DNA from: an uncultured Acidobacteriota bacterium | GTDB taxonomy: Bacteria > Acidobacteriota > Vicinamibacteria > Vicinamibacterales > SCN-69-37 | Reading direction: 5' to 3' | Length of the DNA: 64,000 nucleotides | Assembly (NCBI GenBank): GCA_963730095.1 | Contig: CAVSQJ010000001.1 | Span: 689,599 to 753,598, forward strand | Shown here: piece after piece, positions 1 to 64,000 of the stretch | Position numbering within the stretch: the first letter of the stretch is position 1 | How the letters are laid out: every line of letters begins with the position of its first letter | The notes under the pieces: model-generated | Told to the model about the DNA's origin: nothing | Databases searched by the model: none | Seen by the model: only the letters and a program-made list of their open reading frames with translations | Position numbers and translations under genes: made by a program

Positions 1-1166
1 GCTCGCGGCCGCGATCAACCAGAACATGGGGTCGTTCACGCTCTCGCCGCTCGCGACGGAAATCGAGGCGCAGACCGTGCGCTGGATCGCCGAGCTCATC
101 GGATTTCCGGCCGGTGGCGACGGCGTGCTCGTGAGCGGCGGCAACATGGCGAACTTCGTGTGCTTTCTGGCGGCGCGCGCGGCGAAGGCGCCGTGGAACA
201 TCCGCGCCGAAGGACTCACGGGCCGCGCCGCGGCTGCGTGTGTACGCGTCGAGCGAGACGCACACATGGATGCAGAAGGCGGCGGATCTCTTCGGCCTCG
301 GGACCGACGCCATCCGCTGGATTCCGGTCGATCGGCGCCAGCGCATGGAGATCGCGGCGCTCGAGGCGCAGATCGATCGGGATCGCGCCAGCGGCGATCT
401 TCCGTTCCTTGTCGTCGGCACCGCCGGCTCGGTGAGCACGGGCGCGGTCGATCCGCTGCCCGCGATCGCGGCGGTCTGTCGCGCGCGCGATCTCTGGTTT
501 CACGTCGACGGCGCGTACGGCGCCCTCGCGGCGCTCGCGCCAGGCGCGCCGGAAGACCTCCGCGCGCTCGCGCTGGCGGACTCGGTCGCCGTCGATCCGC
601 ACAAGTGGCTGTACGCGCCGCTCGAGGCCGGCTGCGCGCTGGTGCGCCGGCCCGGCGATCTCACGCAGGCGTTTTCGTATCACCCGGCGTACTACCACTT
701 CGACGTCGAGCATGCGATCAACTTCGTCGACCGCGGCCCGCAGAACTCGCGCGGCTTCCGCGCGCTGAAGGTGTGGCTCGCGCTGCGCCAGGCCGGCCGC
801 GCCGGCGCGATTGGCATGATCGCCGACGACATGCGCCTCGCCCGGCGCCTCGACGCGCTCGTTCGCGAGCATCCCGAGTTCGAGCCGCTCTCGCAGGATC
901 TGAGCATTACGACGTTCCGCTACGTGCCCGCCGAGCTCGCCGCGCGCGCGGGCGCACCTGACGTCGAGAAGCACCTCGACGAGATCAACCAGGCGCTGCT
1001 GGCGCGCGTCGAGAGGAGCGGGGAAGCCTTTCTCTCGAATGCCGTCGTCAACGGCAAGTACGCCCTGCGCGCGTGCATCGTGAACTTCCGCACCACCGAC
1101 GCCGACATCGAGGGCGTGCTGCCGCTCCTCGCGCGACTGGCGAGCGACGGGGTCACTCGAGGCTGA
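1..1166 (+). pseudogene. PLP-dependent group II decarboxylase (aromatic-L-amino-acid/Glu decarboxylase family); 5' end outside window; frame broken near 220-240
   Basis: Frame of ORF 26..961 reads NQNMGSFTLSPLATEIEAQTVRWIAELIGFP..SGGNMANFVCFLAARA..AEGLTGR. The frame of ORF 240..1166 continues VYASSETHTWMQKAADLFGLG..HVDGAYGA..VDPHKWLY (PLP-Lys motif) to the stop at 1164-1166. Both halves are colinear parts of one fold. Confidence 0.75.
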
Positions 1167-1207
1167 GCCCGGCCGCCTTGACGGCCCCGGCGAACCGGCC
1201 GTAGACT

Positions 1208-1226
1208 CCCATCGTCTAACGATGGG
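1208..1226. promoter_or_regulatory. Candidate PadR operator: perfect palindrome CCCATCGT-CTA-ACGATGGG abutting the RBS of the PadR gene
   Basis: 8-bp perfect inverted arms with a 3-nt spacer, about 10 nt upstream of ATG 1236. A related 19-bp palindrome occupies the same position before the PadR gene at 12711. Confidence 0.45.
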
Positions 1227-1235
1227 AAGGACGCG

Positions 1236-1574
1236 ATGGGCCTGACCAACACCGCGCCCGACCTGCTGCCGGGCACGCTCGATCTGCTGATCCTCCGACT
1301 CCTGGCGCGCGACGCGCTGCACGGATACGCCATGGCGCAGCGACTCAAGGTCGTGTCGCAGGACGTGCTGCAGGTCGGCGAGAGCTCGCTGTACCCGGCG
1401 CTCCAGCGCCTGCTCGCGAGCGGGTGGGTGACCGCGGAGTGGGGCGCGTCGGAGAACAACCGGCGCGCGCGTTTCTACACCATCACCGCAGCGGGCAGAA
1501 AACGCCTGGCCGCCGAGCGTGCGGAGTTCGAGCGGATCGCCGGCGCGATCGCGCGCGTGCTCCAGTTAGCGTGA
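1236..1574 (+). CDS. PadR family transcriptional regulator (acidobacterial PadR subtype)
   Basis: [61 protein letters not shown] is a typical PadR winged helix. It lies 7 nt upstream of the permease gene. Confidence 0.9.
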   Translation: MGLTNTAPDLLPGTLDLLILRLLARDALHGYAMAQRLKVVSQDVLQVGESSLYPALQRLLASGWVTAEWGASENNRRARFYTITAAGRKRLAAERAEFERIAGAIARVLQLA

Positions 1575-1581
1575 GCGCGCA

Positions 1582-4239
1582 ATGAAGCTCCTGCGTCGTC
1601 TCGCTCGATGGCCGTGGCGGCGCCAGGACGCCGCGCTCGCGGAAGAGATCGAGTACCACCGCGCGCAGATTCAGGCCGACCTCGAACGGCACGGCACGCC
1701 GGCGGCTGAGGCGGCCGCCGTCAGCCGGCGCGCGATGGGCAACCTCACGCTGGCTCGCGAGGACGCGCGCGAAGTCTGGATTGTCTCCTGGGCCGATCGC
1801 GTGTGGCGCGATGCGAAGCACGGCGTGCGCGGCCTGCGCCGCGAGCCGACGTTCGCGCTCACGACAATCATCACGCTTGCGCTCGGCGTGACCGCGACGA
1901 CCGCCGTGTTCAGCGTCGTCGACGCCGAGCTGTGGCGGCCGCTGCCGTTTCCGCGGCCCGAACAGCTCGTCGCGATCTACTCGCATGGCCCGTCGTCTCG
2001 CACGCTGGCCGATGGGCACACCATGGCCGACTTGCAGGAGTGGCGGACGAGCGCGCCCGCGTTCTCCGGCATCGCGGCGTCGGGCGACACGACGCGCCGC
2101 GTGCTCCAACTCGACACCGCCGAGTCCGTCGTTGTGGACGAGGTCACGTCGAACTATTTCGCCCTGCTGGGCAAGGCGCCGATTGCGGGCCGGACGTTTA
2201 CCGAGGTCGATGCCGGTCCGCGCGAGGCCGTGCTCACCGACCGCGCCTGGCGCCGTCTCTTCAATGGCGACGCGTCGGTCGTCGGCCGATCGTTCGCGCT
2301 CGACGGCCAGCCGACGACGATTGCCGGCATCGTGACTGCCGATGACGTCCTCGGCCCGGATCCCGATCTCTTCATCGCCATCTCCGATCGCCCGCCGGGC
2401 GGCGCGGTCGCGGGGGCGTCGGTGTTCGGTGTGATCGGCAGGCTGCGCCCGGGCGTGAGCGTCGAGGCGGCGAGGTCCCAACTGCAGGCCCTCACGACGC
2501 GACGCACGGCCGCGTCCTCGGGCTCCGTGCCGCACACGATCGTGATCGAGGACTTGCGGACGTACTACACCGGCTCGAGCTGGCATCCGCTCGTCTTTTT
2601 TCTCGGCGCGTCCCTGGTCGTGCTGCTGCTGAGCGCGGTGAACGCGGCGACGCTGCTGCTCGCGCGGGCCTCGCGGCGGACGCGCGAGTTCGCCCTGCGA
2701 GGCGCGCTAGGCGGCGGCAGCAGCGCGCTGGCGCGCCAGCTCGTCGTCGAAGGCGCCCTGCTCGCGATCCCCGCGGGCGCGCTCGGGCTGTTGCTTGCGG
2801 GCTGGGCGGTCCGTGCCGTCACGACGGCGCTTCCCGAGCGTCTTCTGCAGCACGGCACGCGCATTCCCGTCGACACGCGCGCCGCGGCATTTGCGGTCGT
2901 GGTGACGATGGCGACGACGGTGGTGTTCGCGCTTGCGCCGATCGCGTTCGCTCGGCGCATCAATCTATCGGGCGCGCTTGGACAGGGTGAGCGGAGCGGC
3001 CAGTCGGCCGCGGCAGGGCGTGCGCGCCTCGCGCTCGTCACCGTGCAAATCGCGCTGACGATGATGTTGCTCTTCGGCGCGGGAATTTTCGTGAAGAGCT
3101 TCGCGGCGCTCACGCACGTGCCGCTCGGGTTCGATCCGGCGAGCGCGATCTCGCTGCGCGTGTCGCTCAGCGGCCCGCGCTATTCAAGCGAGGGGGCCAT
3201 TCGCGACTATGCCCAGCAGCTGCTCGAGGGCGCGCGCGCCGTGCCCGGCGTGCAGCAGGCCGCGATCGGCACGAGCTCGCCGCTCGGCAGCGGTCCGCTC
3301 ATCCGCTCCGTCGCGCGGGACCTCCCGCGGCCGGCGGCCGGCAACGAGCCGCGCGCGATTCTCCGCGCGGTCGATGCGGGCTACTTTCGCACGCTGGGCA
3401 TCCGCCTCGTGCATGGCCGCGAGTTCACGCCTGAAGATACGGCCGCCGCGCCGCGTGTGGCGATCGTCAACGAAGCGCTTGCGCGCCAGATATTTGGCGA
3501 CGCGAGCCCGCTGGGCCGCGCGCTCGAGTTCGTTGCGCGGTCCGGGCGTTGGGCCTCCCAGGTCGATTCCGCGGTCATCGTCGGCGTCGCGTCCAACGTC
3601 AAGGAAGTGGGACTGAACGAGGTCGAGTTCGGAGACGTGTACCTGCCCTTTGCGCAGCTCCCATCGCCGTCAATCGAGCTCGTCGCGCGAACTGGCGTGC
3701 CGCCGCTCGGCGTGGCGGACGCGCTGCGGCAGCGCGCCGCGCGCGTCGATCCGGCGATGCCCGTCACGAGCCTCACCACGTTCGATACACGCGTGATCAG
3801 GGCGCTGCAGGGCGACCGGTTCAATCTGATTCTCATCGGCAGCTTCGCCGGCCTGGCGCTGCTGCTCGCCGCGATCGGGATCTACGGCGCCGTCGCGTAC
3901 CACGTGCAGGCGCGCACGCGCGAGTTCGGCGTCCGCCTCGCGCTTGGCGCGCGGCCGGCGCGACTGGTCGCCGCGGCGCTCTGGCAGAGCGCGCGGCTGG
4001 GCCTCGTCGGCGCCGCGCTTGGCCTGACCGGAACGCTCGCCCTCGCCGTGCCGCTTGGCAACGCCCTCTACCTCGTGCCCGGCGACCACGAGGGCTTGCT
4101 CTACGGCGTGAGCACCACCGACCCGGCGATGCTGGCGCTGGCTGGTCTTGGCATCGTGTTGATGGCTCTCGCGGCGGGCGCCTTCCCGGCACGGCGCGTG
4201 GCGCGCGTCGATCCCGTCCTCGCCTTGAGGCAGCAGTAG
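1582..4239 (+). CDS. ADOP-type duplicated MacB/FtsX permease with N-terminal helical prefix
   Basis: 885 aa. Order: prefix (EEIEYHRAQIQADLERHGTPAAEA), TM, large periplasmic domain, FtsX TM block, second periplasmic domain, second FtsX block. C-terminus is ARRVARVDPVLALRQQ. Confidence 0.9.
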   Translation: MKLLRRLARWPWRRQDAALAEEIEYHRAQIQADLERHGTPAAEAAAVSRRAMGNLTLAREDAREVWIVSWADRVWRDAKHGVRGLRREPTFALTTIITLALGVTATTAVFSVVDAELWRPLPFPRPEQLVAIYSHGPSSRTLADGHTMADLQEWRTSAPAFSGIAASGDTTRRVLQLDTAESVVVDEVTSNYFALLGKAPIAGRTFTEVDAGPREAVLTDRAWRRLFNGDASVVGRSFALDGQPTTIAGIVTADDVLGPDPDLFIAISDRPPGGAVAGASVFGVIGRLRPGVSVEAARSQLQALTTRRTAASSGSVPHTIVIEDLRTYYTGSSWHPLVFFLGASLVVLLLSAVNAATLLLARASRRTREFALRGALGGGSSALARQLVVEGALLAIPAGALGLLLAGWAVRAVTTALPERLLQHGTRIPVDTRAAAFAVVVTMATTVVFALAPIAFARRINLSGALGQGERSGQSAAAGRARLALVTVQIALTMMLLFGAGIFVKSFAALTHVPLGFDPASAISLRVSLSGPRYSSEGAIRDYAQQLLEGARAVPGVQQAAIGTSSPLGSGPLIRSVARDLPRPAAGNEPRAILRAVDAGYFRTLGIRLVHGREFTPEDTAAAPRVAIVNEALARQIFGDASPLGRALEFVARSGRWASQVDSAVIVGVASNVKEVGLNEVEFGDVYLPFAQLPSPSIELVARTGVPPLGVADALRQRAARVDPAMPVTSLTTFDTRVIRALQGDRFNLILIGSFAGLALLLAAIGIYGAVAYHVQARTREFGVRLALGARPARLVAAALWQSARLGLVGAALGLTGTLALAVPLGNALYLVPGDHEGLLYGVSTTDPAMLALAGLGIVLMALAAGAFPARRVARVDPVLALRQQ

Positions 4240-4302
4240 GCTCGAATTTTCAGAAAAACGTCACACAGAATTCAGAACTGCGGCGGTCCGCCTCCGTCAA
4301 TA

Positions 4303-5460
4303 ATGTGCGTGTTCACTGCCATGTTCCTGCGCCTGCCGCGAGGGTTCGGCGCTCGCCTCACGCGATTGTGGGCGGGGACGGCGGTGTGTGTCTTCGTGCT
4401 CGTCGGGCCAGCCCCGCGCGCCGCGCCGCCGCCGGCCGTCACCTTCGATGAGCTGTATCTCACCTACGCCGCCGGGGAGTACGACGTCGTCGAGCTCACG
4501 GTCCCGCGCGTGGACTATCGCAGCCTCAAGGTGCCCGACGCGGAGCACCTGAAGAAGTGGCTCGGCGCGTTCGACCGGCGGAAGGCCGCGTTCATTCTGG
4601 AGTTCGCGAGCGCGGCCGCCGGCCACGCGCCGGGCGGCGTGCTGACGACGCTCGGGGTCGGGCGCGCGTACGTCATGAGCCGGCCGGTGCCGCTTCACCT
4701 GTCGCGTACCGACGACGCGTTCGAGACCGCGTGGCACAAGAGCGCGATGGGCCTGCTCGAGAGCTGGTCGTTCGTCACCGCCGAGGACGTGTACCTCGAG
4801 GAGCTGATGAAGCGGTACGGCGCGTCGGGCGGCCTCGATCCCCGCTTCGTGCTCGAGCGCGCGATCGCGCAGGAACAACGCTGCGCGAGCGACGACAAGA
4901 TCGACAAACGGGACACGGCGGCGAGCGCCGTCGCCGCAGCCGCCAAGCCGACGCAGTCGCTCAGCGATCTTCTGACGCCGGTGACCGTCACGTCCGGCTC
5001 GGCGTGTCTGGCCGAAGCCAAGCACCGCTTTGCGCTCGCCGCGCTCGACCCGTCGACGGCAGCCGAGGCGAACACGCGCGGCGCCTGGGTGCAGTTCCAG
5101 CTCGGCGAGATCGCGGGCGCGCGCCTGACAATCGACAAGGTCGAAACGACGGACGATGCGGATCTCGCGTACTGGACGGCGCTGTTCCGCGGACGCATCA
5201 ACGATGCGGCAAACCGTCTGGCCGAAGCGGAACGCGCCTATCGGGCGGCGCTACAGGTGCGGCCGTCCGCGCAATCGGCCGCCATTGGCCTCGCGTTCAC
5301 GCTCTTCAGGATGGATCGGCGGGAGGAAGCGCGCGCGGCGGCCGGCGAGGCTCGCCGCCAGCCCGACGTCGCTTTTGATCCGTGGTGGAGGTATTTCGCC
5401 GGCGATGCGCGATTTCTCGCGACTTGGCGCGCCGAAATCCGCGGAGGGCTCGGGCAATGA
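4303..5460 (+). CDS. Hypothetical exported protein with TPR-like C-terminal region
   Basis: Hydrophobic N-terminus (alternative start M7 at 4321). The C-terminal helical-repeat-like sequence is AERAYRAALQVRPSAQSAAIGLAFTLFRMDRREEA. Its stop overlaps the next start (ATGA at 5457-5460). Confidence 0.55.
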   Translation: MCVFTAMFLRLPRGFGARLTRLWAGTAVCVFVLVGPAPRAAPPPAVTFDELYLTYAAGEYDVVELTVPRVDYRSLKVPDAEHLKKWLGAFDRRKAAFILEFASAAAGHAPGGVLTTLGVGRAYVMSRPVPLHLSRTDDAFETAWHKSAMGLLESWSFVTAEDVYLEELMKRYGASGGLDPRFVLERAIAQEQRCASDDKIDKRDTAASAVAAAAKPTQSLSDLLTPVTVTSGSACLAEAKHRFALAALDPSTAAEANTRGAWVQFQLGEIAGARLTIDKVETTDDADLAYWTALFRGRINDAANRLAEAERAYRAALQVRPSAQSAAIGLAFTLFRMDRREEARAAAGEARRQPDVAFDPWWRYFAGDARFLATWRAEIRGGLGQ

Positions 5461-6320
5461 GGCGCGCGCTGCCCGTCGTCATCGCCGTCGTGACGCTTTC
5501 GGCGCTGCCCGTCGCGCAGGGCGCCGTGTTTCGCGGAGGCACGGACGTCGTGACGCTTGCCGTCACGGTCCAGCGCGGCAAGACGCCGGTGCCAGGACTC
5601 CTCGCCGCGGATTTCGAGGTGCGGGACAGTGGCGTGCCGCAGGTCGTGACGGACGTGAGCTACAGCCGCATGCCAATCGATCTGCGGCTGGTGTTCGACA
5701 CGAGCGGCAGCATCACCGACGACCAGCTGCAGCGCTACCTCCGGGCGATGGTGCAGATCACGGGCACGCTTCAGGCGACCGATCGGTGCGACATCCTGGC
5801 GTTCTCGACGCGCGTGATCGAGCCGGCGACGCTGCAGGCGCCACCGATCGCGGTCAATCTGCGCCGCGCGCTGCCGAAGGCGACGTCGTTCTACGATGCG
5901 GTGGGCCTCTCGCTCGTGACCGCGCCCGTCGACGGCCGGCGGCAGCTCACGATCGTGCTGAGCGACGCCGACGACAACACGAGCTTCTTCGACTACGAGA
6001 TGATGCTCGAGATGGCGCGGCGCACGGACGCGGTCGTGTACGCCGTGACTCCGGCCGATGCGTGGCTGAGCGATCCCGATCGCGGCAAGATTTTTCGTGA
6101 GCGATTGCAGCGGCTGGCGCGGCTCACGGGAGGACGCGTGATTCCCGCGGAGGCCGACGTCGTGCCGGCCTTCCTTGGCGCGATCGAAGAGTTCCGGCAG
6201 AGCTACGTGGTCGTGTACACGGCCACAGGCGTTCCGCGCGGCGGCTTCCATCCGTTGACGGTCACCGTCCGCGGACAGAAGTCGCTCGCCGTGCGCACGC
6301 GGCAGGGGTATACGGGCTAG
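5457..6320 (+). CDS. VWA domain protein (acidobacterial VWFA-related type)
   Basis: Signal peptide MRRALPVVIAVVTLSALPVAQG. Contains FRGGTDVVTLAVTV, the MIDAS-like motif DLRLVFDTSGSI, and C-terminal HPLTVTVRG..VRTRQGY. Confidence 0.8.
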   Translation: MRRALPVVIAVVTLSALPVAQGAVFRGGTDVVTLAVTVQRGKTPVPGLLAADFEVRDSGVPQVVTDVSYSRMPIDLRLVFDTSGSITDDQLQRYLRAMVQITGTLQATDRCDILAFSTRVIEPATLQAPPIAVNLRRALPKATSFYDAVGLSLVTAPVDGRRQLTIVLSDADDNTSFFDYEMMLEMARRTDAVVYAVTPADAWLSDPDRGKIFRERLQRLARLTGGRVIPAEADVVPAFLGAIEEFRQSYVVVYTATGVPRGGFHPLTVTVRGQKSLAVRTRQGYTG

Positions 6321-6323
6321 CGT

Positions 6324-7520
6324 CTACTCGTCGTCGGCGGGCACGCCCGACCCGGCGTTACGATTCGCCTTCGTCACGAAGCTGATCTGCAGATCGAACT
6401 GCGCCGGCGTCGTCGTGTGGTAGCTCTGGAACGCGGCGGTATGGATGTCGCCGCCGCCGCCCGTGTCGATTTGCGCCCGCAATCCGCGCTTGTCCAACTC
6501 CGCCTTCACGGCATCCGGATCCCATGGCTGAATGCCGAACGAGATGTGATCGATGTTCGCACGGCGCGGAGGCGGCGGCGCGTTCGGATCGGCGCCACGG
6601 CCTCCCCCGCCAGCGCGAATGATGACGCCGCCGACGTCGCCGATCTCGCACTGGTTCTGCCGGCCGGTGTCCTTACCGAGCTTCCAGCCGAGTAGCGCCT
6701 GATAGAACGCGACTGTCTCTTTGTAGTTCGTGCACTGGAAGGAGATGTGATCGAGCCACACGGTATTCCAGCCCGTCGGGTCGAACGGCGCCGGTGCGCT
6801 GGTCTTCCCGTTGGCGGCCGACGTGCGCCGGTTCTTCATGTTGCCGTTGCTGATCTGCAGATCGAAGCCGTCTGGATCTTTCACGTGGAAGGATTGGAAG
6901 TCCTTACCCTGGTGATCGGCGACGGGATTGAGGCCGCGCTTCGTGAGCTCGGTCTCGACCTTCTTGGTGTCCCACGGCTCCACGCCCCAGCAGAAGCCGT
7001 CGACCACGAACTGACGCGGTTGCGCAGGCCCGCGCCCACCGCCGCGTCCCTGCCGACCGGCTGCCGCTGGATCGCCAGCGGCTGCGGGCGTCGGTGTCGG
7101 TGTTGCGGGCGGCGGCGCCGGCGGCGGCTGATACCCGCCGCGGATCACGAATCCGCCCCAGTTGCCGATGTCCAGCACCGCCTGCTTGCCGTCGTCGCTG
7201 CGAATTTTCCAGCCCATCAACGCGGCGTAGAACGCGGCTTCCTTCTGATAGTCGACGGCCTGACTGGAGAAGTGATCGAGGAGGACCGTCGTCCAGCCCG
7301 TCGCTTCGAACGGCAGCTTGGCCGGCGTCGTGTCGGGCGGCGGGCCCTGGCGCTGGCCCTGGCCGCGCGCGCCTGCGGGGTCTTGTCCTGCGTCGCGCCC
7401 GAACGCCAGCGCGGAAATCGGTCGAACGGCGACCGCGACGCCGAGCGCCTGCAGCAATTGCCGGCGCGAGATGCGGCCACGGTCGTACTCATTGAATAGT
7501 CTCGCGAGCCTGTCACTCAT
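6324..7520 (-). CDS. Tat-exported tandem VOC (glyoxalase/bleomycin-resistance fold) protein
   Basis: Twin-arginine signal ISRRQLLQALGVAVA. Two VOC-like halves (LDHFSSQAVDY.. and LDHISFQCTNY..), each with an R/G-rich loop. Confidence 0.75.
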   Translation of the reverse strand: MSDRLARLFNEYDRGRISRRQLLQALGVAVAVRPISALAFGRDAGQDPAGARGQGQRQGPPPDTTPAKLPFEATGWTTVLLDHFSSQAVDYQKEAAFYAALMGWKIRSDDGKQAVLDIGNWGGFVIRGGYQPPPAPPPATPTPTPAAAGDPAAAGRQGRGGGRGPAQPRQFVVDGFCWGVEPWDTKKVETELTKRGLNPVADHQGKDFQSFHVKDPDGFDLQISNGNMKNRRTSAANGKTSAPAPFDPTGWNTVWLDHISFQCTNYKETVAFYQALLGWKLGKDTGRQNQCEIGDVGGVIIRAGGGGRGADPNAPPPPRRANIDHISFGIQPWDPDAVKAELDKRGLRAQIDTGGGGDIHTAAFQSYHTTTPAQFDLQISFVTKANRNAGSGVPADDE

Positions 7521-7687
7521 CGGTCGCTCCTCCGGATGTCCGCGCAGGTTGGAAATTCGACCAGAGTATGCGCCGCCCGACGCCTGTTGGCAAGACGCGG
7601 GCGCCGCGCGCGAAGCCCGCGTCGGATATCATGCGCACGCGCGAGATCGTCGGCACGACGCCGCCACCATCGCGCGAGGAGCGCGTC

Positions 7688-9691
7688 ATGTTCCGGAAGA
7701 CGATCGGGCCGATGCTGGCGGGGAGTCTCGTGGTCGTTGTCTCCGCGGCACCTCAGCAGCCGCAGCAACCGCCACAAAATTTGACCGTCTGGGTGCCGCA
7801 CACCGTGACTCCCGAAGTCATCGACACCGACACGATCGCGAAGATCCGCACCGAGGGCATGGACCACTCGAAGATCATGTGGATCGAGCACAACCTCACC
7901 GACGTGTACGGCCCGCGGCCGATCGGATCGCCCAATCACAAAGCCGCCGCCGACTGGGCGGTGAAGACGATGACGAGCTGGGGGATGAAGAACGCGCACC
8001 TCGAGCCGTTCACGTGGCGCGGCGTCGGCTGGCTGCCCGGACGCGCGAGCGGGTACATCACGTCGCCCGTGAAAGCGAACGTCAAGTTCGAAGCGATTCC
8101 GTGGACGCCGTCGACCAACGGCACGGTGAGCGGCGAGGTCGTGCAGATTCTGCCGCCAGAGAATCCGACCGAGGCGGAGATGACGGCGTTTCTCACCGCG
8201 CTCGCGCCGAAGGTCAAGGGCGGCATCGTGATGGTGGGCGCATCGGTGACGGTGCCCGTCAACTTCAACGAGCCGCAGAAGCGCATTCCCGACGAGCAGG
8301 CGAAGGCGCGCTATCTGCCGCCCGATCCGAACGCGCCCGCGCGAGGCGGGCGCGGAGGACGCGGCGGTGGCGGCGGACGCGGGGGCGGTGGCGGCACGCC
8401 GACGCCGGAAGGGCATCTCTCCGCGCAGCAGGTGAACGCGCGCATCACGACGTTGCTTCGCGACAATCCCCCCGCGCTCCGGCTGACGCAGCAGGGCGGC
8501 GGCCGCCTTCCGGGTGTGATCGTCGCGCAAAACGGCGCCGGGCAGACGTACGAACAGGCGTCGCAGATCAGCCCGGGCGTGATTCTGCGGAACGACGACT
8601 ACGGCCGCATCTCGCGATTGATTGCGGACGGCACGCCGGTCTCCGTCGAGTTCAACGTCCAGAATCAGTACTTCCCCGAAGGGTCGACGTCGTACGTCAC
8701 GGTGGGCGAGATTCCCGGCACGGACAAAGCGGATGAGGTCGTCATGCTCGGCGGCCACCTCGACTCGTGGACCAGCGCGACGGGCGCGACCGACAACGCG
8801 ATTGGCTGCGCGATCATGCTCGAGGCCGCGCGCATTCTCGAGACCGTCGGGGCGAAGCCGCGCCGCACGATTCGCGTCGCGCTCTGGAGCGGCGAGGAAG
8901 AAGGCCTGCTCGGATCGTTTGCGTACGTCGCGAACCACTTCGGATCGGCCGAGCAGCCCAAGCCGGACTACGCCAAGCTCGACGCGTACTGGAACATCGA
9001 CGATGGCACCGGCCGCGTGCGCGGGGCGAACATTTTCGGGCCGCCCGAGGGCGCGATTGTGCTCGCGCAGTTCCTCAAGCCGTTCGAGGACTGGGGCATC
9101 TACGGCGCGTCGGCATCATCGGCGCGCGTCGAGGGCGGCAGCGACAACGGCGCGTTCGCCGTTGCGGGACTGCCCGGCATCGGCGCGCAGCAGGATCCGA
9201 TCGAATACAACAGCACGACCTGGCACACCGATCTCGACACCTACGAGCGCATCGTGCCCGACGACGTGATGAAGAACGCCGTGCTGAGCGCAGCGATCGT
9301 CTACAGCATCGCGAATCGCGACAAGATGATGCCGCGATTTCCGGCGGGGGAGATGCCGGCGGTGCCGCCGGCGCGTGGCGGCGGCGCGGGACGCGGCGGC
9401 GGAGCGCCGACCTCCGAAGCGCACCTGTATCTGGTGCCGAAGGGCAAGGCGCTGACGATCGCCGCGCCGGGCCTGGCCGGGATCACCGCCGGCGCGACCG
9501 CGGTCACGACGCCGCCCGCGACAGCGGCCATCGCCTCGCAGCCCGCGCACGGCAAGCTCGAGCTCAAGCCCGACGGGAGCTTCGTCTACACACCCGAGCG
9601 CGGGTTCTCGGGAACGGATACGTTCACGTACACGACGACCCGCGGCTCGACGACGACCAGTCCCGGGACGGTGACGCTGATCGTTCAGTAA
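7688..9691 (+). CDS. M28 family aminopeptidase with C-terminal Ig/cadherin-like domain
   Basis: Start chosen at MFRKTIGPMLAG (GAGGAG 7 nt upstream). M28 core is VMLGGHLDSW..TGATDNAIG..LWSGEEEGLLGS..SDNGAF. The tail KPDGSFVYTPERGFSGTDTFTYT is Ig-like. Confidence 0.85.
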   Translation: MFRKTIGPMLAGSLVVVVSAAPQQPQQPPQNLTVWVPHTVTPEVIDTDTIAKIRTEGMDHSKIMWIEHNLTDVYGPRPIGSPNHKAAADWAVKTMTSWGMKNAHLEPFTWRGVGWLPGRASGYITSPVKANVKFEAIPWTPSTNGTVSGEVVQILPPENPTEAEMTAFLTALAPKVKGGIVMVGASVTVPVNFNEPQKRIPDEQAKARYLPPDPNAPARGGRGGRGGGGGRGGGGGTPTPEGHLSAQQVNARITTLLRDNPPALRLTQQGGGRLPGVIVAQNGAGQTYEQASQISPGVILRNDDYGRISRLIADGTPVSVEFNVQNQYFPEGSTSYVTVGEIPGTDKADEVVMLGGHLDSWTSATGATDNAIGCAIMLEAARILETVGAKPRRTIRVALWSGEEEGLLGSFAYVANHFGSAEQPKPDYAKLDAYWNIDDGTGRVRGANIFGPPEGAIVLAQFLKPFEDWGIYGASASSARVEGGSDNGAFAVAGLPGIGAQQDPIEYNSTTWHTDLDTYERIVPDDVMKNAVLSAAIVYSIANRDKMMPRFPAGEMPAVPPARGGGAGRGGGAPTSEAHLYLVPKGKALTIAAPGLAGITAGATAVTTPPATAAIASQPAHGKLELKPDGSFVYTPERGFSGTDTFTYTTTRGSTTTSPGTVTLIVQ

Positions 9692-9694
9692 GCG

Positions 9695-12373
9695 CTAGTC
9701 CTGTCGAAGCGCGGTCAGCGGATCGACGGAGAGTGCGCGTCGCGCAGGCACGTAGGCTGCGAGGATGGCCATGACGGCGAGCGTGCCCGCCACGATGGCG
9801 CGCGTGGGCACGTCCGCGGCGCTGACGCCGATGAGCAGACTCTGCAGCAGGCGCCCGACCCCGGCGGCGCCCGCCAGTCCGAGCGCCACGCCGGCGACGA
9901 GCAGCAACGCGGCCTGACCCAGCACGAGCGCGAGCACGCGATGCCGTGGCGCGCCGAGCGCCACCCGCAAGCCGATCTCGCGCGTGCGTTGGGCGACGGC
10001 ATACGCGAGCACGCCATACAGCCCGATCGCCGCGAGCAGCAGCGCGATCACCCCGAGGATCGTTCCGAGCAGCGCGGCCGCGCGACGCGTGAACAGCGCG
10101 GCGTCCGTATATCCGGCCAGCGTGACGACCAGATCGGTCGGCACCGCGGGATTGAGCTCGCGCACTGCGCGCCGTACGTCCGGCAGGATCGAGGGCGCGT
10201 CGCCGGCGGTTCGGATGTGCGCGGCAAAGCCAGTGCTGGGCACGTAGTGCTGGCGCATCGGCACCCAGAAGTAGGGCGTGGCTGGCTCCGACACTTCCGC
10301 GACCTTGATGTCGCGCGCGACGCCGACGATCGTGATCGGCGCGCCCCACCCGGTGAAGCGCCGCCCGATCGGATCCGCGCCCGCGAAATACCTTGACGCG
10401 AACGTGTGATTGACGGTCGCGACGAGTGGCGCGCTGGCATCATCGCGCTCGGTGAAATCGCGACCGCCCAGGAGCGGGATTTTCATCGTGCCGAAGTACC
10501 CGGGCGAGACCATGTTGCGATAGATCTTCATGTTCTCGCCGGGCTGCGGGACGTACCCGTCGACGTCGAGCGTTTCCCACGAGCCCAGCGAGAATCCGAG
10601 CGGGACGTCCTCGGCGAAGCTCACGGTCTCGACGCCCGGCAGGAGGCGCAGGCGTTCGCCAAGGCGATCCTGGAAGGCGAGTCCGCCGTCGCGCTCGTAC
10701 CCGGACGATCCGAGATCGAATCCCACGAGCAGCACGCCCCGCGCGTCGAAGCCGGGATCGACGGCGCGCGCGTTCTGAAAGGTGCGCAGCAGCAAGCCGC
10801 AGCCGACGAGCGCCATCACCGCCAGCATCAGCTCGACGATGACGAAGCCGTTACGGAGCCAGCGCGCCCGCGGCCCAGGCGTCGACGCGCGCGAAGCCGT
10901 CAGGGCCTCCGCGACGCGCACGCGACGGGCCGCGAGCGCGGGCATCACGCCGAAGAGCAGGGCGACGAAGAGCGACAGACCGCCGGCGAACGCGAGCGCG
11001 GGCAGATCGATCCCGCCGATGAATGCGATTGGCAGCTCGCTTGCCGGCAGCAGGGCGATGAAGCCGCGTGAGGCCCATGCGGCCACGAGGACGCCGCCCG
11101 CACCGCCGAGCGCGGCCAAGAGCGCCGCCTCGACGAGCAATTGCCGCACGATCCGGCCGCGCGTCGCGCCCACCGCGAGCCGCACGGCCAGCTCGCGATC
11201 GCGACCGATCGCCTGCGCGAGCAACAGGCTCGAGAGGTTGGCGCTGACGATGATCAACACCGCCGCGCCGAGGCCGAGGAGCGCGACGAGCAACGGACCG
11301 AGATCGTGCTGCGCGCCGTACGGGGCGTCGACGAACGGCAGCGCCGCCGCGCGAACGTCAGCGTTGCTGTCGGGATGCTCGGCCGCGAGTTGACGGGCGA
11401 TGGACGCCACGTCCTCGTTGGCGAGCGCGACGTTCGTGCCCGGCCGCAAACGCCCGAGCATCTTGAGCGGACGACTCTCGCGATTCGACAGCCAGTCACC
11501 GCTCTGGCTGAGCGTCTGTTCCATCATCACGGGCACATACACGTCGAAGGCGAGGCCCGTGATCGTCCCGCGAAACGCGCGCGGCACGACGCCGACGACG
11601 GTAAGGTTGCGCCGATTGAGCCGAACCGTCGCGCCGATCGCGTCCGGCCGGCGCTGGAATTGCCGCTCCCAGAGTCCTTCGCTGATCACGGCGACCGGGA
11701 CGCCGCCCGGCCGTTCCTGCTGTTCGTCGGCGGAAAAGAAGCGTCCGGCCGCGGGCGCAAGACGCAGGACGTCGAAGTAGTTGCCCGAGACGAACAGCGC
11801 CCATACGCGCTCCGATCCATCGTCGGGCCCGAGGCGCAACGGCCTGTCGTTGAAGGCGAGCAGACCGTCGAAGGCGCGCGATCGATCGCGCACGTCGCGA
11901 TAGTCGAGCCAGGAAGAATCGATGTACGTGCCGGCCGGCGTGACGGACTCGACGGCGACGATGCGGCCCGCGGCCGGGACGCCGGGCAGCGGATTGAGCA
12001 GCACCTCGTTCATCCAGCCGAAGGCCGCGGTCGTCGCGCCGATGCCGAGGGCCAGCGACAGCGCGGCGACGGCCGACACGCCTGGATGGCGACGCAGTAC
12101 CCGAATGCCGTACCGCGCGTCCTGGGCGAGGGCATCGACGATCGGGAGGCCGCGACGATCGCGCACCGCCTCCTTCACGCTCTCGACGCCGCCGAATCTC
12201 ACGAGCGCGGCCCGTCGCGCGTCGTCCGGGGACATGCCGGCGTGCACGTTGTCGTCGATCTGGAGCTGCAGGTGGCTCTCGAGCTCCGCGGCGAGGTCCG
12301 CGTCGCGGTCGTGCGCACCGAGAGCGACCGAGACGCGTGCGATCCAGGCGCGCAGCCGGCCGAGCGGAGTCAT
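9695..12373 (-). CDS. ADOP-type duplicated MacB/FtsX permease with helical prefix
   Basis: Start taken at MTPLGRLRAW, which forms an ATGA overlap with the PadR stop. Prefix is ELESHLQLQIDDNVHAGMSPDDARRAALVRFGG. Two FtsX blocks; ends SVDPLTALRQD. Confidence 0.9.
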   Translation of the reverse strand: MTPLGRLRAWIARVSVALGAHDRDADLAAELESHLQLQIDDNVHAGMSPDDARRAALVRFGGVESVKEAVRDRRGLPIVDALAQDARYGIRVLRRHPGVSAVAALSLALGIGATTAAFGWMNEVLLNPLPGVPAAGRIVAVESVTPAGTYIDSSWLDYRDVRDRSRAFDGLLAFNDRPLRLGPDDGSERVWALFVSGNYFDVLRLAPAAGRFFSADEQQERPGGVPVAVISEGLWERQFQRRPDAIGATVRLNRRNLTVVGVVPRAFRGTITGLAFDVYVPVMMEQTLSQSGDWLSNRESRPLKMLGRLRPGTNVALANEDVASIARQLAAEHPDSNADVRAAALPFVDAPYGAQHDLGPLLVALLGLGAAVLIIVSANLSSLLLAQAIGRDRELAVRLAVGATRGRIVRQLLVEAALLAALGGAGGVLVAAWASRGFIALLPASELPIAFIGGIDLPALAFAGGLSLFVALLFGVMPALAARRVRVAEALTASRASTPGPRARWLRNGFVIVELMLAVMALVGCGLLLRTFQNARAVDPGFDARGVLLVGFDLGSSGYERDGGLAFQDRLGERLRLLPGVETVSFAEDVPLGFSLGSWETLDVDGYVPQPGENMKIYRNMVSPGYFGTMKIPLLGGRDFTERDDASAPLVATVNHTFASRYFAGADPIGRRFTGWGAPITIVGVARDIKVAEVSEPATPYFWVPMRQHYVPSTGFAAHIRTAGDAPSILPDVRRAVRELNPAVPTDLVVTLAGYTDAALFTRRAAALLGTILGVIALLLAAIGLYGVLAYAVAQRTREIGLRVALGAPRHRVLALVLGQAALLLVAGVALGLAGAAGVGRLLQSLLIGVSAADVPTRAIVAGTLAVMAILAAYVPARRALSVDPLTALRQD

Positions 12374-12711
12374 GACTGCTCCGGCGCCAGGAACCGGGCG
12401 AGGATGTCGGTCGTCCGCGCCCACTCGCGCGCTTCCTTCTCGATCTGCTTGCGGCCCGCGCGGGTGAGCCGATAGAACTTCGCGCGCCGGTTGTTCTCGG
12501 ACACGCCCCAGGACGACGCGATGAACCCTTCCTGCTCGAGCTTGAGCAGGGCGGGGTAGAGCGTGCCGTAGTTGAGCGTGAGGCGGTTCCCGCTCGTCTG
12601 CTCGATCCGGCGCGCGATGCCGTACCCGTGCAGCGGGCCGAGCGCCTCGAGCGTCCTCAGCGCCATCAGGGCCAGCGTGCCCTGCCAGATGTCGGTCTTG
12701 TCCGTGTCCAT
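12370..12711 (-). CDS. PadR family transcriptional regulator
   Basis: From MDTDKTDIWQGTLALMALRTLE..HGYGIARRIE..GTLYPALLKLEQEGFIASSWGVSENNRRAKFYRLTRAGRK. Confidence 0.9.
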   Translation of the reverse strand: MDTDKTDIWQGTLALMALRTLEALGPLHGYGIARRIEQTSGNRLTLNYGTLYPALLKLEQEGFIASSWGVSENNRRAKFYRLTRAGRKQIEKEAREWARTTDILARFLAPEQS

Positions 12712-12721
12712 GCCCGCTGCT

Positions 12722-12740
12722 CCTATGGGATAACCATAGG
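12722..12740. promoter_or_regulatory. Candidate PadR operator: CCTATGGG-ATA-ACCATAGG
   Basis: 19-bp palindrome (7 of 8 arm positions pair), 11 nt upstream of the PadR start and overlapping its AGGAG RBS. The half-site resembles the one at 1208-1226 (CCYATSG). Confidence 0.4.
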
Positions 12741-12838
12741 CATCATGCCATGACACATATTGGAAGGCAATAGGGACCACGGACGCGGCGCAGGCGCCCC
12801 CCGCGCGTGGTACAGTCGACGACCGCGCTGCGGTCGGC

Positions 12839-14749
12839 ATGCCGAAGACCCGCCGCGGGCCGAAACGCCCGCCTGCCCTCGAGGATCGACGCGCGGCGCT
12901 GCCCGCGCGCTGGATGGCCGCGACGGTGCTCGCGCTCGGCCTGATCGCCTACGCGCCGGCGACCGGCGGACCGTTCGTCTTCGACGACTTCCCATCGATC
13001 GTCACCAACACGACCAGTCGCGATCTCGCGCGGCCGCTGACGGTTCTCTCGCCGCCGCGCGAATCGCCGATGGCCGGACGGCCAATCGTCAACGCGACGC
13101 TCGCCGTGAACTACGCCATCGGCGGCCTCGAGCCGCGCGGCTATCACGTCGTCAACATCGCGCTGCACCTCGCGTGTGCGCTGCTCATCTTCGCGCTCGT
13201 GCAGCGGGTGGCGGGCGAGGCGGTCGGCTTTGCGGCGGCCGCGATTTGGGTCGTGCATCCGCTCGGCACCGAAGCCGTGAACTATCTCACGCAGCGGACC
13301 GAGCTCGTGATGTCGCTGTGCTATCTGGCGACCGTCTATGCGAGTGCACGGGCCCTGGACGGACGAGCCGCGCTCGTGTGGCAGATCACGGCAGTGGCCG
13401 CCTGCGCCGTCGGGATGGCGTCGAAGGAATCGATGGTCACCGCGCCGCTGATGGTGGTGCTGTTCGATCGATGCATCGCGTTCGATTCGTTCGCCGCGGC
13501 GTTTCGCGCGCGCTGGCGGCTCTACGCCGGATTGGCAGCCACCTGGGTCGTGCTCGCCGCGCTGATGGCCGCGTCGCCGCGCACGCTCGCCGCGGGATTC
13601 GCCGGCGCGCACGTGACGCCGTGGGCGTACTTCCTCGATCAGACGCGAATCGTGAGCCGGTACCTGCGCCTCGCCCTCTGGCCAGACGCGCTCGTCATCA
13701 ACTACGGCTGGGCGACCGACGCGTCGCTCGCCGAGGTCTGGCCCTACGCGCTCGGCCTGTCGGCGCTCGCGATCGCGGCCGTCGTCGCCCTCGCGCGCTG
13801 GCCGCGGAGGGCCTTTCCCGCCGCCTGGTTCTTCATCCTGCTCGCACCGACGTCGTCAATCGTGCCGATCGCCGCGGAGGTGGGCGCCGAGCGGCGCATG
13901 TATCTCGCGCTCGCGGGGGTCGTCGTCCTCGGGGTCCTCGCGGTTCGCCAGCTCGTGAAGGCGCGGGGGGCGCAAGCCGTCCTGCTCGGCGCCGTCGTCG
14001 TTGCGCTCATGGGCGTCACGTGGCATCGCGACGCCGAGTACGGGTCGGCGCTGACGCTCGCGCAGACGACGCTCGCGCGGTGGCCGACGCCGACGGCGCA
14101 TCAGATGGTCGGGACGGAGCTCGCGAAGCTCGGCCGACACGACGAGGCCATCGCCGAGCTTCGCCTGGCCGCGCCGGGCTATCCGCCGGCGCGCTACAAC
14201 CTCGGCGCGGAGCTGCTGCAAACCGGCCGGCTCGACGCGGGCATCGCGGAGCTTCGAGCGGCGATCGAGGCCGAGCCCGCGCACCTCGCGCGCCGCGATG
14301 CCGAGGTGATGATTGGCCAGGCGCTCGCCGCCGAGGAGAAGTGGCCGGAGGTCGCGCGCCAGGCCGATCGGATTCTGGAGGCGGTGCCAGGCGATGTGGA
14401 CGCCCTTGGCTTGCGCGCGCTCGCGAGCTTCGAGCAGCAGAAGTTCGACGAAGCGGTGAGCGAGTACCGGGCGTACCTGAGCGCTCGGCCGAATGATGCC
14501 GGCGCGCTCGGCAACGCCGCGATCGCGCTGATGATGACCGGTCGGGGCGCCGACGCTGTCGCGACCTTCCGCCGCGTCGTCGATCTCGACGGCAGCAATC
14601 TGCAGGCGCGACTCAACCTGGCGCGCGCGCTCGCGGAGACGGGCGACATCGCCGGCGCGCGGCGCGAGATCGCGCGCGTGCTGCAGATCGATCCGAACAA
14701 CGCGGCGGCCCGTCAGGCCGAGCAGATGCTGGCCGGCCGCGGGAAGTGA
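12839..14749 (+). CDS. Polytopic membrane protein with C-terminal TPR array (TMTC-like architecture)
   Basis: N-terminal half is multi-TM (FVFDDFPSIVTN.., many hydrophobic segments). C-terminal half has about 6 TPR-like repeats (..AIAELRLAAPGYPPARYNLGAELLQTGRLDAGIAELRAAIEA..). Confidence 0.7.
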   Translation: MPKTRRGPKRPPALEDRRAALPARWMAATVLALGLIAYAPATGGPFVFDDFPSIVTNTTSRDLARPLTVLSPPRESPMAGRPIVNATLAVNYAIGGLEPRGYHVVNIALHLACALLIFALVQRVAGEAVGFAAAAIWVVHPLGTEAVNYLTQRTELVMSLCYLATVYASARALDGRAALVWQITAVAACAVGMASKESMVTAPLMVVLFDRCIAFDSFAAAFRARWRLYAGLAATWVVLAALMAASPRTLAAGFAGAHVTPWAYFLDQTRIVSRYLRLALWPDALVINYGWATDASLAEVWPYALGLSALAIAAVVALARWPRRAFPAAWFFILLAPTSSIVPIAAEVGAERRMYLALAGVVVLGVLAVRQLVKARGAQAVLLGAVVVALMGVTWHRDAEYGSALTLAQTTLARWPTPTAHQMVGTELAKLGRHDEAIAELRLAAPGYPPARYNLGAELLQTGRLDAGIAELRAAIEAEPAHLARRDAEVMIGQALAAEEKWPEVARQADRILEAVPGDVDALGLRALASFEQQKFDEAVSEYRAYLSARPNDAGALGNAAIALMMTGRGADAVATFRRVVDLDGSNLQARLNLARALAETGDIAGARREIARVLQIDPNNAAARQAEQMLAGRGK

Positions 14750-14752
14750 ACG

Positions 14753-15715
14753 TCAGGGACGTCGAGCGATCGCGGACTTCGCCGGCTGCGCTACGAAGGC
14801 GATCCACTTCGCATCCGGACTCACAGCCAGGCGCGTGATGCTTGTCAGGCCGTTCGTCGAGAGATCAGCGCGACGCGCCGCCACGCACGGGCACCCGTTG
14901 AAGATGGTGGGATGGAGCGTTCGCCATGATCGTCGTTCCCCACGCGACCAGAAACTGGCCGCGATCGACCGACGGATCCCACGCGTAGTCTTCGGCGGGT
15001 AGCCCCCGCGCTGCCTTCGGAGAGCGGCGCGATCGCCTCGGACGCGCGCGTCCCGGGATTGATTTCCGAGAGCGGCCACGGCTTCACGGATTTGTTCACG
15101 AACGTCACTCGCGGCGGCGACGTGCCCGGCCTCACGCCAAGACGATCGTCCGATGTTCGTCGCCACAATCTCCGCCTTGCCAGTCATCGTGTCGGCGATC
15201 TGGAGCGTCGCCGGTTGTCCTTGCGCGCCGAGCACGAACAGCGCGAGGTGCGTCGCGTCGATCCACGCGTGATAGCCGACCGGCTTGACGTTCTCGAGCA
15301 CGAGCCGCGGGTTCGAGCCGTCGAGATCGAATCGCCACAAACGCTGCGTGCCGTCGGCCTCGACGCGAACCACCGAGAACGTCTTGCCGTCCGGCGTCAC
15401 GAGCGGCGAGTACTCGCTCTCCGGCGTGTGCGTGAGTTGCGTCAGCGCTTTCGACGCGATGTCGTACCGGTAGATGTCGGTTTGTTTGCCGTCGCGCTTC
15501 GACGTGAACAACACCGCGCGGCTGTCGGACGTGAAGCTCGGCTGATTGTCGTACTCCGGGTCGTTGCTGATGTTGGTGACCGCCGAGATCGCGACCCCCT
15601 GTCCCGGCCACGATGCGAGGTACACCTCGCTGTCGATCGGCGGTTGTTGATGCGCGCCGGCAAGCGCGCCGACCGACGCGCTGCCGATCGCGAGCACGAT
15701 GGCGAGTGTTCGCAT
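14753..15715 (-). pseudogene. TolB/PD40-like beta-propeller protein with an internally out-of-frame segment (about 14880-15145)
   Basis: Signal peptide followed by NDPEYDNQPSFTSDSRAVLFTSKRDGKQTDIYRY..YSPLVTPDGK. The middle is Arg-rich nonsense, while alternative frames (ORF 14845..15168) read LGVRPGTSPPRVTFVNKSVKPWPLSEINPGTRASEAIAPLSEGS. The C-terminus ITRLAVSPDAKWIAFVAQ is back in frame. Confidence 0.7.
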
Positions 15716-15737
15716 GACGCGGAGCTTAGCGCAATCG

Positions 15738-18332
15738 CTACTCGCCGAGCACGCGGACGGGATCGAGCGTGAGGATGCGTCGGGCCGGTACCCAGGCGGC
15801 CGCCGCCGAGACCACGATCAGTGCGCCCGCGAGCATCCAGGCGGCCGGCCAGAACGCGATCGGCCGCGCGGCGAGCGCACTGACCACGTGCGGCTCGACC
15901 AGTCGCGCGATGCCCACGCCGATGACGATGCCCATGGCGCCGAGGCGGAGGAGGCGCCCGACCGTCTGGCGCAGCACGCCGCCGGCCGTCGCGCCGAGCG
16001 CCAGCCGCACGCCCATGTCGCGCCGCTCGCGCGCGACGACGAACGCGACGAGCGCGTAGACGCCGCACAGCGCGAGGGCGCCGCCGGCCGCACCGAACGC
16101 CGCGGTCACGACCGCCGCGTGCCGCCGTTGCGACAACGACGTCTGCTTGAGGTCCTCCATCGTTCGCAGCTCGAGCACCGGCAGCGTCGCGTCCACGTCG
16201 TGCATCCCCGCGCGCACCGCGCCTGCCGTCGTCTCGATGTGTGGCGTGCGGATCCACATGTACAGGTCTTCCGTCGACGCGGCGTCCGGATACTGCCGGT
16301 ACGGCAAGTACCACGTTTCCGTGTAGTCGCCGCTGTCCTCCACGGCCGGAACGACGCCGACGACGCGCATCCACGGGAACGGCGAGTCGGTGGCGCCGCG
16401 CTTCACGCGCGTCCCCACGGCATCGCCACCGTGGAAATAGCGCCGCGCGAACCGCTCGTCGATCACGACGACGGGCTCGCTGCCCGCGACGTCGTGCCCG
16501 TCGAACACGCGGCCGGCGAGCGTCCGCAGCGCGAGCGCCGAGAAGTACATCGGCGTCACGAGGCGCCAGTTCACGACGCTCGCCGTCTGCGTTGTCGTCG
16601 GCTGACCCTCGACCGACATCTGCGATCCCCAGTCACCGCAGCAGAGCGGGTTCACGGTGCTCATGCCGACGCCACCCGGGCCGGCGATCGGCGCGAGGCG
16701 GTCGATGATGCGATCCACGATCGAAAGGTGCGCGGCCGCGGTCCGTCGACTCGGTGTGCCGAGCTCGACGTGCCACGTGAGCAGATCGTCAGTCTCGAAG
16801 CCGACGTCGCGGTTTTCGAGCTGCCGCAACCCCGCGCCGACCGTCACGGCCGTCGAGATCAAGAGCGCCGCGAGCGCCAGCTCGGCGACGACCAGCGATC
16901 CAAGCGCACGCCGGCCGGAGACCGACGATCCCGCGCGCGCCGTCGCGCGAAGCGCCTCGGTCAGATCGGTGCCCGGCGCGCGCCACGCCGAGAGCGCGCC
17001 GACGAGGACGCCGCAGACGATCGCGAGGGCCGCCGTCATGCCGACGACTCGCCAATCAAGTTCGAGCGAGCTCATCGTCGCCTGCTCGACGAGCACGTGG
17101 GGCGTCAGCACGATCAACGCGCGCTTCAGGAGCGATGCGATCACCAGGCCGAGCGCGCCGCCCGCGCCAAAGACGATCAACGCCTCGCCGATGAGGTGCC
17201 GCACTTGGCGTCCGCGCCCGCAGCCCAGCGCGGAGCGCACCGCCAGCTCGCGCTCGCGCGAGACGATGCGCGTGATGAAGAGCATCGTGACGTTGCTCGC
17301 GACGATGAGCAGGAGGATCGCGACGGCCCACGACAGCATCAGCACGACGCGGCCTTCGTCACCAAGCAGCACGTCTCGAATGTGGCGCACGCCTGGACCA
17401 TTGCCGTGCATCACGAGCGGGTAGTCGCGGACGAGCGCCGGACCCCGCGCGACGAGCCGGGCGTGCGCGTCCTCGAACGACACGCCGGACGCGAGGCGAC
17501 CGGCGAGAAACAGCCCGCGCTGCTCGACCGGCACGCGCGTCGGCCACCACGCGTCCTCGTCGTACGGGAAGCGATAGCCCGGGGGAAGGACGCCGACGAT
17601 CGTCCGGACGCCGCCGTCGAACGAGAGCGTCGCGCCAAGCACGTCGTCGTGACCGCCGTAGCGTTCGTGCCAGAGTCGATCGCTGATGAGCGCGACGCCC
17701 GCACCATCGCCCCGGGCCTCTTCCTCGGCGGTGAACAACCGTCCGAAGGCCGGCTGCAGGCCAAGCGCTTCGGTCCAGCCGGCGGTCACCGCGCCTGCCG
17801 CGATGCGTTCGGCGTCGCCTTGTCCGACGATGGCGGTCCACACCGGATTGAGGGCGGCCGCCACGGAGAACGCGCCGCTGTCTTTCATCGCTTGAAGCGA
17901 CGCGCCGCTGCCGTCGACCCAGCGAATCGCGCCGTCGGGCGCGCGCGAATATTCCTGCACGCGGACGAGCCGATCGGCGTCGGCGAACGGGAGCGCGCGG
18001 AGGAACGTCGCATTCGCGACGCTGAACACCGCGCTGTTGGCGCCCAGCCCGAGGGCCACGATGCCGACCGTACCGGCAGCGAACGCCGGGGCGCGGCGCA
18101 AGCGGCGGAGCGCGTCGCCCAAGTCGAACGCGATCTCGCGGAGCAGCGTGCGCAGGCGATCGCGGCGGCGATGCGACGTCGCCAGCGAGACGAGCTCGCG
18201 CTCGAGGCCGGGCGGCGGCTGGGCCGCGCGGCCGTCGCGGGCGCGCATGTCGGCGTTGAATGCCAGCTCGGCCCGGACCTGCGCACGGGCATCGTCGTCA
18301 TCGGCGCCAGGACGGCGCGTCACGGGAGTCAT
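15738..18332 (-). CDS. ADOP-type duplicated MacB/FtsX permease
   Basis: Start at MTPVTRRPG, forming an ATGA overlap with the PadR stop at 18329-18331. Two FtsX blocks; ends LDPVRVLGE. Confidence 0.9.
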   Translation of the reverse strand: MTPVTRRPGADDDDARAQVRAELAFNADMRARDGRAAQPPPGLERELVSLATSHRRRDRLRTLLREIAFDLGDALRRLRRAPAFAAGTVGIVALGLGANSAVFSVANATFLRALPFADADRLVRVQEYSRAPDGAIRWVDGSGASLQAMKDSGAFSVAAALNPVWTAIVGQGDAERIAAGAVTAGWTEALGLQPAFGRLFTAEEEARGDGAGVALISDRLWHERYGGHDDVLGATLSFDGGVRTIVGVLPPGYRFPYDEDAWWPTRVPVEQRGLFLAGRLASGVSFEDAHARLVARGPALVRDYPLVMHGNGPGVRHIRDVLLGDEGRVVLMLSWAVAILLLIVASNVTMLFITRIVSRERELAVRSALGCGRGRQVRHLIGEALIVFGAGGALGLVIASLLKRALIVLTPHVLVEQATMSSLELDWRVVGMTAALAIVCGVLVGALSAWRAPGTDLTEALRATARAGSSVSGRRALGSLVVAELALAALLISTAVTVGAGLRQLENRDVGFETDDLLTWHVELGTPSRRTAAAHLSIVDRIIDRLAPIAGPGGVGMSTVNPLCCGDWGSQMSVEGQPTTTQTASVVNWRLVTPMYFSALALRTLAGRVFDGHDVAGSEPVVVIDERFARRYFHGGDAVGTRVKRGATDSPFPWMRVVGVVPAVEDSGDYTETWYLPYRQYPDAASTEDLYMWIRTPHIETTAGAVRAGMHDVDATLPVLELRTMEDLKQTSLSQRRHAAVVTAAFGAAGGALALCGVYALVAFVVARERRDMGVRLALGATAGGVLRQTVGRLLRLGAMGIVIGVGIARLVEPHVVSALAARPIAFWPAAWMLAGALIVVSAAAAWVPARRILTLDPVRVLGE

Positions 18333-18685
18333 CGGCTGGTCCCCGAAAGCAGGCGCGTGACCGCGCGGGCGAACACGGTCCAATCGCGCGTGCGCCTGGC
18401 GAGCGCGGCCCGGCCGCGCGGCGTCAGCGCGTAGAACCGCGCGCGCCGGTTCGCCTCGCTGCGTCCCCACGATCCCTGAATCAGGCCGCGGCGCTCGAGC
18501 CGGTAGAGCGCCGGATAGAGCGATCCGTCCTCGATCCGGCCGGCGTCGCCGAGCGCCTGCTCGATCTTCCGGCCGATGCCGTAGCCGTGGTCGCTCGACT
18601 CGGCGAGCACGCGCAGCACCATCGCCTCGAGCGTGCCGCGAAGCAGCTCGCCGCGCTCGTCGGCTTCTCCAGAGCGTCTAGCCAT
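18329..18685 (-). CDS. PadR family transcriptional regulator
   Basis: From MARRSGEADERGELLRGTLEAMVLRVL..HGYGIGRKIE..GSLYPALYRLERRGLIQGSWGRSEANRRARFYALTPRGR. Start M13 of the ORF was chosen by alignment to the paralogs. Confidence 0.85.
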   Translation of the reverse strand: MARRSGEADERGELLRGTLEAMVLRVLAESSDHGYGIGRKIEQALGDAGRIEDGSLYPALYRLERRGLIQGSWGRSEANRRARFYALTPRGRAALARRTRDWTVFARAVTRLLSGTSR

Positions 18686-18751
18686 CGACCCCAAGATACT
18701 CTGGGGAGACGGCCGGTGCAAGCGCGCCAGGCACGGCCGGCCGGCGCGGCG

Positions 18752-19786
18752 TCAGGACGCCGCCTGGGCCCCGCTCAGCGCCATGCCCTCGCGCGCGTAG
18801 CGCGCGTGCAGGCGCTTGACGAACTCGTGCCGCACGAGGTCCTGGTCGGTGAACTCCCGCGCGCGCATGAACACGCTGAATCGCACGCGCGCGTCGGCCA
18901 TCGTCCGGAACCGGATCGCCGGCTCGAACTCCGGGACGCCGCCCGGGACGCGCCGCATCACGTCGCGCGCGACGTCGAGCGTCACCGCTTCGAGCCGCTC
19001 GAGGTCCCGCGAGGAGTCCACGCCCACGTCGACCGCGACGTCCACGTCACTCGAGGCCGGCCGATGGTTCGCCACGACGGTGACGATCGCCTGCGACAGC
19101 TTGGCGTTGGGCACGATGATGATGCTGCCCGACATCATCTGGATGCGCGTCGCGCGCCAGTTGACGTCCACGATGTACCCCTCGACGCCCGAGTCGAGCT
19201 TGACGAAATCGCCGATGCGGATCTGGCCCGCCGCCGAGAGGAACACCCCGGCGAAGAGATTCGAGAGCGGCTCCTGCAGCGCAAGCGCGACCGCGAGGCC
19301 GCCGACGCCGAGCGCGGTCAGCATCGGCGTGATCGACACGCCCAGGCCGTTCAGAATCACGAGCGCGCCGAGCACGAGGATGACGAGCCGCGTCAGATTC
19401 TGCGTGAGCGCGGCGACGGGCACGCCGGGCGAATGCGGCCCATAGGTCGCGACGAGCCTGACGCCGATGCTCGCCAGGGCCAGCGTCGCCAGCAGCGCGC
19501 CCAACGCGAAGATCGCGCCCGACGCGAACGCCTTGATGCCAGGATCGAGCGGCCAGTACGCGAGCGAAAGCCACGCGCCGCCGAGAAACGCCAGCCACGG
19601 CACCCGCCCCTTGAGCTCGACGGCGACGTCATCCCAGTGGCCGCGCATATGGCCCGCGAGCCGGCTGAGACGGCCAATGATGAGGCTGTTGACGACGCGG
19701 CCCGCGAGGTACGCGATGGCGAGCGTCGCCACGGTCTCGACCGTGTGCGTCGCCCATTCCGGCCATTGCTGAAGATTCAGTGACAT
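18752..19786 (-). CDS. MscS-family mechanosensitive channel
   Basis: From MSLNLQQWPEW (GGAGGGAG RBS). TM helices are followed by PLSNLFAGVFLSAAGQIRIGDFVKL..GYIVDVNWRATRIQ..IIIVPNAKL. Confidence 0.85.
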   Translation of the reverse strand: MSLNLQQWPEWATHTVETVATLAIAYLAGRVVNSLIIGRLSRLAGHMRGHWDDVAVELKGRVPWLAFLGGAWLSLAYWPLDPGIKAFASGAIFALGALLATLALASIGVRLVATYGPHSPGVPVAALTQNLTRLVILVLGALVILNGLGVSITPMLTALGVGGLAVALALQEPLSNLFAGVFLSAAGQIRIGDFVKLDSGVEGYIVDVNWRATRIQMMSGSIIIVPNAKLSQAIVTVVANHRPASSDVDVAVDVGVDSSRDLERLEAVTLDVARDVMRRVPGGVPEFEPAIRFRTMADARVRFSVFMRAREFTDQDLVRHEFVKRLHARYAREGMALSGAQAAS

Positions 19787-19943
19787 CCCGGCTCCCTCCG
19801 CCGCAGAACGATCCGCGTGGGTTCGGGGGGAGCGGCGACCTGCGCTCACCTGCATCGTCGCCCGGGCCGTGCCTCGGGGTCAACCCTCATCACGTGACGT
19901 CGGCGCGCGGTTAGGCTAACGTGGAGCGAACAGCGATTCATCG

Positions 19944-20771
19944 ATGGCGCGACTCCTCGCGATCTGTCCAGATGTGGGACTCGTGGCGGCGCTCTCCAGC
20001 GGCCTCCCGGGCCACGACTTCGTCCTCTCGGACGGCAACGTCGAGGCGGTGCGGCGCCTGCGCCAGCTGGCGGTCGACGTCGTCGTCACGGATCCGATGA
20101 CGACGGTGCCGGAGGACATTGCGCTCGCGGAGGAGCTGCGCAGCGCGCGCCCTGGCGTGAAGGTGATCTCGCTCGCGCCCGCGACGAGCCACGAGGACGT
20201 CGTCGCGGCGCTGCGGGCGCACGTGTTCGCGTGCTTCACGCCGCCGTTCGACCACGACGAGATCGCGGCGATGGGGCTGGCTGCGCTCCAGGCGGTGGAC
20301 TGGACGCACGGCATCGAGGTCGTCTCCGGGCTGCCGTACTGGATGACGCTGCGTGTGTCGTGCCATCTGCTCACGGCCGAGCGGCTCGTGCGGTTCATGA
20401 CGGAGTTCGAGGACACGCTGCCCGATCGCGAGCGCGACCTGCTCATGACCGCGTTCCGCGAGATGCTGGTCAACGCGATGGAACACGGCGCGGGCTTCGA
20501 TCCGAACAAGGTGATCGAGGTCACCGCCGCGCGGACCAATCGCGCGATCGTGTTTCACTTCCGCGATCCTGGCAACGGCTTCGATCGCGCCGATCTGGCG
20601 CACGCGGCCAAGTCGCGCCTGCCTGAAGAAGTGATCGACACGACGCTTCGCCGCGAACAGGAGGGCCGCCGCCCGGGCGGTTTCGGAATGCTCCTCGTCA
20701 AGCAGATCGCCGACGAGCTCGTGTACAACGAGCGGGGCAACGAGGTGCTGTTGATCAAGCACCTGAAGTGA
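19944..20771 (+). CDS. Receiver-like domain fused to an RsbW/SpoIIAB-type HATPase (Ser-kinase/anti-sigma-like) domain
   Basis: N-terminal CheY-like fold keeps the VVVTD acceptor position, but the conserved Lys position reads TPPF. The C-terminus has N-box EMLVNAMEHG, G1 RDPGNGF and G2 GGFGMLLV. Confidence 0.7.
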   Translation: MARLLAICPDVGLVAALSSGLPGHDFVLSDGNVEAVRRLRQLAVDVVVTDPMTTVPEDIALAEELRSARPGVKVISLAPATSHEDVVAALRAHVFACFTPPFDHDEIAAMGLAALQAVDWTHGIEVVSGLPYWMTLRVSCHLLTAERLVRFMTEFEDTLPDRERDLLMTAFREMLVNAMEHGAGFDPNKVIEVTAARTNRAIVFHFRDPGNGFDRADLAHAAKSRLPEEVIDTTLRREQEGRRPGGFGMLLVKQIADELVYNERGNEVLLIKHLK

Positions 20772-20780
20772 GCGATATCG

Positions 20781-23195
20781 ATGGGCACGCTCCTGCAGGA
20801 CGTGCGTTTCGCCCTGCGCAATTTGCGCCGGACGCCGGCATTTCCGCTGGCTGCCATCGGCACGCTCGCCCTCGGCATCGGCGCGACGACGGCGATCTTC
20901 GGGACGGTCAACGCGGTCCTGCTGAAGCCGCTGCCGTACCCGCGCGCGCAGGATCTCTACTCGCTTCGGACGAGGCTCACCGACGGCCGCACGACGAGCG
21001 GCCTGCTCTCCCCGGTGGAAATCCTGCGGCTCAATTCGCCGAACCTGTCCATTGAGCGGGCGGCGGGTCTCTTTCCGCAGGACGTGACGCTCTTGCGCGA
21101 CGACGGCACGCCGGTTCACACGGAGGTGTACGCCGTCACCGAGGGCTTCTTCGAGCTCTTCGGCCTGCCGATGACGCTCGGCGGCCTCACGCATGAGCAG
21201 TTCGTCGCGAACGGTCCGCCCGTCGTCGTGATCTCGTATCCGACGTGGCAAGACCTGTTTCACGGCGATCCGGCGGTCGTCGGCAAACCGATCCGCTTCG
21301 CGGAGATCACGACAACGGTCGCCGGCGTCGCGCCACGCGGGTTCGACACGCCCCACGGTGCGACCATCTGGTTTGGCACGGCGCTCGACCCGCAGGGCGT
21401 GAATCACAACTTCGAAGGGTTCATGCGGCTCGCGCCTGGCGCGGGCCTCGACCGGGCGCGCAGCGAGATGGCAAGCGTGATGAACGGGCTCGCGCACGAC
21501 TATCCCGCGAGCGACAACTCGCGCGTCTATGTCGTGCGATCGCTCGTCGAGTCGATCGTCGGCGATCTCGGGCCAATTCTCGTCGTCGTGCTGTCGGCGA
21601 CCGCGCTGCTGCTCGTGCTGGCGTGCGTGAACGTGACCAACCTGCTGCTCGCGCGCGGTGCGGCGCGGGCGAGGGAGATGGCGGTCCGCGTCGCGCTCGG
21701 TGCCGGCCGTGGGCGCATCGTCCGCCAGCTGCTGACCGAGTCGGTGCTGCTCGCGACGGCGGGCGCGGCGGTCGGCGTGCTCGCGGCATGGATCGGCACT
21801 CGCGTACTGCTCGAGATCGGCGCGTCGAAATTGCCGCGCCTCGAGTCGGTGACGTTCGACGGGCATGTGCTGCTGTTTGCGCTCGGCGCGCTCGTCGCGA
21901 GCGGCGTGTTCGTCGGGTTTGCGCCGGCGCTGCGGCTGGCCGCGACCGACGTCAAGACGCTGATGAACGAGACCGGCCGTTCGACGTCCGGCGGCCGCGG
22001 CACCGCGCGCTGGCTCGCCGTGATGACCGTGGCCGAGATCGCGCTCGCGGTGACGCTCGTGACCGGGGCGGGCTGGCTCATCCGGGGATTTGCCAATCTC
22101 CGTACGACCGATCCAGGTTTCGCGCCGGAGGGACGCCTGGTGTTCGACGTGGCGTTCATCGGACCCAAGTATCGTGACGGCGTGGCCGTGACTGCCGCGG
22201 CGAACGACCTGCTCGATCGGCTGCGCGCGCTGCCGGGCGTCGTCGCCGCGGGCGCGACGTCGAATTTTCCGTTTCGCGGCGGCAGCGGCCAGGAAAACTC
22301 GCTGCTCGTGCAGCGTCATGGCGAGACGATGGACCCGGCGCATCCGCTCGGGTCCCGGCAGCGCACGGCCAGTCCGGGCTACTTCGGCGCGATGGGGATC
22401 GCGCTCATCGCCGGGCGCGATTTCACGATCGACGATCGCCAGGACACCAGGCCCGTCGTGATCGTCAATCAGGCGTTCGCGCGCAGGAACCTGGCGGGGC
22501 AGGATCCGCTCACCGCGCGTTTTTCGGCCGGCTATCCGACGATCGACACGCGCACCGAGTTCACGATCGTCGGCGTCGTTGCGGACGTGCGCCAGCGATC
22601 GCTCAGCGATCCGCCCGAACCGGCGTACTACAACCCGCACGGGCAAGGCACGCCCCGCCGGCACACGGTCGTCGTTCACACGCGCCAGGCGGATCTCGCG
22701 TCGCTCGAATCCTCGATTCGGAGCGAGATCAGACAGACCGATCCGCAGATGGCGATCGACTTCGCGGACGCGACCGAGCTCGTCGGATCGACCCTGCGGC
22801 GGCAGCAGCTGGGCATGACGCTGATGCTGCTCTTTGGCGCGGCGGCAGTTGCGCTCGCGGCCGTGGGGATCTACGGCGTGATCGCCTACGCGGCCGCACA
22901 GCGCCGGAGCGAGGTCGCGACGCGACTGGCGCTCGGCGCGACGCCGTGGAATGTGTTCTGGCTCGTCATGAAAGAGGGGCAATGGCTCACCGCGCTCGGC
23001 GCGGTGACTGGCGTCCTCGTCGCGTATTTTTCCGGTCGCGTCGTGTCGAGCCGGCTCTACGAGGTGCGCGCCTCCGATCCGCTGATTCTCTTGTCCGCGA
23101 CCGCGCTCGTCGCCGCGATCGCGATCGCCGCGACGATGATCCCCGCGTTTCGTGCGTCGCGACTCGATCCGTCGCGCGTGCTGCGTCCCGATTAG
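20781..23195 (+). CDS. ADOP-type duplicated MacB/FtsX permease lacking the N-terminal prefix
   Basis: Starts directly at MGTLLQDVRFALRNLRRTPAFPLAAIGTLALGIG (TM1). Two FtsX blocks; ends LDPSRVLRPD. It lies 9 nt after the previous gene. Confidence 0.9.
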   Translation: MGTLLQDVRFALRNLRRTPAFPLAAIGTLALGIGATTAIFGTVNAVLLKPLPYPRAQDLYSLRTRLTDGRTTSGLLSPVEILRLNSPNLSIERAAGLFPQDVTLLRDDGTPVHTEVYAVTEGFFELFGLPMTLGGLTHEQFVANGPPVVVISYPTWQDLFHGDPAVVGKPIRFAEITTTVAGVAPRGFDTPHGATIWFGTALDPQGVNHNFEGFMRLAPGAGLDRARSEMASVMNGLAHDYPASDNSRVYVVRSLVESIVGDLGPILVVVLSATALLLVLACVNVTNLLLARGAARAREMAVRVALGAGRGRIVRQLLTESVLLATAGAAVGVLAAWIGTRVLLEIGASKLPRLESVTFDGHVLLFALGALVASGVFVGFAPALRLAATDVKTLMNETGRSTSGGRGTARWLAVMTVAEIALAVTLVTGAGWLIRGFANLRTTDPGFAPEGRLVFDVAFIGPKYRDGVAVTAAANDLLDRLRALPGVVAAGATSNFPFRGGSGQENSLLVQRHGETMDPAHPLGSRQRTASPGYFGAMGIALIAGRDFTIDDRQDTRPVVIVNQAFARRNLAGQDPLTARFSAGYPTIDTRTEFTIVGVVADVRQRSLSDPPEPAYYNPHGQGTPRRHTVVVHTRQADLASLESSIRSEIRQTDPQMAIDFADATELVGSTLRRQQLGMTLMLLFGAAAVALAAVGIYGVIAYAAAQRRSEVATRLALGATPWNVFWLVMKEGQWLTALGAVTGVLVAYFSGRVVSSRLYEVRASDPLILLSATALVAAIAIAATMIPAFRASRLDPSRVLRPD

Positions 23196-24778
23196 CCGCC
23201 GGCCCGCGCCGGCACGATCTCGAGCGGCCGCATCATCTCGTTGTCGCCGTGCTCGAGCAAGTGGCAGTGCCACATGTAGCGGCCGGTGTAGCCTTCGAAC
23301 TTGATGATGATCCGCGTCACCGTGCCGGAGTCCACGCGCACGGTGTCCTTCCACCCGGACTCGCCCGGTGTGGGCGGCATCGCGGGGGCGACGTACCGCA
23401 CGCGGCCGTGGGTCCGGTACTCGAACTTGTCGACGATCCGGCGATCGAGAATCTGAAACCTGACCAGGTGCAGATGGATCGGATGCGAGTCGTCGGTCAG
23501 GTTGACGAGCTCCCACACTTCGACCGAATCGAGCGTCGGCCGTTCGGTCACCGGATCGTGCCACGAGGCGTTGTTGATGAGCATTCGCATCGGCTGCATC
23601 ACGGCGTCGTTCACTTCGTCGAGGGCATGCGTCCGCGTTCGTACCGCCATCGATTCAGCGAGCCTGGCGATCCGCCGACTGAGCACGGGCACGTGCGAAG
23701 GCGTCGAGCCCGCTGCGGTCCGCCGCACTCGATACTGCATGACCGGCTGGCCCGCGGTGACGAGCGTGATTGCGCGGCCGGCGTGGGCGGAGAAGTCCAC
23801 GAGCACGTCGGCGCGCTCCGCCGGCGCGAGCATGAGAAGCGTCGCCGGTGCGGGACGCTCGAGCAGTCCCTGATCGCCGCCGATTTGCGTCAGCGGCACG
23901 GCCTCCCCGGCCGACAGCCGCAGAAACGTGCCGTTGCACGCGTTGATCATGCGGAAGCGGTAGAGCGCCGGCTCGACGTCGAGGCAAGGGAACAGTGCTC
24001 CGTTCACCAGCATCGCCTCGCCGAAGACCCCGGGCACCCACGGCGCGTCCGGATCGTCTGACACGGGGTAGACGAGCTGAGCCGACGAGTCGAGCATGCG
24101 ATCGCAGAAGATCAACGGGATGTCGCGCGCGCCGCTCGGCAGGCCGATCGCGTCCTCCTCATCGTCCCGAATGAGATACGCGCCAACGAGGCCGGCATAC
24201 ACGTTGAGGCGATTGATGCCCATCGTGTGGTCGTGGTACCAGAGTGTCGTCGCGTCCTGCTGGTTCGGATAAAAGAACGACGAGGTGTGGCCCGGCGTGG
24301 TCCAGCTCTCCGGGTGCCCGTCGTCCTCTGGCTTCACGCGGGCGCCGTGGACGTGCACGACCGCGCGCGTCTCGGGCACGTCGTGTCCCGCGCCATGAAT
24401 CGTGTGATCGATGGGCAGGAAGTGCCGTGACGGCAGCTCGTTGATCCAATCGATCCAGATCGGCTGTCCCTTCCGCGCTTCGATCGTCGGGCCGGGAAAC
24501 GTCGAGCCAAAACTCCAGAACCGCGTCGGCGGAAGATCGGGGTGGAGTCGTGTCTCGACCTGGCGCATGGGGAGCTGGTAGACGGGTGTATGCGTCGCGC
24601 CGGTCGACTTGACGCTCGTGGCCTTGAGGGTTGGTGGAATCGGAAGAGGACTCACGAAGGGCCGCAGGCGCGACAGGTCGAGCGCCGGCGGCACTTTCTG
24701 CCGAGCCGCCACGCGGCTGCCGACGGCCACGCTCACCGCGAGCTGGCCGGAGCGCCTGAGAAAGTCTCGCCGGGTCAT
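23192..24778 (-). CDS. Tat-exported multicopper oxidase (CotA/bilirubin-oxidase-like)
   Basis: Start at MTRRDFLRRSGQLAV (M170 of ORF 23192..25285). Copper motifs are HVHGA, WYHDHTMG, HPIHLHL and MWHCHLLEHGDNEMM. Confidence 0.85.
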   Translation of the reverse strand: MTRRDFLRRSGQLAVSVAVGSRVAARQKVPPALDLSRLRPFVSPLPIPPTLKATSVKSTGATHTPVYQLPMRQVETRLHPDLPPTRFWSFGSTFPGPTIEARKGQPIWIDWINELPSRHFLPIDHTIHGAGHDVPETRAVVHVHGARVKPEDDGHPESWTTPGHTSSFFYPNQQDATTLWYHDHTMGINRLNVYAGLVGAYLIRDDEEDAIGLPSGARDIPLIFCDRMLDSSAQLVYPVSDDPDAPWVPGVFGEAMLVNGALFPCLDVEPALYRFRMINACNGTFLRLSAGEAVPLTQIGGDQGLLERPAPATLLMLAPAERADVLVDFSAHAGRAITLVTAGQPVMQYRVRRTAAGSTPSHVPVLSRRIARLAESMAVRTRTHALDEVNDAVMQPMRMLINNASWHDPVTERPTLDSVEVWELVNLTDDSHPIHLHLVRFQILDRRIVDKFEYRTHGRVRYVAPAMPPTPGESGWKDTVRVDSGTVTRIIIKFEGYTGRYMWHCHLLEHGDNEMMRPLEIVPARAGG

Positions 24779-24843
24779 ACGAGAAAATGTCGCGGACACC
24801 GCGCCTGCGAGCGTGCAGGCGCGATGTCCGGTGACGAGCGTGC

Positions 24844-26443
24844 TCAGAACACAGGCTGTCCAGTCGACTCGTTCAGGAACAGCCGCCTCGGGAAGAGCAG
24901 TCGGGGCGGATCCGGATCCAACATGCTGCGGATCGAATGCGCGAGCGCGTCGAACGATCCCTGTCCGATCCGCTCCCCGCCGAGCCAGTTGTCCTCGATG
25001 AACCTGATGATCGACGTCTGGTCGGTGACGGTGTGATCGATGAAGTTCGCACGGGCCATCGGCGAGATCACCAGCAGCGGCAACCGCGGGCCGTAGCCGC
25101 AGCGTCCCTGCGCGTGCGCGGTCGCCGAATTCACGCCGGGCAGCGCGGACGAACCGTCGCCGCACTGGCCGGGCCCGGTCAGGCCGTCCTGGCCAGTCTC
25201 CGAGTGATTCACGATCGGGCTCATCTGGTGGTCGTACCATCCGTCCGAATCGTCGTACGCGATCACCACGACCGTGTCGCGCCATTCGGGCCGCTGCTGC
25301 AGGAAGTTCAGCACGTGCACGATGAACGTCTGCTCATCCAGCGGATCGGAATTCCCCGCGTGGCCGTTCTGGAACTTCGGCGGCTTCAGGAAGCTGACCG
25401 CCGGGAAATTGCCGGCCTCGACCGCGGCGTAGAAATCCTGGATGTCGTACTGATGGTGCGCCTGGTCGCTGTGCCCGATGTTGCCGATTGAGTTCGGCCG
25501 CACGTGATCCGGGTTCGCCGTCGATGTGTAGTACTGAAACGGTTCATGATGCGGCACGTAGTCCTTCGACGCCCCGGCCAGTGCCGACGTCGAGGTCCGG
25601 TTACAGCCGGTCGAGCCGTCGGCGTTGGTCAGTTTGAGGTTGAACCCGCCCTCGAACCAGCCCCACGTGACGTGCGCGTCGTTCAGGAGGTCGCCGATGT
25701 TGCGTCCCGTCATCTGGACGGTCTCGCTTCCGGAGCATTTGTCGCCCGTCGGATCCGGATCGCCGATGACCGTGTACCGAGCCCCCGCCGTCCGGGATGA
25801 CGTCGCTGGTGATCGTCGAAGGATTTGCGCCGTTGGTCTGGCCAGAGATCAGGTTGAGGGCGCCGACCGTCGACGGTCCGAAGTTCGTGCCGTACGAATT
25901 GTCACTCATCGCGAAGTGCTGTGCATAGTTCCACAGGGCGGTCACCGTGTTGCCGTCGTAGTAACCCATGGTGAGGCCCGTCGTGCTGAAGACGCCGCCG
26001 CCCGGGGGCGGCGGACCGGGCACGCCGACCGAGGCCGGGAACAAGTCCATCAAGCCGTGATTGAAGGCGAGTTGCTCCGGGCCGTAGTCGTGATCCTGGT
26101 CGGCGGTGACGGCCTGCGATCGATCCAGGCGGAACGGATTGGAAGCGCCGAGCATATTCGCCGGGTTCAGCTTGTTCGGATTGGCCGAGAGCAACCCGCC
26201 CGTGAGCGTGTTGGCGGTGGGCGTGTCGGGATCCGCCTCGAACCTGGGCTGCCCGCCCGGGTTGAGCGCGTGTGGATACGTGCCGAAGTAATGATCGAAC
26301 GAGATGTTTTCGTCGAAGATGACGACGATGTGACGAACGACCGGGCCGTCATCGCGATCCTTGTCGGTTCGCGTGGCGGCCGGCAGCAACACGGTCGCAC
26401 ACATTGTCAGGAAGCCGGTAAACACCCACTTGCGCAAATACAT
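24844..26443 (-). pseudogene. Phosphoesterase family protein (phospholipase C / AcpA-type acid phosphatase), single frameshift near 25775-25790
   Basis: N-terminal half is in ORF 25601..26512 (RHIVVIFDENISFDHYFGTYP..SDVIPDGGG). It continues in the frame of ORF 24844..25713 (YTVIGDPDPTGDKCSGSETVQMTGRNIGDLLND..). The junction sits at a C5 run. Confidence 0.8.
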
Positions 26444-26556
26444 ATGAGATCCTCCGGGGCCGCAGGGAAGCGGTGGCCGTACCGGCGGATCGTGCCGTGG
26501 CGTCGTGACCAATCAGTGACGTTGATGTCGCTTCGACGTAAATCTGGAGGGCCGCG

Positions 26557-26871
26557 TCAGTCGACGTGAATGGACGCGTCGAATCGCTCGGCGATGCTGG
26601 CGTCGCCTTCCCACTCGCGCCAACGCTTGAGACCGAGCGGGGCGCTGCCGGCCGACTGGGCGTGGAACTCGAACGTGCGCGTGCCGCGCCCGCCAACGCC
26701 GCCTGCCGCATCGAACGTATCCTTGCGCAGCGCGAGGTTGACGGACGAGACGTCGATCTTCCAGCGGAAGCCGCTGCCCGGCGTCTCAGGCAGGCGCAGC
26801 AGCAGCTCGTCGCCGACACGCGCGCGCACGGTGCCGCCGTTGTCCTTCGACGTCGCGACGACCGTCGACAT
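26557..26871 (-). CDS. Chagasin-type (I42) cysteine-protease inhibitor
   Basis: 104 aa with the three family loops: LPETPGSGFRWKI, AAGGVGGRGTRTFEF and LKRWREWEG. Confidence 0.75.
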   Translation of the reverse strand: MSTVVATSKDNGGTVRARVGDELLLRLPETPGSGFRWKIDVSSVNLALRKDTFDAAGGVGGRGTRTFEFHAQSAGSAPLGLKRWREWEGDASIAERFDASIHVD

Positions 26872-26874
26872 GCG

Positions 26875-27024
26875 TCAGACGGGTCGCCGGCCCTGAATGA
26901 TGCGGATCAGCACCACCACGATCGCCAACAGGAGCAGAATGTGAATGAAGCCGCCGAGGGTGTACGACGACACCACGCCCAGCAGCCACAGAACCAGAAG
27001 CAGCACGAAGATCGTCATCAACAT
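26875..27024 (-). CDS. lmo0937-family small membrane protein (49 aa; absent from the ORF track)
   Basis: My manual translation is MLMTIFVLLLVLWLLGVVSSYTLGGFIHILLLLAIVVVLIRIIQGRRPV, i.e. two TM helices and a basic tail. The stop lies 3 nt before the I42 inhibitor start. Confidence 0.65.
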   Translation of the reverse strand: MLMTIFVLLLVLWLLGVVSSYTLGGFIHILLLLAIVVVLIRIIQGRRPV

Positions 27025-27180
27025 CGTCCGAGTCCCCTCAGACCCGATTCAGTGGGTCGCCGCTTGGGACTGCACGAGCCGTGCCCGAAGATCCGGCGCG
27101 TTGAGCCGCGCTGGAAGGAAGCCGGATGCCTACTCTGGGAAGCGGGCGGGCCACTTCGGTCGAGGCGTGTGCCAGCGGCG

Positions 27181-28035
27181 CTACCGTCCGAGCCCGCACG
27201 ACGCGAGCTCGCCGCCGTCGAGTCCGCGCTTGAACGACGCGACGCGATCGGCCGACGACCCGTGCGTGAACGATTCGGGCATGACGCGACCGGTGCTCTC
27301 GCGCTGGAGACGATCGTCGCCAATCGCGGCGGCGGCGTTGAGTCCCTGTTGCACGTCGCTCGTGTCGATGTAGCCCCGCTGGGCCGCCGAGTGCCCCCAG
27401 ACCCCGGCAAGACAATCGGCCTGCAGCTCCTGGCGTACCGACAGCGCGTTCGCCTGCGCGCGCGAGAGCCCGGAGCCGCTCGACAGCGCGCCCATCAGCG
27501 TCTGCACGTGATGGCCGACCTCGTGTGCGATGACGTACGCCTGGGCGAAGTCACCGGGCGCGCCGAAGCGCTCCGCCAGCTCGCGGAAAAAACTCAGGTC
27601 GAGATAGAGCTTGTGATCGCCGGGACAGTAGAACGGGCCCACCGCCGCCGAGCTCAGCCCGCACGCCGAATCGACTTGATCGTTGAAGAGCACGAGCGTC
27701 GGCGGCGGATACGTCTGGCCCGTCTTCGCGAAAATCGCGGCCCACGTGTCTTCGGTGTCGCCGAGGATCTTTCGAGCGAACCTTGAAGCGGTGTCGTTGG
27801 CCGGCGGCGCGCCTGCGGGCTCGCTCACGCCGCTCGGCGCCGACCCGTCAGGCGAGATCAACTGCATCGGATCGACGCCGAACAGGTAGCTGACCAGGAG
27901 CAGGATCAGCAATCCGCCGAGGCCCAGGCCGCCCGTACGGAACATCATCCCGCCGCCGCCGAAGCCGCCGCTCGCGGCGCCAGAACCGCGCCGGTCCTCG
28001 ACGTTGTCGCTCTGTCGCAGGTCTTCCCACTTCAT
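27181..28035 (-). CDS. YpfJ-family neutral zinc metallopeptidase
   Basis: MKWEDLRQSDNVEDRRG, a Gly-rich stretch, a TM, then GPFYCPGD..YVIAHEVGHHVQ (HExxH). Confidence 0.85.
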   Translation of the reverse strand: MKWEDLRQSDNVEDRRGSGAASGGFGGGGMMFRTGGLGLGGLLILLLVSYLFGVDPMQLISPDGSAPSGVSEPAGAPPANDTASRFARKILGDTEDTWAAIFAKTGQTYPPPTLVLFNDQVDSACGLSSAAVGPFYCPGDHKLYLDLSFFRELAERFGAPGDFAQAYVIAHEVGHHVQTLMGALSSGSGLSRAQANALSVRQELQADCLAGVWGHSAAQRGYIDTSDVQQGLNAAAAIGDDRLQRESTGRVMPESFTHGSSADRVASFKRGLDGGELASCGLGR

Positions 28036-28120
28036 AGGTGCGCGCCCGCGGAGTCATCCGCGCGTTTGCCGTGTGCTGGGTGAGAGGCCAGTGTACCGGA
28101 TTCCGGCGCCGGCGGCGTCG

Positions 28121-30715
28121 TCAGCTGTCGCGAAGAATGCGGGCGGGATCGAGCCCGGCGGCCCGCCGTGCCGGGCCCCAGCACGCCGCGGCGGCGACGG
28201 CCACGAGCGTGACGGGAACGATCGCGAGCGTTGCCGGATCGGTGGGACTCACGGCGAAGAGCACGGCGCGGAGCAGCCGCGCGGTCAGCAAGGCCGCGCC
28301 GAGTCCGACGCCGACGCCCGCGAGCACGAGGCTCAATCCGCGCGAAAGCACGAGGCGCCGGATCGCGGCCGGATCGCCGCCGAGCGCCAGCCGCACGCCG
28401 ATGTCTCGCGCGTGCTGCTGGACGAAGTGCGCCATCACGCCGTAGATGCCGACGACGGACAGCACGAGTGCGGTGAGTGCGAACATCCCGATCAGCGTGC
28501 CGAGGTACGTCGGCTTGGTGATCGAATCGGCGACGAGATCGTCGCCCGTCGCGATGTCGGAGATCGCGAGCCCAGGATCGAGCGCGCGCACGGTTTGCTG
28601 CAAGGCGAGCGAGAGTGACGCCGGATCGACGGCCGTGCGCAGCACGAAGTACGCGCTTGGCAGGTCCTCGAGCGGGAAGTACACCGTGCCGTCCGGCTCG
28701 GCCTCCAGCCCTGTCCACTTCACGTCGTCGACGACGCCGACGACGGTCGTCCAGGGACAGGACGTGCAGCCGCCACTGTGCAATCGCCGGCCGATGACGT
28801 CCTCGCCGGGAAAAAAACGATTCGCCCAGGCGCGGTCGACGACGATGACGTCATCGGCGAGCGAGTGCGAGTCGAGCAGTCGGCCGCGCTCGAGGCGCAG
28901 GCCGACGGTCTTGAAGAAGTCCGGAGACACGCCGACCCAGGTGCAGATCGGCTGATTCTGGCCGACGGGCGCCGGATGATCTTCGAGATCGAAATTGTTC
29001 TGCTGGCCGGCGTCGTCCGGCGGCCGGCTGTCGGCGAGCGCGGCCGACGTCACGCCCGGCAGCGCGGCCAGCCGCTCGACGGATCGCGTCCAGAAATCCG
29101 CGCGGCCGGTGTCCTTGGCGTAGGCGGGGCCGGTGAGCTGGACGGCGGCGGTGAGCAGATGCGACGTGTCGACGCCGACGGGTACGTGCCGGAGATGGTC
29201 GAGGCTCGAGAGCACGAGTGTCGCAGCGATGATGAGCGGCGTCGCGAGCGCGAACTCGAGCGCGACCAGCACGCGCCGCAACCGGCGCGCGGCGGGCGCG
29301 TCGCTGTTCGATCGGCCGCTCGCCGCGAGCGCCTGGTCGATGCGCAGCCGCGAGCCGTGGATTGCCGGGACGATGCCGATCACGAGACCGCTCGAGGCGG
29401 CGAGGATCGCCAGCCACCCGAGCACGGGACCCGACAACCGGACTTCGTCGATCCGCGGGATGTCGCTCGCGCCGTAGCTCCTCAGCAGCTGAATCGCGCC
29501 CGCGGCCACGGCGAGCGCGATGAGCGCCGCCGCAATCGTGAGCACGCCGGACTCTGCCGCGATCGTCTGCAGCAGCCGGACCCGCGACGCACCGAGCGCC
29601 CCGCGAATCGCCAACTCGCGACTGCGGCCGAGCGCGCGCGCGACGAGCAGGTTGACGGCGTTCGCGCACGCGATGAGCAGGACGCACGCCACGGCCGCCA
29701 GCGCGACGAACAGCGTCGAGCCGACGTCGCGGACGACGCGCGACTTGAGATCCTGCAGGCCCCAGGTGGCCTTTTCGTCCTGATATGACGATCGCCAGAT
29801 CGGAAAGAGCCGCCGGTTGGTCGCGCGCAAGGTGTCGAGAGCGGCAGCGCGGGAGATCCCGGGCCGCAGGCGACCCAGCGCCATCGTGAAAAACGGACCC
29901 TTGCGCGTCGGCGTCGGCCAGTGCGCGGCGGTGAAGAGCGAGATGTCGTGCTCGAGCGGGCCGCTCGGGCCGGCGAGCACCCCGACGATCGTCGCGCTCC
30001 CGCCGTCGATCGTCAGCGTTCGGCCGACGATCATGGGATCGGCTCCGAAGCGCTTCGCCCAGTACGGTGTCGTCAGCACGACGAGGGCGCCGCCGCGCGC
30101 ATCATCCGACGGGTCGAACAGTCGGCCGAGCGCGGGCTTCTGGCCGAGGAGCGGGAAATACGATCCGGTGACGTCCTTCGCGTTCACGCGCTCCGATTCC
30201 CCGTTCGTCGTCACGGTGACGCGATTCGTCTGGTAGCCGGCGATGCCGCTGAGGGCGGGATGATCGGCCTCGAGCGCGCGGTAGTCGACGACGGAGAAGC
30301 GGAAGTGAAAGGGCGGCGTGTCGGTGTAGATCCACGCGAGCGAGCCGGCGTCGGCGTAGGGCAGAGGGCTCACGAGCACCGCGCGGATCACGCTCACCAT
30401 CGCGGTCGTTGCGCCCAGGCCGATGCCGACCGTGAGCACGATCGTCGCGGCCACGATTGGCGCGCGCGCGAGGCTGCGGAGGCTATAGAGGACGTCCTGC
30501 CCCAGGTGCGTGACGCTCGATCGCGCCTCGTCCCACGTGTGGCTCATGCGCGCTCCCGCCAGGTGAAACGCGAACCCGACCCGCTGCCGGCGCAGCCATC
30601 GGGCGGCAGCGCGGTCGCCGTCCTGCCGGCGGTGCAGTTCGTAGAGCTCGGCCAGCTCGCTTTCGATCACGCGACGGTCCGCGTCGCTCACGAGCCACCG
30701 CGTCAGCCAGCGCAT
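28121..30715 (-). CDS. ADOP-type duplicated MacB/FtsX permease (different prefix type)
   Basis: 864 aa. Prefix is MRWLTRWLVSDADRRVIESELAELYELHRRQ. Two FtsX blocks; ends LDPARILRDS. The start is 1 nt after the PadR stop. Confidence 0.9.
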   Translation of the reverse strand: MRWLTRWLVSDADRRVIESELAELYELHRRQDGDRAAARWLRRQRVGFAFHLAGARMSHTWDEARSSVTHLGQDVLYSLRSLARAPIVAATIVLTVGIGLGATTAMVSVIRAVLVSPLPYADAGSLAWIYTDTPPFHFRFSVVDYRALEADHPALSGIAGYQTNRVTVTTNGESERVNAKDVTGSYFPLLGQKPALGRLFDPSDDARGGALVVLTTPYWAKRFGADPMIVGRTLTIDGGSATIVGVLAGPSGPLEHDISLFTAAHWPTPTRKGPFFTMALGRLRPGISRAAALDTLRATNRRLFPIWRSSYQDEKATWGLQDLKSRVVRDVGSTLFVALAAVACVLLIACANAVNLLVARALGRSRELAIRGALGASRVRLLQTIAAESGVLTIAAALIALAVAAGAIQLLRSYGASDIPRIDEVRLSGPVLGWLAILAASSGLVIGIVPAIHGSRLRIDQALAASGRSNSDAPAARRLRRVLVALEFALATPLIIAATLVLSSLDHLRHVPVGVDTSHLLTAAVQLTGPAYAKDTGRADFWTRSVERLAALPGVTSAALADSRPPDDAGQQNNFDLEDHPAPVGQNQPICTWVGVSPDFFKTVGLRLERGRLLDSHSLADDVIVVDRAWANRFFPGEDVIGRRLHSGGCTSCPWTTVVGVVDDVKWTGLEAEPDGTVYFPLEDLPSAYFVLRTAVDPASLSLALQQTVRALDPGLAISDIATGDDLVADSITKPTYLGTLIGMFALTALVLSVVGIYGVMAHFVQQHARDIGVRLALGGDPAAIRRLVLSRGLSLVLAGVGVGLGAALLTARLLRAVLFAVSPTDPATLAIVPVTLVAVAAAACWGPARRAAGLDPARILRDS

Positions 30716-30716
30716 C

Positions 30717-31040
30717 TCAGCTCCTGGGCGTTTTGAGCAGCGGCGCGAGGCCGCGCCACAGACGCGCGTGCTCGACCTGGTGCGCCTTGACGACGGCGAG
30801 GCCGCGCCTGGTCAGCTTGACGTAGCGGCGCGTGCGCCCGGCGTCGGGCGCGTCCAGCCGCGAGGCCACGAGGCCTTTGGCTTCGAGGCGGCTCAGGGCG
30901 ATGAAGACCGCCGCGGGCGCGACGCGCCGGCCCGCGCGCTTCTCGAGCTCGAGGAGCAGCGGCACGCTGTAGGTCTCGCCGCGCTGGCGCAGCATCGCGA
31001 CGAGGACCTGGAGCTCGAACGTCTGGAGCGACTTCGGCAT
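30717..31040 (-). CDS. PadR-like transcriptional regulator (short subtype)
   Basis: 107 aa: FELQVLVAMLRQRGETYSVPLLLELEKRAGRRVAPAAVFIALSRLEAKGLVASRL..RRYVKLTRRG. Confidence 0.8.
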   Translation of the reverse strand: MPKSLQTFELQVLVAMLRQRGETYSVPLLLELEKRAGRRVAPAAVFIALSRLEAKGLVASRLDAPDAGRTRRYVKLTRRGLAVVKAHQVEHARLWRGLAPLLKTPRS

Positions 31041-31081
31041 CGGCGGACTATACCACTAGCAGTGTTAGTCTGAGTCCGCCG
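31041..31081. promoter_or_regulatory. 9-bp stem (CGGCGGACT/AGTCCGCCG) with a 23-nt loop containing CACTAGCAGTG, abutting the PadR-like start codon
   Basis: Read directly from the sequence. It lies between the GH127 stop (31103) and the PadR-like start (31040), so it could act as a terminator, an operator or an RBS-occluding hairpin. Confidence 0.35.
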
Positions 31082-31102
31082 GCGATTGGTTAGCCGTCCT
31101 CG

Positions 31103-33454
31103 CTAGAACGCCCTGATCGCCCGGACCCGCCGCGGGAAGTCCTTGTCGTCGCTGTGCTGGCGGCCGTTGTCGGCGAAATCGATGTGCGCCGCCATGTCGG
31201 TGGTCTGCTGCGACGAGGACCAGTAGGTGAAGTTGTCGGCGATGCCGCGGCCGGCGAAATCGCCGAGGCCGGTGGCCTTGAGCGCGCGGTACATCTGGGC
31301 GAGCTCGTCGCGCGACGGCAGGAACCAGCCGCCGACGCCGTTGAGCGTGTATTCGGCGCAGAGCCGGGCGGCGGTGCCCGCCTCCGCGCAGGTCGCGAGC
31401 ATGTCCTTGGTGTTCTCGCGGCCGGCGCCGATGGCCGTGCCGCGCGCGCCGCTCGTGGGTGTGCGGAAGCAGCCCCACCTGGCGCCGGCGCTCTGATCGA
31501 CGGGCGCGGCCTCGAGGTAGCGCCAGCCGTCGGTCGCGTACTTCGGGTTGTCGTAGAAGATCAGGCCGCCCGCCGGGCCGACGTCGCCGATCGCGTACTC
31601 CGCGTGCGAGAGCCACACGGACATTTCACCGGCGCCGCGGTTGGCCCATTGGTAGTAGGGAATGAGCGTCACGGGCGCCGCCGCCAGCGTCGGGTTGGCG
31701 ACGCGACGGGCCGTCGTGCGAATCACCGTCGTGCCGTCGCGCGCCGGATCGACCGCGGCGACGAGCGGCGTATCGTGGCTCACGAGCAGATCGAGCACGC
31801 GCTTGTCGCCGGCGTCCGGCCACTCGGCGCAGTACACGATCGGCCCGCGCTCGATCGCCATCCGGCCCTTGTCCGCTCGCACGCGCGAGTCGGCGACGAC
31901 GCGCCGCACGTCCATCGGAAAGTCGACCGCGATGACGTCGCCGCTCGTCCAGGCCCGATCGATCGACACGTAGCCCATCGCGTCCGGCGCGGCGCCGACC
32001 GGCCGCCCGTTGACCGACACGGTCGCGCGCCGGTCGCTCGGTGTGCCGTAGCGATAGAGCGCCCCGGGCGCAGGCTGGTTGCGCGTCCAGCCCGGCATGC
32101 GCAGCTTGATCGCGCCCTTGACGTCGTGCTTGGCCGACATCGTGATCTTCGTTGCGCCGCCCCACGGCATGTCGCTCTCGACCTGGAGCGTGACCGGCTG
32201 ACCGCCGATCGCGAACGTCGCCTCGCTCGAGACGTACAGATTCACGTACACGGCGTCGCTCTTGTCCTGAGCGTAGATGAACCCCGGCATGCTCGCGAGA
32301 AACCGCACGAGGTTGGGCGGACAACACTCGAGCGAGGCGCGCGCCCAGCGGACGTCGCGCCCGTCGCCCGCGCTCGCGAGCCGGTTGACGTAGAAGAAGC
32401 GATCGCCGGACGCCGAGACGCCGTCGATCGCGTTGTTGTACATCCCGCGCTCCATGACGTCGATGTACTTGCTGTCGCCCGTCGCGAGGAACATCCGATG
32501 GTTGAACGTGATGAACATCAGCACCGCGCACGTTTCCGAGTAGGCCGAGATGTTCGGCAGCGCGTACGCCTCGCCGAAGCCTTCGTTGCCCGTCGAGCCC
32601 ACGCCGCCGGTGATGTACATCTTTCGCGTCGCCGCGTCCGTCCACATGCGCTCCGCGACCTTGAAGTACTCCGGCAGCCCGGTCAGCACGCCGACGTCGG
32701 CGACTGACACCATGAGCGAGCAGCAATTCACGGCGTGGCCGACCGCCTCGCTCTGCTCGAGCACCGGCGTGTACGACTGATTGTGGCGGCTGCGGCCGAC
32801 CGAGCTCTCGAGCCCGCGGATGTCGAGGTAGTGCTTCGCCAGATCGAGATGCTTCTTGTCTCGCGTGATGCGATAGAGCTGCAGGCAGTTGATCGCGTCG
32901 CGCTCGCCGCCGTTGAACGGCGGGTTGCGGACGCGGAAATCTTCGTAGAGCGCGTCGGCGGATGCGATCGCCGGATCGAGCAGGTCCCGCCTGCCGGTCG
33001 CCTGAAACCATGCCGCCGCGACCTCGAAGCCGCCGTTGCCGCGCTCGGGACGCGCCGCGAGCGAGCCAACGCTCGAGTCGACGATCTTCTGGAGCGCCGC
33101 ATCCGGGTGCGTCTCGAGCGAGTAGATCGCCGCCTCGAGCACGTTCCCGCTGAGCGCGCGGCCGTTCTCCGTCAGCTTCTGGACCTCGAACGGAATCGTC
33201 ACCGTCGCGTTGGTCGCGACCTTCGGCTGCCAGAACGCGTCGCGGAGCGCCACCTCGGCGTATCGCTTCGCGCGAATCGAGTAGTCGGCGACCGGCGTGT
33301 ACGCGCGGCTGCCAATCTGGACGCTCCCCGCGCTGGCCGACTGCGCCTCCGCGTGCGCCACCGGAAGGCGCGCCGCACACGCCAGGGCGCCCGCGGCCGC
33401 CGACGCCGTCTTCAGAAACTCCCGTCGAGCGATGGGATCTGCCATGGCCGCCAT
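31103..33454 (-). CDS. Tat-exported GH127 (DUF1680, beta-L-arabinofuranosidase family) fused to a C-terminal DUF1566/Lcl-like domain
   Basis: Tat signal ARREFLKTASAAAGA. The GH127-like core includes ..HAVNCCSLM..ETCAVLMF..LECCPPN. The last ~150 aa (GGLIFYDNPKYATDGWRYLEAAP..GGWFLPSRDELAQMY..YWSSS) is DUF1566-like. Confidence 0.8.
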   Translation of the reverse strand: MAAMADPIARREFLKTASAAAGALACAARLPVAHAEAQSASAGSVQIGSRAYTPVADYSIRAKRYAEVALRDAFWQPKVATNATVTIPFEVQKLTENGRALSGNVLEAAIYSLETHPDAALQKIVDSSVGSLAARPERGNGGFEVAAAWFQATGRRDLLDPAIASADALYEDFRVRNPPFNGGERDAINCLQLYRITRDKKHLDLAKHYLDIRGLESSVGRSRHNQSYTPVLEQSEAVGHAVNCCSLMVSVADVGVLTGLPEYFKVAERMWTDAATRKMYITGGVGSTGNEGFGEAYALPNISAYSETCAVLMFITFNHRMFLATGDSKYIDVMERGMYNNAIDGVSASGDRFFYVNRLASAGDGRDVRWARASLECCPPNLVRFLASMPGFIYAQDKSDAVYVNLYVSSEATFAIGGQPVTLQVESDMPWGGATKITMSAKHDVKGAIKLRMPGWTRNQPAPGALYRYGTPSDRRATVSVNGRPVGAAPDAMGYVSIDRAWTSGDVIAVDFPMDVRRVVADSRVRADKGRMAIERGPIVYCAEWPDAGDKRVLDLLVSHDTPLVAAVDPARDGTTVIRTTARRVANPTLAAAPVTLIPYYQWANRGAGEMSVWLSHAEYAIGDVGPAGGLIFYDNPKYATDGWRYLEAAPVDQSAGARWGCFRTPTSGARGTAIGAGRENTKDMLATCAEAGTAARLCAEYTLNGVGGWFLPSRDELAQMYRALKATGLGDFAGRGIADNFTYWSSSQQTTDMAAHIDFADNGRQHSDDKDFPRRVRAIRAF

Positions 33455-33532
33455 TCTAAGACCGTTCCCGCCAACCAACCGCGGGCCGGGATCGTCTCAG
33501 GTAGATGATCTAGTGGTCGGAGGCGCGAGCGC

Positions 33533-33886
33533 ATGCCGAAACGAGGAACGCCGCCCATCGAGGGCGATCTGCTGCAGGGCACGCTGGACCTGCTCATCCT
33601 GAGGACCGTCGCGCTCGGCGCGGCCCACGGCCACGCGATCGCGCACGCCATCGAGCGCCAGTCCGACGCGGTCCTCCAGGTCGAGCACGGCTCGCTCTAC
33701 CCGGCGCTGCACCGGCTCGAAGACCGCGGCTGGATCGCGTCGTTCTGGGGCACGTCGGAGAACAATCGCCGCGCGCGCTACTACCGCCTGACGCCGGCCG
33801 GCCGTCGCCAGCTCGCGCAGCAGACGTCACGGTGGGACGTGCTCGTCGGCGCCATCAACCGCGTGCTCCGACCGACGGGAGGCTAG
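33533..33886 (+). CDS. PadR family transcriptional regulator
   Basis: [64 protein letters not shown]. The stop directly abuts the permease GTG start. Confidence 0.9.
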
Positions 33887-36580
33887 GTGGGCGTCTCGCG
33901 CTTCTGGCGTCGCGCGAGGTGGGACGATGAACGTCGCGCCGAGCTCGAGGACTACGTCGCGCGCGAAACCGAGGACAACCTCGCGCGCGGCCTCAGTCCG
34001 GACGAAGCGCACGCGCGGGCCCTTCGCAAGCTTGGCAACGCCACGCTCGTGCGTGAGGAGATCTTCGAGATGAATACGATCAACTGGCTCGAGTCCGTCT
34101 GGCAGGACGTGAGGTACGGCGCGCGTGTGCTCCGCCGCAGTCCCGCGTTCGCCATTGTCGCGCTCCTCTCGCTCGCGCTCGGCATCGGCGCCAACGCGGC
34201 GATTTTTCAGCTGCTCGACATCGTGCGGCTGCGAACGCTCCCGCTCCACCGCCCCGAAGAGATCTTCGAGGTCCGCATCGGCCCGAACAAGACTGGTCGC
34301 ACAGGCTCGTTCCAGGGCACGAGGCCGTCGCTGACCAATCCGATCTGGGAGCAGATTCGCGATCAGCAGCAGTCGTTTTCGGACCTCGTCGCGTACGGCT
34401 CAGCCACGTTCGATCTCTCATCGGGCGGCGAAGCGCGGCCGGCGGAGGGCCTGTTCGTCAGCGGCCGCTTTTTCCATCTCCTCGAAGGACGCGCCGAGCG
34501 CGGGCGGCTGATCGAAGCCGGCGACGATGTGCGCGGATGTGGATCGCCGGGAGCGGTGATCAGCGCCGCGTTCTGGCAGAAGGAATTCGGCGGGGCAGGC
34601 GACATCGTCGGCCGCGCGCTCAGGCTCGACGGCCAGCCTGTGCCAATTATCGGCGTCGTCAATCGCGGGTTCGCCGGAATCGAGGTCGGCCGCCGCACGG
34701 ATGCGTATCTGCCGATTTGCGCCCGGCCACTCCTCAAGCGAAGCGATCCAGGGATCGACGCGCGCGCCGTCTGGTGGCTCGCGGCGTTCGGACGCCTCGA
34801 GCCGGGCACGACGATCGAGCAAGCGAAGGCCGAGCTGGCGTCGCGGTCGCCGGCGATCTTCCAGTCGACGGTCGCGCCCAACTACGCTCCAGAGGACGCG
34901 AAAGGCTACCAGGCCTTTCAGCTCTCGGCGTTTCCCGCCGGCACGGGCGTGTCCGGGCTGCGCGCCCGCTACAGCGATTCTCTGACGGTGTTGCTCTCGA
35001 TTGCCGGGCTCGTGCTGCTGATCGCGTGCGCGAACCTGGCGAACCTCATGCTCGCGCGCGGGGCGGCACGGGCGCGCGAGATTTCGCTGCGATTGGCGAT
35101 TGGCGCGTCGCGTCGGCGCGTGTTCCGGCAGCTGATCGCCGAGAGCCTGCTGCTCGCCGGTCTCGGCGCGGCGGCCGGCATCTGGCTGGCCCTCGCGCTG
35201 AGCCGTCTGCTCGTTGCGATCCTCGTGAGCGACGGCGGCCCGTGGACGCTCGATCTCGCGATCGACTGGCGCCTGGCGGGCTTCACGGTCGCGCTCGCGG
35301 TCGTCGCGTGCCTGCTGTTCGGCCTGTGGCCCGCCTGGCGCGCCACGCGCACCCAGCCCAGCGAGGTGCTGAGGCGATCGGGCCGAGGCCTGACGGCGGA
35401 TCGCGGCCGCTTCATCGTGCGTCGCGTACTGGTCGTGTCGCAGATCGCGATCTCGCTCGTCCTCGTGGTCGGCGCGCTCCTCTTCGTCGGCACGCTGGAG
35501 AACCTGACGACGGCCGATTTCGGGTTCTCCGATCGCGACGTGCTCACCGCGAATCTCGACTTGCGCCCGGCGGGCGTCGCGCCGGGCGCGATGCTGGTGT
35601 TTCAGCAGCGCCTGCTCGATCGGCTGCGCGCGGTGCCGGACGTGGCGCAGGCATCGTCGGCCGCGATCGTGCCGGTGAGCGGGTCGGGCTGGAATGAGAC
35701 GGTCATCATCGACGGCGAGAAGAAGGACGGGCATCCCGACGCGAATCGCGTGAGCGCGTCATTCTTCCAGGCGCTCGCCGTGCCGTTCATCTCGGGCCGC
35801 ACCTTCGACGCGCGTGACAAAGTGGGCGCGCCGCCGGTCGCCATCGTGAATGAGGCGTTCGCGGCGAAGTACCTCGGCGCCAATCCGATCGGGCGGTCGT
35901 TCAGGCTCGAGGTCGGCCCGGGCGATCCGGATCCGACCTTCGAGGTCATCGGCGTCGTGCACAACACGAAGTATCGCGATCTGCGCGAGCCGCTCGGACC
36001 GATCATGTACTTCGCGGACACTCAGGAGGCCGAGCCGTCGCCGTTCATCACGGTGGTCGTCAGGGCGCGGCACGATTCGGCGGCGCTCCGCGCGAGCCTG
36101 ATGCGCGCGGTCGCCGACGTGCATCCGGCGATCACGGTGACACTGCAGTCGATGACCGAACAGATCCAGAGCACGCTGCTGCGCGAACGGCTGATGGCCG
36201 CGCTCTCGGGCGGCTTTGCGGCGCTCGCCGTCGTGCTTGCGGCCGTCGGCCTCTACGGCCTGATGGCGTACGGCGTGGCGCGGCGACGCAACGAGATCGG
36301 CGTGCGCGTGGCGCTTGGCGCCACGCGCGGCCGCATCGTCCTGATGATCGTTCGCGAGACGGCGATCCTCGTGGTCGCCGGCGTCGTCGCCGGCGTCGGG
36401 TTGACGATCTGGTCGGGCCGCGCGGCCGAGGCGCTGCTCTATGGCCTCACCGGATCCGATCCGCGAATGCTGGCGATCGGCGTCCTCGCGCTCACGGCCG
36501 TCGCCGTCATCGCGAGCGTGGTGCCCGCGCAGCGGGCCGCGCGGCTGGATCCGACGACGGCGCTGCGCGAAGAAACGTAG
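33887..36580 (+). CDS. ADOP-type duplicated MacB/FtsX permease with helical prefix
   Basis: 897 aa. Prefix is ELEDYVARETEDNLARGLSPDEAHARALRKLGN. Two FtsX blocks; ends LDPTTALREET. Confidence 0.9.
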   Translation: MGVSRFWRRARWDDERRAELEDYVARETEDNLARGLSPDEAHARALRKLGNATLVREEIFEMNTINWLESVWQDVRYGARVLRRSPAFAIVALLSLALGIGANAAIFQLLDIVRLRTLPLHRPEEIFEVRIGPNKTGRTGSFQGTRPSLTNPIWEQIRDQQQSFSDLVAYGSATFDLSSGGEARPAEGLFVSGRFFHLLEGRAERGRLIEAGDDVRGCGSPGAVISAAFWQKEFGGAGDIVGRALRLDGQPVPIIGVVNRGFAGIEVGRRTDAYLPICARPLLKRSDPGIDARAVWWLAAFGRLEPGTTIEQAKAELASRSPAIFQSTVAPNYAPEDAKGYQAFQLSAFPAGTGVSGLRARYSDSLTVLLSIAGLVLLIACANLANLMLARGAARAREISLRLAIGASRRRVFRQLIAESLLLAGLGAAAGIWLALALSRLLVAILVSDGGPWTLDLAIDWRLAGFTVALAVVACLLFGLWPAWRATRTQPSEVLRRSGRGLTADRGRFIVRRVLVVSQIAISLVLVVGALLFVGTLENLTTADFGFSDRDVLTANLDLRPAGVAPGAMLVFQQRLLDRLRAVPDVAQASSAAIVPVSGSGWNETVIIDGEKKDGHPDANRVSASFFQALAVPFISGRTFDARDKVGAPPVAIVNEAFAAKYLGANPIGRSFRLEVGPGDPDPTFEVIGVVHNTKYRDLREPLGPIMYFADTQEAEPSPFITVVVRARHDSAALRASLMRAVADVHPAITVTLQSMTEQIQSTLLRERLMAALSGGFAALAVVLAAVGLYGLMAYGVARRRNEIGVRVALGATRGRIVLMIVRETAILVVAGVVAGVGLTIWSGRAAEALLYGLTGSDPRMLAIGVLALTAVAVIASVVPAQRAARLDPTTALREET

Positions 36581-36589
36581 CGGCCAGGA

Positions 36590-36886
36590 TTACCCGCCCG
36601 CCATCGCGCCGACGATCAGGAACGGCTCGCGGCCGCGGGCGACCGCGTCGGGCAGCGGTGCGTCCGGGCGCTCGAACGACCAATCTTCCTCACAGGCAAA
36701 GAAGCGCACGAGCGGCCGGCGCTCGTGCGTCACCTGATCGCGAATCGTGCCGCAGAGCATCGGGTAACGCGCCTCGAGGGCGTCGAGAATGGCGCGCGGC
36801 GTGACGACGCTCCCGACGTCGAGCGCGAGCTCACCGCCGACGTTGGCGAGCGTTCTGAGGTGCACCGGCAGGACGACGCGAATCAT
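36590..36886 (-). CDS. MoaD/ThiS-family ubiquitin-like protein ending in Gly-Gly
   Basis: 98 aa from [48 protein letters not shown], then stop. Confidence 0.8.
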
Positions 36887-36891
36887 CGGGC

Positions 36892-38022
36892 TCACCGGGA
36901 CGCGGCGGAGACCGTCTGCACTTCGACCGAGAGCACCGGCGGAAGATTCTGCGCGATCGCGGTCCAGTGATCGCCGCCATCCTTCGACGCGTAGACCTGG
37001 CCGCCCGACGTGCCGAAGTACACGCCGCACTCGTCGAGCCGGTCGACCGCCATCGCGTCGCGCAACACGTTCACGTAGCAATCCTGCTGCGGCAGACCGT
37101 TGGTGAGCGGCTCCCACTCGTTGCCGCCGGTGCGGCTGCGATAGACGCGCAGCTTGCCGTCGGGCGGGTAGTGCTCCGAGTCGCTCTTGATCGGGACGAC
37201 GTAGATCGTGTCGGGCTCATGCGCGTGGACGTCGATCGCGAAGCCGAAATCCGTCGGCAGATTTCCGCTGACCTCGTGCCACGATTCGCCGGCGTCATGG
37301 CTGCGCATGACATCCCAATGCTTCTGCATGTACAGCACGTTCGGGCGCTCGGCGTGCATGGCGATGTGGTGAACGCAGTGGCCGACCTCCGCGTCCGGAT
37401 CAGGCAACACGCCCTGCGACATCAGACCCTTGTTGATCGGCCGCCACGTTGCGCCGTCATCGTCGGTGCGAAATGCGCCGGCGGCCGAGATCGCGATGAA
37501 CATGCGGCCCGCGTGTTTGACGTCCGCGATGATCGTGTGCAGGCACAGTCCGCCCGCGCCCGGCTGCCAGTGGGACGCGGACTTGTGCGTGCGCAGCCCG
37601 GGCAGCTCCTGCCATGTCGCGCCGCCGTCGGTCGTGCGGAAGAGCGCGGCGTCCTCGACGCCCGCGTAGACCGTGTCCGGATCGCCCGGCGAGGGCTCGA
37701 GATGCCACACGCGCTTGAACTCCCACGGGTGCGGCGTGCCGTCGTACCACTTGTGCGGGCCGGGCGTGCCTTCGTAGAGGAATTTGTTGCCGACGGGCTC
37801 CCACGTCTTGCCGGCGTCATTCGAGCGCTGAATGAGCTGGCCGAACCAGCCGCTGCTTTGCGACGCGTAGAGGCGATCCGGATTCGCCGGCGATCCCTTC
37901 AGGTGGTAGATCTCCCAGCCGCCAAAGTGCGGGCCGGCGATCTTCCACGTCGCCCGCCGGCCGTCGGCGGTGAGCACGAACGCGCCCTTGCGCGTTCCCA
38001 CGAGCACGCGGACCCCGTTCAT
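36892..38022 (-). CDS. BNR/Asp-box (sialidase/sortilin-like) beta-propeller protein, no signal peptide
   Basis: Repeated Asp-box-like SxDxGxTW motifs: [53 protein letters not shown]. Confidence 0.8.
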
Positions 38023-39245
38023 CGTTTTCTTCCTTTAATGAGGACGTCCAGGCTGTCGTTGCGGTCGTTGTAGAAATCGAGCCGGATCTTCTGATCGGCC
38101 GTTTCCGAAATGACGGCCGGAATCGAAGAAGCCGTCAGATACCAGCCGGCCGGCAGCACGACCGAGTTGCGCGGCCGTCCAAGACTGCGATCGAAGACGA
38201 AATCCTGGCCCTCGAGGCGATAGCTCTCGGGCGCCGCGTAGGTTTCCGAGATACGCAGCCGGACCGACTGGCCCGGCTTGACGGCGGGGAAGTAGACGAC
38301 GACCACTTCGGTGTCCGGCGCGACGGTGCCGGCGTCGATCTTCGCGGCCGTGATCGCCTCGCCCTTGAGAATCTCGTCTTTCAACGCTTCGCCCGTGTCG
38401 AGGATGATCGCGGAGGGATTGGACACGTGACTGCCCGTGCGGACCTCGTTGACGTACTTGTCGATGCCCGGCCGCGATTCGGTGTAGTCGTGAAACAGGC
38501 TGAACGAGCTCGTCGATGGATCCTGCAGGAAGTACGTGATGTCGCGGTCCTGATGCGCGCGCTCGGCGAGGCGCGTACGTTCGGTCGGGCCCTGCGCAGG
38601 CGGCGGCTCCCAGCTGCGCTTGTCGGTGAGCGGCGTGGGCGCGGCGGCGGCGCCTGACTTCACCCCCGCCCGCGTCCTGACCACGAGCGTCGTCGCCCCC
38701 GGCGCCTGATTCATGAACGCGACGCTGATCCGTCCGTCCGGCTGCGACAGCACCTGCGAGGCGACGTTGCACCCGATGAGCTCGTACCCGGCCGGCACGA
38801 CGACCAGTCCGCGTCGCGCGGGCAGGAGCACGGAAAACGTGACCACGCCGTTTTCCGCCTGCGAGTAGCCGCGCGAATCGCGAATGGTTTTCTCGAGCCG
38901 GATCCGCGCCTGACCGCTGCGCGGCACCGGCCGCGCGAGCGCGACGATGAGCTGGCTCGGGTTCTGCGTGATGATGAGAGGCTGTCCCGTCATCATGTCC
39001 GTGGCGCCCGCGTCGGTCACGATCGTGCCGGGCACGATCGGATCGGTGTAACGCGCCATGTTCTCGGTCGTCGCGCTGACCTCGAACGACACGTGGAACG
39101 ACGCCGTCGTGGGCGCCAGCAGGTCGTAGCGCACGTACTCGTCGGTCTGCGTCTGCACGGGCTGGATTTGCGCGCGGCCCGCGGAGCCGACCAGCGTGCA
39201 CAGCGCGAGCCCCGCCGCCAGCCAGGTTCGGTCACGTCGTGTCAT
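38019..39245 (-). CDS. Secreted hypothetical protein built from two homologous ~190-aa halves
   Basis: Start at [20 protein letters not shown] (M99 of ORF 38019..39539). The two halves align (..[30 protein letters not shown].. against ..[30 protein letters not shown]..). There is a 4-nt overlap with the BNR gene. Confidence 0.6.
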
Positions 39246-39247
39246 GG

Positions 39248-41407
39248 TCACTTCCCCGGCTGATACGTGCGCGTCGTGTGTCCCTGCAGCTGCGCCGGGT
39301 AGAAGTACACCTCGCGCAGATCGCCCGTGGCGTAGCGCTTGGCCTCGTCGTTGAAGTGCGGCGACTTCGGGATCGCCGCTTTCGCCGCCGGCGGTGACGG
39401 CCCGAGCGCGCACCGTCGGTCCAAACTCGACGACAGCGACGAAGCTGTTGCCGCTCGTGCCGTACCATTTCTTCGTGCCAGGATACGCGCGCGCGCCGAA
39501 CGAGGCGAGCGAGCCCCACGTGGCGGAGGTGAACGGCACCGGAATGACTCGGGCCCGCGTCGTTGAAGGGCTGGACGATGTCGCCGGTGAGGCGCTGGAA
39601 GCGATTGATGTCGCCCCACGGCGTTTTCCACGTGCCGAAGTCCGACGTCAGCCGGCCGCACGCTGCGACGAGCGCCTGCAGCAGCTGACCTGCGGCGCGC
39701 GGCCGTCCACCGGGCCGCCTCGTCCGCGGCCGCCGGCGCGCTGCGCTTCTTCGCCCCAGAACACCGCGAGCGACGTCGGGATCGAATCGGCGGCCCAGCG
39801 CAGATCCCACCCGCGCAGCTGCGCGATCGTTCCGCGAGCGACGCCTTCAGCGGATCGCCGGGTGGCAGCGCGTCGTACGCCTTGATGAGCGCCGGCATCG
39901 GCTTCTCGAACCACGTCAGATAGCTGTCGAACGCGGCGCCGACGAGCGAATCGAGCGTGAAGTCCTTCTTGTCCTGCAACACGCGCACGGCGTGCAGTCC
40001 GCGCGCCGATTCGCTGCCGTTGTCCACGTACTTCGGGTAGTCGCTCTGCTTCGGGCTGCTCGGCCCCGCGGCCGACCACGGCCAGTTGTTGGAGTTGTAG
40101 AGCCAGCCGCTCGCCGGATTGAGCAGGTGCGGCGTCTCGTCGATCGAGAGCAGGCCCTGCTAGTCGGTCTCCGGATTGCTGCCGTCGACCGGCTTCGTCC
40201 AGTCGAAGCTGGGGTCGCGCTTCGGGATGAAGTTGCCGTGGAAGTACGCGATGTCGCCGTCGGCGTCGGCGAAGATCGTGTTGTTCGACGAGTTGGTGTG
40301 CAGCTCCAGCGACTGCCGGAACGACTTGTAGTCGGTCGCCTTCGTGCGCGAGTAGGACTGCGTCAGCGCCTTCACCGGCTCGTTCATCAGCGCGAACGCG
40401 ACCCACTTGCCGTTCATGTCGCGGACGATGGGCCCGTGCTGCGTGCTGATACGTCGTGAACGCCTTCTTCGCCATGCCGGTGTCCGTCTTGTACGGCACG
40501 GTGATCTCGCTCGTCGACACCGGCCGCTCGTCATTGCCGTACTTGTAGAAGTAGCTTGCCGCCGCTGTTCGTCGACGGTCTCGAGGAACTCGTCCGGTTG
40601 CATCGACGCCGCTCGACGTGTGCATCCAGCCGGCGCGCGCGATTGAAGCCCTGGTAGACGAAGAACTGTCCCCACGTCGCCGCGCCGTAGGCGTCGAGGC
40701 CTTCGTCGCTCGTCATCTGCAGCTCGGAGCGGAAGAAGAACGACGTGTGCGGATTGATCAGCAGCAGCGCGTGATGGCCGACGGTGTTCGACGGCGCGAT
40801 CGCACGCCGTTCGAGCCGCGCGGCTCTTCGTCGGCCGGCGCCGGCTCGGGCGGCAGCTCGCTCGCCGGCGTCTTGCCGTAGAACGCCTGCAGCTGATTGA
40901 GGTTCACGCGCTCGATGTCGCCGCCGATGCTGCCCTCGGTGAAGCGACAGCGCCATCCACGGCTCGAAGTGCGTGATCACGCGCGGCTTCACGCCGGGAT
41001 GCTTCGCGAGATAGAAGTTGAGACCGTCCGCCCACGCGTTCATCAGGCTCTTGAGCCACGCCGGGCTCGACGCGTAGTCCTTCTTCAGCGACCTCCGGGT
41101 CGATGAACAGCTTCATGCGCAGGTCCTGCTAGACCTTCGACTCGCCTTCGGCTTCCGCCAGCCGGCCCATCGCGTTGATGTAGTTCGTCTCGACGCGATT
41201 GAAGTCGTCCTCGGCCTGCGCGTAGATCATGCCGAACACGGCGTCGGCGTCGGTCTTGCCGGTGACGTGCGCGATGCCCCAGTCGTCGCGGACGATCGTG
41301 ATGCGGCCCGCTTGCTGCTGCCAGCGCGCCATGTCGGCGCTCTGCAGCGCGGACGGCACGGTGACGGGCACGGCGAGGATGAGAAAGAGGAGAAGGAGTT
41401 TTTTCAT
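39248..41407 (-). pseudogene. S45 penicillin-amidase/AHL-acylase family gene, heavily disrupted (about 11-12 frameshifts plus 2 in-frame TAG)
   Basis: Colinear family segments are scattered over all three minus frames of the track. In order: signal peptide plus RDDWGIAHV.., MNAWADGLNFYLAKHPGVKPRVITHFEPWMALS, APSNTVGHHALLLINPHTSFFFRSELQM (nucleophile Ser), MHTSSGVDA, KWVAFALMNEP..IAYFHGNFIPKRDP, NPASGWLYNSNNWPW (my translation), TWKTPWGDINRFQR, PFTSATWGSLASFGARAYPGTKKWYGTSGNSFVAVVEF, SPHFNDEAKRYATGDLREVYFYP. Confidence 0.85.
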
Positions 41408-41430
41408 GACAATTCCTGCGTAAACATAGC

Positions 41431-41450
41431 ACCACGGATCGGGCCGTGGT
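41431..41450 (-). terminator. Possible terminator or attenuator hairpin after the M14 gene
   Basis: 7-bp stem ACCACGG/CCGTGGT with a 6-nt loop, followed on the minus strand by GCTATGTTTAC (weak T tract). Confidence 0.3.
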
Positions 41451-41458
41451 AAATCCTC

Positions 41459-43156
41459 TCAACGCACTTCGCGCCGCACTTTGAAAATCGGATACACGGC
41501 CGCGTGCGCGTCGGCGCCGAGGGCGTGCAGCTTGTCGTCGAGCACGCTCCAGCCGACGAAGCCGTCGCGCGCTTGCGGCTCGAGGTAGTAGAACGCCGCG
41601 TTGGCCATGGGCTGCGCCATGTCCAGATAGAACGACCCGGCCGGAAATTCCTTCGTCTCGAGCGGCTGGAACGCGCCGTCGAGCACCGTCATCTCGTACC
41701 CGCTGCTGCGCACCTTGCGCATGCGCTCGATGCGGAAGGCCTCGCCCTCGACCCGCATCGGCTTGTCGAGCGCCTGGACCTTGATGTTGTGCAGGCGCAG
41801 CTTGGCGACGACATCGACGAAATCCGCCGGCAGCATATAGCCGCGCGGCACGACGGCGTCGCGCGTGCCGACCGGCATCGTGAGATCGTCGACGCCGTGG
41901 ACGATCTCCGGCGGGCCGGACGCCGTGCCGGGCCGGGTGCCGAGAATGCTCGTGCCCGGCCGGTAGTCGGGCACGTTGCTCCGGTACGCGAGCAAATCGA
42001 TCTTGCCGCGTGAACGATACTCGCCATCGAGCCAGTTCTTCAGCTCGCCGGACTCCGCCTTCGCCAGGACGTTCGCGACCGTCTCATCGTCGGCCTTCTT
42101 CACGACGGTCTGGATGTCCTTCGCGTGCGAATCGGTGTACTCGAGCAGCGCCGTGATGTACGCGTACTGCGCGTAGATGCGCCGCTCGAACGTCGGCTGA
42201 CCGGGCGTCTCGGTGATGATGGCCAGGCGGTTGCGCAAGCCGTAGTCGTTGACGATGAACTTGGCGTCGACGGTCCAGGCCGCGCGATCGTGGCTCCACG
42301 ACGCCGGCGGCCACGTATTCGGCACCGGCAGCGCGTGCGTGAAGACCTCGAGCCCGAACTCGCTGCGCACCATGTCGCGGACGGCGGGGAAGAGCGTGTC
42401 GTGCGTATAGTCGCGCGGCCCGGGCGCCGCCGCCGGCACGGTCGTCGTGCCGTACGTGTTCGCGTAGCCGTGACTCACGCGATCCATCAGATGCCCGTCG
42501 AGCAGCAGCACCGGGTCCCACTGGTTGAGCAGGCGGTACATGCCCTGCGCTTCGACCGTCTGCAGCTTGACGCCGTCGCGGTTGAGGTCGAGGCCTGCGG
42601 CGTTCTCCCGCACGCCGAGGATGAACGGCGTCTCGCTGCCGAGCGCGCCGTCCTGGTTCACGAGCGTGTCCGTGCCGTCGACGTTGAAGATCGGCGCGAT
42701 GATGACGATCTGGTGATCGAGCAGGTTCTTGCGCTTGCCGGCGGCGAGATCGCGCGCGACCATCATCAGCGCTTCGGCGGCCTCGGGCTCGGGCGGATGA
42801 ATGTTGCCGAACAGGAAGACCACCGGCTTGCCCGACGCCCGCGCCTGCTGTGGCGAGGTCACGCGCGGATTCGAGATGACGATCGCCGGCGCCGCCTTGC
42901 GCAGCGGGCTGATGAACATGTCGACGACGTGCAGGGTGTCGCTCTTCGCTTTGAGCGCGGCGATGAACTCGAGCAACTGGACGGACGACACGGTGCGCGT
43001 GTAGGCAGTGCGCTCGGCCACCGTCTGCAGGTCGGCCGGCCACTGCCCGGTCCAGCCGGCGGGCACGACGTCGCCCCAGTAGATTTGTTGAGCCGTCACG
43101 ACGACCGAGAATATGACAATCGCCGCTACGGCAACACCGCGGTGCGTCCTGGTCAC
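41459..43156 (-). CDS. M14-family zinc carboxypeptidase-like protein, secreted
   Basis: Signal or anchor sequence, then GNIHPPEPEA (HxxE), IFNVDG, NAAGLDLNRD and LLLDGHLM (third zinc ligand). Confidence 0.7.
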   Translation of the reverse strand: MTRTHRGVAVAAIVIFSVVVTAQQIYWGDVVPAGWTGQWPADLQTVAERTAYTRTVSSVQLLEFIAALKAKSDTLHVVDMFISPLRKAAPAIVISNPRVTSPQQARASGKPVVFLFGNIHPPEPEAAEALMMVARDLAAGKRKNLLDHQIVIIAPIFNVDGTDTLVNQDGALGSETPFILGVRENAAGLDLNRDGVKLQTVEAQGMYRLLNQWDPVLLLDGHLMDRVSHGYANTYGTTTVPAAAPGPRDYTHDTLFPAVRDMVRSEFGLEVFTHALPVPNTWPPASWSHDRAAWTVDAKFIVNDYGLRNRLAIITETPGQPTFERRIYAQYAYITALLEYTDSHAKDIQTVVKKADDETVANVLAKAESGELKNWLDGEYRSRGKIDLLAYRSNVPDYRPGTSILGTRPGTASGPPEIVHGVDDLTMPVGTRDAVVPRGYMLPADFVDVVAKLRLHNIKVQALDKPMRVEGEAFRIERMRKVRSSGYEMTVLDGAFQPLETKEFPAGSFYLDMAQPMANAAFYYLEPQARDGFVGWSVLDDKLHALGADAHAAVYPIFKVRREVR

Positions 43157-43195
43157 CGCGTCATCCTAGGGCCGGCGTCCGCCGGCGTCCAGCGG

Positions 43196-43241
43196 CAAAA
43201 GAACAACACGGACGCGGGCGCGATGCCCGGGTCCGTGTTGT
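43196..43241 (-). terminator. Rho-independent terminator after the TonB-dependent receptor
   Basis: 11-bp perfect stem ACAACACGGAC/GTCCGTGTTGT (43203-43213 and 43231-43241). It is followed on the minus strand by TTCTTTTG. Confidence 0.6.
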
Positions 43242-43287
43242 CGTCGCCGCGGGGGTCGGCGCGTGGAGACCGTTCAGTCGTGCGTCA

Positions 43288-46200
43288 TCAGAACACCAGC
43301 TGCGTGCCGACGCGGAACACGCGCGGCGGTACGATCGATGTCGGCGCGCCGAAGCGCGCGCTCGACAGGCTGTCGCTGGAGTAGTTGAGGATCGTGTTCA
43401 CGTTGAACACGTTGAAGGCGTCGAACATCACCTTCACGCGGTTCTTGCCGCCCCGGAACGTGAACACCTTCTGCGCGCCCAGGTCGAGCAGCTTCGTTGG
43501 CTGCAGCCGCGTCAGGCCGTCGTTCTGGAACCGCAGGTTGTTGTACGGGCCGTTGTTTCCGCCGATCGTCGTCGGCTGGCCCGCGGCGTTCACGCCGCCG
43601 TAGACGTTGCCGGGCCCGGTGACCGTCACCACCCGGTTGTCGCCGTCGTTCACGTTGAGATTGGCCGACGTGTTGATGCCGTACGGCATCGCGTACGTCC
43701 CGCTGATCTTGATCAGGTACCGCGCGATCGTGCTCCTCGTGTCCTGGAACACGATGCCGGTCGGATTCACGTACGATCCCGTCGGCGTGAACCCAGGATT
43801 CGTCTGCAGCGTGGCCGACGCGTTCATCTGCCAGCGATCGCTGAATCGCTTGGTCAGTGTCGGGACGACGGCCTGGTACGTGGAGTAGCTCAGGTCGGTC
43901 ACCGTGATCGATCCGAGGCCCGAGGGCCGGATGCAGCCATCGCAGATCCTGGTAGTACGGCGCGGTGATCTTCGTCGTCGGGTCGGTGTAATAGAGCGGG
44001 CCCGTGTAGATCTGGGACAGCGGGAACTTTGGGGCGCCCGGCTGATAGCCGGCGGTGTACGCCGCGGTGCCGTCGTCGTACTTGCGATACACGTAGTCGA
44101 CGCCGACCGCGAGGTTCGGCATGAGCTCGTGCTGCACGCCGGTAATGAACTCCTTCGTGCGCGCGAGCTTCGCGTTCGGATCGACGGCGTTGCCGGCAGG
44201 CGTCAGCACGCCGGTGGTGACGTCGAACCGACTGCTGCTCGGCGTGGGCGTGCCGGTCAGCTCGTTCGCCTGGATGATGCCGTCGAGATTCTGATCGATC
44301 CAGCAGGACGTGCCCGTGCACGTGCCGTTCGCGGCATTGTTGCCCCAGGCGAGCTGCAGCGCGCCGAGGCCGCTGAGGCTGTTGGCGAGCGTGATCTTCG
44401 TCTGGTAGTACAGCGAGTAGCTCGCGTGCACCGAGGTCTTGCCGTTGCCGAACACGTCATAGGTCGCTGACACGCGCGGCGCGAAGACGCTGAACGACGG
44501 AAGCGGGGTGAGGACCGGATTTCCGCTGGCGTCGAGCGTCGGCAGCCCCGTGTTCGGATCGAGCACCGTGGACAGGTTGGTCTCGGCGTCGCACTGCGCC
44601 GGCAGCAGATCGGGGCGCACGATGTTGGCCGGGACGCATCCGCCGAGGTACTTGGACGTCTGCCAGTCGTAGCGCAGGCCGCCCTGGATGCGCCACCGCC
44701 CGCGGCTGTAGCCGTCCTGGATGTAGCCGTCGTACGTCCACCAGTCGTTGTTGGCCGACAGGCGATCGCGGCCAAGCGTGGCGGACCGGGCGACGAAGCC
44801 CGCGGCCGAGCCGGGCGCGACGAAGTTGCCGTTGCCACAGAGGCTCGCGTTATTGCCCACGCACTGCACGCTGGCGCGTCCACCGCCGCTGTAGTGCGAG
44901 TAGGTCATGATCGGATTGCGTCGCCAGCCGGCGCCGAACTTCAGGCTGTGGTCGCCCCCGAGCTTGTTGGTGAGGAAGTACGTGCCGTCGGTCTTCGCTT
45001 CCCAGGACTTCCGCACGGTCTGGTAGGTCCTCGCGAGCGAGTGGCTCGAGAGGCCGGACGTGTTGTTGCTGAGCGACTGCACGTTCCACAAGCAGTTGGC
45101 GCTCGCGCGGCTGCCCGTCAGATAGTCCTGCGCATTGGCCGTGTTCAGATACCGGCTCTGGAGACAGCCTCCCAGCGGCGGCACGTCCTGGTAATCGAGA
45201 AAGAACCCGCCGCCGACATACGTGAGCTGGTTGTTGAACACGAGCTTGTCGGTGAGGATCAGCGTGTGCGTCAGCGAGTGCGTGGGAAGCGGGAGCTTCC
45301 ACGGGGCGTCGCTGGTCTGCTGGGTCGTGGCTTCCGTCGCGGTGTTCGCGCTGGCGCCGCGGTGGTTGCGGTACTTGTTGTCGCTCGAGAACAGGTACTG
45401 GATCTTGTTCGCCGAGTTGAGCTGGTAGTTGAACTTCCACTCGAGGTCCTTGATCACCGTCTTGTCGTTCGTCAGGCAGTCGACGACGTTGTTGAGCTTG
45501 TCGTAGGTCGCCGTGCTCGAGAGCGCGTTGCCGCCCTGCTTCTGCGCGGCCACGAGCTGGCTGCAGAACGCGCCTTTGCTCGCGTCGAAGAAGTTCACGA
45601 CGCCGACGTTGATGTCCTGCTTGTCAGCGGCGCCCCAGAACCACAGGCGGTTGCGCTTGATCGGACCGCCGTATTCGACCGAGTAGTTGGTGATCTTTTG
45701 CAGCGGGTTGCCCGAGAGCAGGCCGCTCGTGCCCGAATAGAAAAGCTCGGGCGTGACGTTGTTGGCCTGCATCGCGTCGTTCTCGAACGTCGCGACGGCG
45801 GTGCCCTTGAACACGTTGCTGCCGCTCTTGCTCACGAGGTTGATGCTGAGGCCGCTCGACTGGACCGACACGTCGCCGCCGCCCGTCGTCACCTGGATCT
45901 GCTCGAACGAGTCGAAGTTGAAGTACGCCGGCGAGCTGTTCGACGAGAGGTCCGTGATTGCCCCGCCCTCGAGGTTCCACTGCACGTTGGAGCCCGTGCC
46001 GTAGACGCTCAGGCCCACCTGCTGGCCCGACGAGGAGCCGCCGACGTTCAGGCCGGCCTGCACGCCCGGCGTCATGTTGATGATCTGCCACGGGTCGCGC
46101 GCGGTCGGGATGTTCTCGAGGATCTCCTTGCTGAACGTCGCACCGGTGGTCGTCTTCTTCGTGTCGACGACCGGCGCGGCCGCGGTGATCGTCATTTCCT

Positions 46201-46546
46201 CCGAGACCTGCCCGATCTCCATCTTTTGATCGATGGGCGCGTTGAAATTCGTTTCGATGACCACGTTCGGCCGCGCGGCTTTCTTGAAGCCGTTCAGCTC
46301 GAACGTCACCGTATACGTGCCGATCGGCACGGTGGGGAACTGGTACGTTCCGCTCGCGCCGGTCGTCGCGACCAGCGCCCGTTGCAGCCCGCTGCCCGTG
46401 ACCGTCACGGTCACGCCCGGCAGGATGCCGCCGGACGGGTCGGTGACCTTGCCGAAAATCGATCCCATGCCCTGGGCGTGGGCCGAGCCGGCGCACAGTG
46501 CCAGCACGGCTGGCACGAGCAGGATCCCTCGGAAGACTCTCGTCAT
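43288..46546 (-). pseudogene. TonB-dependent receptor with CarboxypepD_reg-like N-domain; frameshift near 43940-43950
   Basis: Start at MTRVFRGILLVPAVLALCAGSAHA. The N-domain reads GKVTDPSGGILPGVTVTV..GTYTVTFELNGFK. After ..APYYQDL the long ORF turns into Arg-rich nonsense, while ORF 43288..43902 carries the real barrel end ..RVFRVGTQLVF (terminal Phe). Confidence 0.85.
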
Positions 46547-46727
46547 CTTTCCTCCTTGGCCCTCCTGCGTCCCCGCGATACGTGGACGTTGGATGCTACG
46601 GTAGGGTATGAAGTCGGTCTCCCTGGTAGTATCCTGTCGAGACTGTATTTCTTGGCCGGAAAGCCGGGATTCCAGTCCCCGCCCCCAGCGGGCTGCGCCT
46701 CGACGACCGCCACCAGGAGGTTGAGCC

Positions 46728-48125
46728 ATGGCAACCGGCTCGCCCGCGGCTGCGCGCGTTGACTACCTGCCTGAAGGAGGGCCCCGGCTGCCCGACCGCC
46801 TCGGGCTGCGCGTCCTGCTTCTGCTCGGCTTCGGCGGGGTCTTCATCCTCTGGCTCCTCTTCGGCTACGCGATCGCCGACAGCACCGTCGAGACCGACAA
46901 CCGGAGCGCGATGCTTCGCGCGCGCTTTCTCCGCAACGAAGAGCTGCTCTCGACGGTGCGCGTGCAGGCGCTGCTGAGCTCGGTGTACGTTCGCGACGCC
47001 CTGACCGATCCCGATCGATCGCAGGGAGACTTCTATCGCGACGAGCTGTCGCAGATCCGGCGGACGATCGAACAGGCCATGGCCGAGTACGCGCCGCACG
47101 CCGACGTCGAGCAGGCTGACGTCGATCGGCTGCGGCGGCGGCTTCGCGAATTCTGGGACGCGATTGAGCCCGTGCTGACATCGGCGCGCGGGGCGACTCC
47201 CGCCGAGTCGCGCGCGTTTCTGCGCGACGAGGTGATCCCCCGTCGAGAGACGGTGATCAACATCTCCGAGGAAATTCACGCGCTCAACAAGGACGCATTC
47301 GAGGCCGAACAGAAGGAGCTCGCCGAGATTCGCGGCACGCTGCACTTGCGCATCTGGCTGACGAGCCTCACGACGATCGGCCTGGCCCTGGTCGTCGCCT
47401 TGCTCGCGGCCCGCGCGGTCGGCCGGCTGAACGCCCGCCTGCGCGACCAGCATCGTCACGAGGTCAAGCAGACGCGCGAGCTGGCGCGCCTCTCGACGCG
47501 CCTGCTCGAGGCGCAGGAAGACGAGCGGCGCCGCATTGCGCGCGAGCTGCACGACGAGATCGGCCAGGCGCTCGGCGCCCTGAAGCTCGAGCTGGCCGTC
47601 GCCGAGCGGACCGCGGCCGGCTCGTCGCTCGACGTCGTGCTGGCCGAGGCCCGATCGATCACGGACCGGACGATCACCACGGTCCGGGATCTGTCGCAGC
47701 TGCTGCATCCGGCCATGCTCGACCATCTCGGCCTGCCGGACACGGCGGACTGGTACCTGCGGGCGTTCTCGCGGCGTACCGGCATCGCGAGCGAGCTTCG
47801 CATCGAGCGGCTCGACGAGCGTTTGCCGCACGATGTCGAGGTCTGTACGTACCGCGTGATTCAGGAGGCCACGACCAACGTCGCGCGCCACGCCGGCGCG
47901 ACGTCCTGCCGCGTGCGCATCGCCCGCGATCCGCGCGCGCTGCGCGTAGTCGTCGAGGACAACGGGCACGGCTTCACGCCCGGGCCGCCTCGGATGACCG
48001 ACGGCCACGGGCTCGGGTTGATCGGCGTGCGCGAACGCGTCGCGAGCCTCGGCGGGAGCCTGCGCGTCGAGAGCGGCGCGGGCGCCGGCACCTGCCTCAC
48101 CGTCGACCTGCCATTGTCGGCCTGA
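46728..48125 (+). CDS. NarX/LiaS-type sensor histidine kinase (HisKA_3 + HATPase_c) with a periplasmic helical sensor
   Basis: Two TM segments flank a helical domain. H-box is RIARELHDEIGQAL. The ATPase region includes IQEATTNVARHA..DNGHGF..GHGLGLIGVRERV. Confidence 0.9.
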   Translation: MATGSPAAARVDYLPEGGPRLPDRLGLRVLLLLGFGGVFILWLLFGYAIADSTVETDNRSAMLRARFLRNEELLSTVRVQALLSSVYVRDALTDPDRSQGDFYRDELSQIRRTIEQAMAEYAPHADVEQADVDRLRRRLREFWDAIEPVLTSARGATPAESRAFLRDEVIPRRETVINISEEIHALNKDAFEAEQKELAEIRGTLHLRIWLTSLTTIGLALVVALLAARAVGRLNARLRDQHRHEVKQTRELARLSTRLLEAQEDERRRIARELHDEIGQALGALKLELAVAERTAAGSSLDVVLAEARSITDRTITTVRDLSQLLHPAMLDHLGLPDTADWYLRAFSRRTGIASELRIERLDERLPHDVEVCTYRVIQEATTNVARHAGATSCRVRIARDPRALRVVVEDNGHGFTPGPPRMTDGHGLGLIGVRERVASLGGSLRVESGAGAGTCLTVDLPLSA

Positions 48126-48128
48126 GCG

Positions 48129-48779
48129 ATGAGCGCCCTCCGCATTCTCGTCGCCGACGATCACCGGCTGGTCCGACAGGGCCTCCGCAAGATTCTCGAG
48201 AGCCAGCCCGGCTGGGTGGTCGTGGCCGAGGCGGGCGACGGCCGAGACGCCGTGCAGCATGCCCTCGATCTGCAGCCGGACATCATCATCATGGACATCG
48301 CCATGCCGCGGCTCAACGGCATCGAGGCGCTGCAGCAGATCGAGCGGCGCGCGCCAGGCGCGCGCGTGCTCGCCTTGAGCATGTACGCCGACGAGGCCTA
48401 CGTCACGCGGGCCGTTCGGGCCGGCGCTCACGGCTACCTGTTGAAGGACTCGGCGGACGTCGACCTCATTCAGGCGGTGATCGCGGTCTCGGAGGGCAAA
48501 TCGTTCTTCAGCCCGGCCGTGGCCAGGGTCCTGCTCGACGAGTACGTCCGCCAGCTGGCCGAACGGGGAGTCGCGGACCGTTACGAGACCCTGTCGGAAC
48601 GTGAGCGCGAAGTTTTCCAACTCGTCGCCGAGGGTCACAGCAACAAGCAGGTCGCCGCGCTCCTGCACATCAGTCCGACGACGGCCGAGACGCACCGGGC
48701 GCACGTCATGGAGAAGCTCGACCTCCACAGCACCGCCGACATCGTCCTCTGCGCGGTGCGCAAGGGCATCGTTCACTAG
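48129..48779 (+). CDS. NarL/LuxR-family response regulator
   Basis: REC domain (ILVADDH..IIIMDIAMP..) followed by LuxR HTH (LSEREREVFQLVAEGHSNKQVAALLHISPTTAETHR). Confidence 0.9.
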   Translation: MSALRILVADDHRLVRQGLRKILESQPGWVVVAEAGDGRDAVQHALDLQPDIIIMDIAMPRLNGIEALQQIERRAPGARVLALSMYADEAYVTRAVRAGAHGYLLKDSADVDLIQAVIAVSEGKSFFSPAVARVLLDEYVRQLAERGVADRYETLSEREREVFQLVAEGHSNKQVAALLHISPTTAETHRAHVMEKLDLHSTADIVLCAVRKGIVH

Positions 48780-48915
48780 CGCGTTCGAGGCGGTCGCGCC
48801 ATGTCGCGGTCGTTGCGGGATCGCACGACGGTTGGACGACCCGGCGAGGCCGCCAAGCCCGGCGTGTGGCGACGGCCGCGAACGGAACGCGCGTTGCAAG
48901 CGACAACGAAGGACG

Positions 48916-49224
48916 ATGGTCCTCCTCTCCGTCGGGTTCCGGACCCAGTCGAGCAAGCGCGACGAGGTGTTGAGCGCGGTTGACGAGGCCGTGGCCCGCA
49001 TGCGTCACCAGCCCGGGTGCGCACGCGGCCGGGTATTCGCCGACACGAACGACCCGGACGCGTTCACGCTCATCTCCGAGTGGGATTCCATTGACGATGC
49101 AGACGGATTTTTCGCCTCGCGGGAATTCCAGGTCCTGCGCGGCCTGCGCATGCTCCTCCGCGACGAGCCGGTCGTCGTCGTCGACGACGTGAAGGCGCGG
49201 TTCACGCGGCTCGTCCGAGAGTAG
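48916..49224 (+). CDS. ABM (antibiotic-biosynthesis-monooxygenase-like) ferredoxin-fold small protein
   Basis: 102 aa from MVLLSVGFRTQSSKRDEVL..FTLISEWDSIDDADGFFASREFQVLRG, with a GAAGGA RBS. It is a paralog of 56601..56909. Confidence 0.65.
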   Translation: MVLLSVGFRTQSSKRDEVLSAVDEAVARMRHQPGCARGRVFADTNDPDAFTLISEWDSIDDADGFFASREFQVLRGLRMLLRDEPVVVVDDVKARFTRLVRE

Positions 49225-49367
49225 CCCACGACCGGTCGCGGACGCCGCGCGGTAGCACGAGTCCCGGCCGCGCACAGTTCGGATCGCCGCATGGCAGGTT
49301 CTTTGCTCCTTCGTAGCGCCGGAACGCCGGCGCCGCGAAGCGTGCGATCGTCGCGTTCGTTGGACGC

Positions 49368-49596
49368 GTGACGGCGCAAGGTGGCGCGGAGTTCGTCGCG
49401 CCTGCAGAACGGATTGCCGTGTTCGAGCCCAATTCTCGCGTTCGGCAACTCCGATGGCGATCAGCAGATGCTCGAATGGACGGCGGCGGGCGCTGGCGCG
49501 CGCTTCATGGGCCTCGTCCATCACCCCGACGCGGCGCGCGAGTACGCCTACGACCGGGCATCGCCGGACGATTGGAAGGCGATTTTTCCGAAGTAG
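49368..49596 (+). pseudogene. Remnant of a HAD-superfamily hydrolase gene
   Basis: Two frames read GGAEFVAPAERIAVFEP and PILAFGNSDGDQQMLEWTAAGAGARFMGLVHHPDAAREYAYDR. These resemble non-adjacent parts of HAD-IB-type hydrolases. The N-terminus is missing and there is an internal deletion. Confidence 0.5.
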
Positions 49597-49940
49597 GATT
49601 CGGCCCATGCCACTGCCGACACTCCTATCGTCGCCCGTTGGTCGCTACATCCGGCAAGCAGAGCCCACAGCCATGCCGAAGGCCGGCGGCAGACCAACGA
49701 CGACGCCGGAGCAGCGGGCAGAATAGGGGAACGGGGCGTGCGATTTCAGACAAAGCGAAGAGCACCGTTCCGGCCTTCGGCTACCCCGTGCCGTGCGCCG
49801 TCAGTGGCCAGTAGTGATCACGCGCGCGCGCGTCCGATCACAGATTTGATCGGGTGCAATTCCTTCAGGCGGTAGTACATTCCCACGTGCTGGCCGCGCT
49901 ATCATTGACGGCCATGCGAAGTGCGACCGCGACTGCCGAA

Positions 49941-50570
49941 ATGACTGAGGTCGGTACTCCGACCGTGTTTATCGTCGACGACGACCCATCGGTGCGGACG
50001 TCTGTCCAACGCCTGCTCGAATCCGTCGGTCTGCCATGCGAGATGTTTTCGAATGCGGCTGATTTTCTGAAGCGCGTCGAACACAGCGTCGTCGACGGCT
50101 GTCTCGTGCTCGACGTCCGCATGCCCGGTCCGAGCGGGCTCGACCTCCAGCGCTCCCTCGTCGCGATGGGGCAGGACTTGCCGATCGTCTTCGTGACCGC
50201 GTACGCCGACGTGCCGCTGACCGTGCGCGCGATGAAAGCCGGCGCGATGGAAGTGCTGACCAAGCCGTTCGACGATCAGGCGCTGCTCGACGTGATCAAT
50301 GCCGCGCTCGCCAAGGCGCGCGTGCGGCGGCACGATCGCGAAGAGACCGGCCGGCTGCGCGCGCTCCAGGACAAGTTGACGCCGCGCGAGCGCGAGGTGA
50401 TGGGCCTCGTCGTGTCGGGCTTGCCGAACAAGCAGATCGCCACACAACTCGGCACGACCGAACGCACGGTGAAGGCACACCGCGCGCAAGTCATGCACAA
50501 GATGCGCGCCGATTCGCTCGCCGAGCTCGTCCGGATGGCCGATCGGTTGCATCCCGCCAAGTCCGAGTAG
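49941..50570 (+). CDS. FixJ/LuxR-family response regulator
   Basis: REC domain (TVFIVDDDPSVR..LVLDVRMPG..VFVTAYADV..KAGAMEVLTKPF) followed by HTH (LTPREREVMGLVVSGLPNKQIATQLGTTERTVKAHR). The start is uncertain (alternative at 49914). Confidence 0.85.
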   Translation: MTEVGTPTVFIVDDDPSVRTSVQRLLESVGLPCEMFSNAADFLKRVEHSVVDGCLVLDVRMPGPSGLDLQRSLVAMGQDLPIVFVTAYADVPLTVRAMKAGAMEVLTKPFDDQALLDVINAALAKARVRRHDREETGRLRALQDKLTPREREVMGLVVSGLPNKQIATQLGTTERTVKAHRAQVMHKMRADSLAELVRMADRLHPAKSE

Positions 50571-50584
50571 CCCCAAGCGCGTCA

Positions 50585-50606
50585 CCATTGGCCGATTGGC
50601 CAATGG
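50585..50606 (+). terminator. Hairpin after the FixJ-like gene
   Basis: 9-bp perfect stem CCATTGGCC/GGCCAATGG with loop GATT, 15 nt after the stop. The T tract is weak. Confidence 0.45.
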
Positions 50607-50672
50607 ACGGCCTGTTGTCGCGCGACCTAGAGTGAGCGTCCCGTTCTGAGCTCGACTCAGGGGCGAGCGGGC

Positions 50673-52220
50673 ATGACTCACTTCGCGCCGTTCCGCTTCG
50701 ACGAACTCGACCTGACGCTGTGGCATGGGCAGGAGCCGCGCCCGCTCACGCGCAAAGCCTCGCACTTGTTCGCGTGTCTGCTTGCCGCGCGCGGGCACTG
50801 GGTGTCGAAGGCGGAGATTCTCGCCGCGGTCTGGCCCGACACGCACGTCCACCCCGACAACATCAAGGTGCTCGTTCGGGAGATCCGGCTTGCGTTGCAC
50901 GACGACGCGGGGAACCCGAGGTTCATCAGGAGCGAGGCGGGCCGCGGCTACGCGTTCGTCGCGGCGACGGTCGATGGCGCGGGCCGCGCCGCAGGCGGAA
51001 CCGGCGTGCCGCTCTTCCTCGGCCGCGCCGGCGAGCTGGCTTCGCTCATCGAGGCGCTCGACGCGGTGCGCGCCGGGTCGAGCCGCGTGGCACTGGTGCT
51101 CGGCGAGCACGGCGTGGGCAAGACCGCGCTCTGCGACGCGTTCCTCCGCGTCGCGCGCGCCACGACACTGATTCGCGCGGCGTCGGCCGAGTGCATCAGC
51201 GCGCCGCACAGTCCTGAACCGCTGCTGCCGTTTCACGACGCGTTTCGCGCGTGCTGCCGCGACGCGCCCGCGGTCTTCGCGCGATTGATGGCCGCGGCGC
51301 CTGCCTGGTCGGCCACCGCGCCCGAGTGGATGCAGGGCGTGCTCAGCGTCCCGGCCGATGCCGCGCCGCTCGCGGCCGAGCTCGCTCCGGCGCTCGCCGC
51401 GATCTCGGAGGATCGTCCGCTCGTGCTCGTGCTCGAGGATCTGCAGTGGGGCGATCCGGCCAGTCTCGAGGCCGTGGCCGCGCTGGCGCGCGCCTCCGCG
51501 CACGCGCGCTGGCTGCTTCTCGCGACGGCCTGTCCGTTCGGGCCGTCGTCCGGCGCGGTCGGTCTCGTCGAGCTCGAGCGCGTGGCGCGGTCGAGCTCGT
51601 CGGCCTTCGCGCTCGAGCTGGCGCCGTGGGGGCTCGCGCAAATCGGGCGCTACCTCGACGTGCGGTTCGGCGCCGGGTGCTGCACCGGCCTGACAGCGAC
51701 GGTGCATGAGGTAACGGGCGGCAATCCTTCGATGGTGGCGGCGGCCGCCGACCGCCTCGTCGAGTGCGGCGCCGTCGCTTTCGAGACGGGGCGGTGGACA
51801 CGCGATCCCGGCGCCGACTCCGCGCGCGTGTCGCGTGCGCTTCGCGCCATCGCGATCTCGCAGATCGATCGATTGACGGCGGACGAGCGCGCGCTGCTCG
51901 AAGCCGTATCGGCGGTCGGCGGCTCATTCACGAGCGCCACCGCGTCGATCGCCGCCGACATCCCGGAGGCCGAGGCGGCGCGCCTGCTCGATCGCCTCGC
52001 CCATCGCCGGCTCCTGGTTAGCCACGGACCGGCCGCCGGCCGGCGCAGCGCGACGGCGAGCGCGTATCGCTTCCTTCACGCTCTGCACGTCGAGGTCCTC
52101 GCGGAGCGTGCGCCGATCACGCAGCAGATTCGATCGGCCCGCCGTCTGGCGGAAGCCGCCGAGCGCGTTGCCCGTCCGGACGGCAAGCGCCGGCATGCTG
52201 GCGATCGCGCCGCGAGTTAG
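50673..52220 (+). CDS. OmpR/PhoB-type winged-helix DNA-binding domain fused to a P-loop (STAND/AAA-like) ATPase
   Basis: wHTH domain (WVSKAEILAAVWPD..NIKVLVREIRLAL..SEAGRGYAFV) followed by Walker A (VLGEHGVGKTAL) and a Walker B-like motif (LVLVLEDLQWGD). Confidence 0.75.
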   Translation: MTHFAPFRFDELDLTLWHGQEPRPLTRKASHLFACLLAARGHWVSKAEILAAVWPDTHVHPDNIKVLVREIRLALHDDAGNPRFIRSEAGRGYAFVAATVDGAGRAAGGTGVPLFLGRAGELASLIEALDAVRAGSSRVALVLGEHGVGKTALCDAFLRVARATTLIRAASAECISAPHSPEPLLPFHDAFRACCRDAPAVFARLMAAAPAWSATAPEWMQGVLSVPADAAPLAAELAPALAAISEDRPLVLVLEDLQWGDPASLEAVAALARASAHARWLLLATACPFGPSSGAVGLVELERVARSSSSAFALELAPWGLAQIGRYLDVRFGAGCCTGLTATVHEVTGGNPSMVAAAADRLVECGAVAFETGRWTRDPGADSARVSRALRAIAISQIDRLTADERALLEAVSAVGGSFTSATASIAADIPEAEAARLLDRLAHRRLLVSHGPAAGRRSATASAYRFLHALHVEVLAERAPITQQIRSARRLAEAAERVARPDGKRRHAGDRAAS

Positions 52221-52226
52221 CGGAGC

Positions 52227-54803
52227 TCAGGACGCCTGGCCGGCGTCGACGGGCAACAGCACTTCGAACACCGCGCCCTGGTCCTCGTGGTTGGTGGCGT
52301 GGATCGATCCGCCGTGCGCCTCGACGATCGATCGTACGATCGAGAGGCCCATGCCCATGCCAGTGGGTTTGGTCGTGTAGAAAGGTTCGAAGACGAGGTC
52401 CTCGCTGCCGGCGGGGAGGCCGGGTCCGGTGTCGTGCATGCTCACGCGGACGGCCTCGCCGTCGATCGCGCGGCAGCGCACGGTGACCAGGCGCGCGCCG
52501 AGGGGCTGGTCGTCGACCGCGTCCATCGCGTTCTGCAGCAGATTCAGCACGACCTGCTGCAGCTGCACGCTGTCGCCGCGCACGAACACCGGGTGATGAT
52601 CGACGTCGAGCGACACGGTGACGCCGCGGACGATGGCGTCGCCGATGACGAGGTCGGCCACCTCGCGGATGACCTTCGTCAGGTTGACGCGCGTCATGGC
52701 GAGCTCGCCGCGGCGCAGCAGCTCGCGCAGGCGCTTGATGATGTCGCTCGCGCGGCGATCGTCCTTCACGATGTCCACGAGGATCGCGTGCAGCTTCGCG
52801 AAGTCGGGATTGGGGGAGTCGAGCACGCGCCGCGCGGCCTGGGCGTTGGTCATGATCGCCGAGAGCGGCTGGTTGAGCTGGTGCGCGATCGACGCCGTGA
52901 GCTCGCCGACCGTGGACACGCGCGCGACGTGGGCCAGCTCCTGCCGGCTGCGCTGCGCTTCGAGCTCGGCGCGGCGCACGTCGGTGACGTCCGACTGCGC
53001 GATGACCGCGCCGCCCTCCGACGAGCCGAGCGGCAGCACCTGCAGCGTCCACCACTGCGGCGCCGGCCCCACGTCCGATCGGTGATCGAGCGAGAACTCC
53101 GGCTGCGATCCGCTCAACACGGCTGCGATGCCGGGCGCGAGGGCGCGCGCCAGCGGCTCCCCCAGGCGCGCGGCGGCCTCGCAGCTCATCAGGAGGTTGC
53201 CGCCGACCGCCACGTCCATCGCGCCGCTCTCGCGCGCCACCGCCCTCCACGCTTCATTCAGCGCGACGACACTGCCGAGACGATCGACGACCGCGACACC
53301 TGTCTGAAGCGATTGCAGGATCGCCGACTTCATCAGCTCGCTCGTGCGCAGGGCGTCCTCGGTCTGCTTGCGCGCCAGCGCGCTCGCGAGGACCTCGCTC
53401 ACCAGCCGCAGGTTCGCCTTGAGCTCGTCTTCCCATCGCCGCTCGACGAACGACCCGCACGCGAGCACGCCGAGGAACGTGTCCTTGCCGGCGAGCGGCA
53501 TCGCGAGCGCGGCGTTCAGCCCCAGGCTCTCGAGCGATCGCCGGTCCGTGGCGGCGTTCTCCGGCAGCGCGTCGAGGTTCGGCAGGTTGAGCACCCGGCG
53601 CTCGAACAGCATGTCGAGGATCCACGGGAAATCGCGCGTCACGAGGATCTCCGGCGGGGGGCCGAGGCGCCGTCCGGACCACCAGTACGTCGCGCGGAAC
53701 GCGCATGCGTCGTCGGTCGCGACGAACAGCGCCAGCAGGTCCACCCGCAGCACGGCGCCGATCTGGCCGAGCCACTTGTCGAGCGCGGCGTCCATTTGGT
53801 CGCTCGGCAGCTGCACGAACGCGCCGGAGAGCCGCGAGAGCAGCTCTTCGAACTCGAGCCGCGAGGCGAGCGCATGCTGCGTGTGGCGGCGTTCATCGAC
53901 CAGCGTCGACACGTACATCAACGTCGTCGCGACGACGATGAGCGAGATGATGAGCGCCGGCACCGTCGTGTTCGGATCGAGCGTCGCGAACGGGCCGACG
54001 CCATGCACGAGCGACCAGCCGCTCAGGAGGGATGTCGCGAGCAGCGTCACGCCGGCGCCGACGGGCCCGAAGCGCACTCCCGCCCACAGCAGGAACGGCA
54101 GCTGCAGCGCGAGCGGCGCCTGCGTCGTGAGGACGCGAAGCGCCGGCAGGTTTGCGAGCTCGCTGTGCAGCCCGCTGACCCACACGACGCTGAAGCCGAT
54201 CGCGAGCACGAGCGCTTCGGTGGTGCGCGAGGTCCATCGGTTCTCGCGCCAGCGCGGCAGCGCGCCGATGAGGCCGACGACCGCCGGCACGAACGTGAGC
54301 TCGGCCAGCGCGTTGCTGAACGTGCGCCTCGCGAACACGGTCCAGTACGGCTCGCCGTGGAAGATCGTCACCGCCGCGGCGTCGGCGAACGACGAGAGCA
54401 GGGGCCCCGCGATCACCGCCGACACCATGAAGGCGGTCAGCCGCGGGAACGTGTCGAAGTCGCGCGGCGAGTCGCTGAAGAGCCAGATGCCGCCAGCGGC
54501 GACCACCGCCTCGATGCAGTTGGTGACGAAGAGCGAGAGGATGAGCGGCAGCGGCCAGCCCGTGCTGTGCTCGACGAACAGATGGATCGGCAGCGCCGCG
54601 AGCAGCAGCAGCGGCCAGCGCTTCGGCGGCGAGAGCACCAGCGCGGAGGTGAGGATCGCGTTGGGCGGCCAGAGAATCGACGGCGTCGCGCCGGGCAGCC
54701 GGAGACTGAGCCCGACCTGGCACGCGGCGTAGTAGCCAACGGCCACGCCAAGCGCACCGCCGATCAGAGCGAGGCGCGAACTCGCCGGGCGCGTGGGTGT
54801 CAT
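52227..54803 (-). CDS. MASE1-GAF-PAS-HisKA-HATPase_c sensor histidine kinase
   Basis: Start at MTPTRPASSRLALIGG. The MASE1-like polytopic N-terminus includes ..SILWPPNAILTSALVL... H-box is ELTASIAHQLNQPL. The ATPase region is LLQNAMDAV..HDTGPGL..GMGMGLSIVRSIVEAHGG. Confidence 0.85.
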   Translation of the reverse strand: MTPTRPASSRLALIGGALGVAVGYYAACQVGLSLRLPGATPSILWPPNAILTSALVLSPPKRWPLLLLAALPIHLFVEHSTGWPLPLILSLFVTNCIEAVVAAGGIWLFSDSPRDFDTFPRLTAFMVSAVIAGPLLSSFADAAAVTIFHGEPYWTVFARRTFSNALAELTFVPAVVGLIGALPRWRENRWTSRTTEALVLAIGFSVVWVSGLHSELANLPALRVLTTQAPLALQLPFLLWAGVRFGPVGAGVTLLATSLLSGWSLVHGVGPFATLDPNTTVPALIISLIVVATTLMYVSTLVDERRHTQHALASRLEFEELLSRLSGAFVQLPSDQMDAALDKWLGQIGAVLRVDLLALFVATDDACAFRATYWWSGRRLGPPPEILVTRDFPWILDMLFERRVLNLPNLDALPENAATDRRSLESLGLNAALAMPLAGKDTFLGVLACGSFVERRWEDELKANLRLVSEVLASALARKQTEDALRTSELMKSAILQSLQTGVAVVDRLGSVVALNEAWRAVARESGAMDVAVGGNLLMSCEAAARLGEPLARALAPGIAAVLSGSQPEFSLDHRSDVGPAPQWWTLQVLPLGSSEGGAVIAQSDVTDVRRAELEAQRSRQELAHVARVSTVGELTASIAHQLNQPLSAIMTNAQAARRVLDSPNPDFAKLHAILVDIVKDDRRASDIIKRLRELLRRGELAMTRVNLTKVIREVADLVIGDAIVRGVTVSLDVDHHPVFVRGDSVQLQQVVLNLLQNAMDAVDDQPLGARLVTVRCRAIDGEAVRVSMHDTGPGLPAGSEDLVFEPFYTTKPTGMGMGLSIVRSIVEAHGGSIHATNHEDQGAVFEVLLPVDAGQAS

Positions 54804-54875
54804 CGACGACGGCGTTATTCTATGACTTCTCGCGCTCCTGCCGCGGCGCGAGCCTCCGAAGTCGTGCGGGGGGTG

Positions 54876-54884
54876 TGGTAATAT
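54876..54884 (+). promoter_or_regulatory. Possible extended -10 element (TGgTAATAT) for the sortase operon
   Basis: This is the lowest-GC patch of the divergent intergenic region. No convincing -35 element. It is followed by the GGGGAC..GTCCCC hairpin before GTG 54946. Confidence 0.25.
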
Positions 54885-54945
54885 TCGTTTCGCTCCCGTA
54901 ATTTCGCGTGATCTGGCGGGGACTCCGTGTCCCCGGGAGAACGTC

Positions 54946-55590
54946 GTGACGCGTCCGTCCTTGGTGTGGCGAGTGCTGGAGCAAGGCGCCTGGACCGCCG
55001 GCATCGTGTGCGTGAGCGCATGGGCCGTCGTCGCGTTCACGGGCGCCGCGCGTGCGCGCCACGACATCAGTCGCTTCGAAGCGTTGCGAGACCAGGCGGC
55101 CACGCTCGCCGCCGCACCGCCCGATCTCAGCCTCTGGTCCGAGCCGCGCGTCCGCGCCTGGCGCGCCGCGCTCGCCGCCGACGGGCCCGCGCCGCTCGCC
55201 GTGCTCCGTATTCAACGGCTGCGGCTCGAAGCGCCCATCCTCGAGGGCACCGACGATGCGACGCTCGATCGCGGCGTCGGCCACATCGACGGCACGCCCG
55301 AGCCCGGCGCCGACGGCAACACCGGCCTCGCTGGACATCGCGACGGCTTCTTTCGCGTGCTCAAGGACATCACGCCCGGCGACACCCTCGAGCTCGAAAC
55401 GCTGCGCGCCACCGAGCGCTACCGCGTCGAGCGCACGTGGATCGTGACGCCTGACGACGTGTCGGTACTCGATCCGACCTCCTCGCGCGCGATCACGCTC
55501 GTGACCTGCTATCCGTTCTATTTCGTCGGTTCCGCGCCCCAGCGCTTCATCGTCCGCGCCGTGCAGACGACCGTGAGCGCGGCGCGATAA
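54946..55590 (+). CDS. Sortase, Gram-negative (class GN / marine-proteobacterial) type
   Basis: N-terminal TM. The catalytic triad context is GLAGHRDGFF (His), ITLVTCYPF (Cys) and QRFIVRA (Arg). Confidence 0.85.
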   Translation: MTRPSLVWRVLEQGAWTAGIVCVSAWAVVAFTGAARARHDISRFEALRDQAATLAAAPPDLSLWSEPRVRAWRAALAADGPAPLAVLRIQRLRLEAPILEGTDDATLDRGVGHIDGTPEPGADGNTGLAGHRDGFFRVLKDITPGDTLELETLRATERYRVERTWIVTPDDVSVLDPTSSRAITLVTCYPFYFVGSAPQRFIVRAVQTTVSAAR

Positions 55591-55628
55591 GTCTCTCCAC
55601 TCGGCGGCTGGGTCTGGAAGGAGGCTCT

Positions 55629-56420
55629 ATGAGAGGCAATGCAAGGTGGCTCACGGGGATCGTCGGTGCCGGATTCATCTGCCTGATGGCTGGCATCGCG
55701 ACCGCGCAGCAAACGAGCACGTCAACCGAAACGAAGCGCTTCGAAGTGATTTCCGTCACCGGCAACAAAACGGTCCTGCGTGCCCAGGACGGCACGTCGA
55801 AGGAGTACACGGTTCCGGAAGACTTCCGCTTCGACGTCAATGGCCAGAAGATCTCGGTGCACGATCTGAAGCCGGGAATGAAGGGCACCGCGACGATCAC
55901 GACGACGACCACGGTCACGCCGGTCACCGTGACTGAAGTGCGCAATGGCGAAGTGATTCAGGCGAACGGCGGCTCCGTGCTCGTGCACGGGCCGAACGGC
56001 TTCAAGATGTTCACGCAGGGCGACGTCGACAAGCGCAACATCACGGTCATGCGCGACGGCAAGCCGGTGGATATTTCGGAGCTGCACGCCGGCGATCGGC
56101 TGAGCGCAACGATCGTGACCGAGAAACCGCCGAAAATCATGACCACGCAGCAGGTGCAGGCCAGCATCGCGCCGGGCACGCCTGAAGCGGCGGCGCTCGC
56201 AGAGGCCACGACGCCAGCGGCATCATCCGCGAAGGCGGCGCCGCACGCGGGCGCGTCCTCGGCCGCCTCGTCTTCCGCGATGTCGGCCCCGAGCACGGGC
56301 GGGACGGCCGGGAAGACGCTGCCGAAGACCGCGAGCTCGCTCCCGCTCGTCGGGATCAGCGGTCTCGCGCTGCTCGCGTTCGCTGCGCTGCTCGCGCTGC
56401 GGCGCCGCGTGGCTGTTTAG
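55629..56420 (+). CDS. Predicted sortase substrate: secreted two-domain protein with a C-terminal LPKTAS sorting signal
   Basis: Signal peptide, two ~70-aa beta-rich repeats and an Ala/Ser-rich linker. The tail is TLPKTAS-SLPLVGISGLALLAFAALLAL-RRR (motif, TM, basic tail). A strong GGAAGGAGG RBS precedes it. Confidence 0.8.
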   Translation: MRGNARWLTGIVGAGFICLMAGIATAQQTSTSTETKRFEVISVTGNKTVLRAQDGTSKEYTVPEDFRFDVNGQKISVHDLKPGMKGTATITTTTTVTPVTVTEVRNGEVIQANGGSVLVHGPNGFKMFTQGDVDKRNITVMRDGKPVDISELHAGDRLSATIVTEKPPKIMTTQQVQASIAPGTPEAAALAEATTPAASSAKAAPHAGASSAASSSAMSAPSTGGTAGKTLPKTASSLPLVGISGLALLAFAALLALRRRVAV

Positions 56421-56439
56421 CGGATCGTCAGACGTCCGA

Positions 56440-56472
56440 GCCCGACGGCGCGCGCCGGCGCTGCCGTCGGGC
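56440..56472 (+). terminator. GC-rich hairpin after the sortase-substrate gene
   Basis: 10-bp stem GCCCGACGGC/GCCGTCGGGC with a 13-nt loop, 20 nt after the stop. No clear T tract. Confidence 0.4.
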
Positions 56473-56600
56473 CGCTTGACGCCACGAACTCTCGCGGGTC
56501 GTGCGCGCAGGCGGGCTCGCGCATCGACTTGGGGGCGCCGCGAATGTGATGCGGCCGCCGATTTGCGACGGAACGACCGTTGCAGAGTCGAGGACCGGCC

Positions 56601-56909
56601 ATGCTCCTCGCCTCCCTGACGTTCCGCGTGCAGCCGTTCAAGCGCGCCGAGGCGCTCAGCAGCGTGGACTCGCTCGTGGAGCGGATGCGACAGGCCGCCG
56701 GGTGCGTCCGCAGCCGGGTGCTCATCGACACCGAAGACGCCAATTCCTTCCTCGTCTCATCCGAGTGGCTGGACTCGACCACCGCTGAAGCATTCTTCTC
56801 GTCGGGCGAGTTCCGCGTGTTTCGCGGCATCCGCATCCTGCTGCGCGACCAGCCGCGCATCGTCCTTGACGACATCCGGACGCGAACGACCCGTCCGCTG
56901 AAGCGCTGA
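56601..56909 (+). CDS. ABM-like ferredoxin-fold small protein (paralog of 48916..49224)
   Basis: MLLASLTFRVQPFKRAEAL..FLVSSEWLDSTTAEAFFSSGEFRVFRG..LDDIRTR, with GAGG 7 nt upstream. Confidence 0.65.
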   Translation: MLLASLTFRVQPFKRAEALSSVDSLVERMRQAAGCVRSRVLIDTEDANSFLVSSEWLDSTTAEAFFSSGEFRVFRGIRILLRDQPRIVLDDIRTRTTRPLKR

Positions 56910-56922
56910 CGCCACGGGGCGG

Positions 56923-57594
56923 CTATCGCGCGACGGCCAGCGCGAAGCGCTCGACCAGCCCGTCGCAGAAGATCTGCACGCCGACGGCCAGCAGGATGAA
57001 CGCGGACAACCGGAGCAGGATCGTCGTGCCCGTGCCGCCGAGCGCGCGGAGGACCGGCGTCGCAAACCGGTACGCCAGGTAGATCGCCGCCGCCGCGATT
57101 GACAGGCCCACGACGGTGCCGGCCAGCCCGAACGCCGTGTCGACGTTCACGCCGTGCGTGCCGGCGCCGAGCGTGACGGACACCGAAATCGATCCAGGCC
57201 CGACCGTGAGCGGAAAAGTCAGCGGGTAGAAGCTGCGCTGGCGGATGTCGGAGACGCCGGGCAGAGCGGTGGCCGACGCGAGATCGGTGTCCGTGTTCTG
57301 ATCCGCGGAGAGCAGGCGCCAGCCGGTCGCGCTCACGAGCAGCCCTCCCGCCATCCTGACGACCGAGACGGGCAGCCCGAAGAAGGCCAGGACGTACGAG
57401 CCGATGAGCGTCGCGGCGACGAGGAGCAGAAACGAGTTGCTCGCGATGCGCCAGGCGAGCGCCGTGCGCGTGGCCTCATCCGCGCCCGGCGTCATCGAGA
57501 GGAAGATCGGCGCCGATCCGGGCGGATTGATGACCGGCAGCAGCGCGGCCAGCGTCAGGATCGCGGCGCGAATGAAGTTACCGATGTGGTCCAT
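56923..57594 (-). CDS. MarC-family (UPF0056) integral membrane protein
   Basis: 223 aa from MDHIGNFIRAAILTLAALLPVINPPGSAPIFLSMT.. with six hydrophobic segments. It is the C-terminal part of the artefactual 1318-aa ORF. Confidence 0.85.
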   Translation of the reverse strand: MDHIGNFIRAAILTLAALLPVINPPGSAPIFLSMTPGADEATRTALAWRIASNSFLLLVAATLIGSYVLAFFGLPVSVVRMAGGLLVSATGWRLLSADQNTDTDLASATALPGVSDIRQRSFYPLTFPLTVGPGSISVSVTLGAGTHGVNVDTAFGLAGTVVGLSIAAAAIYLAYRFATPVLRALGGTGTTILLRLSAFILLAVGVQIFCDGLVERFALAVAR

Positions 57595-57662
57595 GAGCCT
57601 CTCGCGGCGCGTCCGCGACATCTCGCGGCGCCCGCGCCCGCCCGCGCCGTGCCTTGATGTCG

Positions 57663-58694
57663 CTACCGCGGCCGCGCGATTCCCAGCTTCAGCATCCGGC
57701 TGCGAAGGGTGCTCGGCTTGAGGCCGAGAATCTGCGCCGACCCGCGGCTGCCTTCGATGCGCCACCGGCAGTCCTCGAGCACGCGCACGATGTGGCGGCG
57801 CTCGACATCGACGAGCGTGCCGGTGCCCGTGGCGTACGCCGCGGCCGACTCGGATGGCGGCCGCCACCGATCGCCCAGCGTCAGCACGCCGCCCACGGAG
57901 AGAATGATCGCATGCTGCAGCACGTTCTCGAGCTCGCGCACGTTGCCCGGCCAATCGTACGAGTCGAGCGCGCGCATCGTCGCCGGCGGAATCACGTCGA
58001 TGCGCTTCTGAAGGGCCGGCGCGAGCCGGGCGACGAGATGGCGCACGAGCAGCGGCAGGTCCTCCTTGCGATCGCGCAGCGACGGCATCGTAATTGGAAA
58101 CACGTTCAGCCGGTAGAAGAGATCCGCGCGGAAGCGGCCCTGCCGCACGTCCGTCAGCAGGTCGCGGTTGGTCGCCGCGATGAGCCGCATGTCCACGTCG
58201 ACGGTCCGCGGGTTGCCGAGCCGCTCGATCTGCCCGTTCTGCAGGACGCGCAGCAGCTTCGGCTGCAGCTCGAGCGGCAGCTCGCCGATCTCGTCGAGGA
58301 AGATCGTCCCGCGGTTGGCCAGCTCGAACCGCCCGACCTGCGTCGTGTGCGCGCCGGTGAACGCGCCGCGCTCGCGCCCGAAGAGCTCGCTCTCGATGAT
58401 CGTCGCCGGCAGCGACGCGCAGTTGACGACGACGAACGGACGATCGCGGCGGCGGCTGCGCCGATGGATGTCGCGGGCGACGAGCTCCTTGCCCGTGCCG
58501 GTCTCGCCGAGCAGCAGTACCGTGGCGTCGGTTTCGGCGACCTGCTCGGATCGCGTCGTCACGTAACGCATTACGTCGCTGTCGCCGACGATGGCAAACT
58601 TGTCGCGGTCGTGGGTGTCCCGAATCGCACGCGCAGCCGAGCCATTGACGACGACGTCGTGCGATTCGTTCACGGGCAATCCTGCGAATGGCAT
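57663..58694 (-). CDS. Sigma-54-dependent transcriptional activator without a sensory N-domain (PspF-like architecture)
   Basis: AAA+ core: [26 protein letters not shown] and [13 protein letters not shown]-terminal Fis-type HTH: [21 protein letters not shown]. Only about 40 aa precede the AAA+ domain. Confidence 0.9.
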
Positions 58695-58875
58695 GACCGG
58701 CTCCTACAGGGGGTGCCCGACATCTTGCGTCGGCTGGCGCGCCACGAGAGGTAGGACGTCGGTAAGTTCTCGCGACGAACGAGTAAGCCGCGAGTAAAGT
58801 GGGAGATCGAAAGAGCAAGCGGCGCCCGGCCAGAGGACAATGGCGTCGAGATCGATCTTCGAAGGAGAGCTCAGC

Positions 58876-60858
58876 ATGCGTCGCGTGATCGCGCTGTCGT
58901 TCGTGACGGTTGCCTTCGTTCCAGCCACGGCCCGGACCGCGGCGACGACTCCTTCCATCGACGATTTGATCTCGCTCAAGCGCGTCGCGGGCGTCCCGGC
59001 GATCTCGCCAGACGGGCGCCGGGTGGCGTACACCGTGCGCGAGACGAACTGGGACGAGGACCGGTATCAGACACAGATCTGGATCGCCGACGTCGCCACC
59101 GGCGTCGTCAAGCAGCTGACGAACGCGCCGAAGTCGAGCAGCGCGCCGGCGTGGTCGCCCGACGGCCGGCGCCTCGCGTTCGGATCGGACCGGACGGACA
59201 AGCGGCAGATCTACGTGATCGATCCCGCCGGCGGCGAAGCCGAGCGGATGACGTCGGGTGAGGAAGGCGCGGGCGCGTTCAAGTGGTCGCCCGATGGCCG
59301 GACGATCGCGTTCACCGCGACCGATCCCGCGCCCGATCGGCTGAAGGCGCAGGAAAAGATGTTCGGTCAATTCGACATCATCGGCCGCGAGCACCGCATG
59401 ACGCACCTGTGGCTGCTCGAGATCGCGACGAAGCAGATCAAGCGCCTGACGTCGGGCGATTTCACCGTGGGCGGTTTCGACTGGTCGCCGGATAGCCGCC
59501 AGATCGCGTTCGACCATCAGATCAACGGCGACAACGCGAACGGCGGGACGGCCGACATCTCGATCGCGACCGTGGCCGATGGTACCGTGCGGCCGCTCGT
59601 GACGCAGGCGGGACCGGACACGAATCCCGTCTGGTCGCCCGACGGCGCCCGCATCGCGTTCGAGACGCACATGGCGAATCCCTCGTTTTTCTACTCGAAC
59701 ACCCTGATCGCCATCGTTCCGGCCGCGGGCGGGACGATCGAGCCCGCGTCGAACACGTTCGACGAGGACGCGTCGATCGTCGCGTGGAAGGGCAGCGGCC
59801 TGTATTTTTCGGGAGATCAACGCACGGCGAGCGGCCTGTTCCGGCTCGACGTGGCGGCGCGGACGTTCACGAAGGTGCTGCCGGCCAGCGGAGAAATCGG
59901 CCTCGCGTTTTCCTTGAGCGCCAGCGCCGACGCCGTGGCGTTCGTCAAGGCGACGCCGACGTCGGTCCCGGAGGTGTTCGTGTCGGCGGGCGGCACGACG
60001 AAGCGGCTGACGTCGTTCGATGCGCAAACAGCCGACTGGGCGCATCCGACGCACGAGGTCATCACCTGGAAGAGCCAGGACGGGACGACGATCGAGGGCG
60101 TGCTGCACAAGCCGGCGGATTTTCGCGCCGGCGGGCGCTACCCGCTGCTCGTCGTCATCCACGGCGGGCCGACGGGCATCTCGCGGCCGATTCCGTTTTC
60201 GAGCACGAGCATCTATCCGATCGATATCTGGCTCGGGAAAGGCGCGCTGGTGCTCGAGCCGAACTATCGTGGTAGCGCGGGCTATGGCGAGAAGTTCCGG
60301 TCGCTGAACGTTCGCAACCTGGGCGTCGGCGATGCGTGGGACGTGCTGTCGGGCGTCGACGCGCTCGTCGCCCAGGGGCTCGTCGATCCGGCGCGCGTGG
60401 GCGCGATGGGCTGGAGCCAGGGCGGGTACATCTCCGCATATCTCACGACGCACGACAGCGCGCGGTTCAAGGCGATCTCGGTCGGCGCGGGCATTTCCGA
60501 CTGGATGACGTACTACGTCAGCACGGACATCACGCCCTTCACGCCGCAGTACCTCAAGGCGACGCCCTGGGACGACCCGGAGATCTACGCGAAGACGTCG
60601 CCGATGACCTACATCAAGGGTGCGAAGACGCCGACGCTCATCCAGCACGGCGCGACCGACCAGCGCGTGCCGCCGCCCAATGCCTTCGAGCTCTACCGCG
60701 GCCTCCAGGACGAGCACGTTCCGAGCGAGCTCATCATCTACCGCGGCTTCGACGGCGTCGGGCACGGGCCGTCGAAACCCAAGTCGAGCCGGGCGGTCAT
60801 GACCCACAACCTCGAGTGGTTCGACAAGTACTTTTTTCCCGACCGCCCTGAACGCTGA
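58876..60858 (+). CDS. S9 family serine peptidase (prolyl oligopeptidase/DPP type) with an N-terminal beta-propeller
   Basis: Start at MRRVIALSFV (GAAGGAG RBS). PD40-like repeats (WSPDGRRLAF, WSPDGRTIAF, WSPDSRQIAF, WSPDGARIAF). Catalytic GWSQGGY, with Asp and His further downstream (..HGATDQRV.., ..GVGHG..). Confidence 0.85.
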   Translation: MRRVIALSFVTVAFVPATARTAATTPSIDDLISLKRVAGVPAISPDGRRVAYTVRETNWDEDRYQTQIWIADVATGVVKQLTNAPKSSSAPAWSPDGRRLAFGSDRTDKRQIYVIDPAGGEAERMTSGEEGAGAFKWSPDGRTIAFTATDPAPDRLKAQEKMFGQFDIIGREHRMTHLWLLEIATKQIKRLTSGDFTVGGFDWSPDSRQIAFDHQINGDNANGGTADISIATVADGTVRPLVTQAGPDTNPVWSPDGARIAFETHMANPSFFYSNTLIAIVPAAGGTIEPASNTFDEDASIVAWKGSGLYFSGDQRTASGLFRLDVAARTFTKVLPASGEIGLAFSLSASADAVAFVKATPTSVPEVFVSAGGTTKRLTSFDAQTADWAHPTHEVITWKSQDGTTIEGVLHKPADFRAGGRYPLLVVIHGGPTGISRPIPFSSTSIYPIDIWLGKGALVLEPNYRGSAGYGEKFRSLNVRNLGVGDAWDVLSGVDALVAQGLVDPARVGAMGWSQGGYISAYLTTHDSARFKAISVGAGISDWMTYYVSTDITPFTPQYLKATPWDDPEIYAKTSPMTYIKGAKTPTLIQHGATDQRVPPPNAFELYRGLQDEHVPSELIIYRGFDGVGHGPSKPKSSRAVMTHNLEWFDKYFFPDRPER

Positions 60859-60961
60859 CACCGTTTTCGCCCGATACAAAAGGACGGATGACGGTGTACT
60901 ATTCTTGGCTGGCGTCTGCCGATGAGCGTCGGGCGTCCGTCCCTGACTCGCTGGCTGTCAC

Positions 60962-62023
60962 ATGAATAACGAGATCGAATTGTCCGACTCCGCACGATCC
61001 GGAGCTACCGTGAACTGGAAAGAGGTCGTGGCGCGCTATCAGACGCCGTCGGTCGCGCGCGGGACCTATCAGGTGGCGAACACCCTGATTCCGTACGTGG
61101 CGCTCTGGGCGGTGATGTATTTCGCGAAAGACGTGTCGTGGTGGCTCGTCGCGCCGCTCGCCGTGCTCGCCGCGGGCTTCCTGGTGCGGCTCTTCATCAT
61201 TCATCACGACTGCGGCCACGGGTCGTTCTTCAAGTCGCGCCGGGCGAACGACACGCTGGGCTTCATCACAGGCGTGCTGACGTTCACGCCGTACGATCAC
61301 TGGCGCTGGGAGCACGCGCTCCATCACGCGACGTCGAGCGATCTCGATCGGCGCGGCATGGGCGACATCTGGACGCTCACCGTGCAGGAGTACCTCGAGT
61401 CCTCGCGCTGGCGGCGCTTCGCGTACCGCCTCGCGCGCAATCCCGTGATTCTGTTCGTCATCGCGCCGCTCTATCTCTTCCTCATCCAGCATCGCTTCGC
61501 GCGCGACGGCGCGAACCGCCGCGAGCGCGAATCGGTCTACTGGACCAACCTTGGTATCTGCGGCGTCGCCGCAGGCGTGAGCTGGATCTTCGGGCTCGAG
61601 ACCTACCTGATCATTCAGTTCATCATCATGGCCGTCGCCGGCGCCGCCGGCGTGTGGCTGTTCTACGTGCAGCATCAGTTCGAGGGCGTCTACTGGGAGC
61701 GCGAGGCGGAGTGGGATTACGTGAGCGCGGCGCTCCAGGGCAGCTCGTTCTACAAGCTGCCGAAAGTCCTCCAGTGGTTCTCGGGCAACATCGGCTTCCA
61801 CCACATCCATCACCTGAGCTCGCGCATTCCGAACTACCACCTCGAGCGCTGCCACGAAGCGGAGCCGCTCTTCCAGGCGGTGCGGCCCGTGACGCTCATC
61901 GAGAGCCTCCGCTCGTTCACGTTCCGGCTCTGGGACGAACAGCGCCGGCGGCTCGTCGGCTACGGCCACCTGCGCGCGATCCGTCGCGCGCAGCGCCAGG
62001 CCAGCCGACGGCAGGTGGCGTAG
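60962..62023 (+). CDS. Membrane fatty-acid desaturase
   Basis: Three His boxes: HDCGHGS, HALHH and HHIHH. Confidence 0.9.
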   Translation: MNNEIELSDSARSGATVNWKEVVARYQTPSVARGTYQVANTLIPYVALWAVMYFAKDVSWWLVAPLAVLAAGFLVRLFIIHHDCGHGSFFKSRRANDTLGFITGVLTFTPYDHWRWEHALHHATSSDLDRRGMGDIWTLTVQEYLESSRWRRFAYRLARNPVILFVIAPLYLFLIQHRFARDGANRRERESVYWTNLGICGVAAGVSWIFGLETYLIIQFIIMAVAGAAGVWLFYVQHQFEGVYWEREAEWDYVSAALQGSSFYKLPKVLQWFSGNIGFHHIHHLSSRIPNYHLERCHEAEPLFQAVRPVTLIESLRSFTFRLWDEQRRRLVGYGHLRAIRRAQRQASRRQVA

Positions 62024-62056
62024 ACGGGTACGACAGGTACGTCGGGGTACGACGGG
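62024..62056. repeat. Imperfect 9-bp-periodic block (ACGGGTACG-like, about 3.5 units); left arm of an inverted repeat
   Basis: ACGGGTACGACAGGTACGTCGGGGTACGACGGG is about 28/33 complementary to the block at 62133..62165. Confidence 0.6.
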
Positions 62057-62105
62057 CGCCAGGAACGTACTATCGCTGGCCAACATTCTTTACTTTCGAA
62101 CCAAA

Positions 62106-62128
62106 GAAGCTGACAGGAATGCAGCTTC
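62106..62128 (-). terminator. Hairpin GAAGCTG..CAGCTTC followed on the minus strand by TTTGGTT; likely terminator for the MoeZ-like gene
   Basis: 7-bp perfect stem with a 9-nt loop, in the AT-richer spacer between convergent genes. Confidence 0.45.
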
Positions 62129-62132
62129 CTCC

Positions 62133-62165
62133 TACCCGACGTACCCGACGTACCCGACGTACCCG
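62133..62165. repeat. Perfect tandem repeat TACCCGACG x3 plus TACCCG; right arm of the inverted repeat
   Basis: Read directly from the sequence. It ends 1 nt before the stop codon of the minus-strand gene. Confidence 0.8.
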
Positions 62166-63629
62166 TCAGTATTTCGGCAGTGTCGGATCGACTGCCGCGA
62201 TCCACGCCAGAATCCCGCCCGTGAGGTTGCTGGCGCGCGCGTAGCCGTGCTGGCGGAGCAGGGCGACGGCCTTGGCGCTGCGGCCGCCCATCTTGCAGTG
62301 CACGACGATGTCCGGCGCGTCGGGGCCTGAGGGAATCTCGGCGAGGCGCTTCGGTAGCTCGCCGAGCGGAATCAACGTCGAGCCGGGAATGCGGCAGATG
62401 TCGAACTCGCGCGGCTCGCGCACATCCAGAATCCACGTCGGCGTGCCGCGGTCCAGGCGCGCCTTGAGCTCCTCGACCGTGATCTCCGGTTCGGTCGACG
62501 CCGCCGCCGCGGTCGCGGCCGGCGCGACGCCGCAGAACTGCTCGTAGTCGATGAGCGCCTTGATCGTCGGCCGATCGCCGCAGATCGGACACGCCGGATC
62601 GCGCCGCAGCTTCACCGTGCGGAACTCCATCGTCAGCGCGTCGAGCAGCAGGAGCCGGCCCGCGAGCGTCTGTCCGGCGCCGGTGATGATCTTGATCGCT
62701 TCGGTCGCCTGGATCGTGCCGACCAGCCCCGGCAGGACGCCGAGCACGCCGCCCTCGGCGCAGCTCGGCACGAGGCCCGGGGGCGGCGGCTCCGGATAGA
62801 GGCAGCGGTAGCACGGGCCGTCCTTCGTCGCGAAGACCGAGGCCTGTCCATCGAACCGGAAGATGCTGCCGTACGCGTTCGGCTTGCCGAGCAGCACGCA
62901 GGCGTCGTTGACGAGGTAGCGCGTCGGGAAATTGTCCGCGCCGTCGACGATGACGTCGTACTGCGCGAAAAGATCTCGAGCGCGTTCGCCGACGTCAGCC
63001 GCGTTTCGTGCTCGACGACGCGCACGTTCGGATTGAGGTCGACGTGAGCCGTTCGGCGGCCGCCGCGAGCTTGCGGCCGACCGACGTCCGCCGTCGATGT
63101 ACAGGATCTGCCGCTGCAGGTTGCTGAAATCGACCGTGTCGAAATCCACCAACCCGAGCGTGCCGACGCCCGCGGCCGTGAGGTAGAGCGAGGCCGGCGA
63201 ACCCAGGCCGCCGGCGCCGATGCAAAGCACGCGCGCGGCCTTCAGGCGCTTCTGACCCTCGACGCCGATCTCCGGCATGATGAGGTGCCGACTGTAGCGC
63301 CGGACCTCTTCATGCGAGAGCGCCGCTGGGTCGGCCGGCGCCGCCACCGCGTCCGTGCCGCCGGCGACCGACGGCACGATGCTCACGGTGTCCGCCGCGC
63401 CGACCGCCGTCCGCTCGCGATCCAGATACCGCACGTCCTCGTCGTTCACGTACACGTTGACGAAGCTGCGCAGCGATCCATCCGACGCAAACAGATGCGG
63501 CTTCAGATCGACGTACTCGCTCGTCAGGCGATCGAGGACCTGTCCAACCGTGGCGCCCTCGACGTGGACGACGGCCTGCTGGGCCGTGAACGGCCGGAGG
63601 GGCGTGGGAATGCGAACGGTTACGGGCAT
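62166..63629 (-). pseudogene. CysO/ThiS-like Ubl (GG at aa 90-91) fused to a MoeZ/MoeB-type E1 adenylyltransferase and a C-terminal rhodanese; about 45 codons internally out of frame
   Basis: The Ubl domain reads MPVTVRIPTPLRPFT..FVNVYVNDEDVRYL..TVSIVPSVAGG. The E1 domain reads RYSRHLIMPEIG..VLCIGAGGLGSP..CYRCLYPEPP..CPICG. The rhodanese domain reads VVHCKMGGRS. The middle segment is nonsense in the long ORF, while ORFs 62995..63225 and 62633..63025 read GRKLAAAAERLT and VRVVEHETRLTSANALEIF. Confidence 0.85.
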
Positions 63630-64000
63630 GACGGGCTCCTTGGAGTCGAAAGGGTGACGAGCTCTTCAACGTACGCGCTGCGGTCCGGCCGCAGGCGCCA
63701 GGATCGCAGCTCGGCGTCGCGTCCGGCGCGGACCGAGACGATCGCGTAGCTGAGATTGGGCCACGCGTGCTCCAGGTCGAATGCGGAGGGCACGGCCGGG
63801 TGGTCCGGATGCGAATGGTAGAAGCCGAGCAGCTCGCGGCTGGTCTCGGACGCGCGCTGCTCGGCCCGCCGGTAGTCATCGGGCGTGACGGCAAATCGCC
63901 GCCGGCGCTCGCCGTCGAAGCGATTGTCGAGCGCGAGCGTGTCGTCGACGACGCCCGCGCGCGGCCCAAGCAGGGCGCCGCAGCACTCGTCGGGATACGC
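63620..64000 (-). CDS. JAMM/MPN+ metalloprotease (Mec/Mov34-like), N-terminus outside the window
   Basis: My translation is AYPDECCGALLG..ELLGFYHSHPDHPAVPSAFD (E..HxHx7Sx2D JAMM motif)..stop TAA at 63620-63622. It overlaps the downstream ATG (63629) by 10 nt, and an AAGGAG RBS lies inside its 3' end. It is not in the ORF track because the start lies outside the window. Confidence 0.85.
   Translation of the reverse strand, partial: AYPDECCGALLGPRAGVVDDTLALDNRFDGERRRRFAVTPDDYRRAEQRASETSRELLGFYHSHPDHPAVPSAFDLEHAWPNLSYAIVSVRAGRDAELRSWRLRPDRSAYVEELVTLSTPRSPSCP

Follow-up and report, generated by a model that had tools for sequence, protein, structure and literature searches.

PadR-paired, prefix-bearing ADOP permeases in an acidobacterial locus as candidate autoregulated modules

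Few membrane-protein families are as expanded in soil Acidobacteriota as ADOP, whose genes are also frequent in soil metagenomes. To our knowledge, neither a substrate nor an energy source nor a regulator has been assigned to any ADOP. The NCBIfam definitions of ADOP (TIGR03434) and padR_acidobact (TIGR03433) describe large, clustered paralogous families in which PadR genes lie beside permeases, usually without an adjacent ATPase, and they are silent on mechanism. Clusters of ADOP genes have been reported in Psychroflexus torquis, where they are expressed (PMC3914696). On the regulatory side, Ravi et al. (2024) described in silico a HAAS-PadR dyad, including HAAS domains fused to FtsX/MacB_PCD and always beside PadR; fusions to FtsX-like TM regions with MacB/PCD were a conserved theme, and the dyad was proposed as an alternative to two-component signalling (PMC11237479). 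In Listeria monocytogenes the PadR repressor LftR and LftS, a small HAAS-superfamily (DUF1048) protein, are encoded in a two-gene operon, and the inducer relieves repression of a transporter only when LftS is present (PMC4517056; bioRxiv 10.1101/2023.07.27.550809). The locus described here pairs a PadR with a permease in a similar way; LftS, however, is a soluble standalone protein unfused to any permease, and its target LieAB is encoded elsewhere and is of a different ABC type.

Several transport systems also invite comparison. In BceAB-BceRS of the Firmicutes, a structural relative, the FtsX-type permease has a large extracytoplasmic domain and serves both as resistance transporter and as self-inducing sensor. 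BceB, however, spans the membrane with 10 TM helices, has a single extracellular domain and passes its signal to a histidine kinase, and the ATPase BceA is always part of the operon; we take the likeness as a functional analogy only. YbbP of YbbAP-TesA, with 10 TM helices, holds two FtsX modules in one chain and came out as the best PDB fold match. Its ATPase YbbA is encoded next to it, whereas no such partner is linked in the window, by which we mean the whole 64-kb stretch of DNA analysed here. MacB of MacAB-TolC can be aligned with these permeases in the coupling helix and in the periplasmic domain, yet its NBD is fused and its partners are MacA and TolC, neither of which is linked in the window.

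The window contains six intact ADOP-type permeases of 804-897 aa, in which the MacB_PCD and FtsX domains each occur twice, and five PadR genes.

1236-1574, + strand: padR1, 112 aa; Pfam PadR 71.6 bits, TIGR03433 137.7 bits
1582-4239, + strand: perm1, ADOP permease, 885 aa; TIGR03434 702.7 bits; prefix encoded at 1582-1803
9695-12373, - strand: perm2, ADOP permease, 892 aa; TIGR03434 810.2 bits; prefix encoded at 12128-12373
12370-12711, - strand: padR2, 113 aa; TIGR03433 131.0 bits
15738-18332, - strand: perm3, divergent ADOP-like permease, 864 aa; TIGR03434 582.9 bits; extension encoded at 18132-18332
18329-18685, - strand: padR3, 118 aa; TIGR03433 114.6 bits
20781-23195, + strand: perm4, ADOP permease without prefix and without PadR, 804 aa; TIGR03434 776.3 bits
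28121-30715, - strand: perm5, ADOP permease, 864 aa; TIGR03434 735.3 bits; divergent prefix encoded at 30503-30715
30717-31040, - strand: padR5, divergent PadR, 107 aa; Pfam PadR 34.5 bits, TIGR03433 33.8 bits
33533-33886, + strand: padR6, 117 aa; Pfam PadR 74.8 bits, TIGR03433 150.5 bits
33887-36580, + strand: perm6, ADOP permease with GTG start, 897 aa; TIGR03434 823.8 bits; prefix encoded at 33887-34099

The original prediction had called six ADOP-type duplicated permeases with acidobacterial PadR partners. All six reading frames were recovered, with the low-coordinate ends confirmed and the permease starts corrected, and the families match NCBIfam ADOP and padR_acidobact. The proposed HMMER check with these models bore this out for five permeases and four PadRs and fell short for perm3 and padR5: ADOP scores range from 583 to 824 bits with only perm3 below the curated cutoff of 622.3, and padR1, padR2, padR3 and padR6 exceed the padR_acidobact cutoff of 101.8 bits while padR5 does not, a point on which the locus departs from the family definitions. 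perm3 is ADOP-like and not a certified ADOP member; its architecture is nonetheless intact. All five PadRs exceed the Pfam PadR cutoff of 27 bits, and padR5 is a PadR by Pfam, yet of another subclass than padR_acidobact. The ~110-aa PadRs consist of a winged helix-turn-helix and one C-terminal helix, with no extra ligand domain. Pairwise identities among the permeases of 28-34% agree with the predicted old divergence of the paralogs. In the collinear contig L001 the perm5 ortholog is retained and perm6 has an ortholog of 84% identity with the identical 0-nt junction to its PadR gene; L001 lacks the 5.8-kb indel segment that contains perm4. padR2 shares 88% identity with its counterpart PadR in the orthologous L003 pair. 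The window near the modules is rich in secreted peptidases and glycosidases (M28, Zn-peptidase, GH127, S9), and the flanking genes differ for each permease paralog.

Five PadR-permease pairs with essentially no spacer had been claimed, and base-by-base reading of the junctions agrees: ATGA overlaps join padR2 to perm2 (12370-12373) and padR3 to perm3 (18329-18332), a TAG is followed directly by GTG at padR6/perm6 (33886/33887, 0 nt between), and the gaps are 1 nt at padR5/perm5 (30715/30717) and 7 nt at padR1/perm1 (1574/1582). The five pairs are tightly, and probably translationally, coupled.

All five PadR-linked permeases carry an N-terminal cytoplasmic prefix of about 70-85 aa. PadR-less perm4 has none: its ADOP match begins at residue 4, and the N-terminal block is missing from the alignment. 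Going by the sequences, this prefix (NF038403 perm_prefix_1 or a related form) appears to be the link between PadR and permease, one that the original prediction overlooked. The perm_prefix_1 model scores 60.7 bits on perm2, 42.5 bits on perm6 and 28.8 bits on perm1 (33.8 bits on the N-terminus alone), and it matches 19 of 23 prefixes. The perm5 prefix aligns with perm_prefix_2-type sequences and by itself matches no library model; the ~67-aa extension of perm3 likewise matches none and scores 19 bits on a prefix HMM built in this analysis. HAAS is the sole Pfam family matched by more than one prefix (4 of 23 at E <= 1), its best score being 19.7 bits (PF22564, E = 1.1e-3, cutoff 27 bits) on the N-terminus of perm2, where no other Pfam family scores better. 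In the AlphaFold2 model of perm2 the prefix forms helices at residues 20-44, 49-60 and 63-73, with pLDDT up to 93 and confidence at residues 20-60; the prefix domain modelled in isolation was poor (pLDDT 66). As in the HAAS-PadR dyad, a standalone PadR adjoins a membrane protein in which a short N-terminal helical domain precedes a candidate multi-TM sensor. Here, however, the Pfam HAAS match is weak, and the GxP kink motif is not conserved in the alignment of ADOP prefixes, which read LGG or LGN.

To place the window among its relatives, 146 further ADOP genes were classed by prefix, with L003-L089 as the independent loci. Of 52 prefix-class ADOPs in these loci, 30 have a PadR gene as their immediate upstream neighbour, as against 0 of 77 short-class ones (Fisher p = 1e-15). 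The remaining 22 prefix-class genes include 15 internal to tandem arrays, some of which are headed by a PadR, and 6 of the 52 are preceded by no PadR and by no other ADOP. Seven more PadR-linked ADOPs bear an unrecognised N-terminal extension. Across 24 pairs, the correlation of PadR distance is r = 0.75 with prefix distance and r = 0.44 with distance over the permease core; in partial Mantel tests the prefix correlation persists given the core (r = 0.67, p = 5e-4), while that of the core given the prefix is not significant (r = 0.05). The suggested check for co-divergence of PadR and permease thus came out positive for the prefix and negative for the permease body. PadR class goes with prefix class as well, since padR5 clusters with the PadR of a perm_prefix_2 ADOP in L009, its nearest relative in the sample at 36-37% identity. 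No conserved partner gene was found beside the PadR-permease pairs across the compared loci. As far as could be found, the rule that PadR accompanies only prefixed ADOPs, together with the ATPase-linked members described below, adds to the family definitions; the HAAS-PadR proposal, itself purely computational, is extended by a second prefix class, by operator motifs and by the co-evolution.

Every padR has a candidate palindrome between promoter and start codon, and orthologous loci retain three of the five.

1178-1207, + strand: sigma-70-like promoter of the padR1-perm1 operon, TTGACG-18-TAGACT
1207-1227, no strand: candidate PadR1 operator, TCCCATCGT-cta-ACGATGGGA, with 9-bp arms, between the -10 element and the ribosome-binding site
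12722-12740, no strand: candidate PadR2 operator, proximal, CCTATGG-N5-CCATAGG, overlapping the AGGAG ribosome-binding site
12756-12774, no strand: candidate PadR2 operator, distal, CCTATTG-N5-CAATA(T/G)G, with 1 mismatch
18689-18706, no strand: weak candidate PadR3 operator, CCCCA-gagtatct-TGGGG, with arms of just 5 bp; low confidence
31055-31069, no strand: candidate PadR5 operator, ACTAAC-act-GCTAGT, adjoining a TATAGT -10-like hexamer
33502-33512, no strand: candidate PadR6 operator, TAGAT-g-ATCTA

The padR1 promoter is the sole promoter-like site in 1120-1260, where shuffled sequences give an expectation of 0, and it ends where the PadR1 palindrome starts. That palindrome shares its skeleton with the padR2 operator, with two symmetric base changes. 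The padR2-type palindrome occurs as two copies ~34 bp apart, both conserved upstream of padR2-type genes in L003, L006, L026 and L067; the two permeases behind these sites that were compared with perm2 are 35% (L067) and 41% (L006) identical to it. Within the window the padR2-type pattern has 3 matches, all at padR promoters, with 0.43 expected. The PadR5 candidate becomes a perfect palindrome in L001 (ACTAAC-atc-GTTAGT) amid diverged intergenic sequence, and the PadR6 candidate is kept there as TAGAT-a-ATCTA within a conserved block. At the level of DNA sequence, a different candidate palindrome for each PadR at its own promoter favours the predicted picture of individually regulated modules.

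Turning to the permease body, the AlphaFold2 model of perm2 (pLDDT 89.6) shows two periplasmic domains and 8 TM helices. Among solved folds, YbbP from the ATP-driven YbbAP comes closest (E = 7e-18), although its TM-scores to the perm2 model are low, at 0.38-0.42. Every structural relative found by the fold search is ATP-driven. The ADOP major coupling helices align to those of MacB and Spr0695 and lie among the four most conserved 15-residue windows of 85 ADOPs; the C-terminal minor coupling helix falls within the top eight of the 36 prefix-bearing forms. In characterised transporters the major helices couple to the NBDs (PMC5985334). Domain matches, coupling helices, model and fold match all place these proteins with the type VII (MacB-type) ABC transporters, and the body would be a single-chain pseudo-dimer of the MacB/LolCDE/YbbP fold. 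It should be considered that the conservation of the coupling helices could be structural in cause.

An ATPase is nonetheless missing from the locus. As had been claimed, the window encodes no ABC ATPase: PF00005 has no match in its ~35 called ORFs, and tblastn over all frames of the 64 kb with a LolD query gave a best E of 1.8, while the identical query recovered genuine ABC ATPases in other loci. The sole in-gene Walker A of the window belongs to an AAA_16 regulator. L003-L008 likewise have no ABC ATPase within 10 kb, and an adjacent MacB-type ATPase occurs in 3 of ~87 permease-anchored loci. The notion of permeases without an ATPase holds for this locus and not for the family, because strong ADOPs elsewhere adjoin MacB-type ATPases: those in L011 and L092 score 948-998 bits on the ADOP model, and L055 and L067 also have ADOP-adjacent ATPases, the order in L067 being PadR-ADOP-ATPase-ADOP-ADOP-ADOP. 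These ATPases are 70-87% identical to one another and the neighbouring ADOPs 33-59%; in a second ATPase pair the figures are 85% and, for the flanking ADOPs, 39%. NBDs are always more conserved than TMDs, and the adjacent ATPases may serve just that neighbour. The window permeases are most likely powered by a conserved MacB-type ATPase whose gene lies elsewhere in the genome. No member of the MFP/HlyD family was found in the called ORFs of the window, nor is a TolC gene linked, so a MacAB-like exit route is not evident; an MFP adaptor, above its curated cutoff, is linked to an ADOP only in L092.

We propose, with slightly better than even confidence, that every PadR-permease pair works as a self-contained sensor-effector module that regulates itself and is powered in trans, all of its functions being predicted. 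A PadR dimer would bind the paralog-specific palindrome seen at or just downstream of its own operon promoter and repress it, and the permease would be co-produced with PadR by translational coupling at the overlapping or abutting stop and start codons. The HAAS-type helical prefix, on the cytoplasmic side of TM1, would contact PadR. Substrate engagement by the two periplasmic MacB-type domains, or cycling of the transporter, would be relayed through TM1 to the prefix, whose change would alter its hold on PadR and lead to derepression, so that each module would be induced by its own substrate. We infer this signalling step from the co-occurrence, the co-evolution and the LftR/LftS precedent. 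The permease would most likely be driven by a MacB-type ATPase encoded elsewhere and common to the paralogs; more speculatively, the modules probably extrude or extract compounds that act on the envelope, with six diverged periplasmic domains conferring different specificities. Lacking both prefix and PadR, perm4 would be regulated differently or not at all. An ADOP chain has one prefix and PadR is a dimer, a point of stoichiometry that counts against the sensor-effector reading. A bolder extension, possible but doubtful in our estimation, is that prefix-ADOPs are transporter-embedded one-component sensors reporting activity to a private PadR, and that the paralogs of a genome share one or two highly conserved hub ATPases (for instance of the 221-aa 'ADEPTGNLHS' type); a shared hub would make this a combinatorial ABC system, with one engine for dozens of individually regulated permeases.

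Two other readings change what the permease does. It may export no solute and, with regulation unchanged, work by mechanotransmission as in FtsEX, LolCDE and YbbAP-TesA, activating or feeding a periplasmic hydrolase or a lipid or lipoprotein acceptor. This mode is frequent among type VII ABC systems (PMC5985334; PMC12646458) and would suit the top fold match to YbbP, the secreted M28, Zn-peptidase, GH127 and S9 genes adjoining the modules, and a window without a linked MFP or TolC gene. We consider it somewhat unlikely, as the neighbours vary from paralog to paralog, the pairs have no conserved partner gene across loci, and the strong ADOP encoded with an MFP adaptor in L092 points to a MacAB-like pump. 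Alternatively, the permeases could be truly ATPase-free, either as ligand receptors that solely control PadR or as FtsX-fold devices driven mechanically or by PMF without an ABC engine. It would be logical to read in this way a window with six paralogs and no ABC ATPase, its absence within 10 kb in L003-L008, the mere 3 of ~87 loci with an adjacent one, and a prefix that sits N-terminal to TM1, the site of the fused NBD of MacB (PMC5985334). Yet the coupling helices, two major and two minor, rank with the most conserved segments, all structural relatives are ATP-driven, top-scoring ADOPs are encoded beside MacB-type ATPases, once within a PadR-ADOP array, and a sensor-only permease would leave an operon with no output gene besides the sensor; we regard this reading as unlikely.

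A further reading leaves transport alone and changes the regulator. It is common for repressors of the PadR family to bind ligands and to control a neighbouring transporter, and the PadRs here, like LmrR and PadR, could be ordinary repressors of an efflux gene that sense a small molecule directly, the prefix then being a structural or membrane-targeting element unrelated to PadR. Besides this general family behaviour, the six prefix-class ADOPs without a nearby PadR, the array-internal ADOPs that share one, and the sub-threshold HAAS match of the prefix are consistent with such an arrangement. It would, however, leave unexplained why 0 of 77 prefix-less ADOPs have an upstream PadR, why PadR divergence follows the prefix and not the permease core, and why the two classes switch together, and PadRs of ~110 aa have no extra domain for a ligand; we find it distinctly improbable.

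The window contributes new members and not a new kind of system. If the sensor-effector reading is true, the role of the PadR-HAAS dyad, the independent regulation of dozens of paralogous pumps in one bacterium and the identity of the ATPase powering the 'orphan' permeases all become directly testable; for such tests this analysis names candidate operators, delimits the prefix and points to a specific family of candidate ATPases. Prefix-ADOP genes are a very large class, forming 35,111 clusters at 50% identity.

All six permease genes of the original prediction (perm1 to perm6, of the ADOP type) are present and intact, each with two MacB_PCD and two FtsX matches. The window has ~70% G+C, which makes ORF lists noisy; genes were picked by third-position GC and domain matches.

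1582-4239, + strand: perm1, 885 aa
9695-12373, - strand: perm2, 892 aa
15738-18332, - strand: perm3, 864 aa
20781-23195, + strand: perm4, 804 aa
28121-30715, - strand: perm5, 864 aa
33887-36580, + strand: perm6, 897 aa, GTG start

The permeases match the ADOP model TIGR03434 end to end, five of the six above the curated cutoff and perm3 slightly under it (582.9 vs 622.3 bits). PadR genes lie ahead of five of them (pairs 1, 2, 3, 5 and 6), and the junctions are exactly as had been predicted: ATGA overlaps in pairs 2 and 3, TAG then GTG without a gap in pair 6, one base in pair 5 and seven bases in pair 1. padR1, padR2, padR3 and padR6 pass the padR_acidobact model TIGR03433, and padR5 is a divergent PadR. 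The paralogs are diverged and not recently duplicated, again as predicted. Permeases are 28-34% identical to one another, the four TIGR03433-type PadRs 40-55% identical among themselves and padR5 ~30% identical to the others; the window paralogs are old.

The pairing of PadR with permease had been seen at the outset, but an N-terminal prefix, carried by the five PadR-linked permeases and missing from perm4, had been overlooked. The ADOP model match begins at residue 70-100 in those five and at residue 4 in perm4, which in the alignment of window paralogs is without an N-terminal block of ~70-95 columns. NCBIfam perm_prefix_1 (NF038403) is matched by perm1, perm2 and perm6, and the top Pfam match of the perm2 N-terminus is HAAS (PF22564), under threshold at E = 1.1e-3. 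No library model matched the prefixes of perm3 and perm5; in alignment, the latter clusters with perm_prefix_2-type sequences. In the AF2 model of perm2 (pLDDT 89.6, pTM 0.83), residues 3-18, 20-44, 49-60 and 63-73 form the prefix helices, with pLDDT reaching 93, and an amphipathic helix (77-95) comes next. The model further has eight TM helices and two periplasmic domains; short helices on the cytoplasmic side span 392-400 and 797-805, and each half has a C-terminal helix (487-492 and 885-890). The prefix modelled alone (pLDDT 66) was too poor for a fold search. By homology with the topology of MacB, the prefix is predicted to be cytoplasmic; in MacB, the fused NBD and skirting loop occupy the place where ADOP carries the prefix (PMC5985334).

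The adjacency of PadR and permease is conserved in related genomes. A search of genome contigs with perm6 returned two loci, L001 and L002, of which L001 was informative. This MAG contig, labelled Solibacteraceae, is collinear with window positions 19514-20771 and 26557-38022 at ~81% nucleotide identity and retains both pair 5 and pair 6, their junction spacings unchanged. Locus L003 holds the ortholog of pair 2 (permease 77% and PadR 88% identical) with an ATGA-type overlap. As a separate observation, in both genomes the perm6 start GTG directly follows the padR6 stop TAG and shares its frame (window 33884-33889; L001 8659-8664), and read-through of this stop codon would yield a PadR-permease fusion, which is probably incidental.

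Across the 120 best homologs of perm2, the extension ahead of the conserved 'QDxRY' anchor is bimodal, with ~76 proteins having fewer than 30 residues and 31 having 70-99. HMMs were built here for PadR, for the prefix and for the N-terminal core and the C-terminus of ADOP, and were run on a wider sample of 80 metagenome loci and seven look-up loci; the window and L001 are excluded from the counts.

Gene upstream of each ADOP in the wider sample
Prefix class (n = 52): PadR 30, another ADOP 15, ATPase 1, other 6
Short class, without prefix (n = 77): PadR 0, another ADOP 45, ATPase 1, other 31
Ambiguous (n = 17): PadR 7, another ADOP 8, ATPase 0, other 2

For prefix against short forms, with PadR upstream or not, Fisher's test gave p = 1e-15. 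The seven ambiguous PadR-linked ADOPs have an N-terminal extension that our prefix HMM did not recognise; since none of the 77 short forms follows a PadR, a prefix-less ADOP is never preceded by PadR in the sampled loci. Some arrays with PadR-less internal members carry one PadR at the array head. A profile search with the prefix matched 35,111 clusters at 50% identity; nearly all of the 150 matches listed begin by residue 10, and protein length among them goes up to ~860-910 aa.

The original prediction called for a check of whether each PadR co-diverges with its permease, and the answer depends on which part of the permease is meant. In 24 complete pairs, the correlation of PadR distance was r = 0.75 for the prefix and r = 0.44 for the core, taken as the first 240 residues of the permease body. 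A partial Mantel test of PadR against prefix given core retained r = 0.67 (p = 5e-4, from a short prefix alignment and a permutation that ignores phylogeny), whereas PadR against core given prefix fell to r = 0.05, not significant. Co-divergence of PadR with the whole permease is not supported by this result: PadR tracks the prefix, not the transporter. The class of PadR also changes along with the class of prefix, the nearest relative of padR5 in the sample being a PadR that adjoins a perm_prefix_2 ADOP (36-37% identity). Such tracking is the pattern that would be expected if PadR and prefix touch.

Shortly upstream of each padR start lies an A/T-containing palindrome, in DNA of 70% G+C.

1207-1227: padR1 candidate operator, TCCCATCGT-cta-ACGATGGGA
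12722-12740: padR2 candidate operator, proximal, CCTATGG-N5-CCATAGG
12756-12774: padR2 candidate operator, distal, a degenerate second copy
18689-18706: padR3 candidate operator, weak, CCCCA-N8-TGGGG
31055-31069: padR5 candidate operator, ACTAAC-N3-GCTAGT
33502-33512: padR6 candidate operator, TAGAT-g-ATCTA

The entire window holds only 39 comparable inverted repeats. With at most two mismatches, the padR2 pattern has three matches in the window, all at padR promoters, vs 0.43 expected, and the padR1 and padR2 sites are two symmetric substitutions apart. The padR1 palindrome begins at the final base of a promoter-like TTGACG-18-TAGACT. A sigma-70 scan returned nothing for padR2; on our reading, its distal operator overlaps a putative -35 element. 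In L001 the padR5 palindrome is perfect and the padR6 site is conserved, and the double padR2-type site is kept upstream of padR2-type genes in L003, L006, L026 and L067; the two permeases compared from these double-site loci are 35% (L067) and 41% (L006) identical to perm2. Other PadR subclasses have repeats of their own, including canonical ATATGT-N7/8-ACATAT boxes. Palindromes placed at padR promoters and conserved in orthologous loci support autorepression through paralog-specific candidate operators, to which the PadR proteins would bind.

A third PadR subclass, with the N-terminus ...ELKKGSAELLILSL..., occurs in L037, L053, L058, L060, L071 and L079. Its members pair with ADOPs of longer N-terminal extension, which the prefix HMM recognises weakly (17-20 bits) or not at all. 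Of the six upstream regions, two show the canonical ATATGT-N7/8-ACATAT box near their start codon and four show ATAT-rich half-sites.

The statement that these permeases have no ATPase holds for the 64-kb window, but is better read as 'ATPase not linked'. The ABC ATPase model PF00005 matched none of the ~35 other called ORFs, and the only Walker A motif inside genes of the window sits in an AAA_16 regulator; no ABC ATPase was found in the window. Six-frame tblastn of the window with an approximate LolD query gave a best E of 1.8; the same query matched ABC ATPases in other loci and so serves as a control.

Four lines argue that ADOP permeases would still use an ATPase: conserved contact elements, ATP-driven relatives, ADOPs with adjacent ATPases and conserved ATPase subfamilies. 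The major-loop motif R-x-x-E-[IL]-G-x-R-x-A-L-G-A (TM2-loop-TM3 and TM6-loop-TM7) is among the four most conserved 15-residue windows of 85 ADOPs, and the C-terminal PARRA-x-x-DP-x-x-ALR is among the top eight in 36 prefix-bearing forms. The loop motifs align to the coupling helix of MacB and Spr0695, and the NBD contacts are the major coupling helix and a C-terminal minor helix (PMC5985334). A fold search of the PDB ranked YbbP of YbbAP, which is ATP-driven (PMC12646458), best, followed by MacB, LolCDE, HrtBA and BceAB. Most loci have no neighbouring ATPase, but an adjacent, co-directional MacB-type ATPase is found at three of ~87 permease-anchored loci.

L011: ADOP - ATPase - NtrC-type regulator - kinase
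L055: ATPase - ADOP - ADOP
L067: PadR - prefix-ADOP - ATPase - three prefix-ADOPs - one short ADOP

The permeases of L011 (998 bits) and L092 (948 bits) score higher against the ADOP model than every window paralog; in L092 an MFP adaptor is encoded as well, with a score that exceeds its curated cutoff. A type A ATPase of ~221 aa, 70-87% identical across five loci, adjoins ADOP permeases in each.

L011, 3731-4396: type A ATPase
L067, 4301-5005: type A ATPase
L090, 2237-2896: type A ATPase
L091, 10001-10666: type A ATPase
L092, 10001-10660: type A ATPase

Its D-loop, ADEPTGNLHS, is unusual where ...LD is usual. Identity to the L011 ATPase is 77% or higher in over 120 clusters. Downstream of the type A gene, L011, L090 and L092 encode an NtrC-type regulator and a PAS kinase, making ADOP - ATPase - sigma-54 regulator - PAS kinase a recurring locus. 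A type B ATPase is 85% identical between L055 and L092. Both types fall within the MacB/LolD/DarD/FtsE/YbbA group and neither reached an NCBIfam equivalog cutoff. The ADOPs that adjoin them are only 33-59% identical; near-identical ATPases beside very different ADOPs would fit a promiscuous engine, a reading limited by the top-120 list being a selected sample and by the fact that NBDs are always better conserved than TMDs. An ABC ATPase near the L009 pair was rejected as a partner: it lies on the opposite strand, is 34-36% identical to MacB-type ATPases and is no closer to these than to unrelated ABC ATPases. From its sequence we read it as Mla-type.

The HAAS domain was defined by Ravi et al. 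2024, who described its fusion to FtsX/MacB_PCD beside a PadR and proposed the HAAS-PadR dyad as an alternative to two-component systems, so the PadR-prefix-ADOP arrangement is an in-silico prediction already published (PMC11237479). The original observation is confirmed and its interpretation largely right, but not new, and the window adds further members of a known, uncharacterised kind. Psychroflexus torquis also has ADOP clusters, with abundant proteins (PMC3914696); our literature search found no experimental work on any ADOP. The closest experimental precedent is Listeria LftR/LftS, in which LftS, a DUF1048 protein of the HAAS superfamily according to Ravi et al. (PMC11237479), is encoded with the PadR repressor LftR (PMC4517056) and is needed for aurantimycin-induced derepression (bioRxiv 10.1101/2023.07.27.550809). 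Beyond what is observed directly in gene structure, junctions, domain content, palindromes, co-occurrence, co-evolution and contact-motif conservation, we infer autoregulated modules in which PadR would contact the prefix, derepression would depend on substrate and an ATPase encoded elsewhere would act in trans. Ideas on the substrates are speculative; periplasmic domains are among the least conserved ADOP regions (0.52-0.58 mean column conservation), which would fit differing specificities. The analysis adds a strict rule that ties PadR to the prefix, the finding on co-evolution, explicit candidate operator sequences and a family of candidate ATPases. Although this kind of system is abundant and unexplored, the window itself would be no surprise to specialists familiar with TIGR03433/03434 and with the HAAS paper.

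The only prefix-less ADOP of the window, perm4, is in a variable or acquired segment, since the 5.8-kb stretch that holds it (20772-26556) is missing from the otherwise collinear L001. The segment begins directly after the stop of a gene for a receiver domain with an RsbW-like HATPase_c_2 (19944-20771, +), with GC dipping to 0.65-0.67 nearby. Besides perm4 it carries a multicopper oxidase (23192-25285, -), a fragment of a phosphoesterase and ORFs without an assignment. The receiver gene, 9 nt upstream of perm4, was considered as its regulator and rejected: L001 keeps it at 90% identity with no ADOP after it, and the two genes are therefore neighbours without a functional link. Within 23192-25713, the multicopper-oxidase ORF shares ~440 nt with a phosphoesterase-family ORF (24844-25713, -) that is read from the same strand in another frame; truncation of one of the two, or a frameshift, may be the cause. 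In other genomes, L007 1-22427 and L010 1-18439 each consist of eight to nine prefix-less ADOPs in tandem, all on the same strand, and neither PadR nor ATPase genes occur inside the stretch; L007 is from a 5.16-Mb contig.

Collinearity with L001 stops at 38022. At 38019-41043 (-), penicillin-amidase-like matches, to positions 89-230 and 608-647 of the Pfam model, are split between two or more ORFs, which suggests a frameshifted pseudogene or assembly errors. At 54946-56420 (+), the gene after a sortase gene encodes a protein that weakly matches an LPXTG anchor, a combination unexpected in a presumed diderm acidobacterium.

Follow-up and report, generated by a model that had tools for sequence, protein, structure and literature searches.

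The closest described relatives of the genes treated here are the HAAS-PadR systems (Ravi et al., 2024; PMC11237479). The HAAS superfamily is recognized by the following traits: (i) profile similarity to DUF1700, DUF1129 or DUF1048; (ii) a fold of three consecutive helices, the third of them kinked at a conserved GxP; (iii) a position always beside a gene for a standalone PadR-like wHTH protein; and (iv) a cytoplasmic location, on the N-terminal side of a multi-TM or sensor domain (Ravi et al., 2024). By means of searches more sensitive than those run here, the same authors assigned HAAS to the exact ADOP architecture described below (PMC11237479, Table S4), a published example being ACO32024.1 (ACP_2125) from Acidobacterium. 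Regarding direction, they proposed a stimulus-induced release of bound PadR (Ravi et al., 2024). The present locus resembles these systems in (i) the standalone PadR gene upstream, in the same gene order; (ii) the N-terminal helical domain before a duplicated FtsX/MacB-PCD permease; and (iii) the proposed signaling, a one-step alternative to two-component systems. It differs in that its prefixes stay under the Pfam HAAS threshold and carry mostly G-G/N instead of GxP; in addition, the loci nearest to it suggested an affinity with Gemmatimonadota, not with Acidobacterium.

In Listeria monocytogenes, two operons, LltR-Lmo0600 (DUF1700) and LstR with an FtsW/RodA homologue, likewise pair a PadR repressor with a downstream membrane protein that has an N-terminal DUF1700/HAAS domain; the two genes are co-transcribed, and PadR represses its partner (Hauf et al., 2019; PMC6624303). 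There as well, contact between HAAS and PadR is putative. Unlike the pairs considered here, however, the Listeria partners are 4-6 TM or FtsW-like proteins instead of ADOPs, the host is a Firmicute, and the sequence similarity between the Listeria HAAS domains and our prefixes is not significant (PMC6624303 for the operons). The parts of the ADOP loci are covered by four curated NCBIfam models, NF038403 (perm_prefix_1), NF038404 (perm_prefix_2), TIGR03434 (ADOP) and TIGR03433 (padR_acidobact), which name proteins and assign no function to them.

A looser parallel is BceAB-BceRS, whose FtsX-family permease has a large extracellular domain and reports transport activity to a partner kinase. In both cases the sensor governing its own expression would be a permease of the FtsX/MacB type, but the likeness is one of analogy only: the output of BceAB-BceRS takes the route of a histidine kinase plus a response regulator instead of direct contact with a DNA-binding protein.

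In soil Acidobacteriota and Gemmatimonadota, few protein families are as expanded, or as poorly understood, as the ADOPs. The association of an ADOP prefix with PadR is a genuine feature, ordinary for this group of phyla and already described: curated models exist for every part, and both the concept and the exact architecture are in the literature. Since it fits the published proposal of HAAS-PadR membrane-to-DNA signaling, the finding is real but not new. What is added here is (i) a quantified, all-or-none association of prefix and PadR; (ii) the homogeneity of tandem arrays; (iii) the co-variation of prefix type with PadR subtype; and (iv) candidate operators upstream of padR.

ADOP permeases with a perm_prefix_1 domain

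The window is the whole stretch of DNA analysed, 64,000 nucleotides from an uncultured Acidobacteriota bacterium. A profile scan with TIGR03434 (cutoff 622.3 bits; two MacB_PCD+FtsX modules) revealed six ADOP permeases, here A1 to A6; the first five pass the cutoff (703-824 bits) and A6 falls just under it. Directly upstream of A1, A2, A3, A5 and A6 lie five PadR genes (PF03551), numbered after their partners. Among them, R1, R2, R3 and R6 pass TIGR03433 (cutoff 101.8 bits), while R5 does not. At the five padR-ADOP junctions, the spacing runs from -4 nt (an ATGA overlap) to +7 nt (a gap). In each pair, a small gene for a PadR repressor and an ADOP with a helical N-terminal prefix of 60-80 aa are translationally coupled.

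Permease A1 (1582-4239, + strand) has the duplicated MacB_PCD+FtsX architecture (PF12704 and PF02687; TIGR03434 702.7 bits, match from aa 74). Its prefix (aa 1-93; 1582-1860, + strand), which probably faces the cytoplasm, matches perm_prefix_1 at aa 7-61, with 33.7 bits when scanned alone and 28.8 bits in the full protein (cutoff 30). The stop codon of R1 (1236-1574, + strand; PF03551 71.6 bits; TIGR03433 137.7 bits) lies 7 nt before the A1 start. Permease A2 (9695-12373, - strand; TIGR03434 810 bits) begins at an ATG that overlaps the stop of R2 (ATGA), and its prefix (aa 1-97; 12083-12373, - strand) scores 65.6 bits on NF038403. ATG 12373 is the true start and GTG 12424 is not; JGI independently calls an identical 892-aa product, as well as a 113-aa PadR at the position of R2 (12370-12711, - strand; TIGR03433 132.1 bits). 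Permease A3 (33887-36580, + strand; TIGR03434 823.8 bits) starts at a GTG that abuts the stop of R3 (TAGGTG; R3 at 33533-33886, + strand; TIGR03433 150.5 bits), and its prefix (aa 1-88; 33887-34150, + strand) reaches 47.6 bits on NF038403. R3/A3 is the only padR-ADOP pair that shares one reading frame.

In each of these three permeases, the TIGR03434 match begins only after 70-80 residues. An earlier note, made from the DNA alone, had pointed to a shared N-terminal pattern in the permeases at 1582, 9695 and 33887 and had suggested comparison with the NCBI permease-prefix models. The peptides it quoted are there, and that comparison bears the pattern out: scanned alone, the prefixes of A1, A2 and A3 all exceed the 30-bit cutoff of NF038403, so what they have in common is a curated domain and not a chance resemblance.

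Permeases with other prefixes or none

Permease A4 (20781-23195, + strand) has neither prefix nor PadR and serves as an internal negative control. As the note had stated, it starts at TM1: the TIGR03434 match begins at aa 4 and merely three in-frame codons lie upstream, which leaves no room for a prefix. The gene on its 5' side (19944-20771) encodes a REC+HATPase_c_2 protein, not a PadR, and no homologue of it was found in the other loci as a conserved alternative partner of ADOPs.

The note had also attributed different prefixes to the permeases at 28121 and 15738, and rightly so. Permease A5 (28121-30715, - strand; TIGR03434 735 bits from aa 70) carries a perm_prefix_2-like prefix (aa 1-69; 30509-30715), which matches neither NF038403 nor NF038404 but aligns (30% over 53 aa, E 2.5e-4) with the perm_prefix_2-type prefix of an ADOP from another locus, L056, itself scoring 34.6 bits on NF038404. 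Its partner R5 (30717-31040, - strand) is a divergent PadR (PF03551 34.5 bits; TIGR03433 33.9 bits, below cutoff), whose best PadR match is the partner of that same L056 permease. Permease A6 (15738-18335, - strand; TIGR03434 582.9 bits) probably starts at ATG 18335, overlapping the stop of R6 (18329-18685, - strand; TIGR03433 115 bits). Its prefix (aa 1 to about 70) gives no NF038403 match; of the conserved helix motifs of prefix 1 it retains just the first, AELAFxxxMR, which matches a prefix in locus L021 (BLASTP E 0.002); judging from this motif, it looks like an eroded prefix 1. The prefixes of A5 and A6, together with R5 and the core of A6, fall under the cutoffs of the NCBIfam models.

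Association between prefix and PadR

The association was quantified in 96 ADOPs, those of the window and of 80 genome loci. The loci were retrieved with a two-sequence alignment of A4 and A3, which biases the sample toward prefix-less ADOPs; in consequence, prefix frequencies are not representative, but the association is unaffected. All 21 ADOPs next to a PadR bear a prefix, and of the 75 without a prefix none has a PadR (Fisher p=8e-16). The 24 ADOPs with prefix 1 can be divided into (i) those directly behind a PadR gene (16); (ii) those in tandem behind another ADOP (7); and (iii) a single orphan, in locus L012, with no PadR within 2.7 kb. This distribution agrees with the genomic context of HAAS, and the prefix sits immediately ahead of TM1 of the FtsX/MacB-PCD module, in the position expected of HAAS. 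The correlation put forward in the note is therefore strongly supported, and prefixes on PadR-less ADOPs, which it had named as evidence to the contrary, amount to that one orphan among 24. Tandem arrays are homogeneous: a prefixed ADOP is followed by a prefixed one in 6/6 cases and a prefix-less ADOP by a prefix-less one in 29/29.

Prefix and PadR have been acquired, lost and diversified jointly, irrespective of the permease core. P0209, 77% identical to A2, has both, whereas P0212 and P0213 (60-63% identical) have neither. Once core identity is accounted for, prefix identity still rises with that of the PadR (partial Spearman 0.44, permutation p 0.005, n=14), while core identity does not (Spearman -0.37). 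PadR is accompanied by prefixes of at least three sequence types, the prefix-2-like type being paired with a divergent PadR both in A5/R5 and in L056, and the prefixes of the window are conserved across phyla. In any case, this co-evolution signal could arise without contact between the proteins, because prefix and PadR are adjacent and may be co-inherited as a recombination unit.

Relation of the prefix to the HAAS domain

The interpretation given in the note holds only in part. The resemblance to HAAS/DUF1700 that it had perceived does not reach significance in the tests run here, although Ravi et al. (2024) do assign HAAS to this architecture. HAAS (PF22564; gathering threshold 27 bits) is the top Pfam match of the A2 prefix, with a sub-threshold 19.3 bits (library-wide E 0.0015). 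In the prefix-1 family, 2/48 members match it at E<=0.01 and 5/48 at E<=1, the latter figure similar to that of noise families. Precomputed PF22564 annotations are absent from all of the 120 best full-length homologues, and a word-indexed search for homologues of the A2 prefix yielded short fragments only, free of Pfam labels. A comparison by hhalign with 148 diverse DUF1700-type HAAS domains gave a colinear alignment of 64 columns that pairs conserved Gly positions (P=0.02, probability 2.4%); of the two HAAS profiles used with hhalign, neither gave a significant similarity. A local HMM built from the 148 DUF1700-type representatives recovered no ADOP prefix among 8739 ORFs; real prefixes score about 0 bits on it, none of them individually significant, versus -5.8 for shuffled ones.

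The AF2 model of the A2 prefix, of low confidence (pLDDT 61), is helical, with H3-17, H21-44, H49-61, a break at G61-G62 and H63-72, and the HAAS reference model has H3-13, H19-38, H43-50, G-S-P and H53-70. The predicted order is identical in the prefix and in bona fide HAAS: H1, H2, Gly loop, H3, Gly kink, H4, TM. At the kink, most prefix-1 sequences have G-G/N in place of GxP, the Gly being nearly invariant, and a few have GSP, GGP or GNP. The best PDB sequence match of the prefix alignment is a UBA domain (E 0.11). Foldseek with the prefix model found nothing below E 2; its local matches to the UBA-like domain of EF-Ts (rmsd ~1 A over 33-35 residues) are not significant. This negative result carries no weight, since a confident model of a bona fide HAAS matched nothing either, not even 2O3L.

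Proposed mechanism and alternative explanations

In our view, with a probability of roughly 0.65, the two genes of each padR-ADOP pair form a module of the HAAS-PadR type already published. That the prefix docks or releases PadR is an inference, here as in the literature. According to MacB/FtsX topology and the Arg-rich segment before TM1, the prefix would lie on the cytoplasmic face, just ahead of TM1, where it may bind a PadR dimer. The conformational state of the MacB-like periplasmic domains and of TM1 would alter this binding; PadR would then occupy a palindromic operator, located shortly before padR, to a different extent, and transcription of the operon would change with it. The direction preferred here, opposite to the published release wording, is that a stimulus would lead the prefix to capture PadR and so derepress the operon. 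If the prefix does dock PadR, these pairs represent a widespread alternative to two-component systems and a simple test case, in which a single small domain faces a single small repressor.

It seems rather unlikely that the prefix is a PadR partner but not a HAAS homologue, that is, an independent small helical (UBA-like) domain which converged on the same role. This explanation would account for the non-significant hhalign result, the near-zero scores on the local HMM, the missing PF22564 annotations, the replacement of the HAAS-defining GxP, the UBA and EF-Ts matches and the variety of prefix types that go with PadR. Nevertheless, HAAS is still the top Pfam match, the alignment is colinear with its Gly positions conserved, the helix order is the same and some members keep a proline at the kink; besides, Ravi et al. 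(2024) reached HAAS with their more sensitive searches. Were such convergence true, prefix 1, prefix 2 and the other HAAS-like prefixes of ADOPs would belong to several families unrelated to one another.

Improbable, too, is a role in the permease itself (e.g., autoinhibition, oligomerisation or contact with an ABC ATPase encoded elsewhere), with PadR doing no more than control transcription in response to a small ligand and the correlation reflecting common descent of one padR-ADOP lineage. PadR proteins (e.g., PadR and LmrR) classically respond to small ligands, and no ATPase gene lies near the ADOPs in the window. But the prefix-bearing ADOPs do not form one core lineage, close core relatives of A2 lack both prefix and PadR, and PadR identity follows the prefix and not the core. 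Moreover, the PadRs, of about 110 aa, have no extra ligand domain, and prefix-less ADOPs are abundant, which implies that the prefix is not needed for permease function. Finally, the idea that prefixes are untranslated artefacts of over-extended ORFs in high-GC DNA is refuted. Seven ADOPs of the genome loci do have long upstream ORF extensions, which were rejected as prefixes: they look like junk, and a plausible start lies right before the core. The prefixes of the window, by contrast, pass a curated HMM, are conserved across phyla and begin at the PadR stop codon, with the same start given by an independent gene caller.

Returning to the HAAS-PadR reading, a bolder extension of it is possible but tentative: the five padR-ADOP pairs of this 36-kb stretch may be parallel, insulated one-step channels from membrane to DNA, each with its own prefix-PadR recognition code and operator palindrome, in which ATPase-less ADOPs act as periplasmic sensors and not as transporters. 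In that event, soil Acidobacteriota and Gemmatimonadota would have in ADOP-PadR a major system of signal transduction. In a variant of this reading, prefix 1 and prefix 2 would have arisen independently and not be HAAS homologues.

Palindromes as candidate PadR operators

In the window, palindromes lie upstream of R1, R2 and R3. Nine nt upstream of the R1 ATG, a perfect palindrome, TCCCATCG-N5-CGATGGGA (1207-1227), unique in the window, is a candidate PadR operator or else an RNA hairpin in the 5' UTR. A second perfect palindrome, CCTATGG-N5-CCATAGG (12722-12740), also unique in the window (0.02 chance matches expected), lies 10 nt upstream of the R2 start, and an imperfect one, GATCGTCT-N5-AGATGATC (33490-33510; one mismatch), upstream of R3. 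As a group, these elements could be mRNA hairpins instead of operators. Palindromes are present in 14/22 padR upstream regions, compared with 29% of control regions.

Permeases, PadR Genes and Prefixes of the Window

The window (G+C content, ~69%) contains six ADOP permeases whose MacB_PCD+FtsX modules are duplicated: A1 (1582-4239, +), A2 (9695-12373, -), A3 (33887-36580, +), A4 (20781-23195, +), A5 (28121-30715, -) and A6 (15738-18335, -). Their nearest relatives (57-59% identity) come from Gemmatimonas/Gemmatimonadales MAGs, and the core of A6 falls just under the curated ADOP cutoff (582.9 vs 622.3). A small PadR gene lies upstream of five of the six (R1, R2, R3, R5 and R6, numbered after their permeases); four of these PadRs pass the NCBI model TIGR03433 (padR_acidobact), R5 being divergent. 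The padR-ADOP operon is translationally coupled, with ATGA overlaps at the R2/A2 and R6/A6 junctions, zero gap at R3/A3, 1 nt at R5/A5 and 7 nt at R1/A1. For an identical copy of A2, an independent JGI gene call agrees on the start and likewise has it overlap a 113-aa PadR by 4 nt.

The earlier note had quoted three peptides as a pattern shared by the N-terminal segments (prefixes) of A1, A2 and A3. All three are present, the ADOP model match begins after 70-80 residues in these permeases, and the pattern is that of NCBIfam NF038403 (perm_prefix_1, here prefix 1), on which the prefix residues scanned alone score 33.7, 65.6 and 47.6 bits, respectively (cutoff, 30 bits). As was also claimed, the PadR-less A4 has no prefix: the ADOP model is matched from residue 4, with just three in-frame codons upstream. 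The upstream neighbour of A4, 10 nt away, is not PadR but a REC+HATPase_c_2 (RsbW-like kinase) fusion gene (19944-20771, +); no homologue adjoins ADOPs among 80 other loci, and the arrangement may be coincidental or may reflect an alternative regulatory link at this locus. The R6-A6 and REC-HATPase/A4 pairs are separated by a gene (18752-19855, -) for an MscS-type mechanosensitive channel.

The prefixes of A5 and A6 were correctly set apart from this type. That of A5 is perm_prefix_2-like: it aligns (E 2.5e-4) with the prefix of an ADOP from another genome (L056), which scores 34.6 bits on NF038404 (perm_prefix_2), and R5 is closest to the PadR of this same operon. The A6 prefix keeps, of the Gemmatimonadota-type prefix 1, the first conserved helix motif AELAFxxxMR alone (E 0.002). 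It lacks the conserved G-x-S-P-E-E-A-R...G-G core while R6 is intact, and the R6-A6 pair may be decaying or have been re-purposed.

Association of Prefix and PadR

In 80 ADOP loci from GTDB genomes, local HMMs of three kinds (ADOP core, PadR, prefix 1) were run on every ORF; together with the window, 96 ADOPs had sufficient upstream sequence and were counted, some calls being corrected by hand (L005 passes NF038403; L009 counts as a frameshifted PadR-prefix-ADOP). Seven long ORF extensions upstream of ADOP cores were rejected as junk prefixes. Prefix 1 was found on 24 ADOPs, located (i) directly behind PadR (16); (ii) in tandem behind another ADOP (7); or (iii) as an orphan (1). All five ADOPs with another prefix and none of the 75 prefix-less ones stand behind PadR (Fisher's exact p=8e-16, 96 ADOPs); since A4 was the confirmation query, the sample is skewed to prefix-less ADOPs, which affects frequencies and not the association. 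The correlation noticed in the window extends to other genomes, and prefixes are not common on ADOPs lacking a PadR neighbour (one orphan in 24). This orphan (L012:2740-5436) has no PadR within 2.7 kb upstream and may use one encoded elsewhere. In the L009 operon (2421-5547), the prefix (83.5 bits, local prefix HMM) is out of frame with the ADOP core, a frameshift that is owed to a sequencing error or else marks a pseudogene.

Tandem ADOP arrays are unmixed: prefixed copies are followed by prefixed ones (6/6) and prefix-less copies by prefix-less ones (29/29). In L013, L050, L062, L078 and L080, one PadR gene heads two or three ADOPs, each with its own prefix, which suggests that several sensors feed one repressor. 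Among the closest relatives of A2, P0209 (77% identity, 892 aa) is overlapped by a PadR gene; P0212 and P0213 (60-63%, 810-812 aa) have no prefix, and a peptidase gene, not PadR, lies ahead of them. The closest prefix-less A2 relatives (L081, L082) share a conserved gene neighbourhood (GH92, peptidase S9, methyltransferase, FKBP and GH127) that includes no regulator dedicated to the ADOP. In a comparison of 14 non-redundant PadR-prefix-ADOP triplets, PadR identity correlates with prefix identity (Spearman 0.34) but not with core identity (-0.37); the prefix-PadR partial correlation is 0.44 (permutation p 0.005). Prefix type also co-varies with PadR subtype. In view of the all-or-none counts, the unmixed arrays, the A2 relatives and the identity tracking, PadR and prefix behave as one evolutionary module, which ADOP cores gain or lose as a unit.

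Relationship to HAAS/DUF1700

The likeness to HAAS/DUF1700, the helical domain of PadR-partner membrane proteins, stayed below significance thresholds. HAAS (PF22564) is the top Pfam match of the A2 prefix, but its 19.3 bits (E 0.0015) fall short of the gathering score of 27. Among 48 diverse prefix-family members, two match PF22564 at E<=0.01 and five at E<=1, noise families doing so at like rates, and none of the best 120 full-length A2 homologues carries a precomputed HAAS label. A search with a DUF1700 consensus brought up 16 genuine PF22564 proteins, from which a profile search gave 6598 representatives; an HMM of the top 148 found no ADOP prefix. The hhalign alignment of both profiles is colinear over 64 columns and pairs the conserved glycines, with P=0.02 and a probability of 2.4%. 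Helix order is identical in the AlphaFold models of the prefix (low confidence, pLDDT 61) and a bona fide HAAS domain. Foldseek against the PDB returned nothing significant for either model and, as the bona fide domain also went unmatched, cannot discriminate. The HAAS-defining kink motif GxP reads G-G/N in most prefix-1 sequences and GSP, GGP or GNP in some. Altogether, profiles and models lend weak support to homology with HAAS.

The conserved core GMSPEEARRxALxxLGG (A2 prefix residues ~34-73, window ~12155-12274) resembles UBA-like three-helix domains, with non-significant matches to the ubiquilin-3 UBA domain (profile, E 0.11) and, locally, to the EF-Ts N-terminal domain (Foldseek, rmsd ~1 A). 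The HAAS retrieval also included P0059, in which a single ORF of 105 aa is annotated as both PadR (PF03551) and HAAS; it is either a natural fusion or arises where overlapping PadR and HAAS genes of a Firmicute-like genome are read through.

Proposed Mechanism and Alternatives

The idea of a PadR-partner signalling prefix is a rediscovery of a published hypothesis. According to Ravi et al. (2024; PMC11237479), HAAS always adjoins a standalone PadR; they put the dyad forward as an alternative to two-component systems, with PadR released or reconfigured when HAAS changes conformation, and describe the ADOP architecture found here. The release model was restated in a later preprint. Concept, architecture and curated models already exist; the prefix itself is confirmed, and its association with PadR is strong.

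We consider it probable (about 0.65) that the prefix is the PadR-coupling element. The prefix would be cytoplasmic and bind the PadR dimer, and conformational changes of the ADOP would alter this binding and, with it, operator occupancy. While the published text has release on stimulus, we favour stimulus-dependent capture of PadR by the prefix, leading to derepression, because HAAS-linked PadRs of Listeria repress their own operons; these repressors control adjoining DUF1700 or FtsW-like membrane protein genes (Hauf et al., 2019; PMC6624303).

The faint HAAS similarity would also fit a non-homologous prefix that became a PadR partner by convergence, which is unlikely, the colinear alignment and shared helix order pointing the other way. 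Still less likely is a function intrinsic to the permease, with the correlation arising from shared descent: the core phylogeny is decoupled. That the prefix is an ORF artefact is refuted and has practically no probability left.

Candidate Operators

In the window, pair-specific AT-containing palindromes lie 9-45 nt upstream of padR start codons. Those of R1 (1207-1227, TCCCATCG-N5-CGATGGGA) and R2 (12722-12740, CCTATGG-N5-CCATAGG) are perfect, with 7-8 bp arms, a 5-nt spacer and equal distance from the padR start; that of R3 (33490-33510) is imperfect, and a further one is found at 18689-18706. Similar palindromes, in many cases behind a TTGAC box, precede padR in 14 of 22 regions vs 29% of random control regions. 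This is suggestive of candidate PadR operators or, alternatively, of RNA hairpins over the ribosome-binding site.

Follow-up and report, generated by a model that had tools for sequence, protein, structure and literature searches.

A conserved two-gene module of a predicted seven-bladed Asp-box propeller and a GG-ended ThiS/MoaD-superfamily protein in an uncultured Acidobacteriota bacterium

What does a small protein that resembles a MoaD/ThiS sulfur carrier do beside a cytoplasmic beta-propeller, and which of the genes around it belong to the same system? The question comes from a 64,000-nucleotide stretch of DNA of an uncultured Acidobacteriota bacterium (the window, by which we always mean that whole stretch). 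An earlier note had described three tightly packed minus-strand genes there, with a 4-nt overlap and a 5-nt gap, and a small protein that ends ..IVGAMAGG-stop. The coordinates and the packing match what we found, and so does the end of the protein at 36590-36886 on the minus strand. The features concerned are:

36590-36886, minus strand: carrier gene, coding for a 98-aa clade-A protein of predicted beta-grasp ubiquitin-like/sulfur-carrier type that ends ..IVGAMAGG-stop (ORF and sequence)
36892-38022, minus strand: propeller gene, 376 aa, a predicted 7-bladed Asp-box/BNR propeller of the YP_299179.1 / PDB 3b7f family (Pfam, phmmer, homologue model)
38019-39245, minus strand: gene of a 408-aa protein, predicted to be exported, whose two halves are homologous; it has the same orientation and lies outside the conserved module (ORF, half-against-half alignment)
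62166-63629, minus strand: ThiS, ThiF (E1) and rhodanese in a single ORF of MoeZ type, a candidate trans-acting activator (Pfam)
63620-64000, minus strand: JAMM/Mec-type metalloprotease gene, truncated by the window end and part of the E1 locus (motif by reading)

Our conclusion is that the real unit is a translationally coupled module of two genes, a cytoplasmic 7-bladed Asp-box propeller and its own GG-ended ThiS/MoaD-superfamily protein. In the window the two genes are separated by a 5-nt spacer (gcccg). Of 77 testable loci of the window's own clade (clade A), all from different species, 74 have the propeller gene directly upstream of the carrier gene and in the same orientation; the record titles of these genomes name about 10 phyla, Actinomycetota included. 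The note had mentioned such an adjacency for actinobacteria; it is real and much stronger than that, and it extends to a second propeller clade (clade B, see below). Propeller identity in the pair loci is 68-83%, both proteins are about 70-80% identical across phyla with synonymous sites near saturation, and stop and start codons of the two genes overlap as ATGA in 45 loci.

We found no third conserved gene in clade A by neighbour clustering, among the genes that interrupt the pair in some loci (TA modules, Fic and the like) or among the nearest upstream ORFs, and the upstream neighbours are heterogeneous. The frequent neighbours are HxlR/PadR regulators, DoxX, VOC/PhnB-like and YCII proteins and an ECF sigma factor, each in at most 28% of the loci. 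In 80 clade-A and 80 clade-B loci, the conserved neighbours include no thiG, no moaE, moaA or other Moco gene, no carbohydrate-utilisation gene and neither a JAMM nor an E2-like gene. The note was right that the neighbours are not moaE or cofactor genes, and it had set moaE adjacency beforehand as the refutation; across phyla it is the BNR adjacency that is conserved. We also set aside an anti-phage Ubl system of the Bil/Bub/CBASS-Cap2 type, since the neighbours hold no E2 or DUB and PADLOC gave no match for the carrier, the propeller or the 408-aa protein. A tblastn search of a plasmid collection with the carrier gave no match.

A concatenated propeller and carrier query returned about 15 fused proteins, most of which are artefacts that arose from frameshifts at the ATGA overlap, in long contigs of ENA assemblies. 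One of them, P0125 (locus L094, a JGI contig), is a clean in-frame propeller-carrier fusion; it is the sole fusion that we checked at the DNA level, and it looks genuine. The AF2 model of the fused protein, made with a mixed alignment, reached a pTM of 0.76, but its last GG residues had a pLDDT of 37, so we saw no confident docking of the tail.

The propeller has Pfam matches to Sortilin-Vps10 and BNR. Reading of the sequence shows five canonical Asp-boxes and one degenerate box (SRTGGNEW), and an N-terminus that enters a beta-strand at once, with nothing signal-like before it, which bears out the earlier description of a five-Asp-box propeller without a signal peptide and adds one box to it. 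With phmmer it aligned to 3b7f over residues 4-367 (E 9.7e-63; about 35% identity), and the model of P0125, whose propeller is 79% identical to that of the window, matched 3b7f in Foldseek with an E-value of 4e-34 and a TM of 0.87. These comparisons place the window protein in the YP_299179.1 / 3b7f family, whose members are single Asp-box propellers of 7 blades. Across both clades H162 and R321 are invariant and H146 and H218 nearly so. C216 is present in 26 of 29 sequences by column count; 3b7f has Asp there and a Cys three residues on. The alignment holds no residue with obvious sulfur chemistry that is invariant over both clades.

Sortilin Vps10, Ycf48 and DAIP belong to the same propeller supercluster and bind C-terminal segments of peptides or proteins on a face or in a tunnel, which is a precedent for the docking of a GG tail. 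Unlike the window propeller, they are extracellular, lumenal or periplasmic, have 10 or 7 blades and have no Ubl partner, and their TM is 0.4-0.6. JGI labels the propeller 'photosystem II stability/assembly factor-like', and we rejected Ycf48/HCF136 because PSII_BNR scored 19.4 bits against a cut-off of 27, the NCBIfam model NF010237 scored 18.3 against 326, and no signal or lipobox was seen by reading. The fitness literature on COG4447 deals with another BNR protein, whose gene goes together with DUF1302, DUF1329 and RND export genes.

Clade B was sampled by a metagenome scan with the 3b7f sequence alone as query. Its propellers, 65-73% identical to 3b7f, are followed in 56 of 67 loci by a gene for about 86 aa that ends ALSGG-stop. 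With adjacency in 74/77 and 56/67 loci, the pairing cannot be coincidence. We rejected gidB-parA-parB and atpI-B-F-H beside clade-B pairs as lineage synteny and not module partners, and two apparent neighbour clusters turned out to be Arg-rich shadow ORFs. 3b7f itself, the structural-genomics structure of YP_299179.1 (Reut_B4987, 'glycosyl hydrolase, BNR repeat') of Ralstonia eutropha JMP134, differs from the window propeller in that it lacks a 12-residue insertion and three of four cysteines present in every clade-A sequence examined. The structure has 7 blades, 5 Asp-boxes and an open 9 x 11 Angstrom tunnel, and in 2009 its family was called functionally uncharacterised (PMC2716378), so there is no function to transfer to the window propeller. 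The literature that we searched, which covered few subscription papers, gave no publication on the propeller-carrier pair, no assigned function (as the note had supposed) and nothing later than that 2009 statement.

The 98-aa carrier has no Pfam or NCBIfam match at E<=0.1 and a sequence search of the PDB was likewise empty, so we turned to its fold and to profile-profile comparison. The AF2 model (pLDDT 89.8, pTM 0.83) has a beta-grasp fold. Its best PDB matches in Foldseek are SAMP1, CysO, MoaD-related proteins and Urm1 (probability 1.00, TM 0.6-0.8), with SAMP1 (3po0) at the top, the CysO chains 3dwg_C and 4n6e_B among the leading ones, and MoaD and MOCS2A chains also present; identity to CysO is about 20%. 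The carriers of clade B are shorter (86 aa against 98 aa) and, unlike that of the window, recognisable by Pfam: three that we tested scored 30-47 bits against ThiS (cut-off 22.5). The clade-A family profile aligns with clade-B carriers over the full length (hhalign 97.1%, E 6e-11), so the ThiS membership of the window carrier is transitive only. NCBI names the homologues 'MoaD/ThiS family protein', and the model fold, the profile alignment and this naming together place the 98-aa protein, as predicted, in the MoaD/ThiS group. Databases also use 'molybdopterin synthase sulfur carrier subunit'.

The family comprises more than 8000 homologues, counted as database clusters, with identities of 73-88% across phyla; identity stays near 75% when carriers of Acidobacteriota are compared with those of Actinomycetota, Nitrospirota and Planctomycetota. 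In an alignment of 22 sequences, 42 of 98 columns are invariant, spread along the whole length, and the GG end is kept; a GG-stop terminus is present in about 78 of 86 clade-A loci. C65 of clade A is Asn in clade-B carriers.

Is there an enzyme that could activate such a carrier? According to the gene calls, the window has no E1, MoaE or other cofactor gene within about 10 kb of the pair, and there the note's "no E1 nearby" holds. As a trait of the system it does not, since in 9 of 50 clade-B loci the carrier gene is directly followed, in the same orientation, by a ThiF+rhodanese gene, among surrounding genes that vary, and a ThiF+rhodanese E1 is divergently adjacent to the pair in one clade-A locus (L086). 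The nine clade-B cases are probably one lineage, as their carrier sequences are very similar, and in clade A an E1 lies within 10 kb in 2 of 80 loci. The E1/JAMM pair that the note placed about 25 kb away is real (62.2-64.0 kb). Pfam divides the product of 62166-63629 into ThiS (5-91), ThiF (112-348) and rhodanese (384-478), and it is 46-54% identical to the E1s that adjoin the carrier in clade-B loci and in L086; the translation of 63620-64000 shows ..GFYHSHPDHPAVPSAFD.., which we read by eye as a JAMM/MPN+ motif. From the adjacency in relatives we infer that a ThiF/MoeB-type E1 activates the carrier, and the gene at 62166-63629 may do so in trans for the carrier at 36.6 kb.

The best reading of the pair, also suggested by the note, is a module for sulfur transfer or tagging in which carrier and propeller work together. 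We base the following mechanism on what we observed, namely the composition of the module, the fold, the conservation of GG and the adjacency of E1 in relatives. The carrier would be adenylated at its GG carboxylate and made into a thiocarboxylate by a MoeZ-type E1-rhodanese, encoded beside the pair in some lineages and, in the window, presumably acting in trans from the candidate gene at 62166-63629. The activated carrier would then dock on the propeller and probably reach into its central pocket or tunnel with the flexible GG tail, and the propeller would be the dedicated downstream partner that takes the place of MoaE, ThiG, CysM or BexX and puts the sulfur (or the tag) to use, or receives it, for a substrate. 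The neighbouring HxlR/PadR, DoxX, VOC/PhnB-like, YCII and ECF sigma genes hint at a role in thiol or electrophile stress. For this explanation as a whole we give a probability of about 0.5.

The CysO/MoeZ(R)/Mec/CysM cysteine pathway of Mycobacterium tuberculosis has a small GG-ended beta-grasp carrier like that of the pair and an activator of the same ThiF+rhodanese type as is found beside the pair in relatives and elsewhere in the window, and CysO is also hijacked by BexX for the synthesis of 2-thiosugars. However, CysM is a PLP enzyme and BexX/ThiG a TIM barrel whereas the partner here is an Asp-box propeller, and the pair has no linked JAMM gene. MoaD-MoaE is likewise a two-gene unit of a GG-ended beta-grasp carrier and a dedicated partner, and in molybdopterin synthase the carrier tail inserts into MoaE; here the fold of the partner is unrelated and no MoaE or Moco gene lies near any of about 160 loci. 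We therefore rejected the carrier as MoaD proper, as it lacks a MoaE/Moco pairing in the 80 clade-A and 80 clade-B loci and within about 10 kb in the window. SAMP1-UbaA of Haloferax, Urm1-Uba4-Ahp1 and TtuB share the GG end with the carrier, whose model matches SAMP1 and Urm1; they are activated by an E1 only, with no E2 or E3, and are tied to oxidative or thiol stress, a setting that the neighbours of the pair hint at too. They have no counterpart to the fixed propeller partner, and the pair has no TtuA/Ncs6-type tRNA-thiolation partner nearby.

In favor of the mechanism we count the adjacency of the propeller and carrier genes across phyla with its ATGA overlaps, the E1 adjacency, the beta-grasp match to CysO, SAMP1, MoaD and Urm1, the GG ends, the same pairing in clade B, the lack of a third conserved gene, the one in-frame fusion, the high amino-acid identity (73-80%) despite near-saturated synonymous sites, the conserved His and Arg residues of the propeller, the open tunnel of 3b7f and the ability of one E1 to serve several carriers. 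Against it we count the rarity of a nearby E1 in clade A (2/80) and the probable single lineage of the nine clade-B cases, the missing Pfam ThiS match of the carrier (E<=0.1), the fusion model with no confidently docked tail, the absence of a sulfur-chemistry residue invariant over both clades, and stress-type neighbours that reach no more than 28% of loci. We also know of no beta-propeller among the enzymes that use thiocarboxylates, which counts against it too. As for the E1 that serves several carriers, MoeZR does so for both CysO and MoaD (PMC3227635).

The same E1 chemistry could instead join the carrier to target lysines, as in the SAMP, Urm1 and TtuB systems, perhaps coupled to cysteine persulfidation as for Urm1-Ahp1, with the propeller as the main target, an adaptor or an E2/E3-like catalyst that works through Cys-x-His. 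In its favor, the best structural matches of the carrier include SAMP1 and Urm1, its free GG terminus is strictly conserved, a JAMM protease gene adjoins the window E1, C216-x-H218 is nearly invariant on the propeller, the neighbours of the pair are of stress type, and Urm1 is conjugated with no E2 or E3 (PMC9574740). On the other hand, the pair has neither a JAMM nor an E2-like gene as a conserved neighbour, and C216 is not invariant, being displaced in 3b7f. Every adjacent E1 carries a rhodanese, which points to thiocarboxylate formation, although Uba4 has a rhodanese domain as well and this feature is therefore compatible with tagging. Overall we consider this form of tagging rather unlikely.

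The carrier might also never be adenylated and serve the propeller as a structural or regulatory subunit in an obligate non-covalent heterodimer, its GG tail kept as a plug. Translational coupling suggests that the two proteins are expressed 1:1, and the probable natural fusion, the invariant columns along the entire carrier, the many loci with no E1 nearby and the binding of peptide C-termini by Asp-box propellers (by analogy with sortilin, Ycf48 and DAIP) fit this idea. It fits poorly with a GG-stop that is kept over two clades with propellers of only about 35% identity; to our knowledge, GG directly before the stop typifies carriers that are activated, and beta-grasp domains that are not activated do not keep it. 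In addition, E1-rhodanese is the only recurrent third gene, and the fusion model did not place the tail with confidence. We regard the heterodimer as improbable.

The database names would make the propeller an ordinary glycoside hydrolase, sialidase or xyloglucanase-like, and the carrier a bystander MoaD for molybdopterin synthesis ('glycosyl hydrolase, BNR repeat', 'sialidase family protein' and 'molybdopterin synthase sulfur carrier subunit'), and among the structural matches GH74 enzymes come next behind 3b7f. We think this very improbable. For a sialidase (GH33), Pfam BNR_2 scored 19.6 bits against a cut-off of 31.4 (PSII_BNR is below its cut-off too), and reading found no FRIP motif and no signal peptide. 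GH74 xyloglucanases have two tandem 7-bladed propellers with the catalytic cleft in between; the window protein is a single 376-aa propeller, and the GH74 matches span one of their two. Carbohydrate-utilisation, moaE and moaA genes are not conserved nearby, the adjacency in both clades excludes coincidence, and the 3b7f family is explicitly uncharacterised (PMC2716378).

The 408-aa protein was described as exported with two homologous halves, and the duplication is real (22% identity, E 2e-10), with a signal-peptide-like N-terminus by reading; it belongs to a large unnamed family with no Pfam match. That it works jointly with the propeller and the carrier as a three-gene operon is already effectively refuted: the window genome has the 4-nt overlap of its TGA with the propeller ATG (ATGA, 38019-38022) and further contigs of the window population keep the identical order, but the gene is present in 0 of 86 related carrier loci, its homologues elsewhere adjoin arginase/GH88 or MFS/DUF885 genes, close relatives have PadR inserted or substituted (amidase-408-PadR-propeller-carrier or amidase-PadR-propeller-carrier), and an exported protein would not share a compartment with a cytoplasmic propeller and carrier.

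We return to the proposed E1-activated carrier with the propeller as its partner. Ubiquitin has its prokaryotic roots in beta-grasp carriers that end in GG. As far as we know, each known GG carrier has led to a distinct chemistry of sulfur insertion or tagging (Moco, thiamin, cysteine, thio-tRNA, thiosugars, SAMPylation), and the Asp-box propeller fold has never been linked to such chemistry. Tentatively, and at clearly less than even odds, the propeller could be the effector in such a pathway, either as a new class of thiocarboxylate-dependent enzyme or as an E2/E3-like protein or 'reader' in E1-only tagging under thiol or electrophile stress, with the His and Arg residues (usually with Cys-x-His), taken to lie on the inner blade strands, receiving the GG tail. 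If true, this would be the first beta-propeller in a prokaryotic Ubl/sulfur-carrier pathway. The crystal structure of 3b7f has been in the PDB since 2007, and apparently nobody noted its ThiS-family neighbour; the pairing with a ThiS-family carrier supplies this orphan structure with a testable hypothesis. The pair points to a strongly selected pathway in abundant soil and freshwater bacteria, the nitrite-oxidising Nitrospira included.

The window holds three closely packed genes, placed by ORF calling and by the sequence itself:

38019-39245, minus strand: ORF of 408 aa
36892-38022, minus strand: ORF of 376 aa, the propeller
36590-36886, minus strand: ORF of 98 aa ending ..IVGAMAGG-stop, the carrier

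The ATG of the propeller overlaps the TGA of the 408-aa ORF as ATGA, and 5 nt separate the propeller from the carrier, in a window of about 69% G+C. By reading, the 376-aa protein has five canonical Asp-boxes, one degenerate one and an N-terminus that is not signal-like. It matches Sortilin-Vps10 and BNR in Pfam, and one solved structure, 3b7f, matches it over its full length (E 1e-62); that entry is named "glycosyl hydrolase, BNR repeat" and comes from Ralstonia eutropha JMP134. The earlier note's description of the ORFs, their tight packing, the Asp-box propeller and the GG end was accurate.

The 98-aa protein had no sequence matches in Pfam, NCBIfam or the PDB. We modeled it with AF2 from an alignment of 22 homologues, and the model is confident (pLDDT 89.8, pTM 0.83), though its C-terminal tail is floppy. 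Foldseek matches to this model in the PDB include SAMP1, M. tuberculosis CysO, the CysO of the BexX complex, a Thermus MoaD-related protein, human MOCS2A and Urm1. The family profile also aligns end to end with that of the ~86-aa carriers that accompany 3b7f-type propellers (clade B; the window's own families are clade A) at an hhalign probability of 97% and E 6e-11, terminus G-A-[ML]-[AS]-G-G included, and all three clade-B carriers tested score above the Pfam ThiS cut-off. By its fold and, transitively, through this profile link, we place the protein in the ThiS/MoaD beta-grasp superfamily as a divergent member that carries the diagnostic free Gly-Gly end, and the label "MoaD-like" that it had been given is borne out at superfamily level. 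Its matches fall into more than 8000 database clusters, which is a lower bound; the best 120 of these have identities of 73–88% and are labeled Vicinamibacterales, Nitrospiraceae, Gemmataceae or Methylomirabilota. In the 22-sequence alignment 42 of the 98 columns are invariant, and GG-stop is retained in about 78 of 86 clade-A loci. Two carriers in the locus set extend the GG by two residues (GGNQ and GGQI). The invariant carrier residue C65 is not a universal catalytic residue, since clade-B carriers have Asn there.

We scanned one genome per GTDB species, found at least 591 carrier matches and analyzed the best 80, whose record titles name Acidobacteriota, Nitrospirota, Methylomirabilota/Rokubacteria, Planctomycetota, Actinomycetota, Chloroflexota, Armatimonadota, Pseudomonadota, Binatia and Omnitrophota. 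A propeller homologue 68–83% identical to the window's lies immediately 5' of the carrier and co-directional with it in 74 of the 77 loci with upstream room, and at 45 loci its stop overlaps the carrier start as ATGA. The three carriers without an adjoining propeller follow a glucose-1-phosphate adenylyltransferase gene (L021), a secreted repeat protein gene (L023), and KaiC-like and histidine kinase genes (L075). Where propeller and carrier are separated, toxin-antitoxin pairs, a Fic gene or similar elements have been inserted. The window propeller shares 73–80% amino-acid identity with those of other phyla while four-fold synonymous sites are near saturation (identity 0.41–0.62, GC3 0.6–0.9), which argues for selection and not recent transfer.

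Clustering all ORFs within 7 kb of the clade-A pair gave no third conserved gene; propeller and carrier alone occur at high frequency. The next commonest neighbors are YCII (23 loci), ECF sigma with DUF6596 (13), PhnB-like, HxlR and VOC (11 each), DoxX (10), and DUF1579 and SRPBCC (9 each). The nearest genes 5' of the pair are heterogeneous, and only 2 of 80 loci have an E1 (a ThiF-type activating enzyme) less than 10 kb away. In three Nitrospiraceae loci (L001, L002, L003) and in L094 the pair is embedded in runs of small genes (several YCII paralogues, PhnB-like, DoxX, TrmO_N, DUF1579, DUF1428, glyoxalase/VOC), a recurrent "island" of small uncharacterized proteins. On the other side of the window's carrier, a PadR gene and then a gene for an 897-aa duplicated MacB_PCD/FtsX permease occupy 33533-36580 on the plus strand; the permease gene converges on the carrier gene with 9 nt between stops, as also seen in L005, L088 and L093. 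The related contig L005 has a second PadR-permease pair close by.

The 408-aa ORF does not belong to this pair, and the three-gene unit of the earlier note is not upheld. It is present in 0 of 86 related loci, its homologues elsewhere (L090-L093) sit in varied contexts beside unrelated genes, and the two closest relatives read amidase-408-PadR-propeller-carrier or amidase-PadR-propeller-carrier. Because PadR intervenes or replaces it there, the 4-nt overlap most likely arose when the PadR gene was lost locally, and it marks no functional link. The protein itself represents an uncharacterized family of secreted two-domain proteins, with 5853 matches, all "hypothetical", no Pfam match, a signal-peptide-like N-terminus (by reading), and, as had been proposed, two homologous halves, each of ~180 aa (22% identity, E 2e-10). 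Next to it, a penicillin-amidase gene (39248-41407, minus strand) is broken across at least five reading frames. In L087, which was assembled independently from the same population and is 99.2% identical over 10.4 kb, the amidase is intact at 716 aa; 17 of the 18 indels and most mismatches are inside this gene. This is not uniform sequencing error: either the gene is a pseudogene in decay or the consensus is poor at this spot.

In a HMMER library search with the propeller, the window's clade reduces to essentially one representative at 50% identity, and about 1000 remoter representatives (E<1e-30) are ~40% identical to it and to one another. 3b7f, ~35% identical to the window protein, belongs among these. 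We scanned metagenome contigs with its sequence (L095-L174). Of the 67 loci that extend far enough downstream, 56 have an ORF of ~86 aa ending ALSGG-stop whose start is at or near the propeller stop, often in an ATGA. The adjacency of MoaD-like and BNR genes, which the earlier note proposed to check by gene neighborhood, is thus conserved in both clades, and because the distant clades share it we conclude that the pair is an ancient module. At 9 of 50 clade-B loci the carrier is directly followed, on its own strand, by a gene for a 380-aa MoeZ-type E1 (ThiF+rhodanese), and the genes flanking the trio vary. The sole recurrent extra component is the type of E1 that adenylates and thiocarboxylates such carriers. 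The other recurrent neighbors, gidB-parA-parB and atpI-atpB-atpF-atpH, enclose the pair at many of these loci; we read them as lineage synteny and rejected them as functional partners. Such a position would be expected near the replication origin, and its housekeeping character implies that the pair has been passed on stably by vertical descent.

Across 29 propellers of all clades (window numbering), H162, R321, D327, W152 and Y335 are invariant besides the Asp-box Gly/Trp, H146, H218, Q233 and N197 are nearly so, and C216 is found in 26. From the strand pattern of a fusion model, we judge that these residues probably fall in successive blades, on or beside the first strand of each. The 3b7f propeller is described as atypically closed, with an open tunnel of 9 x 11 Angstrom (PMC2716378). 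A concatenated query recovered propeller-carrier fusions among public metagenome protein calls, most of them frameshift artefacts (P0126, P0129, P0130, P0135, P0136, P0139, P0145, P0146, P0155). These come from long contigs of ENA assemblies, with the frameshift at or near the ATGA overlap and, in some, further internal out-of-frame stretches. P0125, from the JGI contig L094 and the one checked at the DNA level, is a clean in-frame fusion (..VEVQTLACCDMIRV..). Its AF2 model (pLDDT 82, pTM 0.76) best matches 3b7f in the PDB (TM 0.87), then GH74 enzymes, Ycf48, DAIP and sortilin. Its last residues reach a pLDDT of just 37, so the model speaks neither for nor against tail docking.

A sulfur-carrier module is the best-supported reading of the pair. 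The GG end of the carrier would be activated by a MoeZ-type E1-rhodanese, encoded in cis in some lineages and acting in trans in the window, where this locus is the candidate:

62166-63629, minus strand: ThiS, ThiF E1 and rhodanese in one ORF (domain search)
63620-64000, minus strand: JAMM/Mec-type gene, cut by the window end, preceding that ORF

This is the E1/JAMM pair that had been noticed at 62-64 kb, here at 62.2–64.0 kb. E1 residues ~180–225 read like two compensating frameshifts, with a plausible true frame in ORF 62633-63025, so the ThiS-E1 "fusion" may be an assembly artefact too. MoeZR is known to serve more than one carrier (PMC3227635). The activated carrier would then work with its dedicated propeller, and we put the probability that the propeller uses the thiocarboxylate sulfur at about 0.5. 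It is unlikely that the carrier instead modifies the propeller itself, and a propeller that only binds the carrier is somewhat more doubtful again. The readings as a glycosidase, as Ycf48, as a MoaD for Moco and as a phage-defence Ubl system each fall short on one or more defining tests. The HxlR/PadR, DoxX, VOC/PhnB and YCII/ECF-sigma surroundings resemble quinone/electrophile regulons such as B. subtilis YodB/CatR-CatDE. By analogy, this neighborhood weakly suggests that the pair may act in thiol stress.

We found no description of the pair in the literature, a provisional result as most subscription journals were outside the search. The sole discussion of the 3b7f propeller family that we found called it functionally uncharacterized in 2009 (PMC2716378). 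We take the pair to be a carrier system of ThiS/MoaD type whose partner belongs to a class with no known precedent; its weight lies in the conservation and breadth of the module, and direct experiments could resolve it. The pairing gives an orphan crystal structure, 3b7f, a functional hypothesis.

Follow-up and report, generated by a model that had tools for sequence, protein, structure and literature searches.

The window analysed here, a stretch of 64 kb of DNA, contains a sortase gene and, immediately downstream on the same strand, a gene for a small protein (the cargo) that carries a predicted signal peptide and ends in an LPKTAS sorting signal. Both are transcribed away from a MASE1 histidine kinase gene on the minus strand (start 54803). 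The features of the locus are as follows.

54804..54945, no strand assigned: divergent intergenic region, the presumed promoter, between the MASE1 histidine kinase gene and the sortase gene
54946..55590, + strand: sortase gene of a class D-like clade, 214 amino acids, GTG start (Pfam, NCBIfam, match to 2LN7, AlphaFold2/Foldseek)
54994..55050, + strand: N-terminal membrane anchor of the sortase, residues 17–35 (best hydropathy window, inside predicted helix 6–53)
55120..55161, + strand: segment conserved specifically in this clade, linking anchor and catalytic domain of the sortase (43 homologs)
55336..55338, + strand: codon of the catalytic His131, in GHRDGFF (from residue 130), aligned with LSGHRD of 2LN7
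55507..55509, + strand: codon of the catalytic Cys188, in LVTCYPF (from residue 185), aligned with LTTCYPF of 2LN7
55543..55545, + strand: codon of the catalytic Arg200, in QRFIVRA (RFIVRA starts at residue 200), aligned with DRYIIEA of 2LN7
55616..55624, + strand: Shine-Dalgarno sequence of the cargo gene, GGAAGGAGG, read directly in the sequence
55629..56420, + strand: cargo gene, 263 amino acids (signal peptide, two beta-barrel domains, linker, LPKTAS sorting signal)
55629..55706, + strand: signal peptide, residues 1–26, with putative cleavage at ATA/QQ (AxA then Q-Q conserved in the alignment)
55707..56162, + strand: two homologous beta-rich domains, residues ~27–100 and ~101–178, with a Thr-rich hairpin between them (self-alignment, AlphaFold2)
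56163..56318, + strand: low-complexity Ala/Ser/Pro/Gly linker, residues ~179–230, predicted to be disordered (pLDDT < 50 for residues 178–232)
56319..56336, + strand: LPKTAS motif, residues 231–236, with putative cleavage at Thr234/Ala235
56337..56417, + strand: hydrophobic helix, residues 237–257, and basic tail RRRVAV (21-residue stretch; AlphaFold2 helix 238–262)
56440..56472, + strand: GC-rich hairpin

The sortase stop (55590) and the cargo ATG (55629) are separated by a gap of 38 nt, within which GGAAGGAGG, a strong Shine-Dalgarno sequence, ends 4 nt before the ATG. The GC-rich hairpin begins 20 nt past the cargo stop (MFE −39.6 kcal/mol over 56418–56485, z = −2.8) and is the probable end of the transcription unit; a simple terminator scan missed it because it has no U-tract. 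The 38-nt gap, the strong ribosome-binding sequence and the hairpin after the cargo gene indicate that the two genes form an operon with the sortase gene upstream. The promoter role of 54804..54945 is assigned by position only, since scanning the locus for sigma-70 promoters gave no consensus match. The GC3 of the pair (0.85–0.87) is similar to that of the rest of the window, and tRNA and Rfam scans of the full 64 kb were empty. The segment delimited in the earlier note on this DNA ends at 56472, which is also the end of the hairpin.

The product of the upstream gene belongs to the sortase superfamily, with scores of 104.9 bits against PF04203 (cutoff 26.6) and 83.5 bits against TIGR01076 (cutoff 39.35). 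Its AlphaFold2 model (pLDDT 83) matches many solved sortases with a Foldseek probability of 1.0 and E-values down to 5e-13, and His131, Cys188 and Arg200 are invariant among 43 homologs together with 50 other positions. The sortase fold and the catalytic triad predict a membrane-anchored cysteine transpeptidase. Within the conserved segment that joins the anchor to the catalytic domain, residues P59, D60, L63, W64, S65, R68 and W72 are invariant or nearly so in the same 43 homologs, and the model places a helix at residues 66–77.

The earlier note had described this enzyme as a Gram-negative-type sortase of the marine class, whereas HMM scores and PDB matches suggest that class D is the class nearest to it. 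Class D models rank top (NF058671, 134.3 bits; NF033746, 125.9 bits), both scores being below the curated cutoffs of 140 and 165, respectively, so that class D chemistry may not transfer to this enzyme. Eight relatives score 132–140.3 bits with NF058671, two of them just reaching 140, and 124–133 bits with NF033746; class D models come first in all nine sortases scored (the window sortase and these relatives). The other class models give 86 bits (class E), 85 bits (class GN) and 71 bits (class C, the lowest of the main classes). The class GN model TIGR03784 has a cutoff of 158.25, which neither the window sortase (85.0 bits) nor the eight relatives (76–91 bits) reach. The best PDB sequence match is SrtD from B. 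anthracis (2LN7; E = 9e-24, 39% identity) and the top Foldseek match is SrtD from C. perfringens (4D70), with class C structures also among the top fold matches. The HMMER comparison with the sortase and marine models that the earlier note had suggested thus favours a different class from the one it named, and the classification is corrected here to a class D-like clade distinct from the marine class. The LPKTA motif, which had been taken as a marine-class signal, is real, but the LPxTA signal of class D explains it equally well.

The cargo has a hydrophobic N-terminus with an AxA-QQ site that is conserved in the homolog alignment. Structure prediction, also suggested earlier, yields two beta-rich domains, a disordered linker and a C-terminal helix; the domains occupy residues 28–175, with pLDDT mostly ~80–92 in this block, and aligning the two ~70-residue repeats with one another gives z = 6.4 relative to shuffled sequences. 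Lysines K81 and K135 are nearly invariant, and the median linker length in relatives is 53 residues. The C-terminal tail passes the LPXTG_anchor model TIGR01167 (18.7 bits, cutoff 15.9) and is slightly under the cutoff of PF00746 (19.4 versus 20), a family that matches at E ≤ 5 in 38 of the 51 cargo family members (best E 9.5e-06). No other LPxT-helix-basic tail occurs in any of the six frames of the window, and this one adjoins the sortase. The residues that follow LPKTA in the cargo family are S-x-LPL and not the TN of LPxTATN, for which NF058671 is specific; the putative cleavage site is placed by reference to class D sortase biochemistry (PMC8225981).

No Pfam family, PDB sequence or significant Foldseek match was obtained for the cargo domain, and a profile search of PDB sequences with the cargo family gave nothing below E = 0.29. 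At E ≤ 5, the 51 members produced only scattered weak Pfam matches (Myosin_N SH3-like, NfeD and DUF1344), which were set aside. Neither a VWA domain nor any NCBIfam or Pfam match besides the anchor was found in the cargo, in agreement with the earlier description of a small protein unrelated to VWA proteins. The displayed domains are probably a binding or tethering module.

The pairing of the two genes is widely conserved. Among the best 120 cargo homologs, 100 carry LPKTAS and 107 carry LPKTA. A sortase adjoins the cargo gene in 62 of 80 cargo-centred genome loci (55 in the same order as in the window), and a cargo-family gene adjoins the sortase in 66 of 80 sortase-centred metagenome loci; these 66 neighbours comprise 53 clear members of the cargo family, ten divergent two-barrel members and three one-domain variants. 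With both open reading frames, the triad and the tail in place, this adjacency supports the earlier proposal of a sortase with an apparently dedicated LPKTAS-tailed substrate beside it, and the compact two-gene unit recurs across genome and metagenome loci. A second sortase–cargo pair is present in the same genome, and homologs number in the thousands, with 208 matches among GTDB species-representative genomes.

The sorting motif co-varies with the presence of a sortase. An adjacent sortase is found for 55 of 64 LPxT-tailed cargo copies, and the nine copies without one suggest that some sortases serve more than one substrate. Of nine copies scored as having a transmembrane anchor only, six have no sortase within ~5–6 kb, while L067, which belongs to the remaining three, in fact carries a variant motif, MPKTGS; plain-anchor members are thus mostly without a neighbouring sortase. 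Linker length was considered as a separator of sortase-type and membrane-anchored members and was rejected, the medians of 53 and 59 residues coming from a small sample with an unclear split. Genomic context was read across the 64 kb and in flanking DNA extending at most 6 kb. Conserved-neighbour clustering of the 80 loci returned nothing besides the sortase in more than ~20% of loci, and the window neighbours (MASE1 kinase, ABM and MarC), which are not conserved over these loci, were dismissed as partners. A recurring neighbour of ~220 residues with two repeats looked cargo-like and was rejected because its cluster is mixed and the HHalign probability is only 12%. In some related loci a gene for a DUF481 outer-membrane protein lies ~18 nt upstream of the sortase gene.

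Since the early 2000s, sortases have been recognised in a small number of Gram-negative genomes. The host in the present case is a diderm soil acidobacterium, probably of the class Vicinamibacteria. The window contains six PadR/ADOP permease pairs and one outer-membrane beta-barrel receptor, related loci contain Mla and DUF481 outer-membrane genes, and the labels of 80 related genome loci include 49 Acidobacteriota, 22 Vicinamibacter-type, four Thermoanaerobaculia and two Solibacteraceae. The assignment to Acidobacteriota, the PadR/ADOP pairs, the receptor and these labels bear out the impression in the earlier note that the genome is non-proteobacterial. Its remark on the attachment partner of a sortase in a diderm envelope also still stands: a review describes Gram-negative sortases as not well characterised, with no acceptor shown in any diderm (PMC8225981). 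In the retrieved literature, attachment of proteins to peptidoglycan in diderms is described for L,D-transpeptidases only (PMC8263019), and a search on 'LPKTAS' or on sortases in Acidobacteria/Acidobacteriota found no functional study.

The class D enzymes used for comparison were SrtC/'SrtD' of B. anthracis (2LN7; BasH/BasI with LPNTA), YhcS-YhcR of B. subtilis and SrtD of C. perfringens (4D70). Besides the best class models and 39% identity to 2LN7, the acidobacterial system shares with this class the TCYPF, GHRD and R motifs and an LPxTA-type signal, and class D enzymes have few substrates that are often encoded beside the enzyme (PMC8225981), as in the acidobacterial pair. It differs in that the sortase falls under both class D cutoffs and has its own conserved segment between anchor and catalytic domain, in that the host is a diderm acidobacterium and not a sporulating monoderm, and in that the cargo family is new. 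The signals used by class D sortases are of the LPXTA type, and their Thr becomes linked to cross-bridge DAP, m-DAP in B. anthracis (PMC8225981).

The modestly favoured reading is that this two-gene operon encodes a class D-like sortase that links its dedicated substrate to the envelope, most likely to periplasmic peptidoglycan. In the corresponding scheme, which is inferred as regards the point of cleavage, the nucleophile, the location in the periplasm and what the displayed domains do, Sec would export the cargo, the signal peptide would be removed and the C-terminal helix with its RRR tail would hold the protein in the inner membrane. Cys188 could then attack the LPKT/AS site, so that the helix is set free and a thioacyl intermediate arises. 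An amine nucleophile would resolve this intermediate; if class D is a guide, the amine would come from the side chain of m-DAP in lipid II or peptidoglycan. The wall in the periplasm would then carry two small beta-barrel domains, bound covalently by way of a flexible linker of ~50 residues. Such an outcome, with protein on m-DAP, would be the same as that of the L,D-transpeptidases, which act on Lpp, outer-membrane proteins and lipoproteins (PMC8263019). However, the enzymes are unrelated (sortase fold versus YkuD), the acidobacterial attachment would use a C-terminal Thr bared by cleavage of the sorting signal, and the acidobacterial cargo is not known as an outer-membrane component. Extended to the clade as a whole, acidobacterial class D-like sortases might attach a two-barrel periplasmic protein to peptidoglycan or another envelope polymer, which would constitute, besides L,D-transpeptidases, a second enzymatic route for fixing proteins to the wall of diderms, with the cargo serving as an envelope-spanning tether or binding module; this generalization is offered tentatively, as less likely than not.

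The most substantial alternative, although an unlikely one, is that the sortase is functional and uses a non-peptidoglycan acceptor. Water in this role would mature the cargo or release it as a soluble periplasmic protein; the other candidates are lipid amines of a membrane or of the outer membrane, and lysines on other envelope proteins, for instance an outer-membrane protein. This alternative is consistent with the absence of a demonstrated sortase acceptor in any diderm (PMC8225981), with the restriction of described diderm wall attachment to L,D-transpeptidases in the retrieved literature (PMC8263019), and with the clade-specific N-terminal segment and sub-cutoff class D scores of the enzyme. 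The DUF481 gene upstream of the sortase in some loci could point to an outer-membrane acceptor, but this adjacency occurs in few loci and only the sortase is conserved as a neighbour. Moreover, the closest characterised relatives attach their substrates to m-DAP (PMC8225981), and the plain-anchor paralogs suggest that permanent tethering matters rather than release. Polymerization of the cargo into a pilus-like fibre in the manner of class C, with a conserved cargo lysine as the nucleophile, is very unlikely. The nearly invariant K81 and K135, the two beta-rich domains, the class C structures among the top fold matches and a conserved P-D...L-W segment at the place of the lid in class C enzymes would fit such a role. 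Against this, class C comes last among the main class models, searches with the cargo returned neither a pilin motif nor a Cna/Ig-like fold, pilins do not typically have a disordered linker of ~50 residues ahead of the sorting motif, the conserved neighbourhood contains neither tip or base pilin genes nor an outer-membrane export route, and plain-anchor paralogs cannot polymerize in this way.

That the sortase is a member of the marine class GN (TIGR03784) that gained a new, smaller cargo is highly improbable. The class GN system, with its adjacent VWA/vault-like target, resembles the acidobacterial pair in that a Gram-negative host encodes a dedicated sortase next to one LPXTG-type target (PMC3237569), and LPKTA(S) fits the class GN motif as given in the earlier note. 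However, TIGR03784 scores far below its cutoff and is never the best class model, the sortase falls in another clade and has a class D enzyme as its best match among solved structures, and no VWA or TIGR03788-type target was found, the 263-residue two-barrel cargo contrasting with the large VWA target of class GN; the host, moreover, belongs to the Acidobacteriota and not to the Proteobacteria. Rhombosortase/GlyGly-CTERM and exosortase/PEP-CTERM pairs are alike in their tripartite C-terminal signal (motif, helix and basic cluster) and also place the enzyme and a single target side by side (PMC3237569), but the enzymes are non-homologous and the motifs different. That the pair was acquired horizontally from Firmicutes and is now an inactive remnant, or that the two genes lie together by chance, is scarcely credible: the nearest characterised relatives do come from Bacillus and Clostridium, but the invariance of the triad and 50 further positions, the retention of LPKTAS, the thousands of homologs, the representation among GTDB species and the window-like GC3 all argue against it.

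The data thus describe a class D-like sortase clade that is widespread in an abundant soil phylum and is nearly always accompanied by a neighbouring gene from a single family of small substrates with constant architecture, and they define a cargo domain family that has no Pfam model. The pair offers a compact model for what sortases attach proteins to in a two-membrane envelope; the enzyme (~25 kDa) and the substrate (~27 kDa) are of a size that makes both easy to express, and the plain-anchor natural paralogs provide built-in comparisons. In public sources the sortase is annotated as 'sortase A' and its cargo either as 'hypothetical protein' or as 'LPXTG protein'.

The sortase and the LPKTAS-tailed cargo protein that the earlier note had read from the sequence are both encoded as it described, followed by a GC-rich hairpin:

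54946-55590, + strand, sortase gene, GTG start, 214 aa
55629-56420, + strand, cargo gene, 263 aa
56440-56472, GC-rich hairpin downstream of the cargo stop, -39.6 kcal/mol, z = -2.8

The 38 nt gap between the genes holds GGAAGGAGG, 4 bases 5' of the cargo ATG, and the hairpin ends exactly at the end coordinate of the region under study. A six-frame scan of the full 64 kb window identified no second ORF combining an LPxT-type motif with a helix and a basic tail.

The sortase matches the Pfam Sortase model (104.9 bits) and contains a hydrophobic anchor (residues 17-35) and the motifs of His131 (GHRDGFF), Cys188 (LVTCYPF) and Arg200 (QRFIVRA). Among the NCBIfam class models, SrtD/LPxTATN scored highest (NF058671; 134.3 bits, cutoff 140), followed by class D (NF033746; 125.9 bits, cutoff 165), class E (86.3 bits), class GN/marine (TIGR03784; 85.0 bits, cutoff 158.25) and class C (71.4 bits). 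Eight relatives show the same ranking (NF058671 132-140, class D 124-133, GN 76-91 bits). The closest solved sortase by sequence is Bacillus anthracis SrtD (2LN7; E = 9e-24), with which the His, Cys and Arg motifs align. These rankings and the 2LN7 match place the window sortase, at the sequence level, in a class D-like clade scoring just below the curated class D thresholds; class D is its nearest class by these scores, yet by the NCBI cutoffs it is no formal member. The marine/GN assignment of the earlier note is not supported, since the class D models rank higher and none of the three defining GN features tested was found, and the enzyme clearly lies outside that class. An AlphaFold2 model (pLDDT 83) matched many sortases, with Clostridium perfringens SrtD (4D70) at the top and the highest identity to 2LN7 (39%), a fold similarity that by itself cannot tell sortase classes apart. 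The stretch from anchor to catalytic domain includes an invariant segment (F44, P59, L63, W64, R68 and W72) particular to this clade.

The cargo opens with a signal-peptide-like stretch closing with ATA/QQ and at its other end carries LPKTAS followed by 21 hydrophobic residues and RRRVAV, a tail that exceeds the TIGR01167 cutoff (18.7 versus 15.9 bits). Apart from this tail, no Pfam or NCBIfam model matches, nor was a match found among PDB sequences. Its halves (~70 aa each) are mutually alignable (z = 6.4 versus shuffled controls). The beta-rich repeats proposed earlier were recovered by AlphaFold2 as two confident beta-rich domains (residues 28-175), with residues 178-232 forming a disordered linker before the terminal helix, but no significant PDB fold match emerged: Foldseek returned nothing at E <= 0.001, only weak resemblances to OB-like domains or small barrels in tandem. 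The homolog search gave over 2,200 hits at E <= 0.001; lengths among the top 120 run from 226 to 290 aa, and LPKTAS occurs in 100 of these and LPKTA in 107. An exhaustive search with a profile of the two-domain core yielded 871 representatives (50% clustering), and most of the matches listed are ~250-290 aa or fragments.

A sortase adjoins the cargo in 62 of 80 cargo-centred genome loci: in 55 it precedes the cargo on the same strand, the window's arrangement, in five it follows the cargo on that strand and in two it is encoded on the opposite strand; 15 loci with complete flanks have no sortase. Conversely, 53 of 80 sortase-centred metagenome loci have a clear cargo-family neighbour, ten a member of a divergent two-barrel subfamily (tail LPKTG, LPHTG or LPKTA; profile E 1e-17 to 5e-49), three a one-domain variant and two an unrelated small LPxT-tailed protein. 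The remaining 12 lack a cargo neighbour, at least four of them having no contig room. Apart from the sortase and the cargo, neighbours recur in ~20% of loci at most. The divergent cargo (loci including L122, L129, L134, L143, L144, L145, L162, L164 and L165) has a Pro-rich linker (PPPPPAPPAD), and the adjoining sortases are 44-60% identical to that of the window. The unrelated LPKTAA- or LPSTGS-tailed small proteins lie beside sortases of the same clade:

L121, 4712-5428
L167, 1988-2734, minus strand

The sortase clade is therefore not limited to one cargo fold. A second sortase-cargo pair in the source genome is 68% and 61% identical to that of the window, and the unit seems to have been duplicated as a whole. 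This pair (P0124 and P0013, locus L004) lies elsewhere on the same 2.29 Mb contig, beside a Bestrophin-like gene.

Some cargo-family members lack the LPxT motif yet retain the linker, helix and basic tail; they account for 38 of the 50%-identity representatives, versus 31 with the motif. They include L041, L050, L063, L065, L069, L071 and P0244-P0271, mostly with no sortase neighbour. In the genome loci a sortase adjoins 55 of 64 LPxT-bearing copies, while six of nine copies scored as motif-less have none inside ~5-6 kb; the remaining three comprise one with MPKTGS, one that is second in a tandem and one with an opposite-strand sortase. Such co-variation argues well, on comparative grounds, for a motif that serves the neighbouring sortase, and it also suggests C-terminal tethering via a flexible linker as the shared functional theme of the family. 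The motif-less versions are natural, sortase-independent, membrane-anchored forms.

The window has a GC content of 68.8% and encodes a CarboxypepD_reg plus outer-membrane beta-barrel receptor and six duplicated MacB_PCD/FtsX permeases, of which five or more have a PadR regulator partner, a pairing typical of acidobacteria:

1236-4239, 9695-12840, 15738-18721, 28121-31040, 33533-36580 and 20781-23195, ADOP-type MacB_PCD/FtsX permease genes

All six fall inside 37 kb, an unusually dense clustering, and five have a small PadR-family gene directly before them. A search of GTDB species-representative genomes gave 208 matches, and the 80 kept are labelled Acidobacteriota (49), Vicinamibacteria/-ales/-aceae (22), Thermoanaerobaculia (four), Solibacteraceae (two) and actinobacterial (three); Mla and DUF481 outer-membrane genes are present in related loci. 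Because of the permease/PadR pairs, the receptor, these labels and the Mla/DUF481 genes, the host is a diderm acidobacterium, probably of the Vicinamibacteria. The reading of the earlier note is partly upheld: its pair is real, looks dedicated and comes from a non-proteobacterial diderm, but the sortase class it named was wrong. The three actinobacterial-labelled MAGs with an acidobacterial-type cargo gene (L041, L049 and L051; Actinomycetes, Actinomycetota or Bifidobacteriaceae) probably reflect misbinning or misnaming, not true monoderm occurrences.

Beyond the sortase fold and triad, the sorting signal and the genetic linkage, all observed here, the mechanism is drawn from class D biochemistry (PMC8225981). 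The cargo would be exported by Sec and retained in the inner membrane by its C-terminal helix; the sortase would cut the Thr234/Ala235 bond and pass the Thr carboxyl to an amine, for which the m-DAP of lipid II or peptidoglycan is the most plausible candidate, leaving two barrels on the periplasmic wall, tethered by the ~50-residue linker. Alternatively, hydrolysis could release the cargo, or the acceptor could be another molecule such as a lipid or outer-membrane protein; in a few loci a DUF481 outer-membrane protein gene lies immediately 5' of the sortase, which hints at an outer-membrane connection in this subset:

L085, 2901-7522; L086 and L087, 2863-7554; and L056, DUF481-sortase-cargo order

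Some relatives carry, in order, a DUF481 protein, a ~18 nt gap, the sortase, the cargo and a ~635 aa secreted protein without a Pfam match. Pilus-like polymerization of the cargo by the sortase is unlikely, because class C is the lowest-scoring of the main classes, the cargo lacks a pilin-like fold, its linker is long and disordered and paralogs with a membrane anchor exist.

In its working the system resembles a class D sortase whose dedicated substrate is encoded next door. The layout is also similar to that of the dedicated GN sortase/VWA-target cassette (PMC3237569), but the enzyme here lies outside the GN family. In the literature searched, Acidobacteria sortases appear only as a COG count of six in Candidatus Solibacter usitatus (PMC3174227) and LPKTAS is not mentioned; in the literature retrieved, protein attachment to peptidoglycan in diderms is described for L,D-transpeptidases alone (PMC8263019). 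The enzyme family is already known and both genes are generically annotated, public labels being only 'sortase A', 'class D sortase', 'LPXTG-motif cell wall-anchored protein' and 'hypothetical protein'. What the system adds is a variation on this known kind, in which a clade of class D-like sortases is paired with a new family of cargo proteins inside a two-membrane cell envelope. The importance is tempered by a well known enzyme family, mostly uncultured hosts and an inferred acceptor step; the conserved dyad and its sortase-independent paralogs make the role of a diderm sortase testable.

Very long 'shadow' ORFs, antisense to or in another frame than the histidine kinase and other genes (one of 864 aa spans 52287-54881, + strand), overlap real genes and were rejected as artefacts of the 69% GC content. 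Elsewhere the window encodes a GH127 beta-L-arabinofuranosidase (31103-33478, minus strand) that ends in an Lcl-like domain (sub-threshold in Pfam), a small peptidase inhibitor of the chagasin family (I42; 26557-26871, minus strand) and, in a single 487 aa ORF (62166-63629, minus strand), a ThiS, ThiF and rhodanese fusion of sulfur-carrier/activating-enzyme architecture.
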